Part shown: positions 1-64,000 of the stretch, piece by piece | How the letters are laid out: every line of letters begins with the position of its first letter | Numbering within the stretch: position 1 is the stretch's first letter | DNA from: Candidatus Eiseniibacteriota bacterium | Lineage (GTDB): Bacteria; Eisenbacteria; RBG-16-71-46; CAIMUX01 | Length of the DNA stretch: 64,000 nucleotides | Direction: 5' to 3' | Assembly: GCA_016712505.1 (NCBI GenBank) | Contig: JADJQY010000005.1 | Coordinates: 249,258-313,257, forward strand | The notes under the pieces: generated by a model | Databases searched by the model: none | Told to the model about the DNA's origin: nothing | The model's input: the letters and a program-made list of their open reading frames with translations, nothing else | Position numbers and translations under genes: made by a program

Positions 1-145
1 ACATCTCGGCACTGGCGATTGCGATTTCGAGCGACATGATTGGTCCTTCCCTTGACTCCGAGTCCTCACCCGTCGGTCCGGCGTCGCCTCACCCCGAAAG
101 GGGCGGCGGCCCCCGGCACGCCGCGGGGAAATCGTTCCATCGAGC

Positions 146-1213
146 CTACACCTCGCGCAGGAGATCCCCGGGCGCCTCCGCGCCGACCCCGTTCCGCCCG
201 GCATTGGGCAGGAATGCGCCCGCGGCGCGCAGGTGTTCGGCCGCCTCTTCCGGCGGGGTGGGATTGATGTAGAACCCCGTCCCCCACTCGAATCCGGCGA
301 CCTTGGTCAACTTCGGCATGATCTCCACATACCAGTGGAAGTGGTGCTCCTCTTTCCACTCGTTGAGCGGTGAGGTGTGGAGCACGAAATTGAACGGCGG
401 TCGATTGAGGGTGACGTTGATCCGCTGCAGGGTCTCGCAGAGCAACGCGGAGAAGGAGAGGATCTGGTCGTCGCGCATCTCCTCGAAGCTCGCCTGGTGC
501 TTCTTCGGCATGACCCAGGTCTCGAACGGAAAGCGCGCCGCGAACGGCTCGAAGCAGATGAAGTCCTCGTTCTCCGCCACCACCCTCCGCGCCGCGGTCC
601 GCTCCTGGTCGACGATGTCGCAGAGGATACACCGCTCCTTGAGCTGGAAGTGCTGCAGGAACCCGTTCAGAAGTTCCACCGTTCGCCGGGGCACGATCGG
701 AGTAGCGATCAATTGCATGTGGCTGTGCTCGAGCGATGCGCCCGCCGCCTCGCCGTGGTTCTTGAAGATCTGGATGTAGCGGAAGCGCTTGTCCTTCGAC
801 AGGTCGGTGATCCTCTCCCGACAGGCGCGGATCACCCGGGCCACCTGCGCCACTGGCAGATCGGCGAGATCGTCGTCGTGCTCGGTGGTCTCGATGATCA
901 CCTCGTGCGCGCCGATGCCGTTCATCTTGTCGTAGATCCCCTCGGCTTTGCGCAGCAGCTCGCCCTCGATCTGGAGCGCGGGAAACTTGTTCGAGACCAC
1001 GCGCACATCCCAGCCCGGCGTGTCCGGACGCCCCCCGTCGGAGCGAATCGAGTAGACCTCCGGCGGAGTCTTCTCCTCGTTGCCCGGACAGAACGGACAG
1101 AAACCGCTCTTCTTCGCGGTCTGCGTCGGCCCGAAGTCCGACGGCCGCTTCCCCCGCTCGGTCGAGATGATGACCCAACGACCGACGATCGGATCTCGGC
1201 GGAGTTCAGGCAT
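146..1213 (-). CDS. galT: galactose-1-phosphate uridylyltransferase-like (HIT-superfamily hexose-1-P nucleotidyltransferase)
   Basis: N-terminal CPFCPGNE zinc motif and an HSHMQ (HxHxQ) active-site motif, typical of GalT. The stop codon is TAG. Confidence 0.65.
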   Translation of the reverse strand: MPELRRDPIVGRWVIISTERGKRPSDFGPTQTAKKSGFCPFCPGNEEKTPPEVYSIRSDGGRPDTPGWDVRVVSNKFPALQIEGELLRKAEGIYDKMNGIGAHEVIIETTEHDDDLADLPVAQVARVIRACRERITDLSKDKRFRYIQIFKNHGEAAGASLEHSHMQLIATPIVPRRTVELLNGFLQHFQLKERCILCDIVDQERTAARRVVAENEDFICFEPFAARFPFETWVMPKKHQASFEEMRDDQILSFSALLCETLQRINVTLNRPPFNFVLHTSPLNEWKEEHHFHWYVEIMPKLTKVAGFEWGTGFYINPTPPEEAAEHLRAAGAFLPNAGRNGVGAEAPGDLLREV

Positions 1214-1406
1214 GGTGCGTCTTCCTCGCTTCCGTCTTTGGCGAGAGCAGTCTTGCCGTTCCCGCGTGTAACCGGCTTAGACCCCGCTCTTGCCTCTTAC
1301 CGTGCAGGACTCGCCTTCCGGGAGTCCCGCAGTCCCTGCGATCCCTCGAAGGCTGCGCGGAGAATCGCCCTCTCGGCCGGGCCTAGCACCTCGCCTCGCC
1401 TTCCCA

Positions 1407-2567
1407 TCACGATTTCGGCCGTTTCGAGGAACTTGTCCAGCGCGTACTCCGATCCCCCGGGACCGCTCCCCAGGCGAAGTCGGGCACCCACTTCTCCGCC
1501 ACCGCCGGGTCGCCGAACAGGTTCGCGCCGAGCCCCACCACCGTGCCGGTGTTGAGCAGGCAGCCGATCCGAGTCTTCACATGGTCGCCAAGAAAGCTCC
1601 CCACCTTCTTGAGCCCGGTGGGAACCTCGACACCGTTCAGTTCCAGCCGCACGTAGGAGTAGTTGTTCTTCAGATCGGAGGTGGTTGTCAAGGCGCCCAG
1701 GTTGATCCACTCGCCCAGATAGCTGTGCCCCAGGAAGCCGTCGTGCGCCTTGTTGACAAACCCGAGGGCGACGCTCGCCTCGACCTCTCCTCGGATCCGG
1801 CACTGGAGCCCGACGGCGCTACCGCTGCCGATCTTCCCCCCAAGCAACCGACTCCTCGGCCCGGCGAAGAACGGACCCTTGATCCAGGTGTGCGGCTCCA
1901 CCTCGCACCCCTCGGCGAGTACGACCGGCCCCTCCCGGGCGTCGAGCACCGCCCCGTGATCGATCCGGCAGCCGCCACCCAGGCGGATCGCCTCGGTGGC
2001 GTACCCCGCCGTGGGGGCGAGCGCGGGAGGGGGCAGATCCCCGACCAGCCGCTCGAGGTCGGGCCCGATCAGCGCCTCGTGGTGACGCAACAGGTCGGCC
2101 AGGCCGAGGAGCAGCCGCGCGTCCGGAAGCTCGATCGTCCTGCTCGCGGCGGCGGCGGCGCGGGTCAGCCGTTCCGACAGCTCCGCCTCTCGCTGCTCAG
2201 CACTGCCGAGGGCAGCGACCATCCCCGTTCCCAGGCGGAACGCGATCAGGCGATCCTGACTGCGGGCGACCTGGTCCGGCTCGAGCGTTCGCAAGCTGGC
2301 CAAGCTGGTCGCTTCGGGGACGAGGAGATCACTCACCCAGAGATCACCGACCTCCGGTGCAACCTGCGAGAAGGCGCATCGATTGCGACCGATCGGGGCG
2401 AGGAGCGCGCGGGTGACCAACGTGACCTCCGCCCGGTGCGGGGCCGCCAACCGCTCCCACCGTTCCTGCATCCGCTCCACCCCAACCATCAGGCGGGAAG
2501 CGGGCCGAACCCAGGTGAACGGCCGCAGGGCGACCGACGCGGGATCGTCGTAGACCCGGAGTTTCAT
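1407..2567 (-). CDS. hexapeptide-repeat (left-handed beta-helix) protein, putative acyl- or nucleotidyl-transferase
   Basis: The C-terminal 200 aa is rich in imperfect hexapeptide repeats (for example LGGGCRIDHGAVL and IGSGSAVGLQCRI). The N-terminal 180 aa is unassigned. The start overlaps the SPOR gene stop (TAGATG). Confidence 0.45.
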   Translation of the reverse strand: MKLRVYDDPASVALRPFTWVRPASRLMVGVERMQERWERLAAPHRAEVTLVTRALLAPIGRNRCAFSQVAPEVGDLWVSDLLVPEATSLASLRTLEPDQVARSQDRLIAFRLGTGMVAALGSAEQREAELSERLTRAAAAASRTIELPDARLLLGLADLLRHHEALIGPDLERLVGDLPPPALAPTAGYATEAIRLGGGCRIDHGAVLDAREGPVVLAEGCEVEPHTWIKGPFFAGPRSRLLGGKIGSGSAVGLQCRIRGEVEASVALGFVNKAHDGFLGHSYLGEWINLGALTTTSDLKNNYSYVRLELNGVEVPTGLKKVGSFLGDHVKTRIGCLLNTGTVVGLGANLFGDPAVAEKWVPDFAWGAVPGDRSTRWTSSSKRPKS

Positions 2568-3347
2568 CTAGCGCGCCACCGTCTGCGGGGTCACGGGAAC
2601 GAGGAAGGCGTCGGCGTAGCCGAGGCCGACCGCCTGTTCGAGCCAGACCAGCGCCTCGGCGCGCGATCCGGCGGCGGTGCGCACCTTGAAAAGACCGTTC
2701 TCCGACTCGACGAAGAGTGGCAGGCGCAGGAACTCCGACATCGTGGCGCGCCGATCGTCCGCCACCTTCTGCGTTCCGGTGGCGAAAAGCTGAACGCGAT
2801 AGCGAAGTTCGGCCCCGTCCCGGTCGACTGGGGCCGGGCGCACCCCATCCCGGCCAGCCCCATCCCGGCCAGCCCCAGCCGGGTCGACCCCAGCCGGCGG
2901 GGCGTTGCTAGCGGGGGCAGGAGCTGCCGAGCGCGTAAGCGCGTCCGCGGGGCGAGTCGCCGGGGGAACGCCCCGGTCGTCAACCCGCTTGGCGGCGTCC
3001 CGTTCGTCCTCGAGCTTTGCAGTCTCCGGGGTGAACGGCTCCTCCTCCGGGATCGCCTGGGGCTCGCGCGGCTGGCGCACCTGCGCCGCCAGCGCAGGAG
3101 TGTCCTTCTTCTCCCGGCCGGACAGCGGGAATGCCTCTGCCGCATCACTGGCGGTCTGGTTGGCCGGATCCTCCGAGGGGTAGACCCGATTCACCCCCGG
3201 CACGACGATGGCCAGGGGGGGCGCCCCTTCCTGTTCCGTGGCCTGGGGGTGCACCACCGGAGGGTTCACCGGACCCCGCGGCGGCGGCTCGGGTGTGGTC
3301 GCGGGAGCAGGTTGCTGTTCCGCCACCGGGGCCGGCGGACGCACCAC
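2568..3347 (-). CDS. SPOR domain protein (peptidoglycan-binding), Pro-rich linker
   Basis: C-terminal SPOR-like segment YRVQLFATGTQKVADDRRATMSEF...FKVRTAAGSRAEALVWLEQAV. The N-terminus probably extends upstream to about 3443, where a signal/transmembrane-like segment is encoded in frame. Confidence 0.55.
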   Translation of the reverse strand: MVRPPAPVAEQQPAPATTPEPPPRGPVNPPVVHPQATEQEGAPPLAIVVPGVNRVYPSEDPANQTASDAAEAFPLSGREKKDTPALAAQVRQPREPQAIPEEEPFTPETAKLEDERDAAKRVDDRGVPPATRPADALTRSAAPAPASNAPPAGVDPAGAGRDGAGRDGVRPAPVDRDGAELRYRVQLFATGTQKVADDRRATMSEFLRLPLFVESENGLFKVRTAAGSRAEALVWLEQAVGLGYADAFLVPVTPQTVAR

Positions 3348-3443
3348 GGCGCGCTTGGAGGCGCAGCCCGGGGCGACCGCGAACAGCAGGGCGATCCAGA
3401 CCGCACCAGCGAGCGCCGGGAGCGCCCGGGGATCGCGACTGAA

Positions 3444-4538
3444 CTAGAAGTGCCTGGCAAACCGTGCATCGAGTTTTCCCTCCTCGACCAGTCGACGGAT
3501 CTCCTGCGCGCGATCCTTCGCGCACACCAGTGTGGCGTCCCCGACGCGCACCACGATCATCTTTTCGATCCCGAGCACGGCAAGCAGCCCGCCATCCTCG
3601 GAGTAGAGCAAGCAGTCGGCGCTGTCCTGCGCCAGGACCGGGCCGCGCACGCGATTCCCTCGCGCGTCGACCGGCTGCTGATCACCCCACGCCGGCCAGG
3701 AGCCGAGATCGCTCCAGGCGAAGGGAGCCTCCACCACCGCCACATCCTCCGCCCGCTCCGCGAGCGCGTAGTCGATCGAGATCGAGGGGCAGGCTTGGTA
3801 GTAGGCCGACCACTCTTCCGCCGTCACGCCGCGGGACAGGGCATCCCGCAGACGATCGAGAGGGGGAGCCATGTCGGGACAGTGCCGACGCAGGAGCCGC
3901 GCCACGCCGGCCGCATCGAAGAGAAAGATCCCGCTGTTCCAGTAGCACCGTCCACCCGCGAGATAGGCTTCCGCGCGATCGACGCTCGGCTTCTCGTGGA
4001 AGCGGCGGACGCGATAGGCGTGCAAGCCGGTCGGCGCGGACCGCGGAAGGGGGAGCGCCTCGTCCCGCTCGATGTAACCGTACCCCGTCTCGGGGTAGCT
4101 CGGGGTGATGCCCAGGGTCACGACGCGTTCGGGGTGTTCGGCGAGAAGAGTTTCCGCCACCTTCACCGAACGCCAGAATTCTTCGGTGTCGGGAATCCAG
4201 TGATCGGAGGGAAGCACGACCAGGGCACCTCCCCCTCCGGCCAGGATCGACTCCGCCGCGGCCCCCAGGGCGGGCGCAGTGTTCCGCCCCGTCGTCTCCC
4301 AGAGGAAGTGGTCCCGCGGGATGTCGAGCGGGATCTGGTCGAGGCTGGGGCCAAGATCGACCGCCGCGGCGATCCAGCGATGCGAAGACTCCACCCGCGA
4401 GGCAACCCGAGCGATGGTCGCTTCGAGCAGACTTCGGTCCCCGACCAGCGGCAGTAGCTGCTTGGGCCGGAGACGGCGACTGAGCGGCCAGAAGCGCTCT
4501 CCGCGTCCACCGGCCAAAATGACGACATGCAGGCTCAT
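3444..4538 (-). CDS. manC: mannose-1-phosphate guanylyltransferase (GDP-mannose pyrophosphorylase)
   Basis: MSLHVVILAGGRGERFWPLS...LLPL glycine-rich nucleotidyltransferase signature. Start trimmed to an internal ATG at 4538. The stop codon is TAG. Confidence 0.75.
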   Translation of the reverse strand: MSLHVVILAGGRGERFWPLSRRLRPKQLLPLVGDRSLLEATIARVASRVESSHRWIAAAVDLGPSLDQIPLDIPRDHFLWETTGRNTAPALGAAAESILAGGGGALVVLPSDHWIPDTEEFWRSVKVAETLLAEHPERVVTLGITPSYPETGYGYIERDEALPLPRSAPTGLHAYRVRRFHEKPSVDRAEAYLAGGRCYWNSGIFLFDAAGVARLLRRHCPDMAPPLDRLRDALSRGVTAEEWSAYYQACPSISIDYALAERAEDVAVVEAPFAWSDLGSWPAWGDQQPVDARGNRVRGPVLAQDSADCLLYSEDGGLLAVLGIEKMIVVRVGDATLVCAKDRAQEIRRLVEEGKLDARFARHF

Positions 4539-4645
4539 GTGGTCGCGATTATTGAAGTCCGTCCCGCTCCCTTCAACCTCAATCTCAGCGGGCCTGGATT
4601 GAACCGCCCGCGGTGGCGCTGGGCGCCTGTCGGGGAGGGAGGAAA

Positions 4646-5836
4646 CTAGCCGCGGTCGCGCCGGGCGCGGGAGCCCGCATCGCGCGGCGACTCCAGGACC
4701 GTCAGTTTGGGCTGCCCTTCCGGCCGGGCTTGACTGGCGTCGTGCCCTGCTCCGGAGAGGAGGTCGAGGTAGACCGCCTCGGTCGCCTCGGTGATCTTCG
4801 CCCAGGAGTAGTGCTGTTCGGCGTGCCGGCGACAACGGCGCGCCACCTCATCGACCTGCTCCGGATGTGCCAGGAGGTGGGAGAGTTTGTCCCGCAGGTC
4901 GAGGACGTCGCGGTTGCGGAAGGTCACCGCACAGTCCTCGATCACCTCCAGGTTCTCCGGGATGTCGCTCGCAAGGACACATTTGCCGTGCGATATCGCC
5001 TCGATGAGCGAGATCGAGAGCCCCTCCAGGATGGAAGGTTGAACCACCATGTAAGCGTTCGACCACATCTCCTCGAGCAGGTCGCCGTAGACGTAGCCCA
5101 CCATGTGGATCCGCTCATCGCCGTTCCGAATGCGCATGAGCGAATCGACGTAACCATCTGAAAAGCTGGATCCTCCGGCCATCACCAACCGGGTATCGGT
5201 CTTGAGCTGGCTCCAGGCCTCGAGAAGGTAGTGGCACCCCTTCTCCGGAACCAGACGCCCGACGTAGAGCACGTAGCGGTGCTTGTCCAGGCCGTACTTC
5301 TTGAGCTTGTTCGGGGGGCGGAACACCCCCGGGTTGGCCCCATTGGGGATGAACGCGGTGTCGACGTTGTACTTCTCCAGGAAGTACTCCCGCAGAGTCT
5401 TCGAGACCACGATGGTCTTGTTCGGGAAGTGGATCGCCGGGGTCTCGCAGGCCTTGAGGAACCAGGAGGCGAGCTTGCCCCACTTGCCCCGCTCCCAGTC
5501 CAGCCCGTGCACCGTGACGACCGTCTTCGGCCCCCAGAGCCGCGCCAGGCGGGCGAAGACCGAGGGGCCCAGGGCGTGGTAGTGGATGATGTCGTAGCTG
5601 CGGAAGAGGGAGTCGACGGTCGCGAGCGCACAGTGGGTGATCGTGTCGAGGTGCTTGGTGTTGACGCTCGGGAGGCGACGGATCCGCACTCCGCGGTAGG
5701 TTCCCTGCTGGTGCGAGTAGTGAAAGCGGCTGTAGACGTCGACCTCATGGCCTCGTTCGACCAGACGGGTGCCGATCTCCTCGACATGCCGTTCGATCCC
5801 GCCATAGGTGGCCGGGATGCCCTTCTGGCCCACCAT
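4646..5836 (-). CDS. glycosyltransferase family 4
   Basis: N-terminus KIAMVGQKGIPATYGGIERHVEEIG and a C-terminal GT4 EX7E-like region. The start is uncertain (ATG at 5836 or TTG at 5848). Confidence 0.7.
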   Translation of the reverse strand: MVGQKGIPATYGGIERHVEEIGTRLVERGHEVDVYSRFHYSHQQGTYRGVRIRRLPSVNTKHLDTITHCALATVDSLFRSYDIIHYHALGPSVFARLARLWGPKTVVTVHGLDWERGKWGKLASWFLKACETPAIHFPNKTIVVSKTLREYFLEKYNVDTAFIPNGANPGVFRPPNKLKKYGLDKHRYVLYVGRLVPEKGCHYLLEAWSQLKTDTRLVMAGGSSFSDGYVDSLMRIRNGDERIHMVGYVYGDLLEEMWSNAYMVVQPSILEGLSISLIEAISHGKCVLASDIPENLEVIEDCAVTFRNRDVLDLRDKLSHLLAHPEQVDEVARRCRRHAEQHYSWAKITEATEAVYLDLLSGAGHDASQARPEGQPKLTVLESPRDAGSRARRDRG

Positions 5837-5844
5837 GGCGATCT

Positions 5845-7107
5845 TCAAACCCTGGCCTCCCCGCCCGACGTCTTGCCGGAACTCACATCCTGATAGATGG
5901 CGAGCAACCGGTCGAGGTGCATCTCGATCCCGTGCTCCCGCTCGATCTTCGTCCGGGCGGTCCGCCCCATACGTGGCAGATCGGCCGCCGGACCGGTCAT
6001 CCAAAGCAGAGCGTCGGCCAGCGAAGCCGGGTCGCCGCTCTGATGCAGACGCCCGGTCTCACCATCGATCACCAGTTCCGGGATTCCGCCGATTTTCGCC
6101 CCTACCACCGGTCGTCCCAAGGCGAAAGGTTCGAGAATCGCATATGGGAGGTTTTCGTACCACTCCGACGGGACGACCGCGAAGGCGGCATCACGAATCG
6201 CCTGGTGGAGCGCGTCCCCCGAGCGGTAGCCAAGAAACTCCACCCTCCCGGGGGCGGCAGTTTGTGCCCGGGCCTCCAGTTCGCCCCGCAGCGGCCCCTC
6301 CCCCAGGACCCGTAACTTCAATTGGCCCTGCGGCAAACGCGCCATGGCCTCAATCAGGGTGGCAATTCCCTTTTCCCGCGAGAGGCGACCAACGTAGACG
6401 CAGTGAAACGGCTCCCGAGCGGGCTCGGAGGCTGGGCGGTACCGCTCGATCGCCACGAAGTACGGCAGGTGGACCAGCCGCTCGCGTTCGATCCCAAACT
6501 CCGCGACCTTTTCCAGCATGAAGCGGCTCGGGCAGATGAAGCGGTCGACCTTGCGGTAGGTGCCGAGCCCCTCGTGCAGGAATGCCTCCGCGGCCCCGAC
6601 CAGACTCGCCCCGGTCGAGTCGAGGAGACAGCGATGCCGGACCGCCTCGAGGTACTTCCCCCCCTTGCACCGCTCACAGATCCGGCCCTCGGTCATGAGC
6701 AGATAGGCCGGACAGACCAGTTTGTAGTCGTGCAGGGTCTGCACGACCGGCACGCCGGCACCCCGGAGCGCGGCGATCACCGAAGGAGAGAGCTGGTGGT
6801 AGATGTTGTGCAGGTGGGCCACGGCAGGCCGGCTGACGCCCGTCAGCGCGTGCACCGCCCGCTCCGCCTCGCGGTTCCAGATCGCCCGGAGCCCGTGACG
6901 GATCTTCGCCAGCGGCCCGAGGCCGCCGCGGTAGTCGACCTCCTCGACGAAGCGATCCCCGGGTGCGCCGGGCAGGTTCGAGGAGTGGGCCATCGCGAGG
7001 GGACTGACTTCATGCCCCCGGGCGCGCAGCGCCTCCGAGATGTCGAGGTAGTACCGTTCCGCCCCTCCCTTCACGTAATGGAACTTGTTGATCTGGAGAA
7101 CCCTCAC
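5845..7107 (-). CDS. glycosyltransferase family 4
   Basis: MRVLQINKFHYVKGGAERYYLDISEALRARGHEV, a GT4 N-terminal motif. The C-terminal domain carries the conserved E...E region. Overlaps the next gene by 4 nt. Confidence 0.75.
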   Translation of the reverse strand: MRVLQINKFHYVKGGAERYYLDISEALRARGHEVSPLAMAHSSNLPGAPGDRFVEEVDYRGGLGPLAKIRHGLRAIWNREAERAVHALTGVSRPAVAHLHNIYHQLSPSVIAALRGAGVPVVQTLHDYKLVCPAYLLMTEGRICERCKGGKYLEAVRHRCLLDSTGASLVGAAEAFLHEGLGTYRKVDRFICPSRFMLEKVAEFGIERERLVHLPYFVAIERYRPASEPAREPFHCVYVGRLSREKGIATLIEAMARLPQGQLKLRVLGEGPLRGELEARAQTAAPGRVEFLGYRSGDALHQAIRDAAFAVVPSEWYENLPYAILEPFALGRPVVGAKIGGIPELVIDGETGRLHQSGDPASLADALLWMTGPAADLPRMGRTARTKIEREHGIEMHLDRLLAIYQDVSSGKTSGGEARV

Positions 7108-8237
7108 CGCGCCCCTCCGAGCTGGGCCGGCTCGACGTCGCGATAGAGGTCGGCCACCCGAGCACTCATGGCGTCGGCCCGGAAACGGCGGTCGAAACGT
7201 TCCCGGCCGGCGCGTCCGAAGCGCGCGCGCAGATCCGGGTCGGAGAGGAGACGCCCCAGCGCCCGGGCCAATCCGGCGGTATCCCCGGCCGGCACGAGGA
7301 GGCCGGTCTGCTCGGGGTCGATCACCTCCGGCACACCGAACACCGCGCTGCCGACACAGGGAAGTCCCGCCGCCATCGCCTCGAGCAACGTGAGCGGCAT
7401 TGACTCGACCAGGGACGGAAGAACGAAGAGGTCGAAGGCATGCATCGCGCGAGCCGCATCCGCGGCCGGACCGGCCAGGCAGAGGCGGTCCGAGATGCCG
7501 AGCTGTCTGGCCTGCGATTCGAGCTGTGTCCTCTCCTCCCCCTCGCCGATGATCACCAGCCGCCAGGCGGGCTGGTGGTCGCGGAGTTGGGCGCAGGCCT
7601 CGAGGAGCAGGTGCTGCCCCTTACGCCGGGTGAGAGCGGCCACGTTTCCCACCACCAGATCGTCCGACCCCACGCCCCAGGACGAGCGCCGGGCCGCACG
7701 CTCCTCGGCCGAGAAGGGGGCGGCGGCATTCACCCCGTTGTCGATGATCCGGATCTTCTCGAAATCCATGCCGTGGAGATCGACCAGGAAGTCTCGGTTC
7801 TGTCGGGTCATGACGATGATGCGATCGATCCAGTGGGAGAAGAACACCTTGGTCGGAAACTTCCGGTACTTGCGCTCGATCATGGGCAGGTGCTCGGTCG
7901 AGACGACGCGGGCATATCCCGCCTCGCGCGCCGCCCAGGCCACGGACGAGACCCCGGCATCGTACGAGCTTGGGAGGTTGAGATGAAGCACATCTCCTCC
8001 CACCGCGCGAAAGCGCCGGACCATGCGGGGCAAGCGGGGAAGCCAGGAGAAGCCGGGACGCTCCAGCTCGTGGACCCGGACCCCCTGAGCGGTCAAGAGT
8101 GCCCGCAGCCGCTCCGCTCCCGGATCCGGGGGTAGGACGGCGGTCAGGGTGAACCGTTCGCGGTCGAGATGCTCGGCCAGGAGCGCGAGATACATCTCCG
8201 CCCCGCCAAAGTAGAGGGCATCGGAATAGAGGGTCAC
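7104..8237 (-). CDS. glycosyltransferase family 4
   Basis: RVTLYSDALYFGGAEMYL with a C-terminal GT4 domain (VGNVAALTRRKGQHLLLEA...). The ORF is open up to 8375. The start was placed at GTG 8237 to avoid overlap. Confidence 0.6.
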   Translation of the reverse strand: MTLYSDALYFGGAEMYLALLAEHLDRERFTLTAVLPPDPGAERLRALLTAQGVRVHELERPGFSWLPRLPRMVRRFRAVGGDVLHLNLPSSYDAGVSSVAWAAREAGYARVVSTEHLPMIERKYRKFPTKVFFSHWIDRIIVMTRQNRDFLVDLHGMDFEKIRIIDNGVNAAAPFSAEERAARRSSWGVGSDDLVVGNVAALTRRKGQHLLLEACAQLRDHQPAWRLVIIGEGEERTQLESQARQLGISDRLCLAGPAADAARAMHAFDLFVLPSLVESMPLTLLEAMAAGLPCVGSAVFGVPEVIDPEQTGLLVPAGDTAGLARALGRLLSDPDLRARFGRAGRERFDRRFRADAMSARVADLYRDVEPAQLGGAR

Positions 8238-8269
8238 GCGCAGCGGCGGTGAAAGGGTCTCAGCTCCGC

Positions 8270-9814
8270 TCACGGTTGGGGCCCCGCATCCGATCGGGGG
8301 AGCACCCAGACGTCGATCCCGGTGAACTCCCGGGTGCGCTCCGGCGGATGCTGCTCCGCCATCCACCGTCGCCACTGCCCGGCCGGATCGACCGCCTCGG
8401 CGCGGAAGACGATCACGTAGGTCCGCGGGTGGGCCGCGATGAGCGAGTCGAAACGGGCGAATTGCTGGGCGCGCGTCAGCATCCCCCAGTCCCCCAGATC
8501 GGCCTTCCGGATTCCGTCCGCGCCGCGACGCATACCCCGCCAGTGGTACCGTTCGAACGGTTCGTCCGTGCCGACCACGAAGAGCAGCTCACCCGGCTTC
8601 GCCTCGGACCGCAGGAACGCCGCGGCGGCACGCGCGTCGTCCTTGTCGTACCGGGGATCGGTGAAGTAGCGCCCCAGACTGACCCCGGTGGGAACGAGGA
8701 TGCACAAGGCCAGCAACCAACGCCAGACGATGCGCCGTGGGGCCAGGAGACCGAGCGCGAGCAGAACCACATACGCGGGGAGCGCGGCTGCCGCGTAACG
8801 CGGGTTGAACACCTTGAGGTTTCGGAGCGCGACGAGAAAGGTGAGCAGGGTCGGCAGGAATGCCAGGAGCAACCAGTAGCGTCCCTCGCCCCGAAGTCGC
8901 CAGGCAGCTCGCCCGCCGAGGAGCACCGCTCCACCGAAGCCGATCATCGCCGCGAGCAAGAGGGGGAGATCGGGCCGGAAGAGCTCGAATCCCATCCCCT
9001 GGCGCAGCTCACGCAGGCTGGGACCGAGGGAATAGCCGACGGAGAAGACGAAGTAGGTGAACGGAATTCCCAGCCACGGGGCGGTGGTCTCCCCCCGCAA
9101 GCGCTCGGTCGCCTCGATCGGCGCGAGATCGAGCGCGCCGGAGGGCTCGAGATGGCGCACCCAGAACCGGTAGATCCAGGGTGAAAGGGCCAGCGCGGTG
9201 ATCCCCCAGCTGACCAGCGCGAGGCGCCGGATCCGTCGCTGCGTGGCCCACTCATACCCGGCCTGGATCATCACCGCAAAGAGGTGGGCCAGATTGCTGA
9301 GGAAGCCGAACAGATTGGCCAGGGTGTAGAGCGCCCCGCGCCCCCCCCCGGCCGGCAGATGAAGGTACGCACCACTCGAGAGCACGACGAAGAAGATCAG
9401 GAGCGCGTAGTTGCGGATCTCCTGCGAGTACCAGAGATGAAACGGGGACACCGCGAGCAGGCCCGCGGCGAGCAAAGCAGGAGCTCGATCGAGGCGCGGC
9501 CGCACCGCCCAGTAGAGTAGCGGCACGGTCGCGGCACCGAAGAGGGCCGAGAGCGAACGGAGTGCCGCCTCCCCCGTGCCGAAGAGCCGCGACCAGAGAT
9601 GGAGGAGCAATGCGTGAAGCGGGCCGTGGAGATTCTCGAACCACTGATCCCAGCCGAATCGGCCGAAGACCGCGGCATACTTGATGCTGAAGGCTTCATC
9701 CACCCAGACCGACTGCCGCGCCAGCGCGAAGAAGCGAAGCCCGAACGCAATCAGCGTGAGGCCGAGCAGGATCCGGCCCTCACGGGTCGAATGCCGCGCC
9801 CGTTCCTGCGGCAT
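8270..9814 (-). CDS. glycosyltransferase family 39 (ArnT/PMT-like polyprenyl-phosphate-sugar dependent transferase), multi-pass membrane protein
   Basis: ILLGLTLIAFGLRFFALARQSVWVDEAFS...AVSPFHLWYSQEIRNYALLIFF, typical of the GT39/GT83 N-terminus. Many predicted transmembrane segments. ATG at 9814 is preceded by GGAAGGAGAG. Confidence 0.65.
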   Translation of the reverse strand: MPQERARHSTREGRILLGLTLIAFGLRFFALARQSVWVDEAFSIKYAAVFGRFGWDQWFENLHGPLHALLLHLWSRLFGTGEAALRSLSALFGAATVPLLYWAVRPRLDRAPALLAAGLLAVSPFHLWYSQEIRNYALLIFFVVLSSGAYLHLPAGGGRGALYTLANLFGFLSNLAHLFAVMIQAGYEWATQRRIRRLALVSWGITALALSPWIYRFWVRHLEPSGALDLAPIEATERLRGETTAPWLGIPFTYFVFSVGYSLGPSLRELRQGMGFELFRPDLPLLLAAMIGFGGAVLLGGRAAWRLRGEGRYWLLLAFLPTLLTFLVALRNLKVFNPRYAAAALPAYVVLLALGLLAPRRIVWRWLLALCILVPTGVSLGRYFTDPRYDKDDARAAAAFLRSEAKPGELLFVVGTDEPFERYHWRGMRRGADGIRKADLGDWGMLTRAQQFARFDSLIAAHPRTYVIVFRAEAVDPAGQWRRWMAEQHPPERTREFTGIDVWVLPRSDAGPQP

Positions 9815-9867
9815 TGGCTCTCCTTCCGGTGGAAAGCTAGGGGCGAGGGGAGACCTGCCCGGAGTCC

Positions 9868-10932
9868 TCAGTAGGCGCCCTCCCCGCTCACGACGGCAGG
9901 GATCGTACGGATCAGGATCGCCAGATCCAATGCCAGACCTTGGCGATCGATGTATTCCATGTCGAGGCGCATCCACTCGTCGAACCCGATGCGACTCCGG
10001 CCGCTGATCTGCCAGAGGCAGGTCAGGCCAGGCCGCACCGAGAGGCGGCGGAGCTGCCACGGCTCGTACTGCAGCACCTCGTCCGGAATCGGAGGGCGCG
10101 GTCCGACCAGGCTCATGTCCCCCACGAGGACGTTCCAGAGCTGCGGGAGCTCATCCAGGCTGCTGCGGCGCAGGAATCGCCCGACGCGCGTGATGCGCGG
10201 GTCCGAGGCGATCTTGAAGACCGGGCCATCCGCCTCGTTGCGGTGCAGGAGGTGGTCGCGGTAGGTGTCGGCACCCACCACCATCGAGCGGAACTTGTAG
10301 AAGCGGAAACGACGCCCGCCGCGCCCAACCCGCCAGGAGCAATAGAACGTCGGCCCGGCCCCCTCGATGCGAATCGCCAGGGCGATCCCCAGGAACAGCG
10401 GCGCGAGCATGAGGAGAGCGAGCCCGGCAGCTGCGGCATCGAACCAGCGCTTGCCGAACCGCTGATAGAGGCCTCGCTCCGGGTGCAGGGGAACGTTTGG
10501 GAGCTCACGCGTGGTCGCGCGGCCCGCCTCCGCATCCGCCGTCGGCCCGCCCAGGATCGCGGCATTCCGCGAGGCGGGAGTCCCGGTCCCGGCGGTCGCG
10601 ATCTGACCGCCGGACGCGGCGGCTGGCGCGCCGGCAGAGCCGCGCGAAGGGCCGGGAGAAAACGGAGTTCCTCCCTCGGTCACAGTTTCACCCGCGCCGA
10701 GTCGGGACGACTCCAGCGCCGCGCTCCCCTCCCGGGCAAAGGCTCCGGTCGGGACCCGGTCCGGGGTTCGGTGCAGGCTCAAACCGCCCACCTCTCGATC
10801 TTCACCCCGATCGGGTACTGCTCCCTGGTACGCGAGGTCCACCCCCTGGTTGCTGCTACTTCTGGGTGTCTGCCCGAGGCTGGCCGAGGCGACGGGGGGC
10901 CAGACTCGCGTCCCCGGACGCCCTTGCCCCAC
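9868..10932 (-). CDS. polyprenyl glycosylphosphotransferase (Bac_transf family sugar transferase), initiating enzyme
   Basis: [22 protein letters not shown]...[12 protein letters not shown]...[21 protein letters not shown]. Preceded by a Gly/Ala/Pro-rich N-terminal region. The true start may lie further downstream. Confidence 0.75.
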
Positions 10933-11020
10933 CTCGAGCGGGTGGATGGAAGAGACGCAAAAATCCTAGCACAGCGCTTTCCAGGATGGCAAACCCTGTA
11001 CGGAATCGATTGTTGAGTGG

Positions 11021-12526
11021 TCAGGAACTGGCCGATCGGGGCCGCAAGATCGGCTCGAGAGCGTCCGCCGCCCCCTCGTCGGTCGCAGGCGGCGGCCCTT
11101 GTTTCACCAGTCGCGTGGCCACCACCGCCAGGGCGAAGAGCATCCACATGAGGTAGACGTAGACGTTTCCCCGCTGGTGCTCGTCGCGGATCTGGGCCAC
11201 GGCGAACATCAGAACCTGCAGGTGAAGCACCGCCTGGGCGGCAGAAGCCATCGACCCCCGGACGAAATTCACCCGGGTTCGAGGCCGGCTGACCCAGATC
11301 ACCTTGCCGATCAGCCAGACAAAGATCATCAGCCCCACGAACCCGGTGGTATAGAAGTAGAAGAGATAGGCGCTGTGGGGCCAGTAGACCACCCCACGCC
11401 CTCCCTTCAGGTCGTAGAACGGCCCGTGACCGATCCAGAGATGGTCGGGGATCTTCCGCAGGATCGCGGTCCAGGCCTCGATCCGCGTGTCCGGGATACC
11501 GCGCTGGAACTGGGTGTTCGCGATGCGGCCGAAGAGGGTGAGGCGGGAGAGCCACTTTCCGGTGATCGCCTCGAGGGACAGGCTCCCCACGACCAGCACC
11601 GGCACGGCGAGGGCGATCTGATCGAAGCGCAGCCGTTCGCGCTGCAGCCACATGTAGTAGAGCCCGCCCAGGACCCAGATCGCCGCGCCTCCGCGGTTGA
11701 CCGACAGGGCGATCATGACCAGGCAGAGAACGCACAGGCTGCCGTACCAGACCCGGTGGGATGTCTTGGTCGCCCGCCGCGCCTGGGTCAGGTGGAGGTA
11801 GAACATCATCGCGCTGTAGTCGGCCAGCAGCCCGTGGAACCCAAAGATCCCGCCGATGCGCCCCCCCGTCGCCGTACTGTGCCCTCCGCGATAGAGGAAC
11901 CACTCCGGAACCAGCTGGTACCCCTTGCCGAAGAACTCGACCAGCGCGGTGACGAAGATGAACCCGCTGGTGATCGAAAGGGCGCGCAGCACTCCCGCCA
12001 GCTGATCCTCGGTGCGGATGCCGTTCACCAACAGGACAAAGAAAACGATCCCCGCGACCAGGAACTGCATCACCCCGAGCCCGTTCATCAGGCCGAAGGT
12101 CGAATCGACGTTGATGAACGAGAGGGCGTGGATTCCGAGATAGGCCCAGATGGCCCAGTCGATCGGTGTCCGGACCGGTCGGGACGCGCGGCCAAAGGTC
12201 ATCTGGACCAGCCAGACGAGCATGAGCAGGCCGAGGAAGAGGACGTTGGTGTCGGCCAGGAAGATGAAGGTCGGCACCACGAAGATGACCGAGAAGAGGG
12301 CGAGCGAACGGGCGAGCGGAAGGCGCGTCACCGCCAGGAGGAAGAGGAGACCGGCCCCGAGCTTGAGGTAGCGCGGAGTGAGGCTGAAGAACTGCGATGC
12401 GACGAACGCGCCCAGGAGCAGGGCGAGCGGAACGGTCACCCACGAGCTGAAGATCAGCTCGTGGATCGGGCGGGCGTAGCGAATTCTCCGGTTCACGCTC
12501 CCGTTCATTCCTCGTCCGTTTCGCAT
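11021..12526 (-). CDS. O-antigen ligase / polymerase family protein (Wzy_C domain)
   Basis: About 10 transmembrane segments and a periplasmic loop with WIGHGPF...HSAYLFYFYTTGFVGL (Wzy_C-like motif). Confidence 0.65.
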   Translation of the reverse strand: MRNGRGMNGSVNRRIRYARPIHELIFSSWVTVPLALLLGAFVASQFFSLTPRYLKLGAGLLFLLAVTRLPLARSLALFSVIFVVPTFIFLADTNVLFLGLLMLVWLVQMTFGRASRPVRTPIDWAIWAYLGIHALSFINVDSTFGLMNGLGVMQFLVAGIVFFVLLVNGIRTEDQLAGVLRALSITSGFIFVTALVEFFGKGYQLVPEWFLYRGGHSTATGGRIGGIFGFHGLLADYSAMMFYLHLTQARRATKTSHRVWYGSLCVLCLVMIALSVNRGGAAIWVLGGLYYMWLQRERLRFDQIALAVPVLVVGSLSLEAITGKWLSRLTLFGRIANTQFQRGIPDTRIEAWTAILRKIPDHLWIGHGPFYDLKGGRGVVYWPHSAYLFYFYTTGFVGLMIFVWLIGKVIWVSRPRTRVNFVRGSMASAAQAVLHLQVLMFAVAQIRDEHQRGNVYVYLMWMLFALAVVATRLVKQGPPPATDEGAADALEPILRPRSASS

Positions 12527-12532
12527 CCGGTC

Positions 12533-13576
12533 TCAGTCCCGCGCCGGCCCCTCGAGGCCTGGCCTTCCCGCCTCGGGCGCCTGCTTGGTTATCGACCCGG
12601 TTTCCGCCGGGCGCGAGGACGAGATACCCGGGACTTCCTTCAGGCTCACCTGCTCCAGGGCGAAACAGAGGAGCCCGACTGCGGTCGTCGGGATCCACTG
12701 GCTGGCGTGGTAGATCAGGGTGAAGGTCAGCGCGATCGACGGATCGACTCCGTACGGCTTGAGCGCCAGGGTTCCGGCGTACTGCAGCGTGCCGACGAAC
12801 CCGGGGGCGGACGGGACCATGGTTCCGATCGCCATCACCACCAGGACGACCACCCCAGCCTCGGCCGGAAGATCGAGATCGAGCGCGCCGAAACAGAGCA
12901 CCACCACCCCGATGAGCGAGGCCCACATCGCGACGGAGAGCAGCAGCGCGGCCAGCATGGCGCGAGGGTGGCCCAGGACGCCGAGACCATCGCGAAAATT
13001 CCGGGTGATCTCGAGGGCCCGCGTTCGGAGGCGCTCCGGCGCGAACCGTTCGACCAGCCGAAGAAAGATCCCCGGGCGGACCTTGAGCAGCACCAGCAGG
13101 GCGTAGATCGGGGCCGAGACGGCGACCAGATACCCGCCCCACCCCCGGACCGCCTCCGGGAGGCGGTGCGAAGCGAGCACCAGCGCGAACAGCCCGAGCA
13201 GGACGAAGGTGTCGAAGAGGCGCTCGATCACGATCGAGGCCAGCGCGGAACTCCGGCTGATGCCGGCGCTCCGACCCACCAGGTAGGCGCGCCACAGTTC
13301 CCCCAGACGCGCCGGAAAGAGATTGTTGCCCATGAATCCGATCATGGTGGCATTCCACAGGGGGCGCATCCCGATCGGGCGGACGGTCAGGAGCAGGAAG
13401 CGCCAACGCCAGGCCCTCAGGAAGTAGGCGGCCATGGTGAGGACCACGGTAGCCAGGAGCAGGTCGAGCCGCACGCGCTGCAACGCAGCCAGCACCTCCC
13501 CGAGCTGCGCGTTCCGGAACGCGAGCCAGAGAAAGAACGCGCTGAGCAGCGTCCCGATCAGGAGTTTCGTCTTCAC
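12533..13576 (-). CDS. flippase-like / lysylphosphatidylglycerol-synthase transmembrane-region (UPF0104) family membrane protein
   Basis: LRAWRWRFLL and GNNLFPARLGELWRAYLV motifs. Multi-pass membrane protein. Confidence 0.6.
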   Translation of the reverse strand: MKTKLLIGTLLSAFFLWLAFRNAQLGEVLAALQRVRLDLLLATVVLTMAAYFLRAWRWRFLLLTVRPIGMRPLWNATMIGFMGNNLFPARLGELWRAYLVGRSAGISRSSALASIVIERLFDTFVLLGLFALVLASHRLPEAVRGWGGYLVAVSAPIYALLVLLKVRPGIFLRLVERFAPERLRTRALEITRNFRDGLGVLGHPRAMLAALLLSVAMWASLIGVVVLCFGALDLDLPAEAGVVVLVVMAIGTMVPSAPGFVGTLQYAGTLALKPYGVDPSIALTFTLIYHASQWIPTTAVGLLCFALEQVSLKEVPGISSSRPAETGSITKQAPEAGRPGLEGPARD

Positions 13577-14736
13577 CCGGCCTGTCCTATCGAGCCGATC
13601 TCGCGTCGCAGCAACGCGTGGATCCCCGCCAGGTCGGTCGGCGGATCGAGGTCACGGCAATTGCTGAGCAGCGTGGTGTACATGCTGGCATCGTTTGGAT
13701 GATACCCGTGCATTCCCCGCACCGGCTGCCCGGACATGAACGAAGGAACGAGAATCTCTCCCTCGCGGAGCAGGAAGATCGCCTCTCCGTAATCGGCCTC
13801 CGGAAACCAGGCACGTTCAGCGCGGAGCTCTCGCTCATCGAGCAGGCGACCATAGGGTAGTTCCGCCAGCAGGGCGAGCACCGCACGTCGGGCGGCGTCG
13901 GTCCCGAACCAGAAGCGGGCCATCGTGCTGTCGAGGAAGAAGAGGAAATCACGCGGCACGGACAGTCCGAGCCGATCGAGACGCGACCAGAGATCGTGCG
14001 TGGCGGAGACTTCGGCCATTCCGTGGTCGCCGAAGGCAAAGGCGCGCACCTCTCGGTACCTGCGCCGCGCAGCCACAAGCAGGTCTCGCATCCGTCGCTC
14101 CAGTGAGGCCAGACAGGCCGCGGTCGCCTCACCCTCCGGGCCGTGCGCGTGCATGGTGGCGTCGAGTTCGGCGCTGTAGAGAAAGAGAACCGGGCGCTCG
14201 CCGCGATCGATCTCCTCCCCCAGCTCGGCGAAGGCGCGGGCCTCCGGCACCGTCCAGTTCCAGAGTCGACCTCCCGCCGCGGCCACGAGGTCGGCCAATC
14301 CGAGGTGCGCCCCGAATCCTCCCGGGGAGAACACATCGTGGCGTTGCGACAGGTCGAACCGCGAGAGGAGCGAGAGCGGCACCTCGTAGAGTGAGAAGTA
14401 CCCGGTGACCCCGGCGCGGCGGAGCGAAGCGGCGGCCCACCTCCGCAGCGTCCACTGCCGCCCGGTCATCCCGGAGAGAGGCCGGAGCCACCAATCGAGC
14501 CGGGAGAACACCCCGTCTCGTCCCGCGCGCCGATACATCGATAGATGCCGGTGCTCTTCGGGCAAGAGCCCCGACATCAGCGTGGGCAGGGCGGCACTCG
14601 AGTAGCCGAGGACGCTCCTGACCGGGTGCCGGGCGGAATCGAACTCGGGAAGAAACGCGTGAGATCCGGCCTGGGTGTAGCCCAGCGCGTCGATCAGAAA
14701 GATCAGCACCAGCCGTTCGGACACAGGTCTCCTCAT
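13573..14736 (-). CDS. nucleotide pyrophosphatase/phosphodiesterase (NPP, type I phosphodiesterase / alkaline-phosphatase superfamily)
   Basis: LIFLIDALG, SSAALPTLMSGLLPEEH (nucleophile-loop motif), GDHGM and GMHGYHPND. Confidence 0.65.
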   Translation of the reverse strand: MRRPVSERLVLIFLIDALGYTQAGSHAFLPEFDSARHPVRSVLGYSSAALPTLMSGLLPEEHRHLSMYRRAGRDGVFSRLDWWLRPLSGMTGRQWTLRRWAAASLRRAGVTGYFSLYEVPLSLLSRFDLSQRHDVFSPGGFGAHLGLADLVAAAGGRLWNWTVPEARAFAELGEEIDRGERPVLFLYSAELDATMHAHGPEGEATAACLASLERRMRDLLVAARRRYREVRAFAFGDHGMAEVSATHDLWSRLDRLGLSVPRDFLFFLDSTMARFWFGTDAARRAVLALLAELPYGRLLDERELRAERAWFPEADYGEAIFLLREGEILVPSFMSGQPVRGMHGYHPNDASMYTTLLSNCRDLDPPTDLAGIHALLRREIGSIGQAG

Positions 14737-14752
14737 GGCAGCCTGGGCCGCC

Positions 14753-15862
14753 TCAGGGCAGCGCAGGCAAGCGTTCCGCGCTCGCCGCCTCCGGTGGCAG
14801 TTCGCGTCCCATCCAGCGCCGGGAGTATGCGTTCCACTCTTCGTCGGGCTCTGCCCAGTAGCGCAGGGCCAGGGCGAGGCGCCGGAGCTCCGGAGTGGCG
14901 ATCGGATCTCCGTTCAGCATGCAACGGCCCAGGACGCGCATCGCCCCCCCCTCCCCCGGACGCAGGCGAAAGTGATCCCGCCAGGCCCGCCAGAGATCCC
15001 GGAGCGCGAGCTGATCGCGCAGCACGATCCGTTCCCGGGGCAGATCCGGAGATTCCATCAGCACCCGGCGCAAGGCAAGCCGATAGGGCTGGAGCGTCGA
15101 GAAGTCCGGGCCGGAGGATTCGGGCTGTTCGAAGTACCGACCGGCCAGCCGCGCGAGTTCGCCCACCGAATCCGGGGCGGGCACCTGGCCGATCAGCCGC
15201 AGGCGGTTCCGCTGACCGACGCAATAGGCGCCGCGAAAGACCAGCCAGGCGGTCCAGTTCGCCGTCAGGGCCTTGGCCAGGGCGTGCGTGAACCGGGCAT
15301 CGCTGCGGGGATCGGTCCCGTGGTCTCTCTCCCGCTCGGCCGACGCACTCCAGAGTTCAAGCGCGCGGTTACCCAGCAACCTGAACCCCTCGTAGGCGGG
15401 GATTCGGGCCGGAGCCGGCGCTACCAGGGGCAAGAATGTGCCCGGGCGCGACCAGAGAATCGTCCCCGCCGTCACGAGATCACACCAGCCGAGGGTAGGA
15501 GCCTGGCGCCCGAGGGCGGCGGTCGGATAGATCCCGATCGTCAAGTGGGGATCCCCGTCCTCGAGCAAGGTGTCGGCGGCATGCTGCGCGGCGCGACGCA
15601 AGGCGGTCGACGGCCAGTGGTCGACGATGAACGCCAGATCGAGGTCGGAGAGTACGACCGGGACGGGCCCGATCCGGCCGAGCGCCTCGCCGGTCGAGGC
15701 GCTCCCCCCGAGGTAGATCGCACGCACGGCGCACGGTTCGAGTGCCGCCGACACGGGACTCAGGGCGCGCGCGAGCACCTCCCGGCAGCGCTGATCGACC
15801 CACGCTTGGTGAGAGAACGGCTGTTCGGGGAGGGTCCAGGCGGAGAGAAAGCTGCGCGGCAC
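14753..15862 (-). CDS. uncharacterised protein with an N-terminal pol-beta-type nucleotidyltransferase motif
   Basis: YLGGSASTGEALGRIGPVPVVLSDLDLAFIV matches the hG[GS]...D.D pattern of minimal nucleotidyltransferases. The remaining roughly 250 aa is unassigned. Confidence 0.45.
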   Translation of the reverse strand: MPRSFLSAWTLPEQPFSHQAWVDQRCREVLARALSPVSAALEPCAVRAIYLGGSASTGEALGRIGPVPVVLSDLDLAFIVDHWPSTALRRAAQHAADTLLEDGDPHLTIGIYPTAALGRQAPTLGWCDLVTAGTILWSRPGTFLPLVAPAPARIPAYEGFRLLGNRALELWSASAERERDHGTDPRSDARFTHALAKALTANWTAWLVFRGAYCVGQRNRLRLIGQVPAPDSVGELARLAGRYFEQPESSGPDFSTLQPYRLALRRVLMESPDLPRERIVLRDQLALRDLWRAWRDHFRLRPGEGGAMRVLGRCMLNGDPIATPELRRLALALRYWAEPDEEWNAYSRRWMGRELPPEAASAERLPALP

Positions 15863-15878
15863 GCGAGCCTGGCCGCGG

Positions 15879-16655
15879 CTACAGACGACGGTAGATGAAG
15901 CCTGGGATCGAATAGCGGCGTTCGTTGAGGACCACGCCGAGGGCGCGCCCGCGGGCCTGATTGATCAGCCGGATCGCCTTCTGCACGATCTCGCGTCGCG
16001 TTCGGTTGGCCCGCACCACCAGCACCATTCCGTCGGTGCCGGCCCCGATCAGGCCACTCTCCGGAGCGAAGAGCAACGGCGAGGTGTCGAGGATGGAAAA
16101 GGCGTAGTGGCGATCCACCTCGCGGCGGAACGCGCCGAGTCGCTCCGAGGAGAGGAGATCGAGCGGCGAACCGGCATTCGAGCCTCGAGGCAGGAAGTGG
16201 AGATTGGCCAGCTCGGTGGAGCGCACCGCCTCCTCCAGGCGAGTCTTCCCTTCGAGCACGTCGGAGAAGCCGAGCCCGTCGGCCGCTTCCTTGAGCGCCC
16301 CGGAGAGGCTTCTCGGGTATCCGGCGATGTCCGCGTCGACCAGCAGCACCGGCCGCTCTTCCCAGTGCGCCAGCTCCCGGGCGAGAAGCAGCGCGAGGGT
16401 GCTCGATCCCTCCCCGGGCACCGCGCCGCTGAAGGCGACCATGCAGGAGCGGGTGGTATCGAGTTCGAGCAAGATCCGCTGGCGGAGGCCCTCGATCTCC
16501 AGTTCGCGGGTCCCGCCAACACCGCGCACCTTTGCACCTCCGGCAAGGGCCGCGCCGCGTCCGTCCCGCGGGGTCAAGGGCTCGAGTGGACCCTCAGCCG
16601 GCGGCCGCTTGCTCCCCGCTCCTCCCTTCTCCAGAGCATCGTAAATGTTGCTCAT
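15879..16655 (-). CDS. BY-kinase-like (CpsD/ExoP C-terminal type) P-loop ATPase, PEP-CTERM-locus tyrosine-autokinase-like
   Basis: SGAVPGEGSSTLA (Walker A without the canonical Lys), LLVDADI (Walker A' region), VVLNERRY...IYRRL C-terminal tail. The start ATG overlaps the upstream TGA (TGATGA). Confidence 0.55.
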   Translation of the reverse strand: MSNIYDALEKGGAGSKRPPAEGPLEPLTPRDGRGAALAGGAKVRGVGGTRELEIEGLRQRILLELDTTRSCMVAFSGAVPGEGSSTLALLLARELAHWEERPVLLVDADIAGYPRSLSGALKEAADGLGFSDVLEGKTRLEEAVRSTELANLHFLPRGSNAGSPLDLLSSERLGAFRREVDRHYAFSILDTSPLLFAPESGLIGAGTDGMVLVVRANRTRREIVQKAIRLINQARGRALGVVLNERRYSIPGFIYRRL

Positions 16656-17503
16656 CAGGTGCTCCGGTAGAAGGAGGCGGTGGGCGCATTCTCCGCGACC
16701 CAATCGAGCTCTCGCGCCGCTTCGCGCACATGGTCGGCCGTGATCTTCTCCGCACCCTTGACGTAGCCGACGAGAAGCGAGCGGTCGCAGATCTGGTTGA
16801 TCAGGCGGGGCAGGCCGGCCGACTGGCGGCCGACTTCCTCCACCGCGCCGAAATCGAACAGCCCCGTGACCCTTCCCTGGCTGGCGACCGCGAGGCGGAA
16901 GTCGATGTACTCGCGCACCGCCTCGCCCGGCAGGCGGGAGAGATCGTAGACCCCGGGGATCCGCTGCCGCAGCTGGCGCAACGAGTGACGCCCGAGCAGC
17001 GTGCGCAGCTCCGGCTGGCCGACGAGCACGATCTGGATCAGCTTGGTGTTGGCCGTCTCGAAGTTTGAGAGAAGGCGGAACTCCTCCAGCGACTCCTCCG
17101 AGAGGTTCTGGGCCTCGTCGATGATGAGCACCGCGTTCCCCTGCTTGTCCCGCATCCGGAGGAGGAACTGCTGCAGGGCGAGGAGCAGGTCGACCTTGCT
17201 CCGGCCCGCAGGCTGCACATTGAAGTCGAGCAGCGCGAGATAGAGCAACTGTTTGAAGTTGAGCCGCGCGTTCATGACGATCGCGGTCTCGATCTCCTCG
17301 GGAAGCTGCCCGAGCAGGGTCCGGATGAGCAACGTCTTTCCCGTCCCCACCTCGCCGGTGAGGGCGAGGAACCCCTTCCGCTGTTCGATCCCGTAGTGCA
17401 GGTAGGCCAGCGCATCCCGGTGGCTGCGGGTGAGGAAGAGAAACCGAGGATCTGGGGTGATCGAAAACGGCGACTCCTGCAGCCCATAGTATGACTCGTA
17501 CAT
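16655..17503 (-). CDS. ExeA/GspA-like AAA ATPase (PEP-CTERM-locus putative secretion ATPase type)
   Basis: Walker A GEVGTGKT and Walker B LIIDEAQNL. Confidence 0.7.
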   Translation of the reverse strand: MYESYYGLQESPFSITPDPRFLFLTRSHRDALAYLHYGIEQRKGFLALTGEVGTGKTLLIRTLLGQLPEEIETAIVMNARLNFKQLLYLALLDFNVQPAGRSKVDLLLALQQFLLRMRDKQGNAVLIIDEAQNLSEESLEEFRLLSNFETANTKLIQIVLVGQPELRTLLGRHSLRQLRQRIPGVYDLSRLPGEAVREYIDFRLAVASQGRVTGLFDFGAVEEVGRQSAGLPRLINQICDRSLLVGYVKGAEKITADHVREAARELDWVAENAPTASFYRST

Positions 17504-17515
17504 CTCGCCCTCCCG

Positions 17516-18898
17516 TTACCGCAGCTTCCCGACCGAACCCAGAACCGGCAGCCGCAGGTGTGTTTCCACCTCGGTGGCGTCCTTCAGGGAGTGATCGAGC
17601 CCGTCGAGCAGGAATGCCAGGGCAAATCCGACGAAGAGCGACAGGAGCGGAATCAGCGCCATGCGGACGATGTCATTGGTCCGCAGGGCGACCGCCTTCT
17701 GGGCAGCCTGCAGCACCAGGACGTTGTAGTCGGAAGTGCCGGTGCGTTCGATCCGAGCCTGGATCTGCTTCTCGACCAGCGCGTCATAGTCCGCCTGAAG
17801 CGACTTGAGCACGCGGTCGAACGAGGTCAGTCGCGCTTCCTTGGACGGAAAGCCGGACAGTTCGGAGTCGACGTAGTGCAGCGTGCCGAGCAGCGCCTCC
17901 TCGCGGGCCTTCAGCACCTCGACCTTCGACTCCAGGTGTTTCAAGTAGCTGTCCACTTCCCGCTTCAATTCCTTCTGCAGCTCCTCCATCCGGGTCTTGT
18001 GCCCGAGCACTTCCGGATGCTGCTCGGTGTACTGCCCAGCGGCGGTGAAATAGGCGGTCCGTTCCTGGATCAGTTGCCGCTTCACCTCCGCCACCGTCTG
18101 GTCGTCGCTGTTGTCCGCTTCGGAGAAGGGATAGACTTCGTAGTCCCCCTTGGCGCTGCCGCGGATGCGGGACCGCATCACCTCTACCTTGGCCTCTTCC
18201 GACGCGAGATCCGCGCGGACATCGTTCAGTTTCAGTTCGGTCGAACGACGCACCTCGATCAGGCTGGAACGCTCCTCCGAGATGCGCACGACCGACTCCT
18301 CCGCCATGAAGTCGGCCCGGCGCTGTTCCCAATCCTCGAGTTGCAGGCGCAGGTCTTCGATCTCTTCGCGGAAGAACTTGTCCACTTCAGGCACCGCGCG
18401 CACCTGCTGCCGGAACTCCGAGTAGGCCTGCGTGATGGCGCGGCAGCCATCGCGCGAGGCGATCGGATCGAGATCCTGATACTTGATGTAGATGACGCTC
18501 GACTTGCCGTTGATCGCCGCCGTGACCCGTCCGGGTTCGAGTTCCACCGGCTTGCCGTCCCCGCCGGTGGCGTGTCCCGCGTCGAGCAGCTTCTGGGCCA
18601 ACTCGATGATGTGACCGCTGGTCACGGTCTCCATCTCCGAGTTGAGTTCCTCTTCCCAGGAGAGGAGCGGCTTCATCCGGGAGGTGTAGGCGCTTTCGGG
18701 CTGGCCGCGGCTGACCAGCACGCGGGCGACCGACTCGTAGAGCACCGGCCGGGTGGCATTGAGCAGCGCCACCACTCCCAGCCCGGCCAGGAAAGCGGCG
18801 AACACGACCCACTTCCGCCGGAAGCAGACCGCCGCGAAGTCGCGGAGGCTCGCCTCGCGGGGAGTGTCGCCCTCTCTTTGAATGACTGCGCCGTCCAT
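17516..18898 (-). CDS. polysaccharide chain-length determinant (Wzz/PCP family) protein
   Basis: N-terminal and C-terminal transmembrane segments flank a long coiled-coil periplasmic region. The start was trimmed to the ATG at 18898. The stop codon is TAA. Confidence 0.65.
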   Translation of the reverse strand: MDGAVIQREGDTPREASLRDFAAVCFRRKWVVFAAFLAGLGVVALLNATRPVLYESVARVLVSRGQPESAYTSRMKPLLSWEEELNSEMETVTSGHIIELAQKLLDAGHATGGDGKPVELEPGRVTAAINGKSSVIYIKYQDLDPIASRDGCRAITQAYSEFRQQVRAVPEVDKFFREEIEDLRLQLEDWEQRRADFMAEESVVRISEERSSLIEVRRSTELKLNDVRADLASEEAKVEVMRSRIRGSAKGDYEVYPFSEADNSDDQTVAEVKRQLIQERTAYFTAAGQYTEQHPEVLGHKTRMEELQKELKREVDSYLKHLESKVEVLKAREEALLGTLHYVDSELSGFPSKEARLTSFDRVLKSLQADYDALVEKQIQARIERTGTSDYNVLVLQAAQKAVALRTNDIVRMALIPLLSLFVGFALAFLLDGLDHSLKDATEVETHLRLPVLGSVGKLR

Positions 18899-18935
18899 GA
18901 CTCTGGTTAACCCCGACTTCGTGTTCCCGATCGCC

Positions 18936-19820
18936 CTAGCGGAAAATCGTGCGCGAGGAGTTGACGTTGAAGGCGTTCCAACCCTCGAGGAAGAGGGTGA
19001 ACGGCGCGATGTTCTGCCGCATCCACTGATCGACGAAGACGTTGAGATTCCCGACGAAGGTCTTCGGTACGAAAATAATGTCGAAGGGGCGGAGCGGCAT
19101 ATCGGTCCGGGCGCCGCCATCGATCAGCGCCTGCTTGAGGTCGAGGGAGAACACCTCCGCGCTCTCCGCGCCGGTCCTGCGGATCACCACCACCTGATTC
19201 TGCTTGCCGCTCGACTTGAACCCACCCGCCTGGGCCAGGGCCTGCAGCGCGGTCATCCCCTTGTGAAACTGATGGTCGCCGGGGATCTCGACCTCCCCCA
19301 TGACGTAGACCCGCTGTTCACCAAAGGTATTGACCATGAGCTGACAATCGGGGAAGCGCAGGATCCGCCCGAGCTTCTGGCGAATCTCCTGCCCCACGTC
19401 GTCCGCAGTCCGGCCGAGCGCGAATATCGTTCCTTCTACTCCCGGATAAGTGAACGACCCGTCGGGGAGGACGCGGACCGCGCGGGAGAGATCGGGCTGC
19501 CCGACGACCAGGACGGAGAGTTCGTCCCCAACGCCGATGAAGTAACGCTGCGTGGTGTCCGCCTCGGCCGGCAGGGCAACCGGGGGCTTGATCTCGGACC
19601 CGGAGGCATCGGGTCCCTCCTCCCCGGGCGACGGCTCCTCGATCCCCGGCTCCCCCGGCGAGGGCGGCGTGGGGTCGCGATACGGAGACCGCGGCGCGTC
19701 GGGAGAGACCAGCGGGGGAAAGTCCCGCTGCGGCTCGGGCTGGTCCTGGGCCGAGCCGAGTGCCGGCGCGAACAGGAGCGGCATGAGGGTGCACAGGATC
19801 AGGAGCACGAGCGTCGACAT
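18936..19820 (-). CDS. polysaccharide export protein (Wza-like, Poly_export + SLBB domains)
   Basis: Signal peptide MSTLVLLILCTLMPLLFAPALGSAQ, then YFIGVGDELSVLV and SFTYPGVEGTIFALG, followed by an SLBB-like region. First gene of the operon. The stop codon is TAG. Confidence 0.7.
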   Translation of the reverse strand: MSTLVLLILCTLMPLLFAPALGSAQDQPEPQRDFPPLVSPDAPRSPYRDPTPPSPGEPGIEEPSPGEEGPDASGSEIKPPVALPAEADTTQRYFIGVGDELSVLVVGQPDLSRAVRVLPDGSFTYPGVEGTIFALGRTADDVGQEIRQKLGRILRFPDCQLMVNTFGEQRVYVMGEVEIPGDHQFHKGMTALQALAQAGGFKSSGKQNQVVVIRRTGAESAEVFSLDLKQALIDGGARTDMPLRPFDIIFVPKTFVGNLNVFVDQWMRQNIAPFTLFLEGWNAFNVNSSRTIFR

Positions 19821-19874
19821 CCCTGTAGGGGTCGCGTCGAAACGTCGAGCGCATGGGGAGACAACGCCCGCGCA

Positions 19875-19886
19875 TTGCGCGCGCAA
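19875..19886. promoter_or_regulatory. perfect 12-bp palindrome TTGCGCGCGCAA in the EPS-operon upstream region
   Basis: Lies about 55 bp upstream of the Wza start codon in a 280-bp non-coding region. Possible regulator operator. Confidence 0.25.
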
Positions 19887-20098
19887 CGCCTTCCCCCGGC
19901 GGCGCCTCCCATCCTTGGAACGGGCCATGCTTCGAGATTCCTGCGGTGATTCTCAACCCTTGCGACGCGCTATCGAACGCCGCAAAGCAATGTCGTCGGC
20001 TCGAACGCGGGGGACCTCACGATCCGGGCACGCTAGCAAAGCGCCCGGCGCGACGTCAACAATCCCCAAGCGGGCCAACCTCTTGATCGGCGCGGCGC

Positions 20099-21076
20099 TC
20101 ATCCACCTTGAGCCTCCACGGCCGAACGGCCGGGGCCGGGGCGACGCAGTATCACGTGACAGAGCAGGGGAAGCAGGATCTCGTGATGACCGATCAAATA
20201 ATAGCCACGCCCCACCCCGCGCGTCGGTCGCTCGACCACGTTCTGCGCAGGGCGGTAATGGCGCTGGAAATCGAACACCGCGGTGGTCAGGTCGGTGAAG
20301 TGCGTGCCGAGGTTGGTGGCCACCGATACGGCCTTGAGGAACACCTCGGGGAGCAGGACCGCCGAGCCGAGGTTGAGGGCGACCCCCCGGGCAAGTTCGA
20401 CCACCTGCCGGGTCAGGATCCGGAAGTCGCGCGCGCTCGCCTCCCCCGCAGCCGCCCCCGAGAAGCTCGGGTGCTGTTGGTTGATGTCGGTCCCGATCGA
20501 GAGATGCACCGTCGCGGGCACCCCCAGCCGGTAGGCCGACGCGAGCAGGCTCAGCTGCACGTTCGGCGGCGCCGCCTCGAGAAACGCCCGGCCGAGCCCT
20601 TCTCCCAGCCCTTCCTCTCTCCGCGCGGCCTCCACCGTCCATTGGTTGAGCCAGAGCGAGGTTTCCCGCGCCATTCCGAAGCGCCCCTCGGGGAGATGCG
20701 CTCCCACGTCCTCCGACGTCTGCCCGAAGAAGGCGATTTCCAGATCGTGGATCGCCCCCGCCCCATTGAGGGCGAGCGCAGTGATCCACCCTTCCTCCAT
20801 CAGCCGGATGAGACCGGGGGCCAGCCCGGTCTTGATGACGTGCGCCCCGGCCATGACCAGAACGCCCGCGCCGGCTGCGCGCGCCGTTGCGATCCGCTCG
20901 ACCAGATCGCGGAGTTCGCGCGCGGCGAGCAGATCGGGGAGGGAGTTCCAGAAGGCCTCGAAGGAGTCGAGATCGGCCGGCGGATGGTACATCTGCTCGG
21001 TCGCGACCTTGCTCGCCCGTTCGGCCACCGGGTAGGTGCGCACCCGCGAGAGATCGACTTCCTCGTAACGTGACAT
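20099..21076 (-). CDS. deoxyhypusine-synthase-like family protein
   Basis: [40 protein letters not shown] aligns with the eukaryotic DHS block [49 protein letters not shown] is similar to IPVFSPALTDGSLG. Confidence 0.45.
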   Translation of the reverse strand: [325 protein letters not shown]

Positions 21077-21925
21077 CTACTTTGCGGCCTCCGGCTCGGG
21101 TCGGATCAGCTCGGTCAGAACCACGGAGATCGAGCCGACCGGGATCTTGCTCTTCATCTGCACCGGGATGCGGCGTTCGTCGTCGGTCAGCCAGATGGTG
21201 AGGCGCCCTTCGTGCTTGAAGAAGGCCCCGCTGCGAAGCGTCGGTTCGACCACAATGCAATCGAAGGTGCCGGCCGGGGTCTCCACCCGTTCCCGCTTCT
21301 CCACACTGACCTTGATCGGATAGTTCTTCCGATCGGCATGGCTGTCGAGCAGAAACTCGGCCCCGTCCTCCAGGGACATGGTACGGACGATGTAGAACGC
21401 GGAGAGCACGTCGTAGGTCCCGCGCGGGATCGGGAACTCCCGGCCGTCGTGGTAGCGGGCGATCCCCGCCTCCTGGTCGAGCCGGACGACCTGATCGGCC
21501 TTGTAGCGCCCTTCGCGCAAGTGCTTCTCGAAGTGCCGGCTCCAGAGCGAATCAACATCCATGTAGCTCTCGTAGCGGTCGCGCACCGGATAGACCTTGT
21601 CGAAGACCGCACTCGAGCTGGCGGTCGAGACGACATGGAAGCAGTCGTGGCCGTCGACCGTGGTGCGATCCACGATCGAGAGCGTCGCCTCCCCCGCCGG
21701 GATCTTGCCGTAGCGCACCGAGAAGACCAGTCGTTCCCCGACCACGATCGCCGGGTTTCGCCCCGGCCGATCCGCCGCGGCGGTGTCCGGAATCGCCGCC
21801 GCACCGGCGGTCGAGTCGGCCGAACCTGCGATCGCCCGGTCGTTCGACTGCGCCCGCGCCAATCCGGCCGAGATCAGGAGGAGCCACAGCGCGAACAGGG
21901 ATCGCGCCGGCCCGGAGGGACTCAT
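21077..21925 (-). CDS. DUF3108 domain protein (secreted)
   Basis: Signal peptide MSPSGPARSLFALWLLLISAGLARAQ followed by a DUF3108-like body (LVFSVRYGKIPAGEATL...). The start overlaps the dut stop. Confidence 0.5.
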   Translation of the reverse strand: MSPSGPARSLFALWLLLISAGLARAQSNDRAIAGSADSTAGAAAIPDTAAADRPGRNPAIVVGERLVFSVRYGKIPAGEATLSIVDRTTVDGHDCFHVVSTASSSAVFDKVYPVRDRYESYMDVDSLWSRHFEKHLREGRYKADQVVRLDQEAGIARYHDGREFPIPRGTYDVLSAFYIVRTMSLEDGAEFLLDSHADRKNYPIKVSVEKRERVETPAGTFDCIVVEPTLRSGAFFKHEGRLTIWLTDDERRIPVQMKSKIPVGSISVVLTELIRPEPEAAK

Positions 21926-22404
21926 GCCGGCTCCGGCCGCGGGGTAGACGCGACCCCGGTATGTCCGAATCCGCCGTCGCCCCGCGCGGTATCGTCGAGC
22001 GTGGCGACCCAGCGAAAGCCGACCGGCGGCACCTGCTGAATGATCAGCTGGGCGATGCGGTCGCCGTGCTGGAGCACCAGGTCCTCGGTTCCGAGATTGA
22101 CCAGGAGGACCAGCACCTCCCCACGATAGTCGGAGTCGATCGTGCCTGGTGCGTTCAGCACGGTCACGCCGCGCTTCAGAGCCAGCCCGCTGCGAGGGCG
22201 CACCACCCCTTCGAACCCGGAGGGGATGGCCATCATCAGGCCGGTGGGCACCGCGCATCGTTCCCCCGCGCGGAGGGTCAGCGGCTGCTCCAAGCACGCC
22301 GCGAGATCGAAGCCACTGGCCGCCTCGGTCATGCGCGACGGGAGCTGAGCGCCCTCACGGCAGGGAAGGCAGAGCACTTCGGCCCGAGGCTGATTCGATT
22401 CCAT
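21922..22404 (-). CDS. dut: dUTP diphosphatase
   Basis: GFDLAA, RSGLALKRGVTVLNAPGTIDSDYRGEV, GDRIAQL and GFGHTG motifs. Confidence 0.9.
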   Translation of the reverse strand: MESNQPRAEVLCLPCREGAQLPSRMTEAASGFDLAACLEQPLTLRAGERCAVPTGLMMAIPSGFEGVVRPRSGLALKRGVTVLNAPGTIDSDYRGEVLVLLVNLGTEDLVLQHGDRIAQLIIQQVPPVGFRWVATLDDTARGDGGFGHTGVASTPRPEPA

Positions 22405-22437
22405 GTCAGGCACCCTCCGCCACCGCACGCCCGGCAA

Positions 22438-23739
22438 TCAAAAGTCGAGATCGCCGAGGCGCGGGCGTTCCTTGGTCGCCGGACCCAGGGTCACGAGCGA
22501 GAAGGCTTCCGGTCGCAGCAGCTCCTCGGCCGCGAGCCGCACCTCTTCGGCCCCCACCGAGGCGATTCCGGCCACCGTCTCGGCGATCGGGATCTGTCGA
22601 TCGAAGTAGAGCTCATCGTGTGCGAGGCGGCTGATTCTCTCGTACATGCTCTCGTAGGACAAGAACAGTCCGGAGAGAAGCTGCGCGCGCGCGCTCTCCA
22701 GTTCCCAGCGCTTGATTCCACCCCGCTTGATCTTCTGCAGTTCCTTCCCCACGAGGCGAAATGCCCGGCTGAGCTTGGCCGGCTGGCAGCCGAGCAACAC
22801 CCCGAACATGCCGGTATCGCGATACGATTCGCCGAAGGAGTAGACGGAGTAGGCCAGCCCCTCGTCCTCGCGGATCTTCTGGAAGAGGCGCGAACTCATC
22901 CCTGCACCGAGGATGGTGTTGAGTACGGCGTGCGCATGGCGATTCGGTTCGCGCGCGGAGGGACCGGTCCGTACCAGACAGAGGGTCGATTGCTGCAGGT
23001 CGCGCTCCTCATGTCGCTCCGAGGGGCGAGGGAGGCGCATCCGCGTCCGCTGGATCGAGGGTGCGGTGCGCGGAAGTCGGATTCGGCTGGCCAGATCCTC
23101 GCGCAAGCGGGGCAGATCGAAACGGCCGGCGACGGTGACGATCAGGTTTGGTTGGCTGTAGTGGGCGCGGTGGAAGCTTCGCAGCGTGCGGGAGGAGACC
23201 GCGGCGAGACTCTCCTCGGTACCGAGGATCGGGCGGCCCAGGGGATGCCGGGATCCGTAGAGCAATTCCGCCGCGAGATCCTGAACCTTCTCCTCCGGAT
23301 TGTCCTCGTAGCTCTGGATCTCTTCCTCGATCACCTGCCGTTCACGATCGACCATTTCGGGATCGAAACGCGGTTCTCCCACCAGTTCCGCCAGAACATC
23401 GAGCGCCTGGCGCTGATGCCCCTCGAAGACCCGCGCGTAGTAGCAGGTGGTTTCCTTGGTGGTGAAGGCGTCGATCTGGCCGCCGAGCGCCTCCATTCGT
23501 TGCGCGAGCTGATACGCGCTGTGACGTCGGGACCCCTTGAACACCATGTGCTCGATGAAGTGGGCCAGGCCCGCCTCGGGCGCCGACTCGTGCCGGGAGC
23601 CGCTGCGGAACCACAGTCCGAGGGCCAGCGAGGGAATGGTCTCGACCGGCTCGGCCAGCAGGAGCGCGCCGCCCGGGAGGATCTCCCGGTGGAGCTTGCT
23701 CTCGATCGTGGCGTGCCGGATCTCGCGCAGGAACTTCAA
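22438..23739 (-). CDS. M16 family (pitrilysin/insulinase-like) zinc peptidase
   Basis: HFIEHMVFKGS (HxxEH zinc motif) with a second, inactive M16 C-terminal domain. Confidence 0.8.
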   Translation of the reverse strand: MKFLREIRHATIESKLHREILPGGALLLAEPVETIPSLALGLWFRSGSRHESAPEAGLAHFIEHMVFKGSRRHSAYQLAQRMEALGGQIDAFTTKETTCYYARVFEGHQRQALDVLAELVGEPRFDPEMVDRERQVIEEEIQSYEDNPEEKVQDLAAELLYGSRHPLGRPILGTEESLAAVSSRTLRSFHRAHYSQPNLIVTVAGRFDLPRLREDLASRIRLPRTAPSIQRTRMRLPRPSERHEERDLQQSTLCLVRTGPSAREPNRHAHAVLNTILGAGMSSRLFQKIREDEGLAYSVYSFGESYRDTGMFGVLLGCQPAKLSRAFRLVGKELQKIKRGGIKRWELESARAQLLSGLFLSYESMYERISRLAHDELYFDRQIPIAETVAGIASVGAEEVRLAAEELLRPEAFSLVTLGPATKERPRLGDLDF

Positions 23740-23915
23740 CCGCGTCCGCCCCTGGAGGGTACCGAGTTCGAGACAAACGATCGGACCGGAGGATTCCCCC
23801 GGTCCGATTCGCCGTTCGGCCTGTTGACCGCCCGGCAGGATGTGCCCCTGCCCGTCAGGCCCTATGAACCTGCCCGTCAGGCCGGATGAACCTGCCGCCC
23901 CCGGAGGGGCCGAGT

Positions 23916-26012
23916 CTACTCCGCCGCTTCCTGCAGCACGGCCCGGCGCGAGAGGCGGATCTTCCCTTCCTCGTCGACGCCGATCACCTTGACCAGGACC
24001 ACGTCTCCCTCGGCAAGCACGTCCTCCACCCGGGCGACGCGGTGGTTTTCCAGCTCGGAGATGTGAACCAGTCCGTCACGTCCGGGCAGGATCTCGACGA
24101 AGGCGCCGAAATTCACGATCCGCTTCACCTTCCCGCGGTAGGTGCGACCGATCTCCGGGTCCTCGGTCAGGGCACGGATGATGTCGACCGCGCGATTGGC
24201 CATCTCGGAGTCGACGCAAGCCACCTTCACGGTACCGTCGTCCTCGACGTCGATCTGAGCCCCGGTCTCCTCGCAGATCTTCTTGATCATCTTGCCGCCC
24301 GGCCCGATCACGTCGCGGATCTTGTCCGGGTTGATCTTGATCACGATGATGCGCGGCGCGTAGACCGAGATCTCCTTGCGGGAGTCGGCCAGCGTCTGGT
24401 TCATGATCCCGAGGATGTGGATCCGTCCCTGGCGCGCCTGCTCCAGGGCCTTGGTCAGGATGCCGAAGTCGAGCCCCTTGATCTTGATGTCCATCTGGAT
24501 GGCTGTGATGCCAGCTTCCGTTCCCGCGATCTTGAAGTCCATGTCGCCGATGTGATCTTCGATCCCCATGATGTCGGAGAGGATCGCCACCTGATCCCCG
24601 TCCTTGACCAGGCCCATGGCAATGCCCGCGACCGGCGACTTGATCGGGACGCCGGCATCCATCAGCGAGAGGCTGCCGCCGCAGACCGAGGCCATCGACG
24701 AGCTGCCGTTCGACTCCAGGATGTCCGAGACGATCCGGATGGTGTAAGGGAACCGCTCATTGGCCGGGACGACCGCAGACAATGCCCGCTCGGCCAGCGC
24801 GCCGTGACCGATCTCGCGCCGCCCTGGTCCGCGGTTCGGCCGGGTCTCACCGACCGAGAAGGGCGGGAAGTTGTAGTGGAGCATGAAGGTCTTCCACGAC
24901 TGCCCGGTCAGTTCCTCGATTCGCTGCTCGTCGACCGAAGTGCCGAGGGTCGCGACGACCAGGGCCTGGGTCTGTCCCCGGGTGAAGAGCGCGCTGCCGT
25001 GCGTGCGGGGTAGCACTCCGACCTCACAGGTGATCGGGCGGATCTGATCGGTCTTCCGGCCGTCAGCGCGAACCCCCTCGTCAAGCACCATCTTGCGCAG
25101 GACTTCGCTCTCCAGCTTGTCCACGATCTTGGCCACCGCCTTGGTGCGGTCCGGGGTGGTGTCGGCCGCCCCGACCGGAGCAAACTGGGCCAGTGCCTCC
25201 GTTCGCACGCCGTCCATCGCCCGCTCGCGTTCCATCTTCTCGGCGATGCGGACCACCTGCTCCACCTTCGGGCGGTAGGTCGCGGCGACCGTCTCCTTCA
25301 ACCCGGGGTCGATTTCCCGTACCGGCAGGGTGCGCTTCGGCTTTCCCGCCGCGGCGACCAGTCGGCTCTGCAGCCGACAGAGTTCGGCGATGTGGCGATG
25401 GGCGAAGTTGAAGATCTCGACGAGTTGCGCTTCGCTGATCTCGCGTGACTCTCCCTCGACCATGACGATCGAGTCCTCGGTCCCCGCCACCACGATGTTG
25501 ACCCGGCTCTCCTCCAGCTCGCTCGTGGTCGGATTGACCACCAGCTCTCCCCCGACGAGTCCAACCCGGACTGCGGCGAGCGGAACCGGGAACGGCATGT
25601 CCGAGAGGCAGACCGCGGCGGAAGCGCCGAGCATGCCGATCACGTCGGAGTCGTTTTCCTGATCGCTGGAGAGGACGTCCACCTGGATCTGGATCTCATA
25701 GCGGTTGCTCTTCTCGAAGAAGGGGCGCAGCGAGCGATCGATGAGGCGCGAGGAGAGGATCTCCTTCTCCGTCGGGCGACCTTCGCGCTTGAAGAACCCG
25801 CCCGGAATGCGACCCGCGGCGTACGTGCGCTCGCGATAGTCGACCGTCAACGGGAGAAAGTCGCGGTCGATCTCGGTCCGGCCGATGACCACCGTGGCCA
25901 GCAGCACGGTGTCCGCGTAGGTGACCAGGACCGCGCCCGAGGCCTGCTTCGCGAGGCGTCCCGTCTCCACCGTGAGGGGACGGCCGCCGAGTTCCAGTTC
26001 TAGTTTGTGCAT
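23916..26012 (-). CDS. pnp: polyribonucleotide nucleotidyltransferase (PNPase)
   Basis: Two RNase PH domains, a KH domain (ITAIQMDIKIKG) and an S1 domain (GRTYRGKVKRIVNFGAFVEI). GGAG Shine-Dalgarno sequence before the ATG at 26012. Confidence 0.95.
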   Translation of the reverse strand: MHKLELELGGRPLTVETGRLAKQASGAVLVTYADTVLLATVVIGRTEIDRDFLPLTVDYRERTYAAGRIPGGFFKREGRPTEKEILSSRLIDRSLRPFFEKSNRYEIQIQVDVLSSDQENDSDVIGMLGASAAVCLSDMPFPVPLAAVRVGLVGGELVVNPTTSELEESRVNIVVAGTEDSIVMVEGESREISEAQLVEIFNFAHRHIAELCRLQSRLVAAAGKPKRTLPVREIDPGLKETVAATYRPKVEQVVRIAEKMERERAMDGVRTEALAQFAPVGAADTTPDRTKAVAKIVDKLESEVLRKMVLDEGVRADGRKTDQIRPITCEVGVLPRTHGSALFTRGQTQALVVATLGTSVDEQRIEELTGQSWKTFMLHYNFPPFSVGETRPNRGPGRREIGHGALAERALSAVVPANERFPYTIRIVSDILESNGSSSMASVCGGSLSLMDAGVPIKSPVAGIAMGLVKDGDQVAILSDIMGIEDHIGDMDFKIAGTEAGITAIQMDIKIKGLDFGILTKALEQARQGRIHILGIMNQTLADSRKEISVYAPRIIVIKINPDKIRDVIGPGGKMIKKICEETGAQIDVEDDGTVKVACVDSEMANRAVDIIRALTEDPEIGRTYRGKVKRIVNFGAFVEILPGRDGLVHISELENHRVARVEDVLAEGDVVLVKVIGVDEEGKIRLSRRAVLQEAAE

Positions 26013-26222
26013 CGTTTCTTCTCCTGTTCTCGCCACCCACCGGCCACGATCGAGATGAAGCGCCGGTTGTGTAGATGGCTTCTCGGCGCACCTGCGCCGC
26101 CTACTTGTGGACCTCTACAAACGGATGAGGATCGAGGCGCGGCCGGACTCCGGGCCGCGCTCGTTCGGGGGAGAGATGCCGGGCTGGGAGCGAATGCCGA
26201 TCCGCGGCATCCCGAAGACGTG

Positions 26223-26320
26223 TCCCAACGGACGTATCCCTACGGACGTGTCCCTACGGACGTGTCCCAACCGACGTGTGCCAGCAGACGCGTTACAGCA
26301 GACACGTTCCAGCCGGGTGT
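26223..26320. repeat. tandem array A: about 7 x 14 bp (TCCCTACGGACGTG consensus), decaying at the 3' end, in the pnp leader
   Basis: Direct reading: tcccaacggacgta / tccctacggacgtg / tccctacggacgtg / tcccaaccgacgtg / tgccagcagacgcg / ttacagcagacacg / ttccagccgggtgt. Confidence 0.85.
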
Positions 26321-26385
26321 TATCGAGCGGGCTGGTGCGTAGGCGTTCCGGCCTCTTCCTCAAGCGCCCACCCGCCGTCTGGTGC

Positions 26386-26491
26386 CCTGCCGACTGGCAG
26401 CCCTGCCGTCCGGTAACCTGCCGTCCGGTAACCTGCCGTCTGGTAACCTGGCGTCCGGTAACCTAGCGTCCGGCAGCCTGCCAGGTTCCAG
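26386..26491. repeat. tandem array B: about 7 x 15 bp (CCTGCCGTCCGGTAA), inverted relative to array A
   Basis: cctgccgactggcag / cctgccgtccggtaa x2 / cctgccgtctggtaa / cctggcgtccggtaa / cctagcgtccggcag / cctgccaggttccag. The reverse complement TTACCGGACGGCAGG resembles the array A/G core TACCGACGG. Confidence 0.85.
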
Positions 26492-26556
26492 CGGGCGTCC
26501 CTTCACCGCACCATGGCGGCAACCTCCTGCGCCCCTCAAGGAACCTGCGCTTCCGA

Positions 26557-26590
26557 CTGAAAAGCCCCCGATTCGATCGAATTGGGAATC
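26557..26590 (-). terminator. candidate rho-independent terminator downstream of rpsO
   Basis: On the minus strand: CCCAATTCG-AT-CGAATCGGG hairpin (one mismatch), then GG and CTTTTC. A second GC hairpin (CCCCC-gctgt-GGGGG) lies just upstream. Confidence 0.35.
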
Positions 26591-26673
26591 TCAAGCCCCC
26601 ACAGCGGGGGTTGTTGCGGGCCGCCAATCCCAGAAGACTCGGCGGCCGCCGCACCACCCCAAGGGGGCGTCGA

Positions 26674-26943
26674 CTATCGACGCAACCCGAGTTCCTTCAC
26701 CAGACTGCGATAGCTCTCCAGCTTGGTGTTCTTCAGGTACTCGAGCAACTTGCGCCGCCGACCGACCATGCGGAGAAGCCCGCGGCGGGAATGATGATCC
26801 GTCGCGTGCTTTCTAAAGTGTTCGGTGAGGTGCCGGATCTTTTCGGTCAAGAGCGCAATCTGCACTTCCGGCGAGCCGGAATCCAGGTCATGCAGCTTGT
26901 ACTTGCCGATGATCTCCTGTTTCTCTTCCTTGGACAGTGGCAT
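26674..26943 (-). CDS. rpsO: 30S ribosomal protein S15
   Basis: [15 protein letters not shown]...[16 protein letters not shown]. Confidence 0.95.
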
Positions 26944-27228
26944 CAAACTCCTCCAGACATCCCCGGCCGGACTCTCCGACCGCTCGGATACGGCGCTTCG
27001 CGCATACCGCGAGCCGCTCCCCCGACCTTGAACTTCAGGGACCGCCTCACCGCGTCCCGCACTCCGAACCCGCGGTTGAGCGGGTTCGCAGCCACCGGAA
27101 AACCTGTAGCCACAGGAACACGTTGAGCGATCGTGGACGGGTTCTAAGGACGCGCTCTGCCGAGGCCGATCCCCGACTGATCATCCCTACCAGAATCGGG
27201 CCATACTACTGTTTCATTCGCTTCGATT

Positions 27229-28200
27229 TCAACGGATTCCTTCGATCGGCGGCAGGACGGGATCTCCGATTTTCGGCACCTTGCCCTGGAGTCGGAGGCG
27301 AGCCTCCTCGATGTCCCGGGCCACCGCCTCCTTCAGTGCCGGAAGCCCGTCGAATCGAATTTCCGCTCGAATTCGCGCTTCGAAATAGACCGGCAGAACT
27401 TTCCCCCTCAGATCGCCGCTCCAGTCGATCAAGTGGACTTCCACGGTATCGGCAGCATCATCTGTCAACGTTGGGCGACGTCCGACATTGATCGCCGACG
27501 GCACCACACCCCCCGCGATCTCGGACCAACCGGCCTAGACACCGCGGGCGGGCAGGCAGGTTCCCTCCGGAAAAACGAGATTGGCTGTCGGGACGAGCAG
27601 CTTGCCTCCCTCCCCCCGACCGAACCCCACCCGCCCCTCGAGCAGATAGGTCCGCCCCAGGACGCGGCTCGCCTCCTCCACCGCGCCACGGCGCAGCGCC
27701 TCCCGAACACGGGAGGAAGACCACGCGCACCCCGCATCGAGAACGGGCGGGAAAACCTCCGCCGTGAAATCCCGCTCGCGCCCGAGTTCACGCAGCAGAT
27801 CGATCGTTCCTTCGCGACGGTTCCCGAAGCGAAAATCCGCTCCCACCCAGAGCTCGCGCAGGTCGAGACGCGCCAGGAGCACGTCAAGGAAGGCGCGCGG
27901 CGAGAGTGCGGCCATGGCGGGGGAGAACGGGAGCAGCCAGGCGTGCGTGAAGCCGAGTTCGGCCAGGGCCCGCAGCTTTTGCTCCCGGCTGGCCAATCGG
28001 TGGACCGGAACACCGCGGGCCAGGATCTCGATCGGGTGGGGATGAAAGCTGATCGCCACTGGAGTGGCCTCGAGGGCGGCAGCGCGCATCAACACGGACT
28101 CGAGCAAGGCGCGGTGGCCGCGATGAACGCCGTCGAACACCCCGATGGTGGCAATCGCCGGGCCGGAGATGAACGGTTCGGAGGAACGAGGATCGAGCAC
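27229..28200 (-). pseudogene. ribF: bifunctional riboflavin kinase / FAD synthetase interrupted by an in-frame TAG (27535-27537)
   Basis: Two same-frame ORFs (27535..28200 and 27229..27507). Read through, the sequence is ...PARGV*AGWSEIAGGVVPSAINVGRRPTL..., where * aligns with the conserved Tyr of the riboflavin-kinase PxxGVY motif. Confidence 0.6.
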
Positions 28201-28336
28201 GGGCCGGTACCGCTCTGGATCGCCGACTAGATGACGCGTTCGAGTTCGAGGCAGAGAGACGCGTCGATCGGCCGATCAGCCGGACCCGGCAGGAGGTCCC
28301 ATCGCGCGATCGCCAACAGATCACCCGCCGGACCGA

Positions 28337-29179
28337 TCAACCGCACCCGTTGACCCGGCCGCGGGTTGCCTCGATGTGGAGCGCGTTCCGCGGAGGGACT
28401 CCGCCCTGCCGCAGCCGGCGGATCCAGGCATGGTCCACCTTGATGCCCTGCAAATGGGAGAGCGCGCGATTCATGTCGACGGCCTGCGAAAGCAACCCGT
28501 CACGAGTGCTCCCCGGGGGCGAGATGAGCCGACAGGCGTCGGCGATCTCGAATGGACCGACGTGGGTGCGGGAGAGAGTCTCGATCATCCCCACCGTGCC
28601 GACCGCCTTGGCCAGGTCCTCGGCCAGCGTCCGAATGTAGGTTCCCTTCCCGCACTCGACTTCGAAATCGACCCGCGGCAGCTCCACCTTGGTGATGGTG
28701 AAGCGGCCAATCTCCACGCGTCGCGCCTTGCGTTCCACCTCCACGCCCTTGCGCGCCAGGTCGTAGAGTCGCTGCCCGTCGATCTTGACGGCCGAGACCA
28801 TCGGAGGAATCTGCTCGATCGCTCCGATGAAGCGATCGGCCGCCGCCTGAAGCGCACCCTGATCGAGAGCCGGCACGGCCCGCTCTTCCACCACCTGTCC
28901 CCCGAGATCACCGGAGTCGGTGCGCCGCCCGAGCCTGAGCGTGCCGCGGTACCCCTTCCCGAGGTCGACCAGATGGGTGAGCAGCTTCGTGGCGCGCCCG
29001 ACGCAGACGATGAGCACGCCGTTGGCGAAGGGATCGAGACTTCCTCCGTGACCGACCTGACGGATGCCGAGGATACGACGAACCCGCGAGACCGCGTCGT
29101 GGCTGGTCCAGGGGATCTCCTTGTAGACATTGAGCACCAGGCCGGATGATTCGAGCGCGAGATCGGGATTACTCATCAT
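28337..29179 (-). CDS. truB: tRNA pseudouridine(55) synthase
   Basis: GHGGSLDPFANGVLIVCVGRATKL (catalytic Asp motif). Confidence 0.9.
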   Translation of the reverse strand: MMSNPDLALESSGLVLNVYKEIPWTSHDAVSRVRRILGIRQVGHGGSLDPFANGVLIVCVGRATKLLTHLVDLGKGYRGTLRLGRRTDSGDLGGQVVEERAVPALDQGALQAAADRFIGAIEQIPPMVSAVKIDGQRLYDLARKGVEVERKARRVEIGRFTITKVELPRVDFEVECGKGTYIRTLAEDLAKAVGTVGMIETLSRTHVGPFEIADACRLISPPGSTRDGLLSQAVDMNRALSHLQGIKVDHAWIRRLRQGGVPPRNALHIEATRGRVNGCG

Positions 29180-29546
29180 CGCTGCCACCCTGTGTCGGCC
29201 CATCGGAGAGACCGAGTTCGTGGAGAATCTTGGATATGCGCAGGCTGTACTCGATCCCCTTGTCGGCCCGGAAGATCAGATCCGGAGTACGGCGGAGCGT
29301 GAGCTGCCGGCCGAGTTCGCTGCGGAGGAAGGGACGCGCCCCGACCAGCACCCGCAGGGCAGCTTCCTGGGTTGCCTCATCCCCCAGCGCGGAGACATAG
29401 ACCCGCGCGACCGAGAGATCCTGAGCGACCTCGACCCGCATCACGCTGACCCAGCTAAGGCGCGGGTCGCGCACCCGGTTTCGCAGGATCTCGGATAGTT
29501 CGCGCCGGATCTCCTCCTGCACGCGCTCCATGCGGACGCCCTTCAT
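29169..29546 (-). CDS. rbfA: ribosome-binding factor A
   Basis: RVQEEIRRELSEIL...VSVMRVEVAQDLSVARVYVS. The stop codon is TAA. Confidence 0.85.
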   Translation of the reverse strand: MKGVRMERVQEEIRRELSEILRNRVRDPRLSWVSVMRVEVAQDLSVARVYVSALGDEATQEAALRVLVGARPFLRSELGRQLTLRRTPDLIFRADKGIEYSLRISKILHELGLSDGPTQGGSDDE

Positions 29547-29552
29547 CGCTCC

Positions 29553-29942
29553 TCAACTTTCCCGGTCGTCGACGTCCTCGTACCCTTCCAGCGTCCAGTC
29601 GTCGGAATCGCCGTCCGCACCGCGGGGGTCGGACGACGCCGACTCTTCCACGTCGTCGATGTGCCGCACCAACGACCGGACATCGGTGACCACCACCCGC
29701 GGGTCACTCTCGATCTCCTGACGGATGGCCAGGAGGGAGGCGCGACCGCTCGATTCGGAGAGAACGACCAGGGCGAACCCCAGCGCGGCGCGCTGCAGGA
29801 GATCCTGATGATCGACCTCCGCCACGGAGGCGTGATAGCGGGCGCGGAGGTGTTCCTTGAGATGCCGAACCACGGCGCGCTTCGCCTTCAGCGAGCCGCT
29901 GTCGCGGATGATCAACTCGACTCGAGCGACGGCGTAGAACAT
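29553..29942 (-). CDS. DUF503 (YlxP-like) protein
   Basis: MFYAVARVELIIRDSGSLKAKRAVV. Conserved position between infB and rbfA. Confidence 0.7.
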   Translation of the reverse strand: MFYAVARVELIIRDSGSLKAKRAVVRHLKEHLRARYHASVAEVDHQDLLQRAALGFALVVLSESSGRASLLAIRQEIESDPRVVVTDVRSLVRHIDDVEESASSDPRGADGDSDDWTLEGYEDVDDRES

Positions 29943-29981
29943 GGATTTTCGTGCGGCGGGCACCGATGGCGCCCGCCTGGT

Positions 29982-32858
29982 CTACTCGAGTTTGCGCGCC
30001 ACCTCTTCGACGGTGTACGCCTCGATGACGTCACCTTCCTTCATGTCGTCGTAGCCGTCGAGGCCGATGCCGCACTCGAAGCCGGTCTGCACCTCGCGCG
30101 CGTCGTCCTTGACCCGCTTGAGCGAGGCGAACTTGCCGTCCCAGACCACGTCTACCCCACGGTAGACCCGGGCCCGGTCGTTGCGGCTGATCGAGCCGGA
30201 GACCACGAAACAGCCGGCGATCGCCCCCACCTTGGTGATGTGGAACACCTTTCGCACCTCGGCCGAGCCCTTGATCGTCTCGACCTTCTCCGGCGCGAGC
30301 AACCCGGCCATCGCGTCCTTGATGTCCTTCTCCACCTCGTAGATCACGCGATAGAGACGGATGTCGACCTTCTCGGTCATCGAGAGCTGGTGCGCCTTGG
30401 CATCCGCACGGGTGTGGAATCCGATGATGATTCCGCCCGAGGCCTTGGCCAGGAGGACGTCGCCTTCGGAGATCAGGCCCACCCCGGAGTGGATGATCCG
30501 CACCTTCACCTCGCTGGTCGACAGCTTGGTCAAGGTGTCGCGCAGCACTTCCACCGAGCCGGCCACGTCGGCCTTGAGCACGACGTTCAGTTCCTTCAGA
30601 TCGCCTTGCTTGATCCGCTCCTGGATCGACATGAGCGAGGTTGACTGCGTCTGGAGTCGGATCTTGTGCTCCCGCGCGATCTGCGCGCGGTAGACCGCGA
30701 TCTCCCGCGCCTTGGCTTCGTCCTTCATCACCGTGAGGACGTCGCCGGCCTGCGGAACGTCGTTCCAGCCGAGCAATTCCACTGGCGTCGACGGTCCCGC
30801 GACGGTGAGGCGCTGGCCCCGTTCGTCGTTCATGGCCCGCACACGACCCGACTGTCCACCGCAGACATAGGCATCGCCTACCCGGAGGGTGCCGTTCTGT
30901 ACCAGCAACGTCGCCACCACCCCGCGCCCGGAATCGCGCTTCGATTCGATCACGACTCCGCGAGCCGGGCGTTCCGGCTCGGCCTTCAGTTCGAGCAACT
31001 CGGCTTCGAGCAGCAGCCGTTCGAGCAGCGCTTCGACGTTCTGGCCGTGCTTGGCCGAGATCTCGACCGCACCGACCTTGCCGCCCCACTCCTCGATGAG
31101 CACGCCGTTGTCCGCCAGCTCCTTCTTGATCCGCTCCGGGTTGGCATTGGCCAGATCGATCTTGTTGATCGCCACCACGATCGGCACGTTGGCCGCCTTC
31201 GCGTGGTTGATCGCCTCCAGGGTCTGAGGCCGAACCCGGTCGTCCGCCGCGACCACCAGGACCACGATGTCGGTGACCTGGGCACCCCGGGCGCGCATCG
31301 CCGTGAACGCCTCGTGTCCCGGCGTGTCGAGGAACGCGACGTTGCCCTGTGGCAGCCGCACCTGATACGCACCGATGTGCTGGGTGATGCCGCCGGATTC
31401 CGTCTCGATCACCTTGGTCTTCCGCACGTAGTCGAGCAGGCTGGTCTTGCCATGGTCGACATGGCCCATCACGGTGACGATCGGGGCGCGCGGCTTCTTG
31501 TCCCAGACCTCGTCGCTCTCCTCCTCCTGGGCCAGCATCTCCTCGCCGAACTCGGTCTGGAAGTCCGGCTCGAAGCCGAACTCGTCCATGATCGTGGCGA
31601 TCGCATCCTTGTCCAGTCGGTAGTTGATCGTGGCCATGATGCCGAGCTGGAAGCAGGTGGCGATCACCTCGTTCGGCTTCGCCTCCATCATCGAAGCGAG
31701 CTCCGCCACGGTGACGAACTCGTGGACCTTCAGCGTGCGGCTGACCTCCTCGACCCCCACTTCATCCGAACGGCGGCGGCGTCGCGAACCGCGCGAGCGC
31801 CCGGCATCGATGTTCGCCATGGTCCGCCGAACGTTGTCCCGAACCGCGGCCTGGTCAACCGTCCGCTTGCCGCGCTTCTTGTTTGCTCCGCCGCGATTGC
31901 CGAAGAGCGGAGCCCGTGGCGCCCCAGCCGAAGGCGGATTGAGCACCGGCGCGTTACCGCGCTGTGGCGGACCTCCCGGTCGCCCGGGGGGACCGGATTG
32001 CGGGCGGTAGCCAGGACCACCGGGACGACCCTGATCACCGGGACGACCCTGATCGCCGGGCCGACCCTGATCGCCAAGCCGACCCTGGTCCCCCGGTCGC
32101 GGCGGGTCTCCAGGGCGGTACTGGCCGGCCGGAGGCCGACCGCCGGGCGCACCGCCGCGATTGGGCGGACCACCTGGCCCGGGTCGTCCGCCACCCTGGG
32201 GCGAACCGGTCGCGCGGGCAGGGTACCCCCCGGTCGTGGCCGGGCCGCGATTCCCACCGGACGCGCCCTGCGGCGGGCCTCCCGCCGGGGAAGACGAGCG
32301 CGGCTGCGTCGGGCGCTGGGTGTAGTCGGGATACGGACCGCCGTGCGGCTGGTATCCCGCGGTCGGCGCATTCGGATTCGTCGGTCGCGGCGGAGCGACC
32401 GGGCCGGTCGTTCCGCTGCCCCCCTGGGGAGGGGTCGAAGACGAGCTCGCCCCCGCGTCGCCCACACCACCGGCGCCGCCGCTGCCTGGCCCCACGCCGG
32501 CGGAGCCGGATCCGGCTGAACCCGCGCCAATCGCTCCCGGTGCGGACACTCCGGCGGTCGGAGCCACGGTGCCCGGGGCGGAGGGAAACGAGGCCGGCGC
32601 CTGCCCCGCGGGGGGCGTCACCTGGCGAGCCTCCTCCACCTTGCGATTGATCTCGTGGTGAAGGGCTGCCTTCTTCTCCGTCTCGCTCTTGGTCTTCGCC
32701 CTCTCTTCGCTGATCTGGGCGCGGATCTTGGTGACGAGGTCGTCGTCGATCGCGCTCATGTGGCTTTTCACATCGTCACCGAGTTTGGTGATGATGCTGA
32801 CCAGAGCATCGCTGGAGATCTTCAGTTCACGAGCGAGCTGGAAGACGCGTGTCTTCAC
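29982..32858 (-). CDS. infB: translation initiation factor IF-2
   Basis: GTP-binding domain [16 protein letters not shown]...DTPGHEAF...NKID. Long Gly/Pro-rich N-terminal region encoded by 18-bp DNA repeats around 32021-32092. Confidence 0.95.
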
Positions 32859-34474
32859 GCATTCGCCTCACTTTCGTCGTTCTCGGCCGGTGTTGCCTGC
32901 GCGCGTCCCGTATCCGGGTCGGCTCCGCCGGCGTCTTCACGGGCGCCGGAGTCGCTCATCGCGGGAGTGTCGAGGGAATTCCCTTCCGCCTGCACGCCCC
33001 TGTCGTCCGAATCGGTGCTGTCGTCCGAATCGGTGCTGTCGTCCGAATCGGTCCTGTCGCCCGAATCAGTCCTGTCACCCGAATCAGTCCTGTCCGTTTC
33101 GTCGCTTTCGGTTTCCGAGTCGTTCCGGGCCGCGGGATCGTCAGCCGTAGCTTCCTCGCCGACCTCGCCGACCTCGATTTCGGCCCCATCCACATCGGCA
33201 TCCGCCAGGTCGCCGGAAGCGCCCCCGGCGCGCCGTTCGAGAATCTCCCCGCCGAGCGTGAGCAGACGGGTGGCGGTCTTCTCGCCGATCCCCGGGATCG
33301 CCATCAGTTCCTCGACGGACGTGCGCATCACGTCCTGGAGCGTTTCCTTCCCCGCCTTGATCAGCTTTTCCACGGTGCGCGCGCCCAGATCCTTCTCGAG
33401 CTCCTCGAGCTCGATCTCGGCCGCCTCGCCCGAAGCCGCCTGCATCTGCGACTGGCTCTTCAGGTCGATCGCGTAGCCGGTGAGCTTGCTCGCCAGGCGT
33501 GCGTTCTGTCCGCGGGTACCGATCGCGACCGAGAGGCCCTCGTCCGCCACGACCACGGTGGCGCGACGCTCCAGCTCGTTCGGAATGACGTCGAGTACAC
33601 GCGCGGGTGACAAGGCGCGAGAGAGAAACAGCTTCGGATCCGGGCTCCAGGGCACGATGTCGATCCGCTCTCCCCCGAGTTCGCGGACGATGGCCTGCAC
33701 GCGCGCCCCCTTCATTCCGACGCAGGCGCCGACCGGATCGACGCGGTCGTCATGGGAGACGACCGAGATCTTGGTGCGGGATCCGGGCTCGCGGGCGATG
33801 TCCTTGATCTCGACCACGCGCTCGAAGATCTCCGGAACCTCGTTCTCGAAGAGTCGACGCACGAAGTCGGGGTGCGTCCGGGAGAGGATGAGCTGTGGCC
33901 CCTTCTGGTTCTTGTCGACGTCGAGCAACAGAGCGCGGACCGGCTCACCGATCTTGAACCGGTCGCGGAAGATCACCTCCCGGGGCGGAATCATCCCCTC
34001 GGTCTTCCCCAGCTTTACGATCACGCTCCCTCGATCCACCTGGGAGACCGCGCCGCTCAAGATCTGCCCCTTGCGCTCGATGAACTCCTGGAAGACGTTC
34101 TCCCGTTCCGCCTCACGAACCCGCTGGACCAGCACCTGCTTTGCGGTCTGGATGGCGTTACGCCCAAACTCGGCCACCGGCACGTCCACCGGTACCGTCG
34201 TGCCGAGGCGGACGCCGGGATGGGACTTCACCGCCTCCTCGTAGTCGATCTCTCCGGCCAGATCGATCGCGACCTGCACCACCTTCTTGTGCACGCGGAC
34301 ACGGATCTCGCCCGAAATCTCATCGAAGGCGACCTCCACGTCTGCCGCGGTGGCATAGCGCTTCTTTGCCGCGCTGAGCAGCCCGACGGTGAGCGTCTCC
34401 ACCAAGAGGCGCCGATCGACGCTCTTCTCGCGGGAGATCTGCTTCAGTGCTTCGAGAATTTCCTCAGTAGCCAT
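32855..34474 (-). CDS. nusA: transcription termination/antitermination factor NusA
   Basis: MATEEILEALKQISREKSVDRRLL, S1 domain, two KH domains and an acidic C-terminal tail encoded by an 18-bp tandem repeat (33002-33091, (DSTDSD)n). Confidence 0.9.
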   Translation of the reverse strand: MATEEILEALKQISREKSVDRRLLVETLTVGLLSAAKKRYATAADVEVAFDEISGEIRVRVHKKVVQVAIDLAGEIDYEEAVKSHPGVRLGTTVPVDVPVAEFGRNAIQTAKQVLVQRVREAERENVFQEFIERKGQILSGAVSQVDRGSVIVKLGKTEGMIPPREVIFRDRFKIGEPVRALLLDVDKNQKGPQLILSRTHPDFVRRLFENEVPEIFERVVEIKDIAREPGSRTKISVVSHDDRVDPVGACVGMKGARVQAIVRELGGERIDIVPWSPDPKLFLSRALSPARVLDVIPNELERRATVVVADEGLSVAIGTRGQNARLASKLTGYAIDLKSQSQMQAASGEAAEIELEELEKDLGARTVEKLIKAGKETLQDVMRTSVEELMAIPGIGEKTATRLLTLGGEILERRAGGASGDLADADVDGAEIEVGEVGEEATADDPAARNDSETESDETDRTDSGDRTDSGDRTDSDDSTDSDDSTDSDDRGVQAEGNSLDTPAMSDSGAREDAGGADPDTGRAQATPAENDESEANA

Positions 34475-34626
34475 GAGTCGTCTCGACCTCGTTGCGCCCC
34501 GGTTCGGGCGAGGCACCACGCCCCGCTCGGTTCACGATCATTCACCTGTCCCAAACTCATCCCGGCAGCAGGCGTTCCGGGCCAGCCTTCAGATCCGGCC
34601 AGCGGCCTCGCACGCAGTCCTGCCTC

Positions 34627-34712
34627 CCCAAAGAACCCCAGCCCAGCCCTGGCCGAAGAACCCCTGGCCGAAGAACCCCTGGCCGAAGAACCCCTGCCCG
34701 AAGAACCCCTGC
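34627..34712. repeat. tandem array C: 4-5 x 15 bp (GCCGAAGAACCCCTG) in the rimP-nusA spacer
   Basis: gccgaagaacccctg x3, then cccgaagaacccctg, then a degenerate unit. A partial copy precedes the array. Confidence 0.85.
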
Positions 34713-34723
34713 CTGCACTCGAA

Positions 34724-35383
34724 TCACGAGGTCGGCTGCGGTTCATCCGCCTCGGTCCTCGCCAGGTCGGGCCCCGACGCGACCCCTCGACGCCTCCACG
34801 GGTCCATGTGGACATGGGCCGACTCGATGTCGCTCAGCCGCACGAACCGCCGCGCGGTGCTCGGAGCCGCCAAATCGGAACCGCGATCCCCGGTCAGGCC
34901 CGCGGTCGGTACCGTGACACCCCGCTTCGACTTCTTCTGCTTTCCGCGGGGACTGCCCCCGCGCCGACCGGCATCCGGCGCCATCGGCTCGAGCCAGAAG
35001 CCGTCCGTTTCCCAGAGCCCGATCGCCCCCTCCAGGTGGCGGATACCGCCGCCCGGATCGCGCCAGTCCAGCTCTACCCGTTCTCCGACGAAGCGGCGAA
35101 AGTGCCGTTCCTCGCTGATCGGGCGGTTCATCCCCGGCGACGAGACCTCGAGGCTGTAGCTATTGCGCAGACTTGGATTCGCATCCAGAACGTTGGCCAG
35201 CGTGCGACTGAACTTCGCGCAAGCCTCGACCGGCAGCCCGTTGTCGTGGTCGAGGGTGACCCGGATGTTCTGAATCCGGCTGCCGCGTGCCACGGAGCAC
35301 TGCACCAGTTCGTCGCCGCCCTCATCGAGCAAGGGCCGGATCAATTCCTCGAGTTCCTCGCGACGCACCGTTCCGCTCGCCAA
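34724..35383 (-). CDS. rimP: ribosome maturation factor RimP (with an Arg/Gly-rich C-terminal tail)
   Basis: LEELIRPLLDEGGDELVQCSV...SLEVSSPGMNRPI. Confidence 0.8.
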   Translation of the reverse strand: MASGTVRREELEELIRPLLDEGGDELVQCSVARGSRIQNIRVTLDHDNGLPVEACAKFSRTLANVLDANPSLRNSYSLEVSSPGMNRPISEERHFRRFVGERVELDWRDPGGGIRHLEGAIGLWETDGFWLEPMAPDAGRRGGSPRGKQKKSKRGVTVPTAGLTGDRGSDLAAPSTARRFVRLSDIESAHVHMDPWRRRGVASGPDLARTEADEPQPTS

Positions 35384-35674
35384 CCCTCTCTACGCTGCCG
35401 ACACACGTACTGGCAGGACACGACACCCGCGGTTCCGCCCGGTCCCGCCGCGCGGAACCAGTCTGCCGCAGACCAATGCCAACCAGCGGACCCCCACCGA
35501 TGGGTGCCCGCTTCGCTCGGTCGCCCGCGAACGCTCACGGAGGCCCCGCCTGAAGACGGGGGTCTCACCGCGAGACCGCCTCCCGCACAAAACAAATAGC
35601 GTGGACGGAAGGCCCACGCACGAGGAAGCTACATCACCCTTCGGAGTTCGAGCAAGGTGAGATATTCCGGGGGG

Positions 35675-36592
35675 CTAGGGGGCGGCGAGTTCCCCCCCGT
35701 AGATCAGGTCGAGCACGACCGTCCCGACCCGCTCGAGGGTAGTCGAACTGAGCCGGTCCGGAGTGTCCTTGAGGGTGTGCCAGTTTGGATCACCCCAGCC
35801 GATGATGAGCGCGGAGGGCACCCCGCGGCGGAGCCAGGGCAGGTGATCGTCGGTAATGGCGTAGCCGACTGCCGGGTTGAACTCCGCGAAGCCGCGGCGG
35901 GCCGCCAGATCGAAGATCAGATCGGAGAGATCCGGGAAATACCGCTGCGAGTAGAGCTCGCGACCGAATTGCGCCCCCGGGGCGCCGATCATGTCCAGTA
36001 CCAGCACCCAATCGGGGAGACGACCGACCCATTCGGAGGCCAGGCGCTGGCTCCCCAGGCAGAACTCCTCGGGCTTGTCGTCCCGCCCCAGATCCTCCGC
36101 GTCGAAAAGCACCAGATCGACCCCGATCGGCGGGGGGTTGTCGCGCAGAACTCGCGCCAGGGTGAGGAGCAGCGCCGTACTCGACGCCCCGTCGTTCGCC
36201 CCCAGGACCGCCTTCGCGCGCGCCTGGGGATTCGGATCCTGGTCCGCCCAGGGGCGGGAGTCCCAGTGCGAACCGAGGAGCAGCCGCGGCCGGGCCTCGG
36301 GGCGAATCGAGATGATCAGATTGGTGCAGGCGAGCTCCCGACCATCAGCGGGCGAGATCACCTTGAAGGGGTGGGCGCGATAGGCGACGCCAAGGGAATC
36401 GAGGTGAGAACGAAAGGCCGAGAGGCAACGGGCATGCGCCGGCGTGCCCGGCACCCGGGGACCGAAGGCGCACTGTCGCCGCACCCACTTCATGGCGCTC
36501 TCCCCGGAGAGAGCCGGAGCCGCGGCCTCGACCGGGTCGGCCGACAGGAGCAGCGCCCCGAGCGCCAGCAATCGCCCGACGCCCCCCCGCAT
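35675..36592 (-). CDS. M28 family zinc peptidase (secreted aminopeptidase / glutaminyl-cyclase-like)
   Basis: Signal peptide, then LLGSHWDSRPWADQDP, GANDGASSTALLLTLA and LFDAEDLG metal-ligand motifs. Confidence 0.7.
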   Translation of the reverse strand: MRGGVGRLLALGALLLSADPVEAAAPALSGESAMKWVRRQCAFGPRVPGTPAHARCLSAFRSHLDSLGVAYRAHPFKVISPADGRELACTNLIISIRPEARPRLLLGSHWDSRPWADQDPNPQARAKAVLGANDGASSTALLLTLARVLRDNPPPIGVDLVLFDAEDLGRDDKPEEFCLGSQRLASEWVGRLPDWVLVLDMIGAPGAQFGRELYSQRYFPDLSDLIFDLAARRGFAEFNPAVGYAITDDHLPWLRRGVPSALIIGWGDPNWHTLKDTPDRLSSTTLERVGTVVLDLIYGGELAAP

Positions 36593-39500
36593 CAGAAGGT
36601 GAAGGCGGCCGAGACGGAGATGCTGACCAGGCGTGTCGTGTTCCCCTCGTTCTTGTTGTCGGTGTTCTGCCCCACGCTCAGCGATGCCTTCCCGTTGATG
36701 TTGTCGGTGAACTGATAGTTGGCGTCGGTGGTGACCTTCAGACTGGAACGATCATCCCCGATCACGTCCTGCCCCGCCCCGAAGCGCGAGGTGGTCGATT
36801 TGTTCTGCGACCAGTCGATCGCCCCTGAGAGGTCGAGACGGGTTTGCACCACCTTTTTCTGGTTCGTGACCGGCACCACCACCGTCTTGGTCAAGCGGAT
36901 CGTCTTCTTGACCGTGAGCAGAACCTTGCGCGAGATCGACTCGTTCAGGTTCCCCGGTGGCGGATTGTAGCTCTGGGTGCGGGTGACCCGCGAGTCGCTG
37001 CTCAAGGAGGCGGTCATCTCGTTGTTCAGCGTCAGGTTCAGGTTCAGCAGGGGCGAAAACGCGGTGCTCCTCTGCTCCGTGTCCCGGGTACGCCCCTGGG
37101 AAGCGGTCGTCTGGAGCTCTCGCGAGAAGTTGGTCGTCGCCTGGATGCTCTTTACCCGCGACTCCAGGCCGAGGACCTTGACCAGCGCCTTTGGCGCCGT
37201 GCCCCAGTTCACGTTGAGATCGGGCCACTTCGTGGTGACCCGCGTCGTCGGCTGCTGCGCGTTCTGCCGTTGGTTCGATTCGGTCCGGTTTGCGCTCGTC
37301 CCCACGCTCACATTCTGCGGCATCCGGAGCGAGGTGGTCAGGGTGAAGGTCTTCCCTTCGCTCTCGGTCGACTGGGCCAGCCCTACCGGGCGAGTGTCTC
37401 CGCCCGGGTTGTCACTCAGCCCGAGCTGATAGAGCATCGAGGGAGTGCCGCGCTGGCTGCTGCGACTATTGTCGTGGGTGAGCGAGTACTGCAGCTGCAT
37501 CGGTTCGAGTTTGAACCCGCGCGGGCCGGAGCCGGCCGACGAGTTTCCCGACTTCTCTCCCTTCCCCCCCCGACCCAGTTTCGCCAGCTCGCCCAACGCG
37601 AGGCGAGCGGAGAAGCTGGTCGAGTTCCCCGAGCGGAACGAGTTGGTCCGCTCCTGGCGGTCCTGCTGCAGGTTGGTGTACTGCAGGAAGTCGATCCCCG
37701 AGCGCCCGCTCCAGGTGACCTTGGGCGCCACCGAGGTCTTCAAGATCGGGATGTCGTAGTTGGTGCTCAGATCCTGTTGTCGCGCGGTCTCACGACCGAG
37801 GTTCAGCCCGAGCAGGCGTGGGGCCCCTTCTCGGAGCTGCAGATCCCGGTTCGAGCTGATCCGGTAGTTCAAGAACTGCAACGGTCGCATCCCCGCTCCC
37901 AGGTTGAGCGCGGCGCTATTGCGGTTGGAGGTCGGGGCGAGGCGGAAGGGCGCGGCGAGGTCGCTACGGACGTAGCGACGGCTCCGGTTCCGCTGCCCAT
38001 TCAGGGTGGCGCTGACCGAGTTGGGCAGCAACTGCGCCCGCCACCCCTTGCCAAGGTTGAATGCGGCAAGGTTGTCCAGCGCCATTGCCCAGGAGACGCC
38101 CCCGGTGGCATTGGTCGTGGTGTCGCGCTGGGTTGGGGTGAGCGAGGTCGCCTTTCGATGCGAGCCGTTCAGCCTGAACGGGGCCAGGCCGTAGCGCACC
38201 CATGGGTTCTCCGATGACTCCTTCTCGATGCTGACCTCGAGCCGTCGCTCGTTGGTCTCGCTGATGTCGCGATCGGTGGCTCGATCGAGCACCAGGTCGC
38301 TGTTGGTCTGGAACTTCGGGACGCGACGGTCCCGCGCGGCCGACCAGCGGACCGGCAGGCGGATCCCGAGCGGCGAGAGGAATCGATCGACATTGACGGT
38401 GCTGGCCAGGTTCACCGCCGTGGTGGTGGTCCCGGAGCCGCGCTCCTTTCCGATCGAGAGGAAGTCGGCGTTGGTCCGGGTGAGGTTGCCGCTGAAGCTG
38501 GCCACGTCCGAGAGATTGGTCTGGACGCTCATGCGCGTGGCGTACCCCCGGTCCTTCTTGACCTGGGTGAGGCGCAGCTCGTTGATCCAGACGTTGCCCC
38601 GCCCGAGAGTCGACTGGCCCCGGTTCGCGACGAAGAAAGCGATCCGCTGGATGCTGGTCAGGCTCGGATTCCCCTTTCGCGAGATGACCGCACCGTTGGG
38701 CAGGCTCCGACTGGCGATCTTGGTCACGGAGTCCGGCACGTCGAGCTGCAGCTGGGACATCTCTGCGAAGTCCATCCGAACCAGGTACCAGTCGCTCAAG
38801 ATCGGAATCCGGTACTCGTAGTAGTTGGTGGTGTTGCTGTTGGCATCGCGACAGAGCCGGATGGTCGCCTGGAGATTCGCGTCCCCCAGTTCCGACCGTT
38901 TGCGCAGGTAGAACTCCATGTTCTCGTAGAGCGTGTAGTCCTGCCGGGTGGGATAGGTGCGGTAGATCGACGCCTTGTGCGCCGGGGCGAAGTTCGACAG
39001 CTCGAGGGTGATCGACTGCTCGCGCTCGGTCACGTTGTTCTGTTTCCCCGGCTTGAACGGTGGATCGTAGACCGCGGCATCGTCCTTGTTGTTCAGCACG
39101 CTGACGAAGAAGTCCTCCCCCGGGCCGATCTGCTCCGGCGGGAGCGGCCGGTCGGCCAGGTTGGCCAGCGGCCCCTCGTACCAGCGGTTGCCGATGATCT
39201 CCAGCCCGCCGATCTGGAGCAGGGTCGAGTCGGCCAAGCTGTCGACCCAGACCCGGGCGTGGAGGATCTTCTCCCAGCTCGGCTCGATTCCGGGTCGGCT
39301 TTCGATCCGCACCAGGGAGTCACTGTCGAGCGGGATGCGGACCCGGCGCCAGCCGTTGTCCGATCGGATGGCGAAGTTGAGATCGTTCCGTCCTTCGTAG
39401 TCGCGGAAGACGTCGGTTTCCCAGAGCGTGGAGTCGCCGAGATCGATCGACACGGTGAAGTAGCTGCTCAGGGTGGAAAGTGAGCTGTCGTCGTTCAGGT

Positions 39501-39840
39501 CCTCGCTGTCCATCTCCTGATTGCCTTCGGTGCCGTTGACCTGAGCGTACTTGCGCGGACTGGTCTCGCTCACGTCGTCATCGAACTTGTAGTCGTCGCG
39601 CGGATCGTCGCCCGATCGACCTGATTGGATCCGGTCGAGGCCCACGTCCTCGTCTCCCTGGGTTCCCTGGTCGAGGCGGCCGTCGTTGTTCTGATCCTCG
39701 GTGTCGAGCTTGCCGTTCGGAGTGACGATCGTTCGCTCGCTCGGTGGTCGGCGGAGATCATTGGGATCACCGCGGTACCAGATGGCGTCCTCGTTCACCG
39801 AGCCAAGGTCGATGTGGAGGCGGCCGCGCCGCTTCGCCAC
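36592..39840 (-). CDS. SprA-like giant cell-surface / outer-membrane protein, C-terminal fragment (frame 0)
   Basis: 1082-aa ORF rich in Asn/Thr/Ser beta-strand-like repeats, ending in ...SISVSAAFTF (beta-barrel C-terminal Phe). Contiguous with two upstream frames. Confidence 0.5.
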   Translation of the reverse strand: MAKRRGRLHIDLGSVNEDAIWYRGDPNDLRRPPSERTIVTPNGKLDTEDQNNDGRLDQGTQGDEDVGLDRIQSGRSGDDPRDDYKFDDDVSETSPRKYAQVNGTEGNQEMDSEDLNDDSSLSTLSSYFTVSIDLGDSTLWETDVFRDYEGRNDLNFAIRSDNGWRRVRIPLDSDSLVRIESRPGIEPSWEKILHARVWVDSLADSTLLQIGGLEIIGNRWYEGPLANLADRPLPPEQIGPGEDFFVSVLNNKDDAAVYDPPFKPGKQNNVTEREQSITLELSNFAPAHKASIYRTYPTRQDYTLYENMEFYLRKRSELGDANLQATIRLCRDANSNTTNYYEYRIPILSDWYLVRMDFAEMSQLQLDVPDSVTKIASRSLPNGAVISRKGNPSLTSIQRIAFFVANRGQSTLGRGNVWINELRLTQVKKDRGYATRMSVQTNLSDVASFSGNLTRTNADFLSIGKERGSGTTTTAVNLASTVNVDRFLSPLGIRLPVRWSAARDRRVPKFQTNSDLVLDRATDRDISETNERRLEVSIEKESSENPWVRYGLAPFRLNGSHRKATSLTPTQRDTTTNATGGVSWAMALDNLAAFNLGKGWRAQLLPNSVSATLNGQRNRSRRYVRSDLAAPFRLAPTSNRNSAALNLGAGMRPLQFLNYRISSNRDLQLREGAPRLLGLNLGRETARQQDLSTNYDIPILKTSVAPKVTWSGRSGIDFLQYTNLQQDRQERTNSFRSGNSTSFSARLALGELAKLGRGGKGEKSGNSSAGSGPRGFKLEPMQLQYSLTHDNSRSSQRGTPSMLYQLGLSDNPGGDTRPVGLAQSTESEGKTFTLTTSLRMPQNVSVGTSANRTESNQRQNAQQPTTRVTTKWPDLNVNWGTAPKALVKVLGLESRVKSIQATTNFSRELQTTASQGRTRDTEQRSTAFSPLLNLNLTLNNEMTASLSSDSRVTRTQSYNPPPGNLNESISRKVLLTVKKTIRLTKTVVVPVTNQKKVVQTRLDLSGAIDWSQNKSTTSRFGAGQDVIGDDRSSLKVTTDANYQFTDNINGKASLSVGQNTDNKNEGNTTRLVSISVSAAFTF

Positions 39841-42590
39841 CCCTGGCGCCAGGCGTCGAAGCGCACGAAGTCGTTGATCCAGATGTCGAGGAACTGGGCC
39901 CGCGACAGATCCGCCCCGCGGGTGGAGATCGACTGCACCACCCCGGACCAGGAACGCTCCCGCTCCCCATCCGTCTCCCCCGCCGGGAACACCTTCATCT
40001 CGAGCACCGTGCGATTGTCATCCCCTTCGGTCTGCTCGAGGGTCGGCTGCAGGTCCCCCTCCCGCACCTTGGCCCGAGGGGAGTACCAGTAGAGTTCCCC
40101 TTTGCGCACGGAGGCCTCCTGCTCGCCCAGATCGTCGAGCAGCGGGGCGGGAATCGAGGCCGGTCGCCAGGCGCGGCGGTTGAGGTTGAGCGACTGAATG
40201 TCCTTCACCCCGTCGAAGTCGTCGACGTACAGCTTGTCCCGGGTGTTCGGATTGGGAAACGACATGCCGAGACCGGCGTCGAGGTCGAAGCGGGACGGTG
40301 CGCGAGCCGTGACCCCGGGCAGGGCGTTGGCCAGTCGGGTCAGCATCCAGGCTTCGGTCTTGTACGAACCGGTGAACTCACCGACCAAGGTGTGGGCCGG
40401 CTCCTCCCCCAGGCGCGGTCGTTTTCCCTGCAGACCGGGCACTCCCCCCTTGCTCTCGTAAAGCCAGGCGGAGGAGAAGTTGAGCTTGCTGTCCTGCGGC
40501 CGGTAGGCTCCGGCCATCCCCGCGAGCGTCTTCTGATTTCCCCCTCCGAACGGGATGAATGAATAGGTGACCTGGATGTTCTCGCTCTGCTGCACGTTCG
40601 CGGCAGCCAGGATCTCGATCTCCCCGAGGTCGTAGTCGATGGTGTAGTCGCGGTCGCGCACCAACAGTCGCCCGCCGGCCCGCACCGACTCGCTCCCCTC
40701 GAGGATGTTGTAGGCATTGAGCTGGATGTTGCTCACCGGACTCCGGTAGGTGACCTCGATGTAGTACTGGCTGTCTCCGGGCTGCGGCGTACCCGACCAG
40801 TCGTAGACCCGCGGGGCGCGGAGGGCGGGGTCGATCGGGATGGTGTTCTCCGCGGTGCGTTGCTTGAGGGAGGTGCCGTCCGGACGGAAGCGGTAGAAGA
40901 GAAACTGGCCGCAGGTCGCGGGCTCGAGTCCAAGGTCGGCCGAGTCGGGATCGAACGGCCGGAGGTCGGGGAAGTAGAGCAGTCCGCTGCCCAGATCGAC
41001 CTGCCCGGGGTCGACCTCCTCGTCGGTTCCGGCCGTCGTCTGCCCCTCGGAGTTCAGGATGCCGAGGTCGAGCCCGGTCCGCTGGAGAAACGTGACGTTC
41101 GAGATCTGGTCCGGCTCGTTGTCGGTGCCCAGGGTCCGCTTCAGCCGGACGCGAAGCTGGAGCGAGCCGGCTTCGATCGATCGAGCCTGCAGGTCGTAGA
41201 CATTCTTGAGCTCGAGGTTCCGGACCGAGGCCCACGGACCCTCGGTCAGGTCGTTGCTCACATTGAGCGCGCTACCCGGACGGATCATCTTCAGGCTCAG
41301 CGTGTCGCCACTGGCGATGAACCCCACCCGCTCGATCGGTGTGGTGGTGCGCACCAGGTTTCCCGTCCCGTCCACCCCCATGGCCACGCCGCGGTAAGCC
41401 ACGGCCAGGACGTCGTCCTCGTCGAGCGGACGACTGAGCACCAGCCAGGGATTGCCCCGGTTGCGGTCGCGATTGATGACGTAGTCCTCGTCGACCCCCA
41501 TCTTGAGCAGGTGGAAGTTCCCCACTGCCACCGAGTCGACATCGGTGCCCACCGGCGGGCGAGGATCGCGACCGGTCACCGTCACCTTGCTCGCCCGGGC
41601 GTCGAGCTGGACGTCGTTGTTGCGCACCTTGTCGTCCACGAAGACGTAGAGCGAGTCATCGTCCACGTCCCACGGGCAGCCGTTCGGGTCGCGCAGGAAG
41701 AAGAACTTGCCCCGGATGAAGTCGGTGTCGTCGATCCGGATGGTGGTCACCTCGGCCGATCGTTCGATCGACTTCGAGTCGTTCTTTCCCTCCTGTTTGG
41801 AGAGAATCATGTTCACGTCGACCGCGGCCAGCTTGGCCAGCGCGCTGATGCCGAAGAGACCCTCGGCGCGGCCGTTGTAGGTCACGTACTGCGTTCCCGG
41901 GAGCGAGAGGTTGGTGTTCCCGAGGTTCACCTCCTGCACGATCTCGTCCTCGTAGCCGTCGTACTTGATCTTGATCCGGTTGGAGAGCGGCGTCGTGGCC
42001 TGACTCGCTTGATCGACGTCGACCTGCACCTTGTCGCCGATCGTACCGGTGAGGTTGAGGTTCAGTTCCTGCATCATGTCGAGCTGGGGGAACTTCGATT
42101 GCCCGCGACCGAACTCGGTCTCCCGCGCATTCGGACGCCACTGGCTGGTCCCGCCGAAGGTGATCCGCTCGCTGCCGCGCACCAGGAGGTTCGGCTCCCC
42201 CTTGCCGAAGATCGACTGGAGCTGGGACGGGACCTCGAAGGGGACGGTCAGCTTCACCATCCCCTTGTTCCCCTTGGCCACGTTGGCCCGCCCCTTCTCC
42301 GCGGTCTTCAGCTGGGTCAACCACTCCCGGCGGAAGTTCCGCAGCCCGAGGCGACGGAGGTACTCGGCGCGGGTCAGGCGCAGCCGCGGTCCAATCGGAG
42401 TCTGGCGATGCAGCTGCTGCACCTCGACCAGGGGGAATCGAGCTGGGCCGAGACCTGGAGCTGCAACGGATCGAAGGCATCGAGATGCGGTTCGGTCGCC
42501 TGGAGGAAGCGGAAGCCGAGGCTGTCGAGTCGCGCCTGTTCCGCCGGCTTCAAGAACCCCCGCGCGCGCACCGTCTCGCGAGCCGACCAC
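39795..42590 (-). CDS. SprA-like giant protein, middle fragment (different frame)
   Basis: 931-aa ORF (TFGGTSQWRPNARETEFGRGQSKFPQLDMMQELNLNLTG...). Overlaps the downstream fragment by 46 nt at a CCCC run. Confidence 0.5.
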   Translation of the reverse strand: MVGSRDGARAGVLEAGGTGATRQPRLPLPPGDRTASRCLRSVAAPGLGPARFPLVEVQQLHRQTPIGPRLRLTRAEYLRRLGLRNFRREWLTQLKTAEKGRANVAKGNKGMVKLTVPFEVPSQLQSIFGKGEPNLLVRGSERITFGGTSQWRPNARETEFGRGQSKFPQLDMMQELNLNLTGTIGDKVQVDVDQASQATTPLSNRIKIKYDGYEDEIVQEVNLGNTNLSLPGTQYVTYNGRAEGLFGISALAKLAAVDVNMILSKQEGKNDSKSIERSAEVTTIRIDDTDFIRGKFFFLRDPNGCPWDVDDDSLYVFVDDKVRNNDVQLDARASKVTVTGRDPRPPVGTDVDSVAVGNFHLLKMGVDEDYVINRDRNRGNPWLVLSRPLDEDDVLAVAYRGVAMGVDGTGNLVRTTTPIERVGFIASGDTLSLKMIRPGSALNVSNDLTEGPWASVRNLELKNVYDLQARSIEAGSLQLRVRLKRTLGTDNEPDQISNVTFLQRTGLDLGILNSEGQTTAGTDEEVDPGQVDLGSGLLYFPDLRPFDPDSADLGLEPATCGQFLFYRFRPDGTSLKQRTAENTIPIDPALRAPRVYDWSGTPQPGDSQYYIEVTYRSPVSNIQLNAYNILEGSESVRAGGRLLVRDRDYTIDYDLGEIEILAAANVQQSENIQVTYSFIPFGGGNQKTLAGMAGAYRPQDSKLNFSSAWLYESKGGVPGLQGKRPRLGEEPAHTLVGEFTGSYKTEAWMLTRLANALPGVTARAPSRFDLDAGLGMSFPNPNTRDKLYVDDFDGVKDIQSLNLNRRAWRPASIPAPLLDDLGEQEASVRKGELYWYSPRAKVREGDLQPTLEQTEGDDNRTVLEMKVFPAGETDGERERSWSGVVQSISTRGADLSRAQFLDIWINDFVRFDAWRQGWRSGAAASTSTLAR

Positions 42591-43198
42591 CGATTGACCA
42601 CGCTGTGGAGCAGGGCATCTTCGCTCGGGAACATCGAGACCGGACGGGTCCAGAGACCGACGCCGGGGGGAATCTCGATTTCACGGCTCGGCATCGGGCG
42701 CGCCTCGACCGGAGTGCCGGTGAGTTCGGGCGGCGGGGTCGAGAAGGGATCCACCGGCGGGGGTGGGGTGGCGCGGCCCTCCCCTTCGGCGGCGGCCGAG
42801 TCGACGAGCGCGCTGCCCCGGGCGGAGTCAGGGAGGGCGGTCAGGGACGAATCGCCCAGAACCGCGCTCGAGTCCAAGCCCGCCGCCTGGAGCACCTCCT
42901 GCAGGCTCGAATCGGGCCGTTCCGGGGTCGGTTCGAGGCTGTCTCCCGCCTCCCGTTGTGCGGCCACAGAGGGCAAGCTCGCCCCCGAATCCAGGACATC
43001 CGCGGGAGCATTGCCGATAGTCGAGTCGACGGGCGGGGGCAAGGGACGCGGCCGCGGGGTGGCGTTGACCGGATCCTCGATCGCTCCGGGCGCCCCGGCC
43101 TGGGACCGGGGACCGAAGAGGATCAAGGTCAGGGCAACAAGCAGCACCCATCCTACCGCCGGTCGGCGGGAGCCAGGCTCGATCTGTGCTGTAGGACG
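42374..43198 (-). CDS. SprA-like giant protein, N-terminal fragment with signal peptide (third frame)
   Basis: Candidate TTG start near 43198, then RRPAVGWVLLVALTLILFGPRSQAGA (signal peptide). The frame switches to the middle fragment near a GGGGG run around 42432-42436. Confidence 0.4.
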   Translation of the reverse strand, partial: RPTAQIEPGSRRPAVGWVLLVALTLILFGPRSQAGAPGAIEDPVNATPRPRPLPPPVDSTIGNAPADVLDSGASLPSVAAQREAGDSLEPTPERPDSSLQEVLQAAGLDSSAVLGDSSLTALPDSARGSALVDSAAAEGEGRATPPPPVDPFSTPPPELTGTPVEARPMPSREIEIPPGVGLWTRPVSMFPSEDALLHSVVNRWSARETVRARGFLKPAEQARLDSLGFRFLQATEPHLDAFDPLQLQVSAQLDSPWSRCSSCIARLRLDRGCA

Positions 43199-43285
43199 AA
43201 GGTGGATCAATCCGTGGCCCCGGACCCCGTCTGGCGATCGTTCTGATGTCCCGGAAGCTCGTGTTCCGGGGGCGTGCGGCCCAAA

Positions 43286-43360
43286 CTCTCCCGGTCCGGG
43301 CTCTCCCGGTCCGGGCTCTCCCGGCCCGGGCCCTCCCGGTCCAAACCCTCGTGGTCGGGA
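43286..43360. repeat. tandem array D: about 5 x 15 bp (CTCTCCCGGTCCGGG) in the sprA/lptF divergent spacer
   Basis: ctctcccggtccggg x2 / ctctcccggcccggg / ccctcccggtccaaa / ccctcgtggtcggga. Confidence 0.85.
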
Positions 43361-43597
43361 CCGATCTGGGCCGTGGAGCCGGCCCGCGAGCTGGGACGAT
43401 ATGGACCCGGCAAGTCGGTTCGCGTCATTCGGCTGGACCCGCCGGAAGGGCCGCAGGGTAGACCAGAATCTGCCGGTCGGCGATGGCGTGATCGACTCGT
43501 CGTCGGAACAGGCTCCGGCGCATATACTCCGCGCCCGGGCCGAGGTTTCGGTCCGGCTCGTTTCCAATCCGAATCAGGGAGGCGTTCGCGACACCGG

Positions 43598-44971
43598 ATG
43601 ATCTTGCAGCGCTACATCGTCCGATCACTGGTCGGGCCCTTTCTGCTCGGATTCGGGATCGTGACGTTTCTCCTCACGATGGACATGCTGCTCGATCTCC
43701 TCGATCTCATCATCGGGAAGGGCATTCCGGTCTGGACCGTCGTGCGCCTGTTCTTCCTGGCCCTGGGCTGGATGGTCGCCCTCTCCGTCCCCTGCGGCGT
43801 CCTCGTGGCCGTCCTCATGACCTTTGGCCGGATGAGCCAGGACAACGAGATCGTCGCCCTCCGGGCGAGCGGCGTCCACCTCTTCCGGATCCTGGCCCCC
43901 GCGCTGGGCACGTCCGCGATTGTCGCCATCGCCCTCGCCCTCTTCAACAACTACGTCCTGCCGGAATCGAACTATGCCTTCTCCCGCCTCCGGGACGAGA
44001 TGATGCGAAAGCGACCGACGGCGGAGATCCGCGAGGGGGTCCTCATGGACGACTTTCGCGGCTACCACCTCTTCATCAGCCGTCTGAACGACCGGACCGG
44101 GGAGATGCAGGACGTCTTGATTCTCGACGGCACCTCCTCCCCCACCTCCCCGCGCACCATCCTGGCCAAGAACGGGATCCTGCACTTCCGTCCGGAGGAG
44201 AACGCACTGACCCTCGAACTGTTCGACGGCCAGATCCACCAGGCCGATCCGAACGCCGCCGAGGGGACCTACCGATGGCTCGACTTCGGCACGCACATCC
44301 TCCGGATCCAGGAGGTGGGAGATCTCTGGCGCGAGGGAGTGCAGAAGCGACGGGGCCAGCGGGAGATGTCGGTCGAGGAGATGAAGGCCGAGATCCGGAA
44401 GCTCCAGGCGGATCGCGACAACACCATGAAGTACATCACCGGCGACCTGGAGAAACTCTCCCTGCCCGACCTCGAAACGCTCGACCTGCGTGACCCGGGT
44501 TCGGCGGTCCAGGGGGCGGTGGGAAGCCTCTGGCGAAAGGCACTCAAGCAGGCGAGGCCGCCCGCGCCGAGCAACTTCTCGGTGGACGAGCAACGGGTGG
44601 TGGAGGCGATCCGCTCGCGCCAGGGAGAGGTTCGCTCGGTGGAACGCCGGATCAGCGAGTTCCGGGTCGAGATCCACAAGAAGTTCTCCATCCCGGTGGC
44701 CTGTGTGGTCTTCGTGCTGGTGGGAGCGCCGCTCGGGATCCGCGCCCGCCGGGGCGGACTGGCGGTCGGCTTCCTGAGTTCCGCCTTCTTCGTCTTCTAC
44801 TGGCTCTGCCTGATCGGGGGCGAGCAGCTCGCCGATCGTCGGCTCCTCCCTCCCTGGGTTGCCATGTGGCTGGCCAACGTCGTCCTGGGGACCCTCGGAA
44901 TCTTCCTCACGCTGTCGGTCATCCGCTCCGGCGACCCCGGGCGGCCGCGACCGCAAAAGGCCGCGCCGTGA
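43598..44971 (+). CDS. lptF: LPS export ABC transporter permease (YjgP/YjgQ family)
   Basis: MILQRYIVRSLVGPFLLGFGIVTFLL, 6 transmembrane segments with a large periplasmic insert. ATG at 43598. Confidence 0.75.
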   Translation: MILQRYIVRSLVGPFLLGFGIVTFLLTMDMLLDLLDLIIGKGIPVWTVVRLFFLALGWMVALSVPCGVLVAVLMTFGRMSQDNEIVALRASGVHLFRILAPALGTSAIVAIALALFNNYVLPESNYAFSRLRDEMMRKRPTAEIREGVLMDDFRGYHLFISRLNDRTGEMQDVLILDGTSSPTSPRTILAKNGILHFRPEENALTLELFDGQIHQADPNAAEGTYRWLDFGTHILRIQEVGDLWREGVQKRRGQREMSVEEMKAEIRKLQADRDNTMKYITGDLEKLSLPDLETLDLRDPGSAVQGAVGSLWRKALKQARPPAPSNFSVDEQRVVEAIRSRQGEVRSVERRISEFRVEIHKKFSIPVACVVFVLVGAPLGIRARRGGLAVGFLSSAFFVFYWLCLIGGEQLADRRLLPPWVAMWLANVVLGTLGIFLTLSVIRSGDPGRPRPQKAAP

Positions 44972-44999
44972 CGCTTGGCAGGGGAGAAACGAAGGGACG

Positions 45000-46079
45000 A
45001 TGAGGATCCTCGATCGCTACCTGGTGCGGGAGTACCTCAACTACTGCTTCCTCGGCATCCTCACCTTCGTCGGCCTGTTCATCGTGGTCGACCTGTTCGA
45101 GAAGCTGGATGTCTTCGTCGACCACAAGGCGGGGGCCGGGCTGGTCGCGCGTTACTACCTCTACGGGGCGGGGACGATCGTCACCCAGGTGCTCCCGATC
45201 GCGCTTCTGCTCGGTTCCATCCTGAGCCTCAGCCAGCTCCGGAAATACAACGAACTGGCCGCGATGCAAGGCTCGGGACAAAGCCCGTGGCGCCTCGCCC
45301 GCCCTCTGCTCCTCGCCGGACTCGCCTTCTCCATCGGGCAGTACGCGCTCAATGAGGGGCTGGGACCCAGGATGTACGAAGGGCAGAAGCGGATCCTGAA
45401 CGAGGAGATCAAGCGTCTCTCGGGCACTGACTCACAGAGCCGTTCCGACGTGCGGTTCGTCGGGGCCGGCGGTCGCTTCTTCATCGCGCAGTTTTTCGAT
45501 GCCCGGCGCGAGACCTTGCGCGGCGTCTCGGTCCAGTACCTCGCTCCCCCCCGTCTCACCGCGCGGATCGACGCCGAACGCGCCAGCTGGGTCGACGGCA
45601 CCTGGCGGTTCGAGAATGGGCACCTCAGGAGTTTCTCCGACGCCGGTTCACACTCGATCCCGTTTCGGGCCTACGCCAGTTCGGAGATCGACGAGACCCC
45701 GCGCGACTTCGCCCGGCAGAGCGTCGACCCCTTCCACCTGGGCATGCGGGATCTGTGGCGCTACGCCGAACGGATCCGCGGCTCCGGCGGCGAGACGCAG
45801 AAGTACCTGACCAACTTCCATCTGCGCGCGTCGTTCCCCCTGGCGGGGCTGATCATGACGCTCCTGGGCGCGGCGCTCTCGCTCCGCGTGGTGCGAGGGG
45901 GCAACATCGCCGTCGGCCTGGGGCTCTCGGTGTCGGTCGGCTTCGCCTTCTTCGCCTTCGTGCGCATCGGTCAGGCGCTGGGATACAACGGCACGATCCC
46001 GCCGATGCTCGCAGCCTGGCTCGGAAATCTGGTCTTCACCGCGATCGGGTTCTTGCTCTTCTGGAAAGTGAGCCGCTAG
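45000..46079 (+). CDS. lptG: LPS export ABC transporter permease (YjgP/YjgQ family)
   Basis: [37 protein letters not shown]. Confidence 0.75.
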
Positions 46080-47491
46080 CCGGCGGGCGGGGGCGGAGGA
46101 GATTCCGCGCCTCCGGGAGCACTCCCGGCCGGTGGGGTCGGCGGCGCCGCTTCGCTCCTCATCTCTTCCAGGAAGTGGGTGTCCACCCCGCCACGACGAA
46201 ACCCTGGATGGCGCAGCACCTCGGCCTGGAACTCCATCGTGGTGTCGATCCCCTCGATCCGGGATTCGTCCAGCGCCCGCAGCATCCGGTCGATCGCCTC
46301 CTCGCGCGTCGCGCCGTAGGCGATCAGCTTGGCGATCATTGAATCGTAGAACGGCGGAATCGAGTAGCCGGAGTAGATGTGGGTGTCGAGCCGGATCCCC
46401 GGCCCCCCGGCGAAGTGCAGGCTCTCGATCTTTCCCGGCGAGGGGCGGAAGTTCTGGCGGGGCGATTCCGCATTGATCCGGCACTCGATGGCGTGCCCGC
46501 GGGGAATCACTTCCTCCTGCCCGAAGGGGAGCGGCTCACCCGCGGCCAGACGGATCTGCAGCTTCACCAGGTCGAGGGAGAGAATCATCTCGGTCACCGG
46601 ATGCTCGACCTGCAGACGGGTGTTCATCTCCATGAAGTAGTACGAGCCGTCCGCGTCGTAGAGGAACTCCATCGTGCCCAGCCCGCGGTAGCCGATCTGC
46701 TTCGCCCCCCGGCAGGCCGCCTCCCCCATCTTCGTACGGATGACCGGATCGAGCCCGGGTCCGGGCGCCTCCTCGATCAGCTTCTGGTGCCGCCGCTGAA
46801 CCGAGCAGTCGCGCTCGCAGAGGTGGACCACGTTTCCGAAGATATCGGCCGCCAGCTGGATCTCGATATGGCGCGGCCGTTCGAGGAACTTCTCCAGGTA
46901 CATCGCATCGCTGCTGAAGGCGGCCATCGCCTCGGCCTGCGCCATCGGGAGCGCGCGCTCGAGTTCGGCCCCGCTGCGCACCACGCGCATCCCCTTGCCC
47001 CCGCCTCCGTCTCGCGCCTTCAAGATCACCGGGTAGCCGACCTGCTCGGCGATTTCCAGCGCGTGCGGGACCGACTCCAGAATCCCCTCACTCCCGGGCA
47101 GAGTGGGGACCTTCGCCGCCTTCATGGTCGACTTCGCGACGCTCTTGTCCCCCATCAGGCGGATCGCCTCCGGCGTCGGGCCGATGAAGGTGATTCCAGA
47201 CGACTCCACCGCTTCGGCGAACTGCGCCTTCTCGGAGAGAAACCCGTAGCCGGGATGGATGGCGTCAGCCTTGGTGATGTCGGCCGCGGCGAGCAGGCGC
47301 GGGATGGCGAGGTAGCTCTCCGCGCTCTTCGCCGGCCCGATGCAGACCGATTCGTCCGCGATCTTGACGTGCAGCGACTCGCGATCGGCTTCCGAGTAGA
47401 CCGCGACTGTCCGGACTCCGAGCTCCCGACAGGCGCGGATCACCCGCACCGCGATTTCCCCTCGATTGGCGATCAGTACTTTCTTGAACAT
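46076..47491 (-). CDS. accC: acetyl-CoA carboxylase biotin carboxylase subunit
   Basis: [28 protein letters not shown]-grasp domain, [14 protein letters not shown]. Confidence 0.95.
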
Positions 47492-47567
47492 GCCACCCCC
47501 CGCCCGTCATCCGGGCCGTCCGCGGCCGGCTTCCCGGGCCTCGCGCCTTGGCCGGGCGGGGTTTGGC

Positions 47568-48785
47568 TCAGAAGCGGACGATGCCGGTCGGCCCTCCGCC
47601 GGCCGCGCGTCGCCCATCGGGCGCCGGCGACTCCTCGGTGGGCGCGGCTTCCTCCGTCGTCTCCCCGTCCTCGGCCTGCTTCTTCCCTTCGAACGCGTCC
47701 CAGGATGTGTCGCTCGAGGACTGGATGCCCTTGACGCGCAGTTCGAACTCGGTCGAGTTGGTCGCGCTCTTCAGCGCCTGTTCCAGGGTGATGAGCCCGA
47801 GCCGATACAGCCGCATGAGCGACTGATCGAAGGTCTGCATTCCATACTGCGTGGCCCCATCCTGGATGGCCGATCTTATCAGAAGCGTTTTGTCGTGGCT
47901 AAGCAGGTACTCCTGGATCGTGGGAGTGTTGATCAGGACCTCGGCCGCGGGAACGCGCCCCTGGCCGGTCGAGCGCGGGATCAGGCGCAGCGAGACGACC
48001 GCCTGCAAGGTGCTCGCCAGGAGGAAGCGGACCTCGTCGTGCTGGTGGGGCGGATAGAACGAGATGATGCGGTTCACGGTCTGCGCGGCATCGATGGTGT
48101 GCAAGGTGGAAAAGACAAGGTGACCGGTGTCGGCCGCCATGAGCGCGATCGACATCGTCTCCCGATCGCGGATCTCACCGAGGAGAATCACGTCCGGGTC
48201 CTGGCGCAGAATGTGTCGGAGCGCCGCGGAGTAGGTCTCGGTGTCGAGTCCGACTTCGCGCTGGGTGATGAACGCCTTGTCATCCCGGTGCAGGAACTCG
48301 ATCGGATCTTCGACCGTGATGATCGAGCGCGGCTCGCGTCGATTGATGCAATCGATCATCGACGCCAGCGTGGTCGACTTTCCGCTTCCGACCGTTCCCG
48401 TGACCAGGATGAGCCCACGCCGTTTGAGCGCGATCTGCTCCACGATCGGCGGGAGGTTCAGGTCCTCGAACCCCGGCACGCCCAGCGGGACGTGTCGGAT
48501 GGCGAGCGAGATGGTGCCGCGTTGGAAGTAGATGTTGCAGCGGAAACGGGCGAACCCGGGCAGGCCGAAGGCGAAGTCGATCTACCGCTCGGAGAGGAAC
48601 TTCTCCTTCTGGGTGGGACTCAGCAGCTGATCGAGCACCTCATCCAGCTCGCGCGCGGTGGCCGGGGCGTCGTTGAGTTGGAGCAAGGCCCCATCCACGC
48701 GGAGCTGCGGGCGGGCGCCCAGCTTGATGTGGAGGTCGGAGGCGCCACGCTCGATCATCTGGTCCAGAACGTTGCGGAAATCCAT
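47568..48785 (-). pseudogene. pilT: type IV pilus twitching-motility ATPase PilT interrupted by an in-frame TAG (48582-48584)
   Basis: N-terminal ORF MDFRNVLDQMIERGASDLHIKLG...FLSER stops at TAG. The same frame continues IDFAFGLPGFARFRCN...VTGTVGSGKSTTL (Walker A). The TAG aligns with a conserved Glu/Thr codon. Confidence 0.6.
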
Positions 48786-48900
48786 GTCGCACCCTCGTCA
48801 TCCGGACAGTGTCCCCGGGGCGAAGCATCGCCTCGCTGCCGCACCTGCGGCGAACCGCTGTTCCGGAGGGGAGCACCCCCGTCCGCACCGGCGGCGAGGA

Positions 48901-49431
<531 letters not shown>

Positions 49432-49486
49432 GGGTGGTTTCCTTAAGCCCGGTCGGACCGGGGTAGTAGAACGTCATCGCCTCGCC

Positions 49487-49930
49487 TCACGCGCGCAGTA
49501 GGCGATCAAGCGCCATCAGGGCCGCAAGATAGCTCCCCGGGCCGAATCCCATCACCACCCCCCGGCAGACTGGAGCGATGTGGTCGACCTGGCGGAAGCC
49601 CTCGCGGGCGAACAGATTGCTGAGATGGACCTCGATGACCGGGATCGGAAGGGCCGCGACGGCATCGCGGAGCGAGATACTGGTATGGGTCAGGCCACCC
49701 GGGTTGATCAGCACGCCGTCGGCATCCTGCCGCGCTGCGTGCAGCTGGTCGATCAGTGCCCCTTCGTGATTGGACTGGAAGGTCGAAAGGGTCAGGTTTC
49801 GGGCCCTCGCCTCCTGGTCGAGCAGAGCATCGATCTCGGCCAAGGTCGTCGTCCCGTACACCCCGGGCTCCCGAACCCCGAGGAGGTTCAGGTTCGGTCC
49901 ATGGAGAACCAGGATCCGCCCGGCGCTCAT
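49487..49930 (-). CDS. aroQ: type II 3-dehydroquinate dehydratase
   Basis: ILVLHGPNLNLLG...INPGGLTHTS...HLSN. Confidence 0.9.
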   Translation of the reverse strand: MSAGRILVLHGPNLNLLGVREPGVYGTTTLAEIDALLDQEARARNLTLSTFQSNHEGALIDQLHAARQDADGVLINPGGLTHTSISLRDAVAALPIPVIEVHLSNLFAREGFRQVDHIAPVCRGVVMGFGPGSYLAALMALDRLLRA

Positions 49931-50048
49931 CTACGCCTGCCCCCGCGCGGAGGCAGGCCGAGGCTCGGTGCGCCTGGCTCCCGAGGCAAGTCCGTGCTGA
50001 CCGTGCCTTGGATCGTGTTCATTCGGTTGGTCTATCACAATCCCAGGG

Positions 50049-51203
50049 TCAGGGCTGGCCCCCGCGTGAAGGCTCGGCGGCCGAGGCACCGGTGATGGTT
50101 CGTAAGGCCGCGCGAACCTGCGCAACCGGAACTTGGGCCGAGACGGTAGCCCGGCCCAACTCCGGTGTCAACACCCAGGCCCCGCCGTGACGGGACGCCT
50201 TCTTGTCCATGTCGAGCGCGGAGAACAACTTCTCCGGGTCGACGCCGGGCGCGCGGGTCGGGATCTGGTACCGCTCGAGCAGTCGCTCGATCCGCTCCGC
50301 CTCGGACGCCGGGAGCCCGGCGAGTTCGCTCGAGAGGGCGAGAGCCGCAACCATACCGACGCCGACCGCTTCGCCGTGCAGGAAGCGGTCGAACCCGGTC
50401 ACCGACTCGAGGGCATGCCCCGCGGTGTGCCCGAAGTTGAGGAGCTGGCGCAGTCCCAGATCTCGCTCGTCCTCCTCGACGATGCGCGCCTTGACGTGCA
50501 AGGCGCGCGCGATCGCCTCCTCCAGACGCGGAGATTGCAGCAATCGTGCCGGTTCCTCCGCCTCCAGCATGCGGATCAGCTCCGGGTCGCGGATCACGCC
50601 GCACTTGATGATCTCGGCCAACCCGGCGCGGAACTCCCGCGGGGGCAGCGTGGTCAGCCACTCGGGTGAGATCAGCACGGCCCGCGGCTGGTGGAACGCT
50701 CCGATCATGTTCTTGTGGCCGCCGTAGTTCAGGCCGGTCTTTCCTCCCACCGAGGAGTCGACCTGGGCGAGCAGCGTCGTGGGGATCTGCACATAGTCGA
50801 TCCCGCGCTGGTAGGTTGCGGCGGCGAACCCGGCGAGATCGCCTAGCACGCCCCCACCAAAGACCAGCAGAAGTCCATCACGACGGGTGCGTGCGGCGAG
50901 CAGGTGGTCGTAGATGCGAAAGAGCGTGGCGTGGTTCTTGACCGGCTCGCCGGCGTCGAACTCCAGCACGTGAAGCTCGATCCCCGCGCTCCCGAAAGCG
51001 GAGCGGAGATCCTCACCCCAGACTTCCCAGACCTTTCGATCGGCCACGAGTGGGCAGGGGTGGCTGGGCATGGCGGGGAGCAATGAACGCAGGTCCCAGT
51101 CGCGCCACGGTCCGATCCGAACCGGGTAGGCCCGATCCGCCAGGCCGACTTCGATCTCGATCACACAGATCTCCTTCAGGTCGTTCGGTGTGTCGGTCCC
51201 CAT
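50049..51203 (-). CDS. aroB: 3-dehydroquinate synthase
   Basis: GGGVLGDLAGFAAATYQRGIDYVQIPTTLLAQVDSSVGGKTGLN. Start trimmed to the ATG at 51203. Confidence 0.85.
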   Translation of the reverse strand: MGTDTPNDLKEICVIEIEVGLADRAYPVRIGPWRDWDLRSLLPAMPSHPCPLVADRKVWEVWGEDLRSAFGSAGIELHVLEFDAGEPVKNHATLFRIYDHLLAARTRRDGLLLVFGGGVLGDLAGFAAATYQRGIDYVQIPTTLLAQVDSSVGGKTGLNYGGHKNMIGAFHQPRAVLISPEWLTTLPPREFRAGLAEIIKCGVIRDPELIRMLEAEEPARLLQSPRLEEAIARALHVKARIVEEDERDLGLRQLLNFGHTAGHALESVTGFDRFLHGEAVGVGMVAALALSSELAGLPASEAERIERLLERYQIPTRAPGVDPEKLFSALDMDKKASRHGGAWVLTPELGRATVSAQVPVAQVRAALRTITGASAAEPSRGGQP

Positions 51204-51339
51204 CCCAGGAGGACGCCGCCCGACGAGCCGGCGGAAGCTAGCACGCGGCGGAGCTCGGGTCAAAAGTGGAAGCGGGCATCACCGCCCGCAGCCTGACGCA
51301 CGGGAGGTCGCGGGGAACGGGGGGCAGAGTGGCCGAGCC

Positions 51340-52584
51340 CTAGCGGTAGCGCGATCCCACCCGTTCGAGTTCGAGGAGCAGGTTTTCCTGGGCCGCCAGC
51401 GAGAGGCGCAACCGCTTCTGCCAGCTGAGGGTCAGTCGTTGCTGTCGCTCCATCCAGTCGAGCGAGCTACGATCGCCGACCTTGGTGGACAGCACCAGGG
51501 ACTCCCCGTCGCGGACGATCCCCAGCCGCACCGGAGATCCTGGGTGGGAACCCTGCACATATCCGGTCACCTGTTCCACCGCGCGCACCGGCTCGTTGTT
51601 GAGGCTGACGATCCGATCCCCGACCTGCACCCCGGCGCGCTCGGCCGGACTTCCGGAGAGGACCCCGGCAATCCGGACCGGCGACTCCCCCGGTGTGATC
51701 TGTTCGGGTGAGCCGGCGATCCCCCCGGCCTCCGTTTCGACCAGGAGGCCGAGAAAGCCGGCGCGCTCTGATTCCTGCGCGCGGAGACGACCATAGAGAG
51801 CTGCAGCCTCCTCGACCGACATCGCCGCGATGGTCCGCGCATCGAGCATCTGCCGCGCCCGCGTCGGGCAACCACCTACCATCGGGCCATCGTCCTGCCA
51901 GACGTCGACGTTGACCGCCACGCCGCGATTGCGCCCTTCGGCGTCCACGATCAGTCCACCGCAGGTGCCGGAGCAGCTCGCAAGACTGAGGCGAAAGACG
52001 CGACTTGAGGCGCCGCTGCGCTGCGCACCGATCGCATCGACGCGCGCCAGCCGAAAGTCGGCTCTGGCTTGCTCGTCATATCCAAACACGAGCATCCAGG
52101 CTCCTTCCTCGAGCGGCGGATCCTGGGGACGGAGCGATATCGGGTTCAATCCCGTGGGATCGTCGACCCGGATCATGCTGATTCCGGGCTTCACCTCCTG
52201 GGACAGGAACCGGGCCCGGCGGGATCGACCATCGGCCGGAACGACGAACAGGCTGTCGCCGGGCTGCGCCGCGTCCGCGCAGGTCAGAATCCGTCCCTCG
52301 CCGTCGACCACGATCCCGTTTGCCCAGAGGGTGGTTGACCCGTCGGCGTCACCGATCGAGACCTCACCCGGGAAGTTCGCGCGCTTGGAGACCACGAGCA
52401 CCACCGTCCGCTTCGATTGAGCAAAGATGGCGTCCAGGGCTGCGCCCAGGTCCGGCCCGTCCCCTTCCGCACTTGCCCAGGTCGGAAACGGAAGGAGCCC
52501 GAGTAGCAGCAAGTAGAAACGGAGCCAGAACCGAAACGCGGACCAGGGGCCAGTGCCCCCGGTCCGCGTTCCGGTCGGACTCAC
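51340..52584 (-). CDS. trypsin-like (S1 family) serine protease with C-terminal PDZ domain, secreted
   Basis: Signal peptide, then a protease-like domain (GTCGGLIV region). PDZ segment VRIAGVLSGSPAERAGVQVGDRIVSLNNEPV. The start is uncertain (GTG at 52584). Confidence 0.55.
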   Translation of the reverse strand: MSPTGTRTGGTGPWSAFRFWLRFYLLLLGLLPFPTWASAEGDGPDLGAALDAIFAQSKRTVVLVVSKRANFPGEVSIGDADGSTTLWANGIVVDGEGRILTCADAAQPGDSLFVVPADGRSRRARFLSQEVKPGISMIRVDDPTGLNPISLRPQDPPLEEGAWMLVFGYDEQARADFRLARVDAIGAQRSGASSRVFRLSLASCSGTCGGLIVDAEGRNRGVAVNVDVWQDDGPMVGGCPTRARQMLDARTIAAMSVEEAAALYGRLRAQESERAGFLGLLVETEAGGIAGSPEQITPGESPVRIAGVLSGSPAERAGVQVGDRIVSLNNEPVRAVEQVTGYVQGSHPGSPVRLGIVRDGESLVLSTKVGDRSSLDWMERQQRLTLSWQKRLRLSLAAQENLLLELERVGSRYR

Positions 52585-52672
52585 ACCTATGTGGCGGCCG
52601 GTCGGCCGCCGCGAGGGCCGGGGTCGCGTCGCAAGCGGCTCCGACAACCGGCACTCACCCCCCATCCGCACC

Positions 52673-53413
52673 TCAGAACACAACGACTTTTCGGATCACC
52701 GCTCCGGCCTGGGCGGGACGAGCCCCCACCGGGGCCGGCAGTGTCCCCACCTGCTGCAGCTGCGTGTCGGGAGCATTCGGCGCCCACCACTCAGGGGCCA
52801 GCACCTCGACCGACGCAACCTCAGGCGACGCGAGACCCGACGCTCCGCGGATCGGCGCGGAGGGGCCGTTCAGCACGCCGGCCTGGATCAGATCCGTATA
52901 CGGACTGGGGCGCTGCGAGGCACTCAAGAGCTGCCCCGTCCCCTCGGAACGGCTTTCTGACTCCTTGACCGTACCACGTCCGCCGAGGGTCGCGAGGGCG
53001 CCACCGAGATCCTGGGCCGAGTCGCGCGTGAATACGAAACCCGCCAGCCCACCGGCCACCAGCGCCGCGCCGAGAGGAATCGGCGCGGGCAGAAGTGCCG
53101 CACCGGTCTCCGCCCACCAGCGGCGGATGCGGGATAGCACCGCCGCGGGCTCAGACCTCGGCGCGACCCGGGCTCCCTGCGCCAGTTCGGCCTCGTAGCC
53201 TCGAACCTTGTCCAGCACCCGCCCGACGAACATCGGATCGGGGCGTGTCGGCGGAAGGGTGCGCAGCATCAGCACGGTCGATGCCATCGACTTCGCCCCT
53301 TCGGCACACGGCGGGCAGGTCTCGAGATGAGCATCCAGGTTCGCCCACTCGAGTGCAGACAGCTCCCCGTCGATCCTGGCCGAGAAGAGCTTCTGCGCCT
53401 CTCTACAGTTCAT
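52673..53413 (-). CDS. anti-sigma factor (zinc-finger zf-HC2 type, RseA/ChrR-like)
   Basis: HLETCPPCAE (HxxxCxxC) motif followed by a transmembrane segment. Overlaps the sigma gene stop. Confidence 0.7.
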   Translation of the reverse strand: MNCREAQKLFSARIDGELSALEWANLDAHLETCPPCAEGAKSMASTVLMLRTLPPTRPDPMFVGRVLDKVRGYEAELAQGARVAPRSEPAAVLSRIRRWWAETGAALLPAPIPLGAALVAGGLAGFVFTRDSAQDLGGALATLGGRGTVKESESRSEGTGQLLSASQRPSPYTDLIQAGVLNGPSAPIRGASGLASPEVASVEVLAPEWWAPNAPDTQLQQVGTLPAPVGARPAQAGAVIRKVVVF

Positions 53414-54032
53414 CGATCCCCCCCTCTACCATTCCACCCAGCATCTCCTGCAGAGACGTTCTGGCCCGGTTGATGCGGGAGCGCACCGTGCCCCCCGGAA
53501 TGTTCAGCACCTGTTCGATCTCCTCGTACGATAGCTGCTGCACGTCGCGCAGGACAATCACCTCCCGGTACTTCTCGGGGAGGCGGGCCAGGGCCCGGGC
53601 GACATGCTCCTGCACCTCGCGCTGACGAAGGCGACGGTCCGGCCGGGGGCCGGGATCGGCGGTGAACCGTCCCGAGTCTCCGGTCATCTCCACCAGCATA
53701 TCCAGGCTGACCACGTCCTTGGCCCGCACGCGACGGCGAATCTCGTTCTTCGCCAGGTTGACCGCGATGGTGTACAGCCAGGTGGAGAACTTCCCCGTCG
53801 GCATGTACCGCTCGCGATGAATGAAAACGCGGAGAAAGACTTCCTGCGCGATCTCCTGCGCCCGGTCGCGATCGTAGATGAAGCGGCTGACCAGATTGAT
53901 GATGCGGCCGCGGTAGCGATCGACGAGCAGCGCGAAGGCAGCTTCCGATCCGCGAACCACGTGCTCCATCAGGGATTCATCCGGCAGAGTTGAGAGGTCC
54001 GGAGTCGTCCGCGCAATCCCGACTGCCTGCAT
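53403..54032 (-). CDS. ECF-subfamily RNA polymerase sigma-70 factor
   Basis: Region 2 (YIAVNLAKNEIRRR) and region 4 (YREVIVLRDVQQLSYEEIEQVLNIPGGTVRSR). ATG at 54032 is preceded by AGGAG. Confidence 0.85.
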   Translation of the reverse strand: MQAVGIARTTPDLSTLPDESLMEHVVRGSEAAFALLVDRYRGRIINLVSRFIYDRDRAQEIAQEVFLRVFIHRERYMPTGKFSTWLYTIAVNLAKNEIRRRVRAKDVVSLDMLVEMTGDSGRFTADPGPRPDRRLRQREVQEHVARALARLPEKYREVIVLRDVQQLSYEEIEQVLNIPGGTVRSRINRARTSLQEMLGGMVEGGIDEL

Positions 54033-54059
54033 CTTGATCACTCCTCATGGCGTCGCCCG

Positions 54060-54088
54060 ATGAACCCGGATCCGACCCGGCGGTTCCG
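54060..54088 (-). promoter_or_regulatory. candidate ECF-type autoregulatory promoter (GGAACC-N16-GTTCAT)
   Basis: Read on the minus strand: taggcGGAACCgccgggtcggatccggGTTCATcggg, about 20 nt upstream of the sigma gene Shine-Dalgarno sequence. GGAAC-N16/17-GTT is the common ECF sigma promoter motif. Confidence 0.35.
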
Positions 54089-54244
54089 CCTACGGTCCGA
54101 CGCGACCTGGGCGTGGCCGCGATGGGCAGTTTGATGCGCATTCCCAACCATCGGCGGTGACTTTCTTCATCTTTTCGCAGAAAGCTCCGCCGACGGGCGA
54201 GAGGCTCCTCCGCCGGACAGGGAACCTCCGCTTCCCGCAAGGGT

Positions 54245-54274
54245 TTGACCGGGTACTGAGGCGGTGGTTAGACT
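54245..54274 (+). promoter_or_regulatory. candidate sigma70-like promoter for the lipoprotein/OMP genes (TTGACC-N18-TAGACT)
   Basis: tTTGACCgggtactgaggcggtggtTAGACTgaac, 38 nt upstream of the ATG at 54312. Confidence 0.3.
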
Positions 54275-54311
54275 GAACTCGGCCTCCCAGCAACCCGAAG
54301 CGAGGTGTTCG

Positions 54312-54818
54312 ATGTTCAAGAAGGAGAGCCTGCTCCTCGCCCTGGCGATGACCGCTGGCCTTCTGACCACGGCCGGCTGCTACACCCTGATCCGGCACCC
54401 GGTGGCGGACGTCTCCGACTTCCGGGAGGACGTTCTGACCGATGCGTCGCACGAGACGGGGGCCTGCTTCACCTGCCACGAGACCGGCGTTGTCTACACC
54501 CCGATCGGCAGCTCGCCCACCTGGGGCCCGTGGTATCCCCCTCCATGGTGGATGGAGCCGAATCCGCCTTCCGGCCCCGGCTCTTCCCCATCGGGACCGG
54601 ACGATCAGGTGCGGCATGGCTGGGATCGCGGCCCGGGAGCACCCCGCACCGAACCGGGAACCGCCCCCGGAGTCACCCCCACGCCTTCAGATCCGAGCGG
54701 AACCCCTGCCGCTCCCGTCGATCCCGTGCGGGCCGAGCCTGACCGGGTGAAGAACGACGACAAGGAAAAGGAAAAGCAAAAGGACAAGGACAAGGACCGA
54801 CGCGGCTGGGGTCGCTGA
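54312..54818 (+). CDS. small lipoprotein with a single CxxCH motif, Trp/Pro-rich core and Lys/Asp/Glu-rich tail
   Basis: MFKKESLLLALAMTAGLLTTAGC (lipobox), GACFTCHETG (CxxCH), WGPWYPPPWWMEP, KNDDKEKEKQKDKDKD C-terminus. Confidence 0.6.
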   Translation: MFKKESLLLALAMTAGLLTTAGCYTLIRHPVADVSDFREDVLTDASHETGACFTCHETGVVYTPIGSSPTWGPWYPPPWWMEPNPPSGPGSSPSGPDDQVRHGWDRGPGAPRTEPGTAPGVTPTPSDPSGTPAAPVDPVRAEPDRVKNDDKEKEKQKDKDKDRRGWGR

Positions 54819-54852
54819 CCCAAGCTTCTCGGTCCGGAGAAGGAGCCTGGTC

Positions 54853-56148
54853 GTGCCGAAGCTTCGCGGGATCGCGAATGGCCTCGTTTGGGTCCTGGTC
54901 ACACTCGCCACCCAAAGCGTCGAATCGCGAGCGACGATCCCCCCGGATGTGCCTCTGGTCAACCGACCCGGGGTCGGCACGCGAGCGCTCGGCATGGGCG
55001 GGGCATCGGTCGGAGTTTCCGAGGACTATCACGCCCTGGCGATCAATCCGGCGGGGCTGGCCCAGCTCCGCCGGGTCGAGTTCGGCCTGGAGTTCAAGCG
55101 CAAGTCGATCACCTCGGATGCGACCTACCTGGGCGAAACCCATTCCGTGCCGCTGGACAAGACGCGCATCCAGTCGATCGGCTTCGCCTATCCCTTCCCA
55201 ACCTACCGAGGCGCGCTGGTCGTCGGGATGTCGTATCAGCGGGTGGCCGACCTCGATCAGGACTATTACCGCGCCGGCCGAGGCGGGGAGATCCAGAGCG
55301 AGGTGGAGACGATCTTCGAAGAGGGTTCGGTGGGCGCCTATCAGGCGGGATTCGCGGTGGCCGCGAGTCCCAAATTGAATCTGGGTGCCACGGCGACGTT
55401 CTACTCCGGGGGCTCGGATCGCGAGCGATCGTTCACCTATCGGTCCACGAACGGCATCGACCGCGAGCGGACCAACACCACGCAGGAAATGGACATCCAC
55501 GCGATCAGCGGATCCCTGGGCGCCCTGGTGCAACTGCGGCCCGATCTGCGGCTGGGGCTGAGCCTCCATCTCCCCGAGAGCTTCACCCTCGAGGGGTCGG
55601 GAGACGATGACATCGTGCGGGTCGGGACCGAGCCGCCCGATACCCTGGACATCCTGGAGCCCTACACGTTCTCCGACGAACTCACGCTGCCGGCGCGATT
55701 CTCCGCGGGTCTGGCCTGGACCAGGAACGGTTGGTTGGCCAGCGCCGATGCGGCGATCGCCGACTGGAAACAGATCGACTACTACGGCCCGCTCCGCACC
55801 GAGGAGCGTGAGTACGTCTACCGCACCGAGGTCGACCTTCGGCTCGGCGTGGAATACACGTTCCCGAACACGCCGCTGCGGCTGCGCGCCGGATACGCCT
55901 CGCAGCCGGTGGCCTACCGCCCGATCGCCACCGACGTGTTCCGCGGGGAGTTCGCCTTCGCCGACTTCGAACAGGACCGACGCACCTGGGCGTTCGGCGG
56001 GAGCGTGCTGCTGGAGGAGTCGATGATGCTGGAGGCCGCCTATGTGACCGGCGGCTACGAGCGCCGCGGACGGAGCCCTCGGGGCGTGGAGACGATCGAG
56101 AAGCTCGATCAGAACGACCTGTTGGTCGGGGTCACGTTTCGGCTCTGA
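54853..56148 (+). CDS. FadL/OMPP1-like outer-membrane beta-barrel protein (PorV-like)
   Basis: Signal peptide, then RALGMGGASVGVSEDYHALAINPAGLA (N-terminal hatch NPA motif of FadL-family barrels). Alternating beta-strand pattern to the C-terminus. Confidence 0.5.
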   Translation: MPKLRGIANGLVWVLVTLATQSVESRATIPPDVPLVNRPGVGTRALGMGGASVGVSEDYHALAINPAGLAQLRRVEFGLEFKRKSITSDATYLGETHSVPLDKTRIQSIGFAYPFPTYRGALVVGMSYQRVADLDQDYYRAGRGGEIQSEVETIFEEGSVGAYQAGFAVAASPKLNLGATATFYSGGSDRERSFTYRSTNGIDRERTNTTQEMDIHAISGSLGALVQLRPDLRLGLSLHLPESFTLEGSGDDDIVRVGTEPPDTLDILEPYTFSDELTLPARFSAGLAWTRNGWLASADAAIADWKQIDYYGPLRTEEREYVYRTEVDLRLGVEYTFPNTPLRLRAGYASQPVAYRPIATDVFRGEFAFADFEQDRRTWAFGGSVLLEESMMLEAAYVTGGYERRGRSPRGVETIEKLDQNDLLVGVTFRL

Positions 56149-56163
56149 GTCGGGTCAACTCTG

Positions 56164-56270
56164 GGGCAGGGCCAGTCCTGAGGTCGGGCCAGTCCTGAGG
56201 TCGGGCCAGTCCTGAGGTCGGGCCAGTTCTGAGGTCGAGTCAGCTCTGCGGTTGGGTCAGATCTGCGGCC
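56164..56270. repeat. tandem array E: about 6 x 17 bp (GGGCCAGTCCTGAGGTC) between the convergent OMP and rnc genes
   Basis: gggccagtcctgaggtc x3 / gggccagttctgaggtc / gagtcagctctgcggtt / gggtcagatctgcggcc. Confidence 0.85.
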
Positions 56271-56292
56271 GCATCCCGCGGTGCGCGGCGCC

Positions 56293-57126
56293 TCAGGCCG
56301 GCTCTTCGCCTGGTCCGAACAGCGTCCCGTCACGGTCGACCTCGGCGATGCGGACCAGGGCGTTGGCAGCAGCGTTCTGCTCCGCCTCCTTCTTGTTGTA
56401 GCCCGAACCGCTCCCGAGCATCCGCCCCCGCACCGTGACATCGACGGTGAAGAGTTTCTTGTGATCGGGACCGTTCTCGGTCACCACCCGATACCGAGGG
56501 TGGGTCCGATAGCGCGCCTGCACCAGTTCCTGGAGTTCGCTCTTGTGGTTGGCCCGCCGCGGGTCGGCCAGAATGTCGTCCGCCCCGAAGAGCAGTTGGC
56601 GATGTACGAACTCCCGCGCCGCCTCCAGCCCCTGATCGAGATAGAGTGCACCGATCACCGCCTCGAAGGCATCGGCCAGGATGTTCTCGCGCTGATCCCC
56701 ACCGGAATCCCGCTCGGCGTCGCTCAGCAAGACATAGTCGCCGAGGTGAAGCTCCAGGGCTCGCTTGGCCAGGACGTCGCGGCAGACCAGCTGCCCCTTC
56801 TTCTTGGTCAGGTCCCCTTCCCGATCGTTGGGGTAGCGGTGATAGAGGTACTGGACCACGATCAGTTCGAGAACCGCATCCCCGAGGAACTCCATCCGCT
56901 CATTGGAGAAGCGCGAGTCGAGGCTGTTCCCGCCGAGGAATGAACGGTGGGTGAGGGCCTGCCTGAGCAGCGCATCGTCCCGGAACTGGAGACCCCAGGC
57001 GGTCTGAAACGCAGCGAGGCTCGCTGGGGCACCCTCGGGGCGCGCGCCGAGCGGAGCCCGAGGCGGAGGCACGGGAGTTGTCGGCCGGCCGAGCCACGAC
57101 CGGATGATTTCGATCAGGCGTTTCAC
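56293..57126 (-). CDS. rnc: ribonuclease III
   Basis: LLRQALTHRSF...NERMEFLGDAVLELIV (RNase III signature) and a C-terminal dsRBD. Confidence 0.9.
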   Translation of the reverse strand: MKRLIEIIRSWLGRPTTPVPPPRAPLGARPEGAPASLAAFQTAWGLQFRDDALLRQALTHRSFLGGNSLDSRFSNERMEFLGDAVLELIVVQYLYHRYPNDREGDLTKKKGQLVCRDVLAKRALELHLGDYVLLSDAERDSGGDQRENILADAFEAVIGALYLDQGLEAAREFVHRQLLFGADDILADPRRANHKSELQELVQARYRTHPRYRVVTENGPDHKKLFTVDVTVRGRMLGSGSGYNKKEAEQNAAANALVRIAEVDRDGTLFGPGEEPA

Positions 57127-57207
57127 TCGCGCACGAACCCCGACCCGGCGGGAAATAGGCCCGGAAACGCAGGGCGATCGTGCCGCTCACGGGCCGCGGA
57201 ACGTCGG

Positions 57208-58449
57208 TCAGCCGCGGTAACGACGGATCGCCAGGGAAACGTTGTGTCCGCCGAATCCGAAGGAGTTGCTGAGCGCCACCTCCACCTCGGCCCGCCGTGC
57301 CGTATTGGGCACGTAGTCGAGGTCGCACTCCGGATCCGGGTTCTCGAGGTTGATCGTCGGCGGAACGATGCCGTTCATGATGCTAAAAACCGTCGCCACC
57401 GCTTCGATCGCGCCCGCCGCGCCCAGGAGATGACCGGTCATCGACTTGGTCGATGAGACCATCAGACGCGACGCATGGTCTCCGAACACCGTTCGGATCG
57501 CCTGGCTCTCACATCGGTCGTTGAACTCGGTCGATGTCCCGTGGGCGTTGATGTACTGGACCTCCTCCGGCCGCAGACCGGCCGACTTGAGGGCGAGGTC
57601 CATCGCTCGGGCCGCGCCTTCACCTTCCGGCGCCGGTTCGGTGATGTGGTGGGCATCCGCGGTGGCCCCGTACCCCGCCAGCTCCGCATAGATCTTCGCC
57701 CCGCGCGCCTTGGCGTGGGTCTCCGATTCCAGCACCAGAATCGCCGCCCCCTCGCCCATGATGAAACCATCGCGATCGCGCTCGAACGGCCGGCTGGCAC
57801 GCTCCGGTTCTTCGTTGCGGGTGCTCATGGCGCGAAGCGAGCAGAAGCCGGCCATGGCGAGCGGAGTGACCGGAGCCTCACTGCCCCCGCCCAACACCGC
57901 GTCCTGTTCGCCGTAGCGAACCAGGCGGAACGCCTCTCCGATCGCGTGCGCGCCGGAGGCGCAGGCGGAAACCGTGGCGTAGTTGAAGCCCCAAGCGCCG
58001 TGAACCATCGACACCTGACCGGCGGCCATGTCGGCAATCATCATCGGCACGAAGAAGGGTGAGACCCGATCCGGCCCGCGCTCGACCAGGGCTCGGTGCT
58101 GCCCCTCCCAGGTCGTGGTCCCGCCGATACCGGAGCCGATGATCACCCCGATCCGCTCCCCGCGGTTCTCGGTGCAGTCCAGGCCTGAATGCTCGACCGC
58201 CTGGGTCGACGCCGCGATCGCGTACTGGGTGAACGGGTCGGTGCGCTTCGCCAGCTTGCCGTCCATGTACTGCGTCGGATCGAAGCCTTTGAGTTCGGCC
58301 GCGATCCGGGTCTTGAGCAGACTCGCGTCGAAGCGGGTCACCGGTCCGACCCCGCTCCGGCCTTCGATCAGCCCGTTCCAGAAGCTGCCGATGGAAAGCC
58401 CCAGCGGGGTAACCGCGCCCATTCCCGTAATGACGACTTTTTCTCGCAT
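57208..58449 (-). CDS. fabF: beta-ketoacyl-ACP synthase II
   Basis: REKVVITGMGAVTPLG, an active-site Cys region and HGTSTEFND (His motif). Start trimmed to the ATG at 58449. Confidence 0.9.
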   Translation of the reverse strand: MREKVVITGMGAVTPLGLSIGSFWNGLIEGRSGVGPVTRFDASLLKTRIAAELKGFDPTQYMDGKLAKRTDPFTQYAIAASTQAVEHSGLDCTENRGERIGVIIGSGIGGTTTWEGQHRALVERGPDRVSPFFVPMMIADMAAGQVSMVHGAWGFNYATVSACASGAHAIGEAFRLVRYGEQDAVLGGGSEAPVTPLAMAGFCSLRAMSTRNEEPERASRPFERDRDGFIMGEGAAILVLESETHAKARGAKIYAELAGYGATADAHHITEPAPEGEGAARAMDLALKSAGLRPEEVQYINAHGTSTEFNDRCESQAIRTVFGDHASRLMVSSTKSMTGHLLGAAGAIEAVATVFSIMNGIVPPTINLENPDPECDLDYVPNTARRAEVEVALSNSFGFGGHNVSLAIRRYRG

Positions 58450-58626
58450 CGCTCCATCCTCGAGCCAGGAGGCTCGGTCGGCCGTGCTCCGTCGAGGGGA
58501 GCTCGCGCCCCCTCGGCCTTGTGCGCCGGAATCACCCGCTTCGGGACTCACGCAGAGTCGGCGCGATCCCCCGGCACTTCGAGCCGGAACGTGGGGCGCC
58601 GGGCGCCCCTCCGACCGTCGCCCCGA

Positions 58627-58869
58627 CTACTTCGCCGACACGTTGTCTTTCAGATAGTTCAGCGCGTCACCGACCTTGGCCATCTTCTCCGCGGCCTCGT
58701 CGGGGATCTCGATCTCGAAGGCCTCTTCCAGGGCCATGACCAGCTCGACCGTGTCGAGGGAGTCAGCCCCCAAGTCGTCCACGAACGAGGCTTCGGGCAC
58801 CACCTTCTCCGGCGCCACGCCCAGCTGCTCGACGATGATGTCCTTCACCTTCTGCTCGTAGTTCTCCAT
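58627..58869 (-). CDS. acpP: acyl carrier protein
   Basis: [18 protein letters not shown] (phosphopantetheine Ser motif). Confidence 0.95.
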
Positions 58870-59082
58870 TCCGTCCTCCGTCGGGGTGCCCCCCATTGTC
58901 CTTCCCGAGTTCCAACCTTGCCGCCGGTTCCGAACCCCTCGAAGCGCGCTCCGGCGGGGACGGCGCCGACAACCCGATTGCGAGCAACCGGGTTTCGCCA
59001 GCGGCCAAAAGACCATCGCCCAAAAGTCCGTCGCACTCTAGCATCATTCGGGGGTCGATCGGCATCCCCGGTTGCAGGGCGC

Positions 59083-59195
59083 TGTTCGATCGGGGGCCCG
59101 TTCAATCGGGGGCCCGTTCAATCGGGGGCCCGTTCGATCGGGGGCCCGTTCGATCGGGGGCCTGTTCGATCCGGGCCCTATTCGATCAGGGCTCC
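59083..59195. repeat. tandem array F: about 7 x 16 bp (GTTCGATCGGGGGCCC) in the fabG-acpP spacer
   Basis: gttcgatcgggggccc / gttcaatcgggggccc x2 / gttcgatcgggggccc x2 / gttcgatccgggccct / attcgatcagggctcct. Each unit contains CGATCG and GGGCCC palindromes. Confidence 0.85.
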
Positions 59196-59242
59196 TGTCG
59201 GCGGCCTCCCGGATCGCCCCCTGCGCCGCCCGGGGGGTGCCG

Positions 59243-59992
59243 TCAGGCCATCAGCATCCCGCCGTCGACCCGGAGCACCTGGCCGGTCATGTAGCGCGTC
59301 TGCTCGGAGGCCAGGAACGAGACCAGTCCAGCCACGTCGTCCCCCTCCCCGAATCGCCCGACTGGAATCCGCGCCAACAGATCCTGCTGCACCTTTTCCG
59401 GCAGGACGTCGGTCATCTCGGTGCGGATGAAACCGGGGGCAACCGCGTTGACCGTGATCCCCCGTTCCGCCAGTTCCAGGGCGATCGAGTGGGTCAGTCC
59501 GATCAAGCCGGCCTTCGAGGCGGCGTAATTCGACTGCCCCTTGTTCCCCATTTCCCCGACCACCGAAGTGATGTTGATCACCCGGCCCCAGCGCGCCTTG
59601 AGCATCCCGCGCGAGAACGCCTTGATGCAGTGGAAGGCCCCCTTGAGGTTCACCGACAGCACCTGCTCCCAGTCCTCCTCTTCCAGTCGCAAGAAGAGGT
59701 TATCGCGGGTCAGACCGGCATTGTTGACCAGGATGGATGCCGGGCCGAGCTGTTCGGTTACTTGCGCGGCCAGCGCCTGAATGTCAGCCGGCCGGCCAAG
59801 ATCGCAGCGAAAGTGCTGGCAGCGTCGGCCGAGCGCCCGGATTTCTTGCACCACTGGACCCTCAGGGTCGCCGCTTCGGTCGGTGATCGCGACATCGGCG
59901 CCGTCCTGGGCGAGTCGCAGCGCAATCGCCCGACCGATCCCGCGACTCCCGCCGGTCACCACCGCCAGCCGCCCGCAATGCCATTCGTTCAT
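59243..59992 (-). CDS. fabG: 3-oxoacyl-ACP reductase
   Basis: LAVVTGGSRGIGRAIA...NNAG...YAASKAG (SDR family). Confidence 0.9.
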   Translation of the reverse strand: MNEWHCGRLAVVTGGSRGIGRAIALRLAQDGADVAITDRSGDPEGPVVQEIRALGRRCQHFRCDLGRPADIQALAAQVTEQLGPASILVNNAGLTRDNLFLRLEEEDWEQVLSVNLKGAFHCIKAFSRGMLKARWGRVINITSVVGEMGNKGQSNYAASKAGLIGLTHSIALELAERGITVNAVAPGFIRTEMTDVLPEKVQQDLLARIPVGRFGEGDDVAGLVSFLASEQTRYMTGQVLRVDGGMLMA

Positions 59993-60960
59993 CGTGCCGA
60001 GCCCTCCGTGGAGAGACCTGTGGTGGAGAGGTAGACCTCCAGTTGCTCCGCCGTGCCCAGGGGAGTGACCTTTGCCTCCTTGTCGACGCCGCGCACCAGC
60101 CCGGCGAGCACCTTTCCCGGGCCGATCTCGTAGAACTCGGTGATTCCGTCGGCCAGCATCGAGCGGACCGACTCCTCCCAACGCACGGTGCTGAGAAGCT
60201 GACGCTCCAGGGAATCGCGGATGGCCGGGGCGAAGTCAGCCCCGTCGGGAGCGACCGGCCGGGCGCTCTGGTTCGTCACCACCGGACAGCGTGGCGCCTG
60301 CATCGGAGTCTCGGCGAGCATCGCCCGGAGCCCGGTGGCCGCGCTCTCCATCAACGGGGAGTGAAACGCGCCGCTCACTTCGAGGCGGATGACCCGCTTC
60401 GCCCCGCCCGATTTCAGAATCTCCATCGCCGCCTCGACCGCCGCCACCTCTCCGGAGATCACCACCTGGCCGGGAGAGTTGAAGTTCGCCGCGCGAACGG
60501 TGCCGGACACACCGGACAGCAGCTCCGCGACCCGTGCCGCCTCGAGACCGAGCGCGGCGGCCATCGTGCCGGGGCGCTCCAGCCCCGCCTGGTACATCAG
60601 TTCTCCGCGTCGCCGCACCAGGCGCAGTCCGGCAGCGAAGTCGAACGCCCCGGCCGCGACATAGGCGCTGTACTCACCCAGACTGTGACCGGCCGCGCGT
60701 GCTGACGGCGCGGCGCTCCAGCCCAGTGCGCGCCAGGCCGCGATACTGTGCGTGAAGATGGCGGGCTGGGTATTGCGGGTCTGCTTCAGCTCCTCCTCCG
60801 GGCCCTCGAAGCACAGCCGCGCCAGATCGAAGCCCAGCACCGCATTCGCCTCGTCGAACACTGCGCGGGCCGCGGGAAATTTCTCGTAGAGATCCTTCCC
60901 CATCCCGACGAACTGCGAGCCCTGACCGGGAAAGAGATATCCGATGCTCACCGCATGCAC
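59989..60960 (-). CDS. fabD: malonyl-CoA:ACP transacylase
   Basis: LFPGQGSQFVGMG and GHSLGEYSA. GTG start at 60960. Confidence 0.85.
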   Translation of the reverse strand: MHAVSIGYLFPGQGSQFVGMGKDLYEKFPAARAVFDEANAVLGFDLARLCFEGPEEELKQTRNTQPAIFTHSIAAWRALGWSAAPSARAAGHSLGEYSAYVAAGAFDFAAGLRLVRRRGELMYQAGLERPGTMAAALGLEAARVAELLSGVSGTVRAANFNSPGQVVISGEVAAVEAAMEILKSGGAKRVIRLEVSGAFHSPLMESAATGLRAMLAETPMQAPRCPVVTNQSARPVAPDGADFAPAIRDSLERQLLSTVRWEESVRSMLADGITEFYEIGPGKVLAGLVRGVDKEAKVTPLGTAEQLEVYLSTTGLSTEGSAR

Positions 60961-61036
60961 TCCCTGTTCATGACACCGCGCGAAACCGGCTCGGGCCCCT
61001 TGGCGCGTGGGCCGACTCTGGAACGTGACGGACCGA

Positions 61037-62044
61037 TCACCAACGGACGAGCGAAGCACCCCAGGTGAGTCCCGCTCCGAAGGCCACCATCAGGACCAGG
61101 TCTCCCTCGTGCAGGCGTCCCTCGCGCCGCGCTTCGTCGAGGGCCAGGGGCACAGAGGCGGCAGAGGTGTTGCCGTACTTCTGGATGTTGAGATAGACCC
61201 GCTCGGGGGGAAGCTCGAGACGCTGCGCGGTGGCATCGATGATGCGGGTGTTCGCCTGGTGGGGAACGAGCAGCGAGACATCGGCCGGCGTGACCCCGGC
61301 GCGATCGAGGACGCGTCGACAGGCCTCCTCCATCCCCCGCACTCCGAGCTTGAACACCTCATTCCCCTTCATGTGGAAGTGGTGCTGTTGCTGGTCGATC
61401 GCCTCGTGGGTGATCGGGTGACGGGAGCCGCCCGCCGGCAGTTCAATCAGCTCCGCCGAGGTGCCGTCGGCACCGAGGTAGGTGGCCAGGATCTCCCCCC
61501 GCCCGTTGTGGGGCCCGATGATCGCGGCCCCCGCCGCGTCGCCGAAGAGGATGCAAACGCCCCGATCCTGCCAGTTCATGAACTTGCTCAGCATTTCGAC
61601 GCCGATCACCAGCACATGGTTGGCCAGTCCCGCACCGATCAGACCCCGCGCTACCTCCGTCCCGTAGAGGAACCCGGAGCAGGCGGCGGCGAGGTCCATG
61701 CAGTAGGCGCGCGGCGCACCGATCGCAGCCTGGACCAGGCAGGCGGTCGAGGGGAACTGATAGTCGGCAGTCACCGTGCAGACCACGATGGTGTCGAGTT
61801 GATCCGCGGTGATGCCGCTCGACTCCAGGGCCCTCCGCGCGGCGGCGGTGGCAAGATCGGAAGCCGCCGTCTTGTCGTCGGCGATGCGCCGCTCGCGGAT
61901 CCCCGTCCGGGCGACGATCCAGTCGTCCGACGTGTCGACCAAGGCTTCGAGGTCGTGGTTGGTGAGTACGCGATCGGGAACGGCCGAGCCGGTGCCGAGG
62001 ATCGAAACCGACCTAACCTGTGGCTTCTTGTCGCTGGAGCTCAC
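61037..62044 (-). CDS. fabH: beta-ketoacyl-ACP synthase III
   Basis: ILGTGSAVP, AACSGF (active-site Cys), HQAN and GNTSAAS. Confidence 0.85.
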   Translation of the reverse strand: MSSSDKKPQVRSVSILGTGSAVPDRVLTNHDLEALVDTSDDWIVARTGIRERRIADDKTAASDLATAAARRALESSGITADQLDTIVVCTVTADYQFPSTACLVQAAIGAPRAYCMDLAAACSGFLYGTEVARGLIGAGLANHVLVIGVEMLSKFMNWQDRGVCILFGDAAGAAIIGPHNGRGEILATYLGADGTSAELIELPAGGSRHPITHEAIDQQQHHFHMKGNEVFKLGVRGMEEACRRVLDRAGVTPADVSLLVPHQANTRIIDATAQRLELPPERVYLNIQKYGNTSAASVPLALDEARREGRLHEGDLVLMVAFGAGLTWGASLVRW

Positions 62045-63047
62045 GTGCGAGTTCCTCTCCGATTTTCTCCGCCACGCCCTGCCGGGCGGCGGTGCCACCG
62101 ACGCGAATGGCGTTCATGATCGCCTTCGCGGTGGAGCGTCCGTGCGAGATCACGACCACGCCGTCGACTCCGAGCAAGGGAGCCCCACCATACTCCTCGT
62201 AGTTCAACTTGTTCTTCAGGCCGCTGAACACCGGGCGAAGCAGGCCGGCGCCGATCTTGTACTTGATGTGGCTTTCGATTTCGCGGCGCACCGTCTGGAC
62301 CGCCATGTTCACCACGCTCTCGGCGAACTTCAGGATCACATTGCCGGTGAAACCGTCGCAGACCACCACGTCGGCATGCCCGGTCAGGATGTCCTTCCCT
62401 TCCACGTTGCCGATGAAGTTCATCTGTCCACGCCCCTCTTCAAGGAGCTTGTGCGCCTGCTGCGTCAGGTCGGAGCCTTTGCAACTCTCCTCCCCGATGT
62501 TGAGCAGCCCCACCTTGGGATTCTCGACCCCGTAAACCTGCTGAGCGTACACCTTCCCCATGACGGCAAACTGGAACAGGTGCATCGGCTTGCTGTCGGA
62601 GTTGGCTCCGACGTCGAGGAGTAGACAGTGGCCGGTCGGGGTGGGAACGATGGTTGCGATGGCGGGGCGCTGCACGCCGGCGAGGCGTCCGAGGCCGAGC
62701 AGACTCGAGGTGACGACCGCCCCGGTGTTGCCCGCGGAAACCAAGGCGTGGACCTGCCGCGCTTTGAGCATCCGAGTGGCGACCACGATCGAGGCATCCG
62801 GCTTCTTGCGGTAGGCCGTCGCGGCCGCCTCCGCCATCCCGATCGTCTCCGAACTGTGGACCACCTCGATCCCGAGGCGGGTCTGGTCCGCCAGCGACAG
62901 GTGACGGCGGATTGCCGGTTCATCCCCGATCAGGACGACCTGCAGCTCCGACCCGAAGGTCTCGGCGGCAAGGATGCTTCCCTCGACGATCGACTGCGGG
63001 GCGTGGTCCCCACCCATGGCATCGACGGCCACCCGTGGCTTGGCCAT
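62013..63047 (-). CDS. plsX: phosphate acyltransferase PlsX
   Basis: RVAVDAMGGDHAP...VSAGNTGA. Confidence 0.9.
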   Translation of the reverse strand: MAKPRVAVDAMGGDHAPQSIVEGSILAAETFGSELQVVLIGDEPAIRRHLSLADQTRLGIEVVHSSETIGMAEAAATAYRKKPDASIVVATRMLKARQVHALVSAGNTGAVVTSSLLGLGRLAGVQRPAIATIVPTPTGHCLLLDVGANSDSKPMHLFQFAVMGKVYAQQVYGVENPKVGLLNIGEESCKGSDLTQQAHKLLEEGRGQMNFIGNVEGKDILTGHADVVVCDGFTGNVILKFAESVVNMAVQTVRREIESHIKYKIGAGLLRPVFSGLKNKLNYEEYGGAPLLGVDGVVVISHGRSTAKAIMNAIRVGGTAARQGVAEKIGEELARELQRQEATG

Positions 63048-63230
63048 CCGGCTCACGTCTGGCACCGGACGGCACGCAGCGACCGGTCAGCGACCGGGCC
63101 GGGGGGCTCAGAAAGGATCCGCATCGTGTGGATTCGCGCCTCCGCGAAAGGGACTCCGGGCGGTCGACTCGTCCGGGGTCTCGCCATGGGTTCGCCTGCC
63201 GGAGAGACCCGGACCATCGGGGACGGGGTC

Positions 63231-63305
63231 CCTACGGACGGTGTCCCTACCGACGGTTTCCCTACCGACGGTTTCAGTGCCGACGGGGTCACTGAAACCG
63301 AGGAC
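63231..63305. repeat. tandem array G: about 5 x 15 bp (TCCCTACGGACGGTG), same family as array A, in the rpmF-plsX spacer
   Basis: tccctacggacggtg / tccctaccgacggtt x2 / tcagtgccgacgggg / tcactgaaaccgagg. Confidence 0.85.
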
Positions 63306-63319
63306 CGCTCGGGATGGAG

Positions 63320-63499
63320 GCGCAGGGCCCTATTCGTGGACCGCCACGATCTCTTCGTTGTTGTAGTAGCCGCACTGCGGGCAGACGTAGTGCGGGCGCT
63401 TCGCGCTTCTGTAGTGGTTGCAGCGGGATACGCTCGGGGCCTCGAGCTTCCACTGCCCGCGACGCTTGTCGCGACGGGTCGAGGAATGGCGGCGCTTCG
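63320..63499 (-). CDS. rpmF: 50S ribosomal protein L32
   Basis: Translates to MALPKRRHSSTRRDKRRGQWKLEAPSVSRCNHYRSAKRPHYVCPQCGYYNNEEIVAVHE. Not in the ORF track because it is under 60 aa. Confidence 0.85.
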
Positions 63500-63590
63500 G
63501 CAGGGCCATGATCGATCTCCTTCGGTCTTACGTTCCGAACACATTCATAACGGCCAGGCGGTCTACCCGCCCGGCGAACGGGTAAACCCG

Positions 63591-64000
63591 CTAGCGGGTA
63601 AAGCAGTCACAGGCGACCCGGTTCCGATCGACGCCGCAACGAGGACAGAGCCCAAGGCAATCGTCCTTGCAGCGAACGTGCCAGGGGATCTGCACCAGGA
63701 ACTCCTGACGCACTTCCTCGGTCAAATCCAGAAACCGGCCGTCATGGTAGACGATTCCCACATCGTCTTCACGCACTTCTTCAACCGGCCGATGATCCCG
63801 ACTCTCGCGCCGCTCGGCGAAGATCCGGAAGGGGGTGTCCACCCGGATCTCCACCGGCTCCAGGCACTTATCGCAGGAGGCGGTCGTCCGCCCGGTCAGG
63901 GTTCCCTGGACCTCGATCCGCGGTCCCCGGCGATAAAAGGTGCCGCGGAGAATCACCGGCCCCTCCAGGAGAAGCCGCTTCGGATCGAGGTCGAGGTCTT
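63591..64000 (-). CDS. yceD: YceD/DUF177 family protein (large-subunit rRNA accumulation protein), 5'-truncated by the window edge
   Basis: CDKCLEPV...CKDDCLGLCPRCGVDRN double-Cys motif. The ORF is open to the window end. Confidence 0.7.
   Translation of the reverse strand, partial: DLDLDPKRLLLEGPVILRGTFYRRGPRIEVQGTLTGRTTASCDKCLEPVEIRVDTPFRIFAERRESRDHRPVEEVREDDVGIVYHDGRFLDLTEEVRQEFLVQIPWHVRCKDDCLGLCPRCGVDRNRVACDCFTR

Follow-up and report, generated by a model that had tools for sequence, protein, structure and literature searches.

A probable lineage-conserved surface-polysaccharide locus of Candidatus Eisenbacteria with export genes apparently nearest to those of XrtA/PEP-CTERM systems

Is a gene cluster that resembles the exopolysaccharide (EPS) loci of XrtA/PEP-CTERM systems, with no exosortase in view, itself such a system, or is it a surface-polysaccharide locus of another kind? 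We address this question for a 64-kb window (the whole stretch of DNA analysed), which matches a Candidatus Eisenbacteria MAG contig (GCA_020851285.1) at about 99.9% identity. The cluster is real and, as a gene set for synthesis and export of a cell-surface sugar polymer, fairly ordinary. As the earlier note had described, 17 co-directional minus-strand genes are present; they fill 146..19928 with coding-type GC3, and the wza start in the public record, 19820, is the one given in that note. Family searches verified most of the names proposed there, namely Wza (Poly_export plus SLBB), the Wzz-like PCP, the ExeA/GspA-like AAA ATPase, the BY-kinase-like P-loop protein, the LPG_synthase_TM 'flippase-like' protein, Wzy_C, Bac_transf, PMT_2/PMT, three GT4 enzymes, ManC and GalT, while the labels SPOR, GT39 and hexapeptide-repeat had to be corrected. 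The genes are as follows.

18936..19820, minus strand: short OPX (Wza-like) exporter (Pfam Poly_export 51.3 and SLBB_2 47.2 bits; TIGR03027 111.7, cut-off 180)
17516..18898, minus strand: Wzz-like PCP, two TM helices, no fused kinase (TIGR03007 79.0 bits, cut-off 278.9; TIGR03017, EpsF, 78.4 bits)
16655..17503, minus strand: ExeA/GspA-like AAA ATPase (TIGR03015 288.6 bits, cut-off 324.5)
15879..16655, minus strand: stand-alone BY-kinase-like protein (TIGR03018 97.1, cut-off 230.65; TIGR01007 87.8, cut-off 108.05)
14753..15862, minus strand: uncharacterised nucleotidyltransferase (NTase)-fold protein, Pol-beta-type (AF2 and Foldseek)
13573..14736, minus strand: alkaline-phosphatase-superfamily (Phosphodiest/NPP-like) enzyme, cytoplasmic (PF01663 41.2 bits)
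12533..13576, minus strand: MprF-type 'flippase-like' polytopic membrane protein, LPG_synthase_TM (PF03706 193.9 bits; TIGR00374 105.2, cut-off 43.2)
11021..12526, minus strand: Wzy_C-domain polytopic membrane protein, polymerase or ligase (PF04932 46.3 bits)
9868..10683, minus strand: small Bac_transf phosphoglycosyl transferase (PGT), the priming enzyme (PF02397 210.8 bits), start uncertain
8270..9814, minus strand: GT-C glycosyltransferase, PMT/ArnT superfamily (PMT_2 35.6, PMT 24.8 bits)
7104..8273, minus strand: GT4 a (best match TIGR03088, stp2, 169.4, cut-off 409)
5845..7107, minus strand: GT4 b (best match EpsE NF041876, 86.5 bits, below cut-off)
4646..5848, minus strand: GT4 c (best match Cps2T rhamnosyltransferase, 103 bits, below cut-off)
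3444..4538, minus strand: ManC-type mannose-1-phosphate guanylyltransferase (TIGR01479 264.7, cut-off 372.95)
2568..3347, minus strand: Pro/Ala-rich protein with a weak C-terminal SPOR-like domain (17.3 bits, Pfam threshold 21; E 0.006)
1407..2567, minus strand: alternative bacterial GlmU-type enzyme (TIGR03991 271.6, cut-off 225.3)
146..1213, minus strand: GalT-like hexose-1-phosphate nucleotidyltransferase (TIGR00209 118.9, cut-off 102.1)

For the first four proteins the top NCBIfam matches (TIGR03027, TIGR03007, TIGR03015 and TIGR03018, respectively) are all XrtA/PEP-CTERM models, which agrees with the PEP-CTERM-type export genes claimed in the earlier note, but every score lies under its curated cut-off and the ATPase alone comes close. 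TIGR03015 is the sole NCBIfam match of this ATPase, running full-length (1-267 of 269) at 89% of the cut-off, and XrtA/PEP-CTERM system-associated ATPases appear to be its closest family; homologues from Candidatus Eisenbacteria are named 'AAA family ATPase' or 'ExeA family protein' in the sources. The Wzz-like PCP, whose TM-like segments span residues 31-49 and 413-431, matches the XrtA and EpsF models equally, both far under cut-off, and reaches only 17.6 bits with Pfam Wzz. The priming transferase favours the generic model TIGR03025 (279.9) over the XrtA-type TIGR03013 (152.8).

As previously reported, the genes of the window include no exosortase and its six frames no PEP-CTERM-like C-terminus; the search for an exosortase was also negative in the 10 kb past the left edge. 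About 9.5 kb past that edge, the same contig encodes a PF07589 PEP-CTERM protein, whose closest relative has the canonical C-terminus VPEP-TM-RRRR; an exosortase is therefore probably encoded elsewhere in the genome, and its absence from the locus is neither a paradox nor an anomaly. Could the locus nonetheless be a genuine XrtA/PEP-CTERM-coupled EPS system, with its polysaccharide the matrix partner of PEP-CTERM proteins and the exosortase supplied in trans? Besides the four export-protein matches, the XrtA-associated stp2 family as best match of GT4 a points this way, as do the PF07589 protein and an AsnB, which lie 5-9.5 kb beyond the window on the same contig; the best match of the AsnB is the XrtA-system amidotransferase TIGR03108. 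However, the generic asparagine synthase model also accepts this AsnB, whose 469.9 bits are far under the TIGR03108 cut-off of 817; the locus proteins give no match to TIGR03016, TIGR03006, TIGR03019, TIGR03097, EpsI or PrsK/R/T; exosortase Pfam matches within ±10 kb of the locus number 0 in six genomes; and in one relative there is no exosortase within 8 kb past the PEP-CTERM gene. Together with the sub-threshold scores, the tied Wzz and the generic priming transferase, this leaves a coupled system possible but rather doubtful. Judged by sequence similarity, the export module would be closer to the XrtA/PEP-CTERM EPS gene set than to any other, without properly belonging to that set.

The OPX consists of a signal peptide, a Pro-rich linker, PES/Poly_export, one SLBB domain and a 38-aa C-terminal tail; its second-best NCBIfam match is the EpsY model NF041843 (63 bits), its best match in a PDB sequence search is the 186-aa chain 9n9a, itself a short OPX, and the alignment with PslD (53.9 bits) extends through the tail. 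Short OPX proteins are the commonest OPX class (PMC9603273). In the BY-kinase-like protein the Walker A motif reads VPGEG-S/A/V-[ST]T, with the lysine absent in three lineages (the window and two relatives), and the conserved C-terminal ERRYxIPxFxYRRL holds only two tyrosines. The missing lysine suggests that kinase activity may have been lost, although the two conserved C-terminal tyrosines remain, and the protein is a probable pseudokinase; BY pseudokinases play a scaffold role for PCP-2 proteins (PMC12004946). NCBIfam and Pfam searches of the locus proteins found no Wzb-type phosphatase, and no beta-barrel outer-membrane partner for the OPX was found in the locus.

Two of the next three genes were unnamed in the earlier note. 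The NTase-fold protein matches no Pfam or NCBIfam family, and its AF2 model (pLDDT 88.4, pTM 0.89) has AadA/ANT(3'')(9), HalB and MNT nucleotidyltransferases as top Foldseek matches. G53, E59, D73, D75 and R166 are invariant in 40 distant homologues of a family counting 1570 representatives at E<=1e-3, so the predicted NTase fold with invariant catalytic-type residues is well supported. The NPP-like enzyme has no TM-like segment. For the third gene, a MOP/Wzx flippase reading was rejected, as PF03706 and TIGR00374 define the protein as MprF-type. The Wzy_C protein that follows has about 10 TM-like segments and no NCBIfam match, the XrtA-linked ligase model included.

We then compared the locus with five relatives (ATPase identity 58-89%), searching a flank of ±10 kb. 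In all five the order rbfA/truB-ribF-rpsO-pnp-...-DUF3108-GSU2086-like-Wza-Wzz-ATPase-BYK-like is kept and continues as NTase-NPP-LPG_TM-[variable]-PGT-GT4 genes-ManC, the GT4/ManC end being visible where the flank reaches. The NPP-like gene adjoins the NTase-fold gene in 5/5, LPG_synthase_TM is kept in 5/5, and exosortase or MOP flippase Pfam matches occur within ±10 kb in 0/5. The locus belongs to the core of this lineage and keeps a fixed place downstream of pnp. Directly upstream of wza lie:

20099-21076, minus strand: GSU2086-family protein (NF052581 398.1, cut-off 250)
21077-21925, minus strand: DUF3108 protein (PF11306 161.9 bits)

L004, L005, L091 and L092 have this pair in the same position, with an unannotated ORF of about 316-329 aa assumed to be the GSU2086 homologue; L006 has a single 638-aa DUF3108 gene instead. 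The remaining genes at 20 to 64 kb of the window are all housekeeping; lptFG is encoded elsewhere in the window.

The variable part of the locus holds Wzy_C, which L091 lacks and in whose place L092 has other genes, and the GT-C gene, which is present in L005 and missing from the loci of L006, L091 and L092 (3/5 relatives). The latter, whose best NCBIfam match is the Agl23-type TIGR03663 (51.2, cut-off 126), is a variable accessory gene; its former label 'GT39' was over-specific for a GT-C enzyme of the PMT/ArnT superfamily. No Wzx-type flippase was found in the locus either, and these absences make a classical Wzx/Wzy mechanism putative for the conserved core. Wzy_C domains occur also in ligases and O-oligosaccharyltransferases. 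The product of the conserved core might then be a short oligosaccharide on a lipid carrier, built by the PGT and three GT4 enzymes in an O-antigen-like or glycoconjugate pathway, and not a secreted high-molecular-weight EPS: the MprF-like protein would flip this oligosaccharide, and a strain-variable Wzy_C/WaaL/PglL-type ligase or PMT/ArnT-type GT-C enzyme would transfer it to lipid, LPS core or proteins. The fixed position by pnp, the occurrence of lptFG elsewhere in the window and neighbours of SPOR-like and GlmU-like type likewise suggest a constitutive envelope component. Yet OPX, PCP, BY-kinase-like protein and ATPase, hallmarks of outer-membrane polymer export, are kept in every relative and would be superfluous in a ligase-only pathway, which makes this alternative improbable.

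Whether all 17 genes form one 19.7-kb operon for one product, the SPOR-like, GlmU-like and GalT genes included, is a separate matter. Most junctions overlap or span <=37 bp, with four 4-nt overlaps (GT4 a has one at either side) and one of 1 nt, and no convincing intrinsic terminator occurs between the co-directional genes. The tight packing described before is, however, interrupted by non-coding gaps of 340-610 bp between Wzy_C and Bac_transf, 107 bp 5' of manC and 278 bp 5' of wza. The range of the first spans the uncertain Bac_transf start: ATG 10410 of the public record falls within the first membrane helix, and the next in-frame start upstream is GTG 10683. Two of the gaps carry promoter-like sites that are conserved in position:

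20033..20059, minus strand: P1, TTGACG-N15-TGCTAG(CGT), 213 bp upstream of the wza start
10966..10992, minus strand: P2, TTGCCA-N15-TGTGCTAG(GAT), just 3' of the Wzy_C stop (consensus scan)

The pattern TTGNCR-N13-18-TGCTAG has only two matches in the window, P1 among them, and P1 recurs at the matching position in L005, with a TTGACG...TGTAGGCT variant in L006; as the shared pattern was defined post hoc, after seeing the sites, P1 is a suggestive candidate promoter. P2 lies within a 56-nt block that is 86% identical in L005, and L006 has TTGACA...TGTTATCCT at the aligned position; the leader downstream of P2 has no Rfam match and a fold z-score of -1.2. The consensus scan also gave TTGAAG-17-AATAAT at 4576-4548, 5' of manC, and the generic scan count of 2 is not over chance (1.2 ± 1.1). 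The position-conserved promoter-like sites before wza and the priming transferase render the single operon of the earlier note doubtful. Most likely the region is transcribed as two or more units, one running from wza to wzy and one from the priming transferase through the GT4 genes, with perhaps a third from manC onward.

The tail of the locus also argues against one operon. The SPOR-like match (E 0.006) stays below the Pfam threshold; compared with the public record (300 aa there), 1 nt is missing at 3427, which breaks the 5' end of the gene, and the distant relative L023 has a 278-aa ORF in its position. What had been called a hexapeptide-repeat protein is more exactly an alternative GlmU, a type that is housekeeping by the TIGR03991 family definition and looks so here; against the 423 aa of the public record, the gene is cut short at the 3' side by the loss of 1 nt at 1467. 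Past the window edge, 108 bp downstream of galT, lies glgA (TIGR02095 546.8, cut-off 328). Among 80 galT loci surveyed in other genomes, 79 of them in other phyla, glgA is directly downstream of galT in 18 and the export module (Wza to Wzy_C) is found in none; two GT4 genes and ManC are shared with one only, that of Eisenbacteria L023. This pairing across phyla assigns GalT to a glycogen module, probably outside the EPS system, and the three genes form a separate conserved tail running on into glgA. One operon for one product is thus very unlikely.

We therefore favour, with a probability of roughly 0.6, a lineage-conserved core-genome locus that would assemble and export a mannose-containing envelope or extracellular polysaccharide in Candidatus Eisenbacteria. 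Reading the steps from family membership alone, ManC (the N-terminal transferase part only, positions 3-351 of 467 in TIGR01479) would supply GDP-mannose, the small Bac_transf enzyme would prime polyprenyl phosphate and the three GT4 enzymes would build the lipid-linked unit. A flippase encoded elsewhere, or possibly the MprF-type protein, would flip this unit, which in this strain the Wzy_C protein would polymerise or ligate. The stand-alone Wzz-type co-polymerase, scaffolded by the lysine-less BY-kinase-like protein and assisted by the ExeA-like ATPase, would pass the product to the short OPX exporter, and the NTase-fold, NPP-like and MprF-like trio would probably modify the glycan or lipid carrier. 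GlmU-like, GalT and glgA outside the window would form a separate sugar-nucleotide and glycogen module, and the PEP-CTERM system of the genome would be encoded elsewhere, with no exosortase genetically linked to the locus.

Among known systems, the XrtA/PEP-CTERM (EpsH) EPS loci (Haft et al. 2006, PMC1569441), compared through NCBIfam TIGR03027, TIGR03007, TIGR03015, TIGR03018, TIGR03013 and TIGR03088, have in common the short OPX, stand-alone chain-length protein, ExeA-like ATPase, stand-alone kinase-like protein, Bac_transf primer and GT4 enzymes; the top-scoring subfamily models and the PEP-CTERM and AsnB genes on the contig add to the likeness. Unlike these loci, the Eisenbacteria locus scores below all curated cut-offs, has no exosortase, EpsI, TIGR03016 outer-membrane protein, deacetylase, FemAB-like gene or PrsK/R/T regulator in or near it (six genomes), places the ATPase before the kinase-like gene and carries the NTase/NPP/MprF-like trio as a conserved extra. 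The Wza-Wzb-Wzc system of E. coli group 1 capsule and colanic acid likewise has PES and SLBB domains and follows the same PCP/OPX logic, whereas the Eisenbacteria OPX has a single SLBB and no evidence for a C-terminal outer-membrane helix, and the locus is without Wzb phosphatase, fused Wzc kinase, Walker A lysine and Wzx. Compared with PslD-PslE of Pseudomonas aeruginosa Psl (PMC13434223), sequence similarity is low, PCP and kinase-like domain form one protein in Psl but two in the Eisenbacteria locus, and Wzx (PslK) is encoded in the Psl locus only; yet PslD too is a two-domain OPX (PES plus one SLBB-type domain), alignable through the C-terminal tail, and the kinase-like domain of PslE is degenerate as well. 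The EPS system of Myxococcus xanthus combines the short OPX EpsY/WzaX, the PCP-2 EpsV, the BY pseudokinase EcpK and the porin WzpX (PMC9603273, PMC9601211, PMC12004946). The Eisenbacteria locus differs in having no Wzp-type 18-stranded beta-barrel gene beside the OPX, in the extra 38-aa tail, in the ExeA-like ATPase and in a kinase-like protein that, unlike EcpK, retains most P-loop features and two C-terminal tyrosines, but in both systems the OPX is short, no kinase is fused to the PCP, and a kinase-like protein lacking catalytic residues is encoded separately.

Gene calls in the window (G+C 64-71%) were cleaned with a codon-position GC filter. The seventeen consecutive minus-strand genes claimed in the earlier note were recovered at 146-19928, and the wza start at 19820 agrees with the gene starts called in the public record. 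The region is a real locus for polysaccharide assembly and export, well conserved and from a phylum without cultures; to our knowledge, Candidatus Eisenbacteria has no cultured representative.

Genes of the locus, listed from wza to the GalT gene, with the best model or the score.
18936-19820, minus: short OPX (Wza-like exporter; Poly_export + SLBB), best model TIGR03027
17516-18898, minus: Wzz-like co-polymerase (PCP) with two TM helices, best model TIGR03007
16655-17503, minus: ExeA-like AAA ATPase, best model TIGR03015
15879-16655, minus: BY-kinase-like protein, best model TIGR03018
14753-15862, minus: 369-aa protein without a family match
13573-14736, minus: Phosphodiest (alkaline-phosphatase superfamily), 41.2 bits
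12533-13576, minus: LPG_synthase_TM / TIGR00374 'flippase-like', 193.9 bits
11021-12526, minus: Wzy_C, 46.3 bits
9868-10683, minus: Bac_transf, 210.8 bits
8270-9814, minus: PMT_2 / PMT, 35.6 / 24.8 bits
7104-8273, 5845-7107 and 4646-5848, minus: three GT4 enzymes, below cut-offs
3444-4538, minus: ManC, 264.7 (cut-off 372.95)
2568-3347, minus: weak SPOR, 17.3 bits (gathering score 21)
1407-2567, minus: TIGR03991 alternative GlmU, 271.6 (cut-off 225.3)
146-1213, minus: GalT, 118.9 (cut-off 102.1)

Most labels of the earlier note are kept; two genes had been left unnamed, the 'flippase' is of the MprF type rather than a Wzx, and 'GT39' and 'SPOR' were over-stated. For the GT39 label, PF02366 (PMT) scores 24.8 bits against a gathering score of 22.7 and spans 70 residues only; PMT_2 reaches 35.6, and the best NCBIfam match is of the Agl23 type (51, below its cut-off of 126). 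The SPOR domain (PF05036, C-terminal residues 182-250, E 0.006) falls below the gathering score, and the sequence pattern is SPOR-like by inspection only.

Contig JADZDC010000176.1 of assembly GCA_020851285.1 matches the window at about 99.9% identity, and identical or near-identical proteins are recorded as 'MAG: Candidatus Eisenbacteria bacterium'. Differences between the two (about 0.1-0.3%; at 1467, 3427, 23748, 28362, 39839, 42430, 26442-26456 and 34646-34670) include single-base deletions and insertions of 15 nt and 25 nt. Owing to 1-nt deletions, the GlmU-like product has 386 aa in the window against 423 aa on the public contig, and the SPOR-like gene is disrupted at its 5' end (259 aa against 300). 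At 36592-42590 (minus strand), the 1-nt deletion at 39839 splits a gene for a SprA-like type IX secretion protein into two ORFs of 1082 and 931 aa; in the public record this gene is intact, with 2185 aa. These frameshifts look like assembly errors.

Homologues of the ATPase with 89%, 70%, 60% and 58% identity lie in the same arrangement on long contigs, one of them of 2.45 Mb. The shared order is (rbfA-truB-)ribF-rpsO-pnp-(M16-dut-)DUF3108-GSU2086-like-Wza-Wzz-ATPase, followed by the kinase-like protein, the NTase-fold protein (the 369-aa product), Phosphodiest, LPG_synthase_TM, a variable segment, Bac_transf, the GT4 genes and ManC, the GT4 and ManC end being seen only where the ±10-kb flank reaches. 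This common arrangement makes the locus a fixed core-genome feature of the lineage rather than a mobile accessory island. With the same chromosomal position in six of the six genomes examined, it is probably a defining trait of the lineage's envelope and useful as a marker. The content of the variable segment differs: Wzy_C and PMT_2 in the window and in the relative's locus L005, Wzy_C alone in L006, and neither in L091. In another relative, L092, the segment has three reverse-strand genes; these occupy the Wzy_C slot (15423-18942, minus strand) as tandem genes of 346-347 aa without a Pfam match. The 'GT39' gene is an optional accessory. Directly upstream of wza lies a DUF3108 and GSU2086-family pair (20099-21925, minus strand), found also in L004, L005, L091 and L092, including loci that lack the M16 peptidase and dut; in L006 its place is taken by one DUF3108 gene of 638 aa. 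The GSU2086-family protein has weak similarity to the C-terminal domain of ArgZ/ornithine cyclodeaminase. A link between this pair and the export system is possible.

The earlier note had assigned the export genes to the type found in exosortase-linked (XrtA/PEP-CTERM) EPS loci. We judged this by curated NCBIfam cut-offs, HMM membership being the check that the note itself had proposed. Subfamily models are indeed the top matches of the OPX, PCP, ATPase and kinase-like proteins, but all four scores are below the cut-offs. For the OPX, TIGR03027 gives 111.7 (cut-off 180) and is clearly the best match, the next reaching 63 bits. The PCP scores 79.0 with TIGR03007 (cut-off 278.85), tied with the non-XrtA EpsF model TIGR03017 at 78.4. 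The ATPase is a near-miss, with TIGR03015 as its sole family match, full-length, at 288.6 (cut-off 324.5), and the kinase-like protein is below both TIGR03018 (97.1; cut-off 230.65) and the generic TIGR01007 (87.8; cut-off 108.05). The priming transferase scores higher with the generic TIGR03025 (279.9) than with the XrtA-type TIGR03013 (152.8; cut-off 393), and the Wzy_C protein has no NCBIfam model match. TIGR03016, TIGR03006, TIGR03019, TIGR03097, EpsI and PrsK/R/T are not among the matches of the 17 proteins. By these results the export module is the nearest relative of the XrtA set and, on the curated criteria, a non-member. These accessory families, unlike EpsH, have close homologues in PEP-CTERM-negative genomes (Haft et al., PMC1569441). 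Caution is due more generally: top matches to PEP-CTERM subfamilies below trusted cut-offs do not establish exosortase dependence.

The observation that neither an exosortase nor a PEP-CTERM substrate is visible was borne out across the 64 kb. None of the window genes, all scanned or with Pfam matches on record, belongs to the exosortase family (PF09721 / TIGR02602), and a six-frame search of the window found no PEP-CTERM-like C-terminus. Outside the locus, the window encodes the GSU2086-family and DUF3108 proteins, dut, M16 peptidase, pnp, rpsO, ribF, truB, rbfA, infB, nusA, rimP, M28 peptidase, SprA, lptF/G, accB/C, aroB/Q, a PilT-like ATPase, HtrA, a sigma/anti-sigma pair (sigma-factor gene at 53403-54041), a FadL-like barrel, rnc, fabF/G/D/H, acpP, plsX and yceD. 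Between accC and accB, a 303-aa T2SSE-family ATPase ORF (47568-48479, minus strand) covers only profile positions 134-288 of 370 and may be PilT-like or truncated. An exosortase immediately outside the window, which by the earlier note's reasoning would have made this an ordinary locus, was not found in the 10 kb past the left edge on the public contig. Likewise, none lies within ±10 kb of the locus in five relatives or in the 8 kb beyond the PEP-CTERM gene of one relative. A 303-aa protein without a Pfam match in L089, a relative's AsnB/PEP-CTERM cluster, was ruled out as an exosortase, being soluble and secreted rather than polytopic.

To the left of the window, the public contig carries glgA, an opposite-strand aspartate kinase, an ArnT-like GT-C and AsnB and, further left, a thioredoxin-like protein, a MauE-like protein, tRNA-Leu and a PF07589 PEP-CTERM protein at the contig end, about 9.5 kb from the window. 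AsnB has its best match in the XrtA amidotransferase TIGR03108 (469.9 bits, cut-off 816.9); its score with the generic asparagine synthase model is above that model's cut-off. For the partial PEP-CTERM protein one relative only was found, P0121, which is 67% identical and ends in ...VPEPATFLLLGLGGLGALALRRRRA. The stretch from the ArnT-like GT-C to the PEP-CTERM protein, including tRNA-Leu(TAA) (14645-21068 of the public contig, 3.4-10 kb left), is a conserved cluster that recurs with different neighbours in the relatives' loci L088-L090, and possibly constitutes another module related to glycans or to PEP-CTERM. With a PEP-CTERM gene so close to the window, the exosortase is presumably encoded elsewhere in the genome. 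The missing-exosortase puzzle is thus explained by ordinary genome organisation, and the lack of an exosortase in 64 kb is little evidence in either direction. Our literature search found no paper on Eisenbacteria and exosortase.

The locus had also been described as a single, tightly packed operon. The genes are co-directional, with four 4-nt overlaps, one 1-nt overlap and most other spacings at or below 53 bp, but a gap of about 340 bp precedes Bac_transf. The Bac_transf ORF can be extended to 10932; this N-terminal extension was rejected, as its codon-position GC loses the coding signature and it is unconserved in relatives except for the last ~37 residues. ATG 10410, the start chosen in the public record, falls within the first membrane helix, and GTG 10683 is the likely start, leaving the gap. 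Directly 3' of the Wzy_C stop is a sigma-70-like candidate site, TTGCCA-N15-TGTGCTAGGAT (10992-10966), conserved in L005, with TTGACA...TGTTATCCT in its place in L006. A sister site, TTGACG-N15-TGCTAGCGT (20059-20033), lies upstream of wza and is likewise conserved. The pattern common to both, defined post hoc, has only these two matches in 64 kb; the count from a generic promoter scan does not exceed chance. Ahead of manC there is a third promoter-like site (4576-4548). We infer two or three transcription units rather than one. A regulatory RNA in the gap was considered and rejected, with no Rfam match at gathering score anywhere in the window and only a match at chance level (E 0.95); the leader before the priming transferase has no unusual folding (fold z-score -1.2).

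At the 3' end, a bona fide glgA (546.8, above 328; 11177-12658 of the public contig) follows the GalT gene (146-1213) after 108 bp. A GalT-based scan gave 80 loci from other genomes, 79 of them of other phyla, since GalT is conserved so widely. The export module from Wza to Wzy_C occurs in none of these 80 loci, and glgA is directly downstream of GalT in 18, mostly in Ignavibacteria, Zixibacteria, Acidobacteria and Nitrospirota. Two GT4 genes and ManC are shared only by L023, the one Eisenbacteria locus among the 80, where the order ManC, 278-aa ORF, GlmU-like gene, GalT, GlgA is kept. GalT-glgA pairing without EPS genes suggests a role for GalT in the metabolism of glycogen or ADP/UDP-glucose and not in that of galactose or EPS, so GalT is best read as part of a glycogen/sugar-nucleotide module. 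The TIGR03991 enzyme is best read as housekeeping UDP-GlcNAc supply, not EPS-specific.

The locus would work like a Wzy-type/OPX-PCP system. The polyprenyl-phosphate primer (Bac_transf), the two-TM Wzz-like PCP and the OPX (Poly_export + SLBB) are all present. The OPX consists of a PES domain, one SLBB domain and a 38-aa tail; its core aligns end to end with the 186-aa short OPX structure 9n9a and its tail with the C-terminus of PslD, whose C-terminal strands, as a recent study showed, build a barrel in the outer membrane (PMC13434223). The locus has no gene for a Wzp-type porin (the class of PMC9603273 and PMC12819527). The window's only beta-barrel candidate is a FadL/Toluene_X-like barrel (26.3, below the Pfam threshold of 29.7), 35 kb from the OPX gene; a 184-aa ORF without a family match precedes it, and the two lie at 54264-56148 on the plus strand. 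Sequence searches of solved structures with the DUF3108/GSU2086-family pair, considered as an outer-membrane partner, gave no informative match. A MOP-family Wzx (Polysacc_synt/MOP) is absent from the window, its left flank and the five relatives' loci (±10 kb), and the only flippase-like protein in the locus is the MprF-type LPG_synthase_TM. The Wzy_C domain is shared by polymerases and ligases, and the gene is missing at the L091 and L092 loci.

The MprF-type protein belongs to a conserved trio with the NTase-fold protein and a cytoplasmic NPP-like enzyme (Phosphodiest). The 369-aa product of 14753-15862 is predicted to fold as a Pol-beta-type nucleotidyltransferase with a helical domain (pLDDT 88, pTM 0.89), and its closest structures are ANT(3'')(9)/AadA, HalB and MNT. 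G53, E59, D73, D75 and R166 are invariant across 40 distant homologues. The family comprises about 1570 representatives at 50% clustering, 540 of them at E<=1e-10; the window protein matches no Pfam or NCBIfam model, and two of the 40 members weakly touch NTP_transf_2. The trio may act in glycan or lipid-carrier modification, or in flipping.

In the kinase-like protein of the window and of two relatives, VPGEG-S/A/V-[ST]T stands where Walker A would have GK[ST]. The Walker A lysine has thus become S, A or V in three lineages, while the VDAD and D(T/A)xP motifs are retained. The protein has two C-terminal Tyr only, in place of a Tyr-rich cluster, and with the lost lysine and a score below the TIGR01007 cut-off it falls short of the BY-kinase definition. 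No phosphatase gene is found in the locus.

The invariant core comprises OPX, PCP, ExeA-like ATPase, lysine-less BY-kinase-like protein (a putative scaffold), NTase-fold enzyme, NPP-like phosphodiesterase, MprF-type protein, primer, GT4 enzymes and ManC. Given the missing Wzx and the dispensable Wzy, this core could be a distinct, phosphorylation-independent envelope-glycan pathway, related to the XrtA module and uncoupled from exosortase, in which Wzx function would fall to the MprF-like protein and a phospho-linked substituent would be added by the NTase/NPP pair; we regard this as unlikely. For specialists, no current concept is changed; the points of interest are the lysine-less kinase-like protein, the Pfam-less NTase-fold family and the missing Wzx (in some relatives also Wzy). 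The first of these has a counterpart in BY pseudokinases, a recently described class that scaffolds PCP-2 proteins (PMC12004946): the kinase-like protein matches this class, although more of the P-loop is retained in the Eisenbacteria protein.

Follow-up and report, generated by a model that had tools for sequence, protein, structure and literature searches.

Phosphodiesterases of the NPP type, for example the snake-venom phosphodiesterase, cut 5'-nucleotide diesters, take AMP off adenylylated tyrosine and serve as exonucleases and pyrophosphatases. Among nucleotidyltransferase-fold proteins, HalB of the Hailong system makes a tyrosine-primed poly-dA that controls the membrane protein HalA, which is a precedent for a nucleotide polymer as a signal from this fold (PMC13434031), and LicD, FKRP and fukutin build phosphodiester-linked glycan decorations (PMC11666461). 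The output of exopolysaccharide (EPS) is controlled post-transcriptionally by the published STAS systems (PMC4517449; 10.64898/2026.04.08.717354); a direct action of partner-switching modules on EPS enzymes has been reported (bioRxiv 10.64898/2026.04.08.717354), and SypA, a STAS protein, still has no known target (PMC4517449).

Organization of the locus

In the stretch of Candidatus Eiseniibacteriota DNA analysed here (64,000 nucleotides, hereafter the window), a nucleotidyltransferase-like gene (X) and a phosphodiesterase gene (the partner) had been predicted to lie side by side within an EPS operon, between a tyrosine kinase gene and a membrane-protein gene. The coordinates and strand given for both genes proved exact, and Pfam and NCBIfam scans bore out their placement between the two neighbors. 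The features are as follows.

8270-19928, minus strand: surrounding Wzx/Wzy-type EPS operon (Pfam and NCBIfam scans)
18936-19928, minus strand: OPX (Pfam/NCBIfam)
17516-19120, minus strand: PCP (Pfam/NCBIfam)
16655-17503, minus strand: AAA ATPase (Pfam/NCBIfam)
15879-16703, minus strand: stand-alone BY-type tyrosine autokinase, directly upstream of X (partial matches to TIGR03018/TIGR01007)
14753-15862, minus strand: gene X, GTG start, 369 aa, cytoplasmic MNT/ANT-type nucleotidyltransferase-fold protein
15635-15712, minus strand: nucleotidyltransferase signature of X, residues 51-76, L-G-G53-S54-x3-G58-E59-(13 aa)-S72-D73-L-D75-L
15539-15547, minus strand: third-acid strand of X, His106-Leu107-Thr108, no acidic residue at either in-register position
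13573-14736, minus strand: partner gene, ATG start, 387 aa, cytoplasmic NPP-fold phosphodiesterase of the alkaline-phosphatase superfamily
14599-14601, minus strand: partner nucleophile Ser46 at a helix N-terminus, S/T invariant in 38 homologues
12533-13576, minus strand: LPG_synthase_TM/flippase-like membrane protein, GTG start (PF03706, E 6e-57; TIGR00374)
11021-12526, minus strand: Wzy_C (Pfam/NCBIfam)
9868-10932, minus strand: phosphoglycosyl transferase (Pfam/NCBIfam)
8270-10060, minus strand: PMT_2 GT-C (Pfam/NCBIfam)
146-8375, after the EPS operon genes: three GT4 genes and sugar-nucleotide genes (Pfam/NCBIfam)

The operon is ordered OPX, PCP, AAA ATPase, BY-kinase, X, partner, flippase-like protein, Wzy_C, phosphoglycosyl transferase and PMT_2 GT-C, and the GC content of the pair is on par with that of the surrounding DNA. 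There are 16 nt between the kinase stop and the X start, and likewise between the X stop and the partner ATG, while the partner stop and the GTG start of the membrane protein share 4 nt (GTGA). The gap sizes originally given for the pair were right, but the translational coupling read into them was not: strict coupling applies only to the 4-nt overlap of the partner and membrane-protein genes, and the 16-nt gaps indicate no more than tight operon packing. The label of a PEP-CTERM locus was also found to be weaker than had been assumed, with the AAA ATPase scoring 288.6 bits on TIGR03015, under the cut-off of 324.5, and the XrtA-type kinase, chain-length and export models scoring far under their cut-offs (NCBIfam scan). 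A crude regular-expression search found no PEP tail within the window, and no STAS, PP2C or RsbW-like gene adjoins the pair there. Neither X nor the partner has a 19-residue hydrophobic window above 1.6, and both, assigned to the cytoplasm, are free of export signals.

Gene X encodes an ANT/MntA-like nucleotidyltransferase fold

X has a full-length match of 100% identity in a Candidatus Eisenbacteria MAG, deposited as a "hypothetical protein", and all members of its family, with 2,569 cluster representatives at 50% identity, are annotated as "hypothetical". No Pfam, NCBIfam or PADLOC model describes X. In the Pfam profile search the window protein matched neither PF01909 nor PF18765, and weak matches to these models were obtained for 7 and 5, respectively, of 73 distant relatives (best E 1e-4). 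The minimal-nucleotidyltransferase motif read in the original prediction (GGSAS...SDLDL) is real. It runs LGGSASTGE, a 13-aa stretch that holds a family-specific insertion, and SDLDL, and contains the hG[GS] loop followed by [DE]h[DE]h in the next strand (L51-G-G53-S54 ... D73-L-D75-L); in a weak profile alignment it falls on G35-S36 ... D47-x-D49 of AadA. G53, D73 and D75 are invariant among 19 close relatives, and in the 73 distant ones G53 and D75 are invariant, D73 is present in 72, and D73, G58 and E59 reach 96% conservation or more. Even at an identity to X of only 19-36%, relatives keep G53, S/G54, G58, E59, D73 and D75 invariant or nearly so, together with D/E128, E158, N165, R166, K197 and R220. 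The motif is no chance match, and the invariance of the GS/GE/DxD residues and several other charged residues over such deep divergence argues for retained catalysis, not binding alone.

The structure model of X (pLDDT 88, pTM 0.90) has an alpha/beta nucleotidyltransferase fold, which places the protein in the Pol-beta superfamily as had been proposed. In the model, a nucleotidyltransferase domain (~aa 20-140) is followed by HEPN-like helices that form a second domain (~aa 156-230) and by further helices that extend the C-terminus (~aa 231-369), so that the claim of no other recognisable domain is correct at the level of sequence but not of structure; a nucleotidyltransferase domain with a C-terminal helical, substrate-binding domain is also the arrangement that marks the ANT family. 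In Foldseek comparisons, the model matched AadA (E 1e-4, TM 0.52-0.60 of target) and HalB structures (E 4e-4, TM 0.39-0.46 of target), and MntA-type nucleotidyltransferases were among the structural matches. HalB also appeared in the profile search with X (E 2.3), and an MntA model matched 2 of the 73 relatives (E 0.007). X therefore shares both its fold and its GS/GE/DxD nucleotide-Mg site with MNT/ANT-type nucleotidyltransferases, and the model suggests that it resembles the substrate O-nucleotidylyltransferases (ANT, MntA) rather than CD-NTases or GlnE, the comparison that the original prediction had called for.

Several other identities were considered and rejected. CdnG was not a significant Foldseek match (E 0.1, probability 0.2), and no PADLOC match supported a CD-NTase/CBASS assignment (the 2023 version used may lack Hailong). 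For GlnE/GlnD there was no Pfam match in X or the 73 relatives and no structure among the best fold matches. LicD/fukutin was set aside because PF04991 is absent from X and the 73 relatives and no LicD/FKRP structure is among the best fold matches, although X shares with LicD, FKRP and fukutin a nucleotidyltransferase fold encoded in glycan loci. A type VII toxin-antitoxin identity (MntA-HepT, HI0073/HI0074) does not suit X, whose two domains are fused in one chain of 369 aa and whose gene is linked to those of an NPP phosphodiesterase and of polysaccharide synthesis; X has neither a separate HEPN toxin nor the conserved Rx4-6H RNase motif, and its only R-x6-H match ends at His193, a variable column (Y31/H14/R14 of 73).

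Even the nearest relatives differ from X in several respects. Identity to the aminoglycoside/lincosamide O-nucleotidyltransferases (ANT(3'')(9)/AadA, AAD(9), ANT(4')/KNTase and LinB) is only 9-17%, with no Pfam-level match, and compared with AadA/ANT, ~10 family-specific residues are inserted between GE and SDLD, another ~140 residues form an additional helical extension, and the context in every annotated locus is a polysaccharide operon instead of a resistance element. Like HalB, X has a nucleotidyltransferase-plus-helical fold and a membrane protein in its neighborhood. In contrast to Hailong, however, the structural match is weaker than that to ANT, no HalA homologue is apparent (by Pfam, the membrane protein here is LPG_synthase_TM), and the neighbors are a phosphodiesterase and a polysaccharide-synthesis operon.

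A further difference from AadA concerns the third catalytic acid, whose lack had been named among the findings that would refute the original prediction. His106 of X aligns, in a weak profile alignment, to AadA Glu87, the catalytic base or third ligand of that enzyme; PDB entries of an AadA E87Q mutant were among the Foldseek matches listed. Position 108, Thr in X, is D/E in 107 of 166 sampled relatives and position 106 is Glu in 24 more, while neither is acidic in the remaining 35 (~21%). The acid is thus missing from this protein and a minority of the family and present in the rest, so this refuting finding applies in part, the catalytic competence of this copy is not assured, and X could be a nucleotide-binding pseudo-enzyme. 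Acids elsewhere in X (E59, D/E128, E158) are invariant or nearly so.

The partner is a cytoplasmic NPP-fold phosphodiesterase

The partner matched PF01663 with 41.2 bits against a cut-off of 23, and this family was assigned to all 120 partner homologues listed. In 38 homologues, position 46, where a helix starts, is S (T in one), and the metal ligands D16, D192, H196, D237, H238 and H343 are invariant. With its two-metal site complete and Ser as the nucleophile, the partner is a phosphodiesterase of the NPP fold, and the intact nucleophile loop of the original prediction is upheld. It differs from the NPP/ENPP enzymes (Xanthomonas NPP, ENPP4, ENPP6 and ENPP7) and from the phosphonoacetate hydrolase PhnA in being cytoplasmic, with no signal peptide, and in possessing its own invariant motifs (GYF-LY-P, DSTMARFW and YGE); in place of the Thr usual in NPP/ENPP, its nucleophile is Ser. 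The Phe that follows the nucleophile and the phosphoryl-oxygen-binding Asn of bacterial NPP are not evidently conserved, since the places of the aromatic residue and of Xanthomonas NPP Asn111 are taken by Ser47 and Met67 in a manual and HMM alignment of low confidence. As the base slot is not obviously conserved by manual alignment, the substrate need not be a nucleotide diester.

The pair is conserved in polysaccharide operons

The partner immediately follows X in 22 of 24 X-seeded loci (13 of 15 non-redundant), which include a Myxococcota contig and rearranged operons. Conversely, among 80 metagenome loci seeded with the partner, 66 were informative, and 31 of these have X directly upstream; of the 30 flanked by at least 3 kb on both sides, 23 have X within 8 kb. 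The other 7 have no X, and a STAS gene precedes the partner there. In Lentisphaeria, a large clade of X occurs with no partner in the vicinity. The pair recurs in Eisenbacteria, on one contig labelled Myxococcota and on many metagenome contigs from soil and sediment, every locus with annotated neighbors is a polysaccharide operon and none a defence island, and in non-Eisenbacteria loci the pair lies among glycosyltransferases, Wzx and Wzy. Position and orientation of the pair are kept even in loci whose X is only 31-35% identical to that of the window. The gene-neighborhood check proposed with the original prediction thus came out in favor of the pair, whose genes lie side by side and are strongly conserved together in the polysaccharide operons of several phyla. 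A CDP-alcohol phosphatidyltransferase-like gene was also seen in L021.

The block of X, partner and membrane protein is constant in Eisenbacteria-type loci, where the BY-kinase is again directly upstream of X. The flippase-like protein directly follows the partner in L001, L004, L006, L008 and L022, is further downstream in L010 and L023, and is missing from the views of L020, L021 and L025. In the same genomes, X is 31-43% identical, compared with 54-67% for the partner, 51-78% for the flippase-like protein and 43-65% for the kinase.

In at least 15 of the 66 informative partner-seeded loci, a STAS gene occupies the slot of X, often overlapping the partner start, and RR-SpoIIE/HATPase_c_2 genes adjoin it. 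This resembles SypA/SypE of Vibrio fischeri and All4160/HenR of Anabaena, with STAS and RR-SpoIIE/kinase genes upstream of the partner in these sister loci, except that X itself has a nucleotidyltransferase and not a STAS fold. The two are not mutually exclusive, as both occur in L025, L062, L085 and L100; the order in L025, the locus of the most distant partner homologue, is STAS-partner-GT2-X. The "control" part of the originally proposed module gains indirect support from this replacement by a partner-switching regulator.

Possible functions of the pair

Since the pair travels together in polysaccharide loci of several phyla, it probably carries out a new nucleotide-based modification or control step. 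We tentatively prefer, at somewhat under even chances, the explanation that X and the partner are linked in function and act in the cytoplasm as a module of two enzymes, belonging to Wzx/Wzy-type loci, by way of a nucleotide phosphodiester that X makes by nucleotidylylation and the partner cleaves. By analogy, X would draw on an NTP to attach an NMP to a hydroxyl group in some component of the pathway, because this is, to our knowledge, the only chemistry of its closest structural relatives (ANT/Lnu on sugar hydroxyls, MntA/HalB on tyrosine). The acceptor would most likely be the lipid-linked repeat unit or, alternatively, an assembly protein such as the neighboring tyrosine kinase. The partner would next cut the phosphodiester in the canonical NPP reaction, which could either remove the tag, as a write/erase checkpoint before flipping and polymerisation, or leave the acceptor phosphorylated; the product is probably handled or docked, in Eisenbacteria, by the flippase-like protein whose gene is translationally coupled to that of the partner. 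Against nucleotidylylation, a writer and an eraser made from one transcript would run in a futile cycle unless they were regulated, and the fast divergence of X also fits a regulatory or adaptor role. The third acid lacking in this X, the partner loci and the Lentisphaeria clade in which one gene occurs without the other, and the base slot that is not obviously conserved likewise count against it. A more elaborate form, which we consider distinctly unlikely, is that X tags a hydroxyl of the lipid-linked repeat unit or of an assembly protein with a nucleotide or a short oligonucleotide, that the tag is trimmed by the NPP, and that its state replaces the STAS switch and gates the flippase-like protein; such an export checkpoint would be mechanistically akin to HalB-HalA, for biosynthesis rather than defence.

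The fast divergence of X could instead mean that the partner, far better conserved, is the catalytic core and regulated control point of polysaccharide synthesis, with X as a regulator that senses nucleotides or nucleotidylylates the partner, as MntA does HepT. This is rather unlikely, though the best of the alternatives. The partner might hydrolyse nucleotide-sugars or a lipid-linked phosphodiester or pyrophosphate, or transfer a phospho-group through a Ser-phosphoryl intermediate, and X would have the role of the STAS protein in sister loci. The STAS and adjoining RR-SpoIIE/HATPase_c_2 genes in the slot of X, the gene order of L025, the third acid lacking in this X, its MntA-type structural matches, and the reports of partner-switching on EPS enzymes (bioRxiv 10.64898/2026.04.08.717354) and of a SypA with no known target (PMC4517449) all favor it. 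However, the invariant GS/GE/DxD and other charged residues argue for retained catalysis, Lentisphaeria have X without the partner, and STAS and X co-occur in four loci. Decoration with a phospho-substituent is unlikely: here an ENPP6-like partner would make or transfer a phospho-alcohol (of the phosphocholine, phosphoglycerol or phosphoethanolamine type) and X would be LicD/FKRP-like or make a CDP-conjugate. CDP-conjugates serve LicD-family enzymes in the synthesis of capsules and teichoic acids (PMC11666461), and the company of glycosyltransferases, Wzx and Wzy and the phosphatidyltransferase-like gene of L021 would suit this; but PF04991 is not matched, X retains the GS loop typical of NTP-using enzymes, and activation and transfer need more than two enzymes while no cytidylyltransferase is constantly linked.

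A nucleotide signal was one half of the original prediction and is the weaker half, given the ANT/MntA-like fold and the lack of a PADLOC match. That X makes a nucleotide or (protein-primed) oligonucleotide signal which the partner degrades, and which gates the flippase-like or another assembly component, is very unlikely, and a diffusible second messenger is unlikely. The significant HalB match, its appearance in the profile search, the control of a membrane protein by poly-dA (PMC13434031) and the constant Eisenbacteria block with its translationally coupled membrane protein speak for a signal, as do the exonuclease and pyrophosphatase activities of NPP-type enzymes. Nevertheless, the TM-scores are lower for HalB than for ANT, the CD-NTase match is not significant, annotated neighbors are those of polysaccharide operons and not of defence islands, and the membrane protein is missing from Myxococcota and other distant loci with the pair. 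Finally, that an MNT-HEPN toxin-antitoxin-like cassette landed in the operon by chance as a selfish or defence insertion is extremely improbable in view of the constant position and orientation of a divergent X, the fusion of both domains with no separate toxin, the variable His193 in place of a conserved Rx4-6H, the absence of PADLOC matches and the matching GC content.

Wzx/Wzy pathways are well charted, yet the pair described here has neither a family model nor an annotation. Should a glycan intermediate or an assembly protein prove to be nucleotidylylated by X, polysaccharide biosynthesis would gain a kind of modification that it is not known to use, and the ANT/MntA type of reaction, familiar from antibiotic resistance and toxin control, would also serve envelope assembly. 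The partner, alternatively preceded by a SypA-like STAS protein, could be tested as the long-sought point at which partner-switching acts on the production of biofilm polysaccharides. Two new family models could be built, one for X and one for the cytoplasmic NPP subfamily with the DSTMARFW motif, and these would supersede thousands of "hypothetical protein" labels.

Organization of the polysaccharide operon

Pfam and NCBIfam scans showed a single long polysaccharide operon on the minus strand of the window, a high-GC stretch (about 66-70%) of a Candidatus Eisenbacteria MAG. The nucleotidyltransferase-fold product of 369 aa, hereafter X, matches a deposited 'hypothetical protein' with 100% identity.

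Genes of the polysaccharide operon in the window
18936-19928, minus: outer-membrane export protein
17516-19120, minus: chain-length protein
16655-17503, minus: AAA ATPase
15879-16703, minus: BY tyrosine kinase
14753-15862, minus: X
13573-14736, minus: phosphodiesterase partner
12533-13576, minus: LPG_synthase_TM protein, flippase-like
11021-12526, minus: Wzy_C polymerase/ligase
9868-10932, minus: phosphoglycosyl transferase
8270-10060, minus: PMT_2 GT-C
beyond the PMT_2 GT-C gene, minus: three GT4 genes, then GDP-mannose and other sugar-nucleotide genes
3444-4835, minus: ManC-type GDP-mannose pyrophosphorylase, downstream of the glycosyltransferases
2568-3347, minus: 259-aa protein without a Pfam match, downstream of the glycosyltransferases
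1407-2567, minus: NTP_transf_4 sugar nucleotidyltransferase, downstream of the glycosyltransferases
146-1213, minus: GalT/HIT-like nucleotidyl transferase, downstream of the glycosyltransferases

The 16-nt spacers of the original prediction are seen in the sequence on both sides of X, and the partner and membrane-protein genes overlap at a GTGA. Mechanically called ORFs start too far upstream in this high-GC DNA in the cases of the phosphoglycosyl transferase, chain-length and PMT_2 genes, whose true starts are probably internal. The phosphoglycosyl transferase ORF, of 354 aa with its domain at 161-348 (homologues 191-279 aa), shares ~190 nt with the PMT_2 ORF, and the chain-length ORF shares ~185 nt with the export gene. 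The ArnT/PMT-like GT-C shares the operon with the flippase-like LPG_synthase_TM protein, a combination reminiscent of periplasmic glycan-modification systems made of three components (lipid-linked donor, flippase, GT-C). A GT2 polyprenyl-phosphate glycosyltransferase is absent from this operon, whereas a GT2 gene abuts X in loci L010, L023 and L025.

In all Eisenbacteria-type loci, genes for an M16 peptidase, a dUTPase, a DUF3108 protein and a 325-aa protein of ArgZ-like fold precede the polysaccharide operon (20099-23739, minus strand, in the window; also L001, L004, L006, L010, L022 and L023), and in L010 and L023 a PNPase gene can be seen upstream of M16 as well. The dUTPase gene of the window was located by tblastn at ~21934-22377 (minus strand), beneath an over-long 406-aa DUF3108 ORF call.

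Linkage of X and the phosphodiesterase

A genome scan with the narrower of two X alignments gave only 7 loci, all from close Eisenbacteria, and therefore the taxonomic breadth of the pair rests on metagenome contigs. Look-ups seeded with X gave 24 loci, or 15 after removal of redundancy, and the partner directly followed X in 13 of these 15, including a Myxococcota-labelled contig and operons of different gene order. The two exceptions have a Lentisphaeria-type order (phosphoglycosyl transferase, left-handed beta-helix (LbH) protein, X, export genes) with the partner not in view. The partner-seeded metagenome scan gave 80 loci at 31-45% identity; X was directly upstream of the partner in 31 of the 66 with at least 450 bp upstream, and within 8 kb in 23 of the 30 flanked by 3 kb or more on each side. 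When the most distant partner homologue (33% identity) was used as the seed, X was again present, in the order partner-GT2-X. All loci with annotated neighbors were polysaccharide loci, carrying genes for Wzx, Wzy, glycosyltransferases or export. The pair recurs whether X or the partner is the seed, and the co-conservation on which the original prediction depended is borne out. No X-partner fusion proteins were found among the best 150 X matches or the best 120 partner matches.

In Lentisphaeria/Victivallales, X proteins of ~350 aa form a large clade that lacks a nearby phosphodiesterase (L024:3857-6919, L019:2335-5408). There, X overlaps the end of the LbH gene (413-423 aa), which itself follows a small phosphoglycosyl transferase gene, and in L019 a SypE-like RR-SpoIIE-HATPase_c_2 gene and an Hpt gene lie upstream. 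This LbH protein was compared with the NTP_transf_4 gene of the window and is unrelated to it.

The phosphodiesterase is a member of the NPP family

The partner passes the PF01663 threshold, its structure model has a pLDDT of 95.5, and D16, S/T46, D192, H196, D237, H238 and H343 are kept in 38 homologues, down to 32% identity, together with the subfamily motifs GYF-LY-P, DSTMARFW and YGE. By profile, predicted active site and modelled fold it is a bona fide NPP family member, and its nucleophile motif is intact as originally described. Neither its sequence nor that of X contains a hydrophobic segment or signal peptide, and both proteins are therefore likely to act in the cytoplasm, a location unusual among NPPs. 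The partner belongs to a distinct, cytoplasmic NPP subfamily with a Ser nucleophile.

Family, fold and catalytic site of X

X has no sequence match in Pfam, NCBIfam, PADLOC or PDB. A word-indexed search gave only 19 relatives, against 2,569 cluster representatives with E <= 1e-3 (1,608 with E <= 1e-10) in an exhaustive profile search; all named members are called 'hypothetical', and a few distant ones match PF01909/PF18765 weakly. Across 73 relatives that share only 19-36% identity with X, three residues never vary (G53, D75 and R166), and conservation reaches at least 90% at L51, G58, E59, D73, E158, L162, N165, K197 and R220. The minimal-nucleotidyltransferase motif noticed at the outset is thus a conserved family signature (GS-x3-GE ... 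SDLDL), with a family-specific insertion of ~10 residues. Of the genes in the block 12533-16703, X evolves fastest, with 31-43% identity in shared genomes, in which the partner has 54-67%, the flippase-like membrane protein 51-78% and the tyrosine kinase 43-65%.

The AlphaFold model of X is confident (pLDDT 88.4, pTM 0.90) and matched AadA (Foldseek E 1e-4) and Hailong HalB (PDB 9dbi/9dbj; E 4e-4, significant), with only E 0.1 for CD-NTase. From the model and these matches, X is predicted to combine an MNT-type NTase domain with a HEPN-like helical domain in an ANT-like fusion that has ~140 further helical residues. Family membership tests rejected X as a CD-NTase, GlnE or LicD.

The third catalytic acid, whose loss was expected to count against the original prediction, is kept in most of the relatives compared and absent from the window copy. 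Position 108, located on the strand that follows the DxD strand, is Asp or Glu in 107 of 166 relatives, and 24 more have Glu at position 106, on which a weak profile alignment placed Glu87 of AadA. The other 35 lack an acid at either position, among them the window copy (His106, Thr108) and its 62%-identical neighbor. Other acidic positions (E59, D/E128 and E158) are invariant or nearly so. Judged from these alignments, the putative nucleotide-Mg site of X is under strong selection, but the window copy is a candidate enzyme rather than an assured one.

A STAS gene in the place of X

In at least 15 of the 66 informative partner-seeded loci, where X was not upstream, a STAS-domain gene lies directly upstream of the partner, often overlapping its start (for example, L064:7559-9155 and L025:7667-9152; also L091, L094, L095, L061 and others). 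Genes for a response-regulator-SpoIIE (PP2C) phosphatase and an RsbW-like kinase lie alongside, with Wzx downstream. STAS and X coexist in L025, L062, L085 and L100. Partner-switching modules are reported to act post-transcriptionally on polysaccharide output, and for SypA the target is still unknown (PMC4517449); in Anabaena, a fusion of STAS with a phosphoglycosyl transferase is reported to be under direct regulation (10.64898/2026.04.08.717354). Together with the gene context, this suggests by analogy that the polysaccharide pathway is regulated at the phosphodiesterase, on which SypA-like partner switching may act to control polysaccharide synthesis.

Possible roles of the pair

This work established both folds, the conserved sites, the cytoplasmic location and a tight and widespread genetic linkage inside polysaccharide operons. 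The reading that we tentatively prefer, by analogy and at somewhat less than even odds, is that X writes an NMP on a hydroxyl and the partner cleaves the resulting diester. X would move the NMP from an NTP; for its closest structural relatives no other chemistry is known, their acceptors being sugar hydroxyls for ANT and Lnu and tyrosine for MntA and HalB. The partner would then cut the nucleotide diester made by X. Such cleavage is the canonical NPP reaction, and the NPP-type snake-venom phosphodiesterase takes AMP off adenylylated tyrosine. The outcome would be either removal of the tag, as in a checkpoint, or a phosphate that stays on the acceptor.

Alternatively, the partner could be the main enzyme, with X regulating it as the counterpart of STAS; the slower evolution of the partner in shared genomes, the missing third acid in the window copy and the STAS gene as an alternative to X favor this possibility, which we consider a credible but rather unlikely one. 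A LicD-like pathway of phospho-alcohol decoration has a precedent in LicD (PMC11666461) and ENPP6 as the top match, but X has no LicD similarity, and this role is improbable. HalB is a tyrosine-primed oligo-dA synthase controlling a membrane protein (PMC13434031), and this significant structural match shows that the fold can also make nucleotide polymers; even so, we give a HalB-like or second-messenger signal a slimmer chance still. That the pair is a selfish toxin-antitoxin insertion, a class also rejected for X by family membership, is hardly credible.

By analogy, then, X would act most like an O-nucleotidyltransferase of the ANT/MntA type. However, it fails sequence-profile membership and is without the catalytic Glu of AadA, and therefore it is not filed as an ANT. 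As a unit, the pair corresponds to no system described so far: X is without a model in both Pfam (2025) and NCBIfam (2026), and nothing relevant was found in the literature on the pair or on an NPP in polysaccharide clusters. We therefore rate it as a variant of known enzyme kinds, with predicted chemistry; the target of the pair and the activity of the window copy of X are matters of inference. The pair occurs widely, carries no annotation, and hints at a modification or control step that may be new.

Follow-up and report, generated by a model that had tools for sequence, protein, structure and literature searches.

Are the short tandem arrays lying between core genes of this genome members of a functional, dispersed repeat family, or products of local sequence slippage? 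The question is raised by a 64,000-nucleotide stretch of DNA (the window) from a Candidatus Eisenbacteria MAG lineage, which is uncultured. The first-pass annotation had noticed seven arrays (A–G) with 14–17 bp units in 5–7 copies. All seven were recovered by TRF where they had been seen, with units of 14–17 bp, and Pfam hits showed that the flanking genes had been correctly named; however, the copy numbers range from 3.8 to 7.5 (Table 1). Array H and two 18-bp coding arrays are additional to these seven. The pattern of a perfect centre with degenerate edges was found for A–F and not for G, in which no two units are identical.

Table 1. Tandem arrays of the window as called by TRF
Feature	Positions	Strand	Unit and copies	Unit sequence or remark
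Array A	26216-26313	-	14 bp, about 5-7 copies	GGGACACGTCCGTA on the transcribed (minus) strand
Array B	26370-26482	-	15 bp x7.5	CCGGACGGCAGGTTA on the minus strand
Array C	34647-34711	-	15 bp x4.3	GTTCTTCGGCCAGGG on the minus strand
Array D	43286-43342	.	15 bp x3.8	CTCTCCCGGTCCGGG, palindromic core
Array E	56144-56265	.	17 bp x7.2	
Array F	59084-59191	-	16 bp x6.8	GGGCCCCCGATCGAAC on the minus strand
Array G	63222-63290	-	15 bp x4.6	GGGACACCGTCCGTA on the minus strand
Array H	23847-23896	-	22 bp x2.3	pnp 3′ UTR
In-frame coding repeat, infB (IF2)	32018-32087	-	18 bp x3.9	GDQGRP hexapeptides
In-frame coding repeat, NusA C-terminal tail	32999-33094	-	18 bp x5.3	TDSGDR/TDSDDS hexapeptides

The arrays are real, and the first-pass view that they are not random low complexity is supported. 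Their TRF scores of 82–160 exceed the best score, 67, obtained with 60 dinucleotide shuffles, in which rows scoring at least 60 occurred at a mean of 0.13 per shuffle. Their density of 1.41 per 10 kb is ~12 times that of 30 high-GC control loci (0.12 per 10 kb, P ~1e-7) and ~4 times that of other Eisenbacteria loci. Head-to-tail units of the ~10–100 bp class, which characterize VNTR loci and minisatellites, are thus present beyond chance. The arrays are also clumped: within the ~83 kb of the genome that was examined, none with at least three copies occurs in the first 23 kb of the window or over the 9 kb that follow its right end. The narrow unit range (14–17 bp), together with the ~4-fold density relative to other Eisenbacteria loci, suggests a lineage-specific cause.

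The arrays are confined to DNA that can tolerate them. Non-coding DNA constitutes ~10% of the region 16.6–64 kb and holds all eight arrays with 14–17 or 22 bp units, according to a spacer tally based on gene calls, and the only arrays inside genes are the 18-bp, in-frame ones in NusA and IF2. A non-coding location was therefore borne out for each of A–G. However, the spacers are not short, as had been stated; they measure 144–661 bp and are 2–9 times longer than the spacers of sister species. Half of the spacers of at least 130 bp carry an array (7 of 14, tallied from gene calls and TRF), and the array-bearing spacers are co-oriented, divergent and convergent alike. Array H begins 19 nt past the end of pnp (stop at 23916) and precedes a strong terminator-like hairpin that a terminator scan placed at 23808–23780. 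The rpsO–pnp spacer of 661 bp holds both array A, ~200 nt before the start of pnp, and array B, 191 nt after the rpsO stop. Arrays C, F and G begin 12, 51 and 39 nt past the stops of rimP, fabG and rpmF and end 172, 214 and 174 nt ahead of the starts of nusA, acpP and plsX, respectively. Array D lies in a 445-bp divergent spacer between sprA (start ~43149, minus strand) and lptF (start 43595, plus strand), and thus outside any operon, and array E fills the 144-bp convergent spacer between the stops of a Toluene_X-type OMP gene (56148, plus strand) and rnc (56293, minus strand). Because D is divergent and E convergent, the proposed location inside conserved housekeeping operons can hold only for the five of the seven arrays that lie between co-oriented genes. 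Nor are operons the sole setting of arrays, since weak 14-bp arrays occur just outside the window after a tRNA and near a polysaccharide gene cluster, the neighbours of arrays include both polysaccharide and PEP-CTERM genes, and in-frame versions are found within genes. The window consists mainly of housekeeping operons, and the apparent link to such operons is therefore a reflection of its gene content.

Copy number differs among close assemblies, in agreement with the description of the arrays as actively slipping. Compared with the window, array B has one unit fewer in L001 and two fewer in L007, and array C carries a 25-bp deletion between direct repeats in L001; these are differences of assembly versus assembly, not of reads, and part of them may reflect assembler collapse. 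The assemblies concerned share 99.7% and 98.5% identity with the window, with substitutions at ~0.2%, so that B and C show the variability among close genomes that is typical of VNTR loci. Array A has an unchanged copy number in L001 and L007, as does array E in L091, and the sequence of G is identical across three assemblies; A, E and G are invariant among the 2–3 assemblies compared. Look-ups for a counterpart of D returned no comparison sequence. Short-read contigs end repeatedly inside arrays A and F, including both contigs of MAG GCA_020851285.1, which end within F.

Between species, orthologous sites show the rapid birth and death that is expected of VNTR loci. Array E is absent in the sister species L217 and L218, in which the OMP/rnc spacer measures 73 and 16 bp, array F is absent in L092, L217 and L218, and array G is part of a ~160-bp insertion that is missing from L224. 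The corresponding spacers measure 123–142 bp in sister species versus 282 bp in the window for rpmF–plsX, 55–88 bp versus 373 bp for fabG–acpP, and 16–73 bp versus 144 bp for rnc/OMP. A different array (16 bp x3.6) lies upstream of rpmF in the sister species L224, at a site where the window has none, and L011 and L217 contain 14- and 16-bp arrays overlapping stop codons. In a relative that is ~85% identical at the DNA level, an orthologue of array A with the unit TGGGACACGTGATC was observed at contig ends, retaining the position and the GGGACACGT core, and array B is represented by only ~2 degenerate units.

These observations lead us to favour, as the likely explanation, that the arrays are young, lineage-specific, slippage-driven non-coding minisatellites (VNTR loci), retained only where selection tolerates them. 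Such an array would originate by tandem duplication of a short sequence and would then grow and shrink by slipped-strand mispairing or unequal exchange, a process proposed to keep the central units identical as the edge units decay. A 14–17 bp unit inside a gene would cause a frameshift, and insertions close to a start codon would harm the promoter, the 5′ UTR or the ribosome-binding site. Arrays would therefore survive only in tolerant DNA, mostly just past the upstream stop codon, otherwise in gaps that separate convergent or divergent genes or, with 18-bp units that keep the frame, in protein tails that are disordered. Longer spacers (2–9-fold) and repetitive stretches in polycistronic mRNAs would be side effects of this process. 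Most arrays would be neutral, and a sequence-specific function is probably absent for most of them. Points against this explanation are the retention of position and core by array A in the 85% relative, the narrow unit range with its elevated density, and the clumping of arrays within the ~83 kb examined.

The possibility that the assembler made or mis-sized the arrays has to be considered, since the window probably contains errors (TAG codons that interrupt the frames of ribF and of a pilT-like gene, an sprA that is split over three frames, and 1–2 bp indels relative to L001) and short-read contigs break within arrays. However, the same arrays are present in independent assemblies of different runs (NCBI, JGI, ENA and Logan), with A, E and G sequence-identical, and they are therefore not assembly artefacts; this explanation is largely refuted and extremely improbable. 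Another explanation is that a dispersed element or a trans-acting factor seeds and spreads the arrays, the motif GTAGGGACAC(C)GTCC of A and G, and possibly a core CCTGCC(C)GTC of B and H, being the target of a nicking, recombination or binding protein or spreading between loci by ectopic conversion, which would make the arrays a true repeat family like REP/RAYT or MITE-borne minisatellites. A dispersed family had indeed been proposed by the first-pass annotation, based on a TACC(G)GACGG core shared by A, B and G and a related sequence in D. The A and G units are near-identical, the G unit being the A unit plus one C (alignment score 22 versus a null maximum of 14), and blastn aligns 28 bp at 93% (E = 5e-4) between loci that are 37 kb apart. 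The unit begins with GTAG, after which comes a GGAC..GTCC dyad, a resemblance to REP that is loose and read from sequence. The proposed core does not extend to B, whose similarity to A and G is at chance level (p = 0.47 and p = 0.37, respectively), nor to D (p = 0.08 for B–D, not significant), and the B–H similarity (p = 0.0025 before correction for 28 comparisons) is suggestive only. Unit alignments revealed no relation of C, D, E and F to A/G or to one another, and an all-against-all blastn of 13 spacers returned the A–G unit as its sole match, with no shared flanks or terminal inverted repeats. The 6-mers common to the arrays do not exceed chance when A and G are counted once (P = 0.20), the A/G motif was not seen as a single copy in the rest of the window or in related loci, and a metagenome pattern scan gave mostly chance or unrelated arrays. 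The units are thus mostly unrelated, and of the proposed family only the A–G pair stands, making a dispersed element or factor very unlikely. The near-identical A/G units at two loci without shared flanks are not predicted by pure local slippage, and their similarity is unexplained.

Alternatively, the arrays may be functional cis-elements, REP/BIME-like or acting as a copy-number dial, which just past the upstream stop would modulate termination, mRNA 3′-end stability or processing and uncouple the highly expressed rpsO, rpmF, rimP and fabG from the next cistron, with copy number tuning the effect. The positions of C, F, G and H, which begin 12–51 nt past a stop codon, and of E, which overlaps one, are consistent with this role, as are the location of H just upstream of the pnp terminator (a predicted hairpin), the unit common to A and G, both of which adjoin r-protein genes, and the retention of the array A core in the 85% relative. 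However, near-stop placement is equally expected from selection against damage to the downstream promoter or RBS, a region of divergent promoters and the DNA following a tRNA carry arrays too, the unit sequence changes from locus to locus, and E, F and G are missing in sister species with the same operons. RNA folding compared with shuffles was likewise divided. The structured RNA that had been predicted between cistrons was found clearly for D (z = −3.5 on one strand and −2.2 on the other) and F (z = −4.2), both of which are predicted to give stable repeated hairpins, and moderately for G (z = −2.3), but for the other five of the eight arrays (A, B, C, E and H) folding did not surpass that of shuffles (z = −0.1 to −1.0). 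A search of the whole window with the Rfam 15 covariance models at gathering score gave 0 matches. A role of the arrays as functional cis-elements is unlikely. We regard as highly improbable a further non-neutral scenario, in which a lineage-specific DNA/RNA-binding protein or nicking enzyme recognises cores like that of A and G, beside r-protein genes, and drives or exploits their amplification, with copy number as a heritable, quickly reversible dial of the coupling of pnp, plsX, nusA and acpP to the upstream gene. If true, core operons of a free-living bacterium would be tuned in a manner resembling phase variation.

Compared with known systems, the arrays look like a known kind of repeat, i.e., ordinary VNTRs, rather than a new regulatory system. 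Bacterial VNTR loci are used in MLVA typing of Burkholderia, Xanthomonas, Yersinia and Mycobacterium. The arrays share with VNTR loci and minisatellites the head-to-tail units of at least 10 bp, mostly intergenic or in frame if coding, the homogeneous centre and degenerate edges, the copy number that varies between close strains, and the fast gain and loss between species, with assemblies breaking there; they differ in a density (~1.4 per 10 kb in the window) that is unusually high for a bacterium and in the narrow unit range of 14–17 bp. Contingency-locus repeats (Neisseria, Haemophilus) are also slippage-prone, and their copy number can change gene expression; their 1–8 bp units are found in surface or virulence genes, within the promoter or the ORF, where an on/off effect has been demonstrated, whereas the Eisenbacteria units of 14–17 bp adjoin housekeeping genes and any effect of theirs on expression is hypothetical. 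CRISPR arrays have 23–50 bp repeats parted by unique spacers of similar length, and this class was rejected because the present units abut head to tail without spacers, at periods of 14–17 bp.

Tandem-repeat phase variation has been described in M. tuberculosis, according to PMC12817950. The MIRU (Supply et al. 1997), as outlined in PMC3184786, are likewise tandem repeats of variable copy number in a high-GC genome, intergenic between co-oriented operon genes, and form one sequence family with ~40–100 bp units at ~40–50 loci. The Eisenbacteria units measure 14–17 bp (22 bp in H) and are unrelated between loci except for A and G, and the MIRU class was rejected based on unit length and the lack of a single dispersed family. 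REP/BIME elements (Higgins et al. 1982; Stern et al. 1984/1988), also cited in PMC3184786, are short and GC-rich, some with dyad symmetry, located past stop codons or between cistrons, and REP can stabilise upstream mRNA; they constitute one genome-wide consensus family, usually alternating in orientation and linked to the RAYT transposase. In contrast, the Eisenbacteria arrays are direct tandem copies with locus-specific units that are lost in sister species, and folding beyond shuffles was clear for D and F and moderate for G. No common consensus was found across the ~83 kb, and all copies are direct within each array. In the FCB-group bacterium Porphyromonas gingivalis, a minisatellite within a MITE also lies in intergenic DNA and travels in a mobile element whose flanks are shared and which has terminal inverted repeats, as described in PMC4596501; a MITE-borne origin was rejected for the Eisenbacteria arrays, which match between spacers only in the A–G unit. 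A literature search for such arrays in Eisenbacteria found no paper combining the two terms.

As minisatellites, the arrays have practical consequences for this lineage. They break short-read contigs of these MAGs, flag sites at which operon annotation and UTR prediction are unreliable, and could find use in metagenomes as MLVA-like markers for strain typing. If copy number did affect polarity or mRNA stability, they would represent an unusual, hypervariable control of housekeeping genes, a reading that the present findings do not require. In a single lineage of species rank from an uncultured phylum, core-operon spacers have been inflated 2–9-fold, and the birth, slippage and decay of arrays occur on a timescale comparable to strain divergence. 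The arrays offer a picture, concrete and open to checking, of the way in which non-coding DNA expands in a bacterial genome that is otherwise compact.

TRF applied to the whole window recovered all seven tandem arrays that the first-pass annotation had reported by eye (A to G) and returned, in addition, an eighth array in the pnp 3' UTR (H) and two coding arrays. The unit lengths of A to G cluster at 14-17 bp. The described build of a perfect centre with degenerate edges holds for A to F but not for G, in which direct reading of the sequence finds no two units alike. Shuffling the window 60 times with dinucleotides preserved gave a top TRF score of 67 and a mean of 0.13 TRF rows of score at least 60 and period at least 10, against scores of 82-160 for the observed arrays. 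Under identical TRF settings, and counting arrays with a period of 10-30 and at least 3 copies, the density is 1.41 per 10 kb in the window, 0.35 per 10 kb in 15 other Eisenbacteria loci and 0.12 per 10 kb in 30 high-GC loci of other phyla (Poisson P about 1e-7), i.e., the window holds roughly 4 times the density of the former and 12 times that of the latter. The arrays are thus beyond chance; all statements on them refer to about 83 kb of the genome.

Positions of tandem arrays (TRF) and neighbouring genes in the window; genes without another remark are placed by Pfam and the gene calls of matching contigs
Feature	Position	Strand	Repeat unit	Remark
Array A	26216-26313		14 bp	
Array B	26370-26482		15 bp x7.5	
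Array C	34647-34711		15 bp x4.3	
Array D	43286-43342		15 bp x3.8	
Array E	56144-56265		17 bp x7.2	
Array F	59084-59191		16 bp x6.8	
Array G	63222-63290		15 bp x4.6	
Array H	23847-23896		22 bp x2.3	not in first-pass annotation
infB coding array	32018-32087	minus	18 bp, in frame	not in first-pass annotation
nusA coding array	32999-33094	minus	18 bp, in frame	not in first-pass annotation
pnp	23916-26012	minus		
rpsO	26674-26943	minus		
infB	29982-32858	minus		
nusA	32855-34474	minus		
rimP	34724-35368	minus		
sprA	ends 36592; start ~43149	minus		start inferred from 2185-aa MAG product
lptF	start 43595	plus		N-terminus MILQRYIV
Toluene_X-type OMP	54853-56148	plus		
rnc	56293-57072	minus		
acpP	58627-58869	minus		
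fabG	stop 59243	minus		
plsX	62013-63047	minus		
rpmF	63330-63509	minus		

Exact protein matches together with a genome scan assign the window to a Candidatus Eisenbacteria MAG lineage. Two contigs of GCA_020851285.1, which match the window at 99.7-99.8% identity, both break off within array F, and contigs of a relative about 85% identical to the window in DNA terminate within its own array A. That the same arrays were recovered in independent NCBI, JGI, ENA and Logan assemblies makes an origin as an assembly artefact extremely improbable and marks the arrays as real sequence rather than inventions of an assembler.

In-frame TAG codons are present in ribF (27535-27537, minus strand), for which a 99.7%-identical MAG contig has TAT and an intact 323-aa gene, and in a pilT-like T2SSE ATPase gene (48582-48584, minus strand), which is intact at 405 aa in the MAG; these codons are either consensus errors of the window's assembly or real, recent pseudogenes. 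The sprA gene (minus strand, 36592-43567) is spread over three frames (36592-40017, 39795-42680 and 42374-43567), as opposed to the single 2185-aa MAG product, implying two frameshifts, and small indels relative to the near-identical assembly L001 occur at 28362 (1 bp) and 23748 (2 bp). The frameshifts and indels are compatible with an assembly of the long-read type, in which array F is spanned but small indel errors are left. Together, the TAG codons, the split sprA and the indels point either to consensus errors left in the window or to genuine pseudogenes. Exact copy numbers are to be taken with some caution.

The eight arrays whose units measure 14-17 or 22 bp all lie inside the non-coding share of the 16.6-64 kb part of the window, which by our own tally from the gene calls amounts to about 4.7 kb (10%), and an array is borne by 7 of the 14 spacers of at least 130 bp, whatever the spacer type (likewise our own tally). 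The rpsO-pnp spacer, which holds both A and B, measures 661 bp compared with 109-343 bp in other Eisenbacteria. Array C sets in 12 nt past the rimP stop, H 19 nt past the pnp stop, G 39 nt past the rpmF stop and F 51 nt past the fabG stop; a strong terminator-like hairpin lies downstream of H. The claim that the arrays sit inside operons stands for five of the seven, which lie between co-oriented genes, but not for D, within the divergent promoter region of sprA (minus) and lptF (plus), nor for E, which occupies the gap between the convergent OMP and rnc genes. In the 10 kb of the same genome to the left of the window (L223), a degenerate 14-bp x2.9 array (14260-14370) directly follows the 3' end of a putative tRNA gene, recognised visually by a T-arm and a CCA end. 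A 14-bp x2.5 array (20559-20593) occupies part of a 560-bp spacer that precedes a PEP-CTERM-domain gene, near polysaccharide genes. Both are weak and belong to no housekeeping operon, and the right-hand 9 kb beyond the window (L221) contains no arrays. With arrays found in divergent and convergent gaps, after a putative tRNA and near PEP-CTERM genes, placement in housekeeping operons is therefore not a property of the arrays, and the link reflects the gene content of the window.

The two coding arrays are in frame as well as internal to their genes: that of nusA encodes TDSGDR/TDSDDS repeats x5 in the acidic NusA C-terminal tail, and that of infB encodes GDQGRP x4 in the IF2 N-terminal region. 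Both resemble a coding equivalent of the repeat-prone style seen in the spacers. SNPs are present inside the infB array in L001.

The expected copy-number polymorphism among related strains was borne out for B and C, which differ among near-identical assemblies, the comparison being of assembly with assembly rather than at read level. Within 20 kb at 99.7% identity, L001 has one 15-bp unit of B fewer than the window and lacks 25 bp of C, a deletion flanked by GGGGTTCTT direct repeats; in a second assembly (L007, 98.5% identical), B is shorter by two units. No change was seen in A, E or G among the assemblies compared.

Turnover relative to sister species is pronounced. The fabG-acpP spacer measures 373 bp in the window and 55 bp, 88 bp and 269 bp in the sister-species loci L218, L217 and L224, the last without array F (L224 and a further locus, L092, are one species); the rnc/OMP spacer measures 144 bp in the window and 16 and 73 bp in sister species, and the rpmF-plsX spacer 282 bp in the window and 123-142 bp, without G, in sister species. 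In the window, array G belongs to an insertion of roughly 160 bp. L224, the closest sister (PlsX 98% identical, DNA about 85%), carries an array of its own (16 bp x3.6, CGTCCGGAAGATTAGG) in the yceD-rpmF spacer at 1499-1555, 22 nt before rpmF begins, where the window has an 81-bp spacer and no array; conversely, L224 is without G downstream of rpmF. G may have grown from an in-situ seed visible in the sister; the alignment of window and sister is ambiguous on this point. The sole array common to the window and the sister at about 85% identity is A, with the unit tail TGGGACACGTGATC in the sister versus GGGACACGTCCGTA in the window; B is represented in the sister by about two degenerate units. 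Occasional arrays with 12-24 bp units are present in more distant Eisenbacteria. In one such locus (L011, 825-871), a 14-bp array duplicates the rpsO stop, and its unit includes the last codons of rpsO plus TGA, indicating that arrays arise directly at gene 3' ends; in L217 (482-532), a 16-bp array runs across the stop codon of the upstream gene. The pattern is one of birth and death, in which few arrays persist long enough to be common to sister species.

The first-pass annotation had regarded the arrays as a dispersed repeat family with shared cores, a claim that found little support in a comparison of the circular units, aligned pairwise on both strands and scored against shuffled units (28 tests). 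The units of A and G are related (score 22 versus a null maximum of 14), the fourth unit of G being the A unit plus one C. In these alignments, the pairs A-B (p = 0.47), B-G (p = 0.37) and B-D (p = 0.08) do not rise above chance, and C, D, E and F showed no relation to any other unit. The proposed core TACC(G)GACGG has no support beyond A and G: for its 6-mer CGTCCG, P is 0.007 when the two arrays enter as separate loci and 0.20 when they enter as one. As a dispersed single-copy operator, the A/G core was rejected, since it is confined to arrays and occurs in the window about as often as shuffled sequence leads one to expect. In an all-against-all blastn of 13 spacers, no common flanks were found and the A-G unit match stood alone; a MITE or shared-flank origin was rejected for lack of flank similarity. 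Judged from the unit sequences, A-G thus appears to be the single real relation between loci, and a general unit family improbable. The similarity of B and H is suggestive (p = 0.0025, uncorrected for 28 tests); H in the pnp 3' UTR and B in the pnp 5' leader have the core CCTGCC(C)GTC(C/A)GG in common, in the same orientation on either side of pnp. A CAGGTT(C) motif common to B, H and two L223 arrays looked significant at first, on TRF consensus units only, and was dropped because the real L223 units mostly lack it and the word shows an enrichment of only ~2x in the window, on either strand. A metagenome scan for tandem A/G-type cores (GGGACACN{0,1}GTSN{3,5}GGGACAC) gave, among the matches listed, mostly single hits on unrelated contigs; these hits are due to chance or were selected by the overly permissive pattern itself.

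The prediction of structured RNA fared unevenly. On the transcribed strand, D (z = -3.5) and F (z = -4.2) clearly exceed shuffles in fold stability, G does so marginally (z = -2.3), and A, B, C, E and H do not (z = -0.1 to -1.0). Pairing of A with B as an RNase III-type stem in the pnp leader was rejected, as the MFE fold pairs each array internally; the leader as a whole reaches only z = -2.1 and has no long A:B inverted repeat. Rfam 15 gave zero family matches in the whole window, and promoter and terminator consensus scans contributed no more than the pnp terminator past H and, over the end of C, a weak site resembling a terminator. Judged by the unit sequences alone, Rho-utilisation sites seem unlikely, as on the mRNA strand the units are not rich in C and poor in G; CsrA-type GGA arrays and G-quadruplex tracts seem unlikely too, with GGA and GGG about as frequent as 66% GC gives. 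Between the window and the relative at 85% identity, non-coding conservation is highest in a ~45-nt element of the rpsO-pnp leader (GGGCGCAGGAGGTTGCCGCCATGGTGCGGTGAAGGGACGCCC, ~26494-26538, minus strand), just upstream of B in the transcript. The element may be a structured leader RNA or else a tiny ORF that has an AGGAGG ribosome-binding site. Upstream of it, two hairpins follow rpsO, one of which is a perfect ATTCGATCGAAT palindrome, then GGGGGCTTTTCAG.

The most likely account of the arrays is slippage-driven minisatellites filtered by selection, where both the slippage and the neutrality are what we infer; that the arrays are real, enriched, variable and subject to turnover, where they lie, and that no unit is common to all of them is shown by the data. 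A local tandem duplication would start an array, which would then grow or shrink via slipped-strand mispairing or unequal exchange; such a process would account for centres that stay homogeneous while the edges decay, and for indels of unit size among nearly identical genomes. Arrays would survive only where they cause no gene frameshift and no harm to a downstream promoter, 5' UTR or RBS, and this would place them near upstream stops, in the convergent gap and, as in-frame 18-bp versions, in disordered protein tails. The 4-fold and 12-fold density, the clustering at 14-17 bp and the A-G match are not explained by this account. The match would suit a dispersed family driven by a motif or a factor, which is distinctly unlikely given that the remaining units are mostly unrelated. 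It is also unlikely that the arrays are functional post-stop-codon elements, REP/BIME-like, or a copy-number dial. In position they resemble REP/BIME, but they are without a genome-wide consensus (about 83 kb) or alternating orientation, and hairpins clearly more stable than shuffles are confined to D and F. It is very improbable that a factor acts on the A/G unit beside r-protein genes so that copy number tunes how cistrons are coupled.

The arrays have the defining features of bacterial VNTR/minisatellite loci. MIRUs are defined by 40-100 bp units and one dispersed family (PMC3184786); the present arrays likewise lie between cistrons in a high-GC genome, but they have neither units of that length nor a single family. 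A MITE-borne minisatellite is reported to have shared flanks (PMC4596501), and the present arrays are without them. In the library searched, nothing was found that connects Eisenbacteria and tandem repeats. What is noteworthy here is the density of the arrays in core operons and their clean record of turnover, rather than a new mechanism.

Follow-up and report, generated by a model that had tools for sequence, protein, structure and literature searches.

The riboflavin kinase/FAD synthetase gene ribF is broken in this 'Candidatus Eisenbacteria' assembly by a single in-frame TAG. The best explanation for this codon, at a probability of roughly 80%, is an uncorrected consensus error of the public assembly, a probably Nanopore-based metagenome-assembled genome (MAG) of low coverage. 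A consensus error is preferred because conspecific assemblies are normal at codon 222 and because several other gene-breaking defects are found nearby. On this explanation the true ribF would read TAT (Tyr) at codon 222 and would encode a normal bifunctional riboflavin kinase/FAD synthetase of 323 amino acids, with nothing recoded. The stretch of DNA analysed is 64,000 nucleotides long and is referred to as the window; the features discussed are collected in Table 1.

Table 1. Positions in the window of ribF, its domains and the other disrupted genes.
Feature	Position	Strand	Remarks
ribF (bifunctional FAD synthetase/riboflavin kinase)	27229-28200	minus	323 codons plus TGA stop, broken by one TAG
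In-frame TAG of ribF, codon 222	27535-27537	minus	Plus-strand CTA; C at plus-strand 27535
FAD_syn domain of ribF (FMN adenylyltransferase; PF06574)	27712-28161	minus	Residues 14-163, upstream of the TAG
Flavokinase domain of ribF (PF01687)	27298-27660	minus	Residues 181-301, TAG inside
pilT (type IV pilus retraction ATPase)	47568-48785	minus	405 codons, otherwise intact; second in-frame TAG
In-frame TAG of pilT, codon 68 (conserved Glu68)	48582-48584	minus	GAG in three conspecific assemblies
truB	28227-29179	minus	One base of a G/C homopolymer near 28362-28366 is missing in comparison with two conspecific assemblies
sprA-like gene (type IX secretion)	36592-43147	minus	Two single-base homopolymer deletions, one near 39844 and one near 42436

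The gene is recognizable as a RibF, or type I FAD synthetase, as represented by TIGR00083 and by the Corynebacterium ammoniagenes enzyme (PDB 2X0K), with which it shares the FAD_syn plus Flavokinase layout and the PTAN and GVY motifs. It also stands in the usual RibF neighbourhood, nusA-infB-rbfA-truB-ribF-rpsO-pnp. When the frame is read through the stop both Pfam domains are complete, FAD_syn matching profile positions 7-157 of 158 (E 7.8e-38) and Flavokinase matching positions 1-121 of 124 across the TAG (E 1.5e-29). The read-through product scores 206.6 bits with the TIGR00083 ribF equivalog model, for which the curated cut-off is 184.35, and it retains the invariant residues T205, A206, N207, E254, R276 and R278. 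The TAG is the sole internal stop of the reading frame. It is flanked by the sequences LPARGV and AGWSEI and takes the place of the Tyr in GVY, a motif of riboflavin kinases. The Flavokinase domain is thereby broken about 40 residues in, leaving a 221-amino-acid product that does not contain the invariant E254, R276 and R278. Both domains are full-length around the stop, so the gene does not appear to have decayed, and two intact domains that flank one stop are not a chance arrangement of open reading frames.

A sequence-only reading of this DNA had described an in-frame amber codon at a conserved tyrosine of ribF, one base away from a Tyr codon and not caused by an indel. Both parts of that description stand. 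Tyr occupies the TAG column in all 17 aligned RibF homologues (17/17) and also in the crystal structure of the C. ammoniagenes FAD synthetase, and the conspecific assemblies differ from the window by a single base at this codon. Plus-strand position 27535 is a C in the window and an A, giving TAT, in both the MAG GCA_020851285.1 and a Logan contig from SRR25822718 (L163).

The truncated 221-amino-acid product is identical to the NCBI protein MBK8231461.1 (locus tag IPK72_12930), encoded on a 359,497-bp contig of a 'Candidatus Eisenbacteria' MAG, and the TAG is therefore present in the deposited MAG. The 90%-identity cluster of this protein includes a full-length RibF of 323 amino acids from a second Eisenbacteria MAG (MCC7143139.1) and an ENA fragment (P0122), each with Tyr at codon 222. 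The second conspecific MAG, GCA_020851285.1, is collinear with the window on contig JADZDC010000176.1 and is 99.68-99.86% identical at the nucleotide level over 6655-38224 and 39489-59130 (approximately 51 kb). The ribF product of the window is 99.07% identical over its full length to the intact 323-amino-acid RibF of that MAG (L162), and the Logan contig from SRR25822718 is 99.8% identical to the window. The single uninterrupted frame that is typical of RibF is seen in these two assemblies and is lost in the window, which differs from the TIGR00083 family in having TAG at codon 222, in the present assembly alone. Codon 222 thus specifies Tyr in three conspecific assemblies, TAT being read directly in two and Tyr being given by the ENA fragment, although these assemblies are possibly not fully independent of each other since SRR25822718 is the source of several. 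The further implication of the sequence-only reading, that a true and perhaps suppressed amber codon lies in a normally essential gene, finds no support in this comparison. The closest other species (L001, 79% amino acid identity) likewise has TAT at codon 222, with identical flanks. The sequence downstream of the stop is conserved in the pairwise comparison with this species, which is not a means of dating a recent lesion.

The ribF stop is not a singular event in this assembly, as pilT also contains an in-frame TAG and frameshifts have arisen at three homopolymers. The pilT product matches Thermus thermophilus PilT over residues 6-350 (E 7e-113). Codon 68 is GAG (Glu) in GCA_020851285.1 and in two Logan contigs, in one of which (L178) the TAG/GAG change is the sole difference from the window in 1467 bp. 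The deletion in truB shifts the frame of the last 46 codons, and the TruB protein annotated by NCBI is 279 amino acids long here and 317 amino acids long in GCA_020851285.1. The sprA-like gene is spread over three overlapping open reading frames in different frames in the window, and is one gene of 2185 amino acids in GCA_020851285.1. The frame switches in truB and sprA were confirmed by tblastn with the intact proteins. In the intergenic region between pnp and the M16 peptidase gene (23748-23753) the window is also 2 bp shorter than GCA_020851285.1 in a C/G homopolymer. In total, five gene-inactivating lesions (ribF, pilT, truB and two in sprA) are found over the approximately 51 kb that are otherwise about 99.8% identical. 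A six-frame scan of the window, using GC3 and a codon score, revealed no in-frame stop beyond that of pilT, and the remaining same-frame junctions between open reading frames separate neighbouring genes of the usual kind, a start codon following directly on the stop.

The two TAG sites have no sequence or methylation motif in common, and the other substitutions unique to the window have no shared motif either. The tetranucleotides CCGG (ribF) and GATC (pilT), located one base past the changed position, were considered as a motif and rejected, as such 4-mers are too common in the genome.

This set of lesions fits an under-polished, low-coverage Nanopore assembly. The lesions of ribF and pilT are absent from the other conspecific assemblies, as expected of artefacts, and further genes of this assembly are disrupted by homopolymer indels (28362, 39844, 42436). 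Consensus sequences from R9-era Nanopore data are known to retain frameshifting homopolymer indels, and bins below 40x require short-read polishing (PMC9262707). The MAG (IPK72) probably stems from the Nanopore project of Singleton et al. 2021. As far as the description of its pipeline goes, that project assembled activated-sludge MAGs from Nanopore reads with CANU, with polishing by Racon, by medaka 0.6.5 (two rounds) and by a single Racon round on Illumina data (PMC8012365). The entries for two Eisenbacteria MAGs in Supplementary Data 3 of the same paper give coverages of 8-10x for Illumina and 10-14x for Nanopore, and one of the two, JADJQY, is described with 42 contigs, a size of 6.45 Mb and a largest contig of 1.08 Mb (PMC8012365). 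The window resembles MAGs of this kind in the 1-bp G/C homopolymer deletions that frameshift truB and sprA (PMC9262707; pipeline PMC8012365), and in the length of its contig (359 kb), compared with short-read contigs that do not have the lesions. It departs from the typical R9-era pattern in that ribF and pilT are hit by transversions, a less typical class of error. Two points count against a consensus error at codon 222: the ribF lesion is a transversion, whereas Nanopore consensus errors are typically homopolymer indels, and an Illumina polish was part of the project's pipeline. A third is that the window is a genuinely distinct haplotype, which shares some alleles with other assemblies.

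The substitutions between the window and its relatives bear on the question of whether errors or strain variation are being observed. The window differs from GCA_020851285.1 by 56 substitutions, many of them synonymous. Window alleles at 18119, 46660 and 49736 recur in other assemblies or samples, and real strain variation therefore exists. In the approximately 16 kb that are also covered by a third assembly, 9 substitutions are unique to the window and 3 to GCA_020851285.1. The coding changes unique to the window comprise 3 synonymous, 3 missense and 2 nonsense changes, and the substitutions comprise 4 transitions and 5 transversions. This composition looks near random, unlike that of selected polymorphism, on small numbers and in a post hoc comparison. 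The window-unique rate, about 5e-4 per base, leads to an expectation of approximately one nonsense codon per 50 kb by chance, with which the two observed are compatible. Within these limits the substitution indicators all point in the same direction, that of error. The base at 27535 may accordingly be taken, by inference from these comparisons, as an error rather than a true strain variant.

Several other differences between the MAGs are associated with tandem repeats. In-frame 18-nt tandem repeats are present within infB (32018-32087) and nusA (32999-33094), and inter-MAG single-nucleotide differences at 32010, 32055, 32061 and 33143-33145 cluster in or beside them. The last of these is codon 444 of nusA, where three adjacent substitutions give GCT (Ala) in the window and TTC (Phe) in GCA_020851285.1, which points to a multi-nucleotide polymorphism or else to a local fault of the consensus. 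The leader of pnp, in the gap between rpsO and pnp (26216-26482), contains two tandem arrays, one with about 5 copies of a 14-nt unit and one with about 7.5 copies of a 15-nt unit. The latter varies in copy number, as it has 15 nt less in GCA_020851285.1 and 30 nt less in a JGI contig. A further 15-nt tandem repeat of about 4.3 copies is found in the gap between rimP and nusA (34647-34711), where the window is 25 nt longer than GCA_020851285.1. Between infB and rbfA lies a DUF503 gene (29553-29981, minus strand), which is also present in related Logan contigs and is uncalled in the annotation of GCA_020851285.1.

It is possible, though unlikely, that the TAG is a real nonsense mutation of recent origin, carried by the strain or sub-population that the MAG captured, which would make ribF a fresh pseudogene. 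Survival of the cell would then call for a second riboflavin kinase/FAD synthetase elsewhere or for low-level spontaneous readthrough, or else the allele would be a minor deleterious variant picked by the assembler. The distinct haplotype of the window, with its alleles common to other samples, is in keeping with such an allele, as is the survival of the substitution through the Illumina polishing step. Two more changes in ribF are specific to the window, V16I (28155) and V277I (27372); both are conservative, and none of the other conspecific assemblies has either. Of the three ribF differences none is synonymous and each is derived in the lineage of the window relative to the outgroup P0001, a pattern that would fit relaxed constraint. 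However, apart from the stop and the two Val-to-Ile changes the gene shows no clear decay and both domains are still full-length. A real allele would also delete the catalytic part of the kinase domain from the product of a gene that is normally essential. Furthermore, four other gene-breaking lesions are present in the same 51 kb, three of them classic homopolymer artefacts, and the truncated form occurs in no other assembly among the best 120 matches listed from a collection of 15 billion proteins.

Decoding of the TAG is far less probable. Here full-length RibF and PilT would both be restored, either by programmed readthrough or by an amber-suppressor tRNA, for example a tRNA-Tyr, chromosomal or mobile, whose anticodon is CUA. 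Both in-frame stops of the window are indeed TAG, and as with supF-type suppression (tRNA-Tyr, CUA anticodon) a TAG is found where Tyr is required, such that a Tyr-inserting suppressor would give back the native RibF residue and yield the wild-type protein. Against this, no tRNA gene, and hence no suppressor tRNA, is present within the 64-kb window, and the two TAGs stand for different residues, Tyr (TAT) in ribF and Glu (GAG) in pilT. The use of TAG as a genuine stop elsewhere, pointed out in the sequence-only reading, is borne out by galT, manC, wza, pnp, rpsO and infB, all of which terminate in TAG. Over 50 genes of the window the stops are TGA in 30, TAG in 18 and TAA in 2; TAG thus ends 36% of them, so efficient suppression would be costly. 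Judging by codon usage, one-step nonsense codons in a GC-rich genome would mostly be TAG in any case. Both TAGs are missing from the conspecific assemblies, despite an identity of about 99.8% over the rest of the sequence. Conservation of the in-frame stop in close relatives, as would be expected of recoding, is not observed, codon 222 being TAT in L162 and L163 and Tyr in P0122. Nor is there a stimulatory RNA structure after the stop: over the 106 nt that begin with the TAG, folding is no more stable than in shuffled sequences (minimum free energy -35.9 kcal/mol, mean of the shuffles -39.3, z = +0.98). The proposal that both TAGs (Tyr222 of ribF and Glu68 of pilT) are real and are tolerated through an amber-suppressor tRNA or through leaky UAG termination must be regarded as very improbable. 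If true, the organism would be an environmental bacterium that naturally suppresses amber codons and in which an essential gene depends on this suppression.

It is hardly credible that the gene is instead split into an FMN adenylyltransferase of 221 amino acids and a C-terminal fragment with a start of its own, since, even with a complete N-terminal FAD_syn domain in the truncated product and a GTG-initiated open reading frame downstream of the stop in the same frame (GTG at 27507, 92 amino acids), the break lies about 40 residues into Flavokinase and off any domain boundary, none of 967 homologue matches shows such a split, and the conspecifics have a single uninterrupted gene.

The in-frame TAG of ribF is most probably an assembly artefact with no biology attached to it, and the outcome of the analysis is a warning on the consensus quality of this MAG. 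It would carry biological weight only if the TAG were real, since reliance of an essential flavin-cofactor gene on suppression of a stop codon would deserve notice. In practical terms the lesson is one of data quality. In the region compared, this public MAG contains approximately one gene-breaking lesion per 10 kb, and its lesions include both homopolymer frameshifts and stop-creating substitutions. What look like pseudogenes, 'split' genes or in-frame stops in this MAG should not be interpreted without the reads. The truncated RibF is annotated by NCBI as a 221-amino-acid 'hypothetical protein', and so metabolic reconstructions based on this MAG could wrongly score FMN/FAD synthesis as absent.
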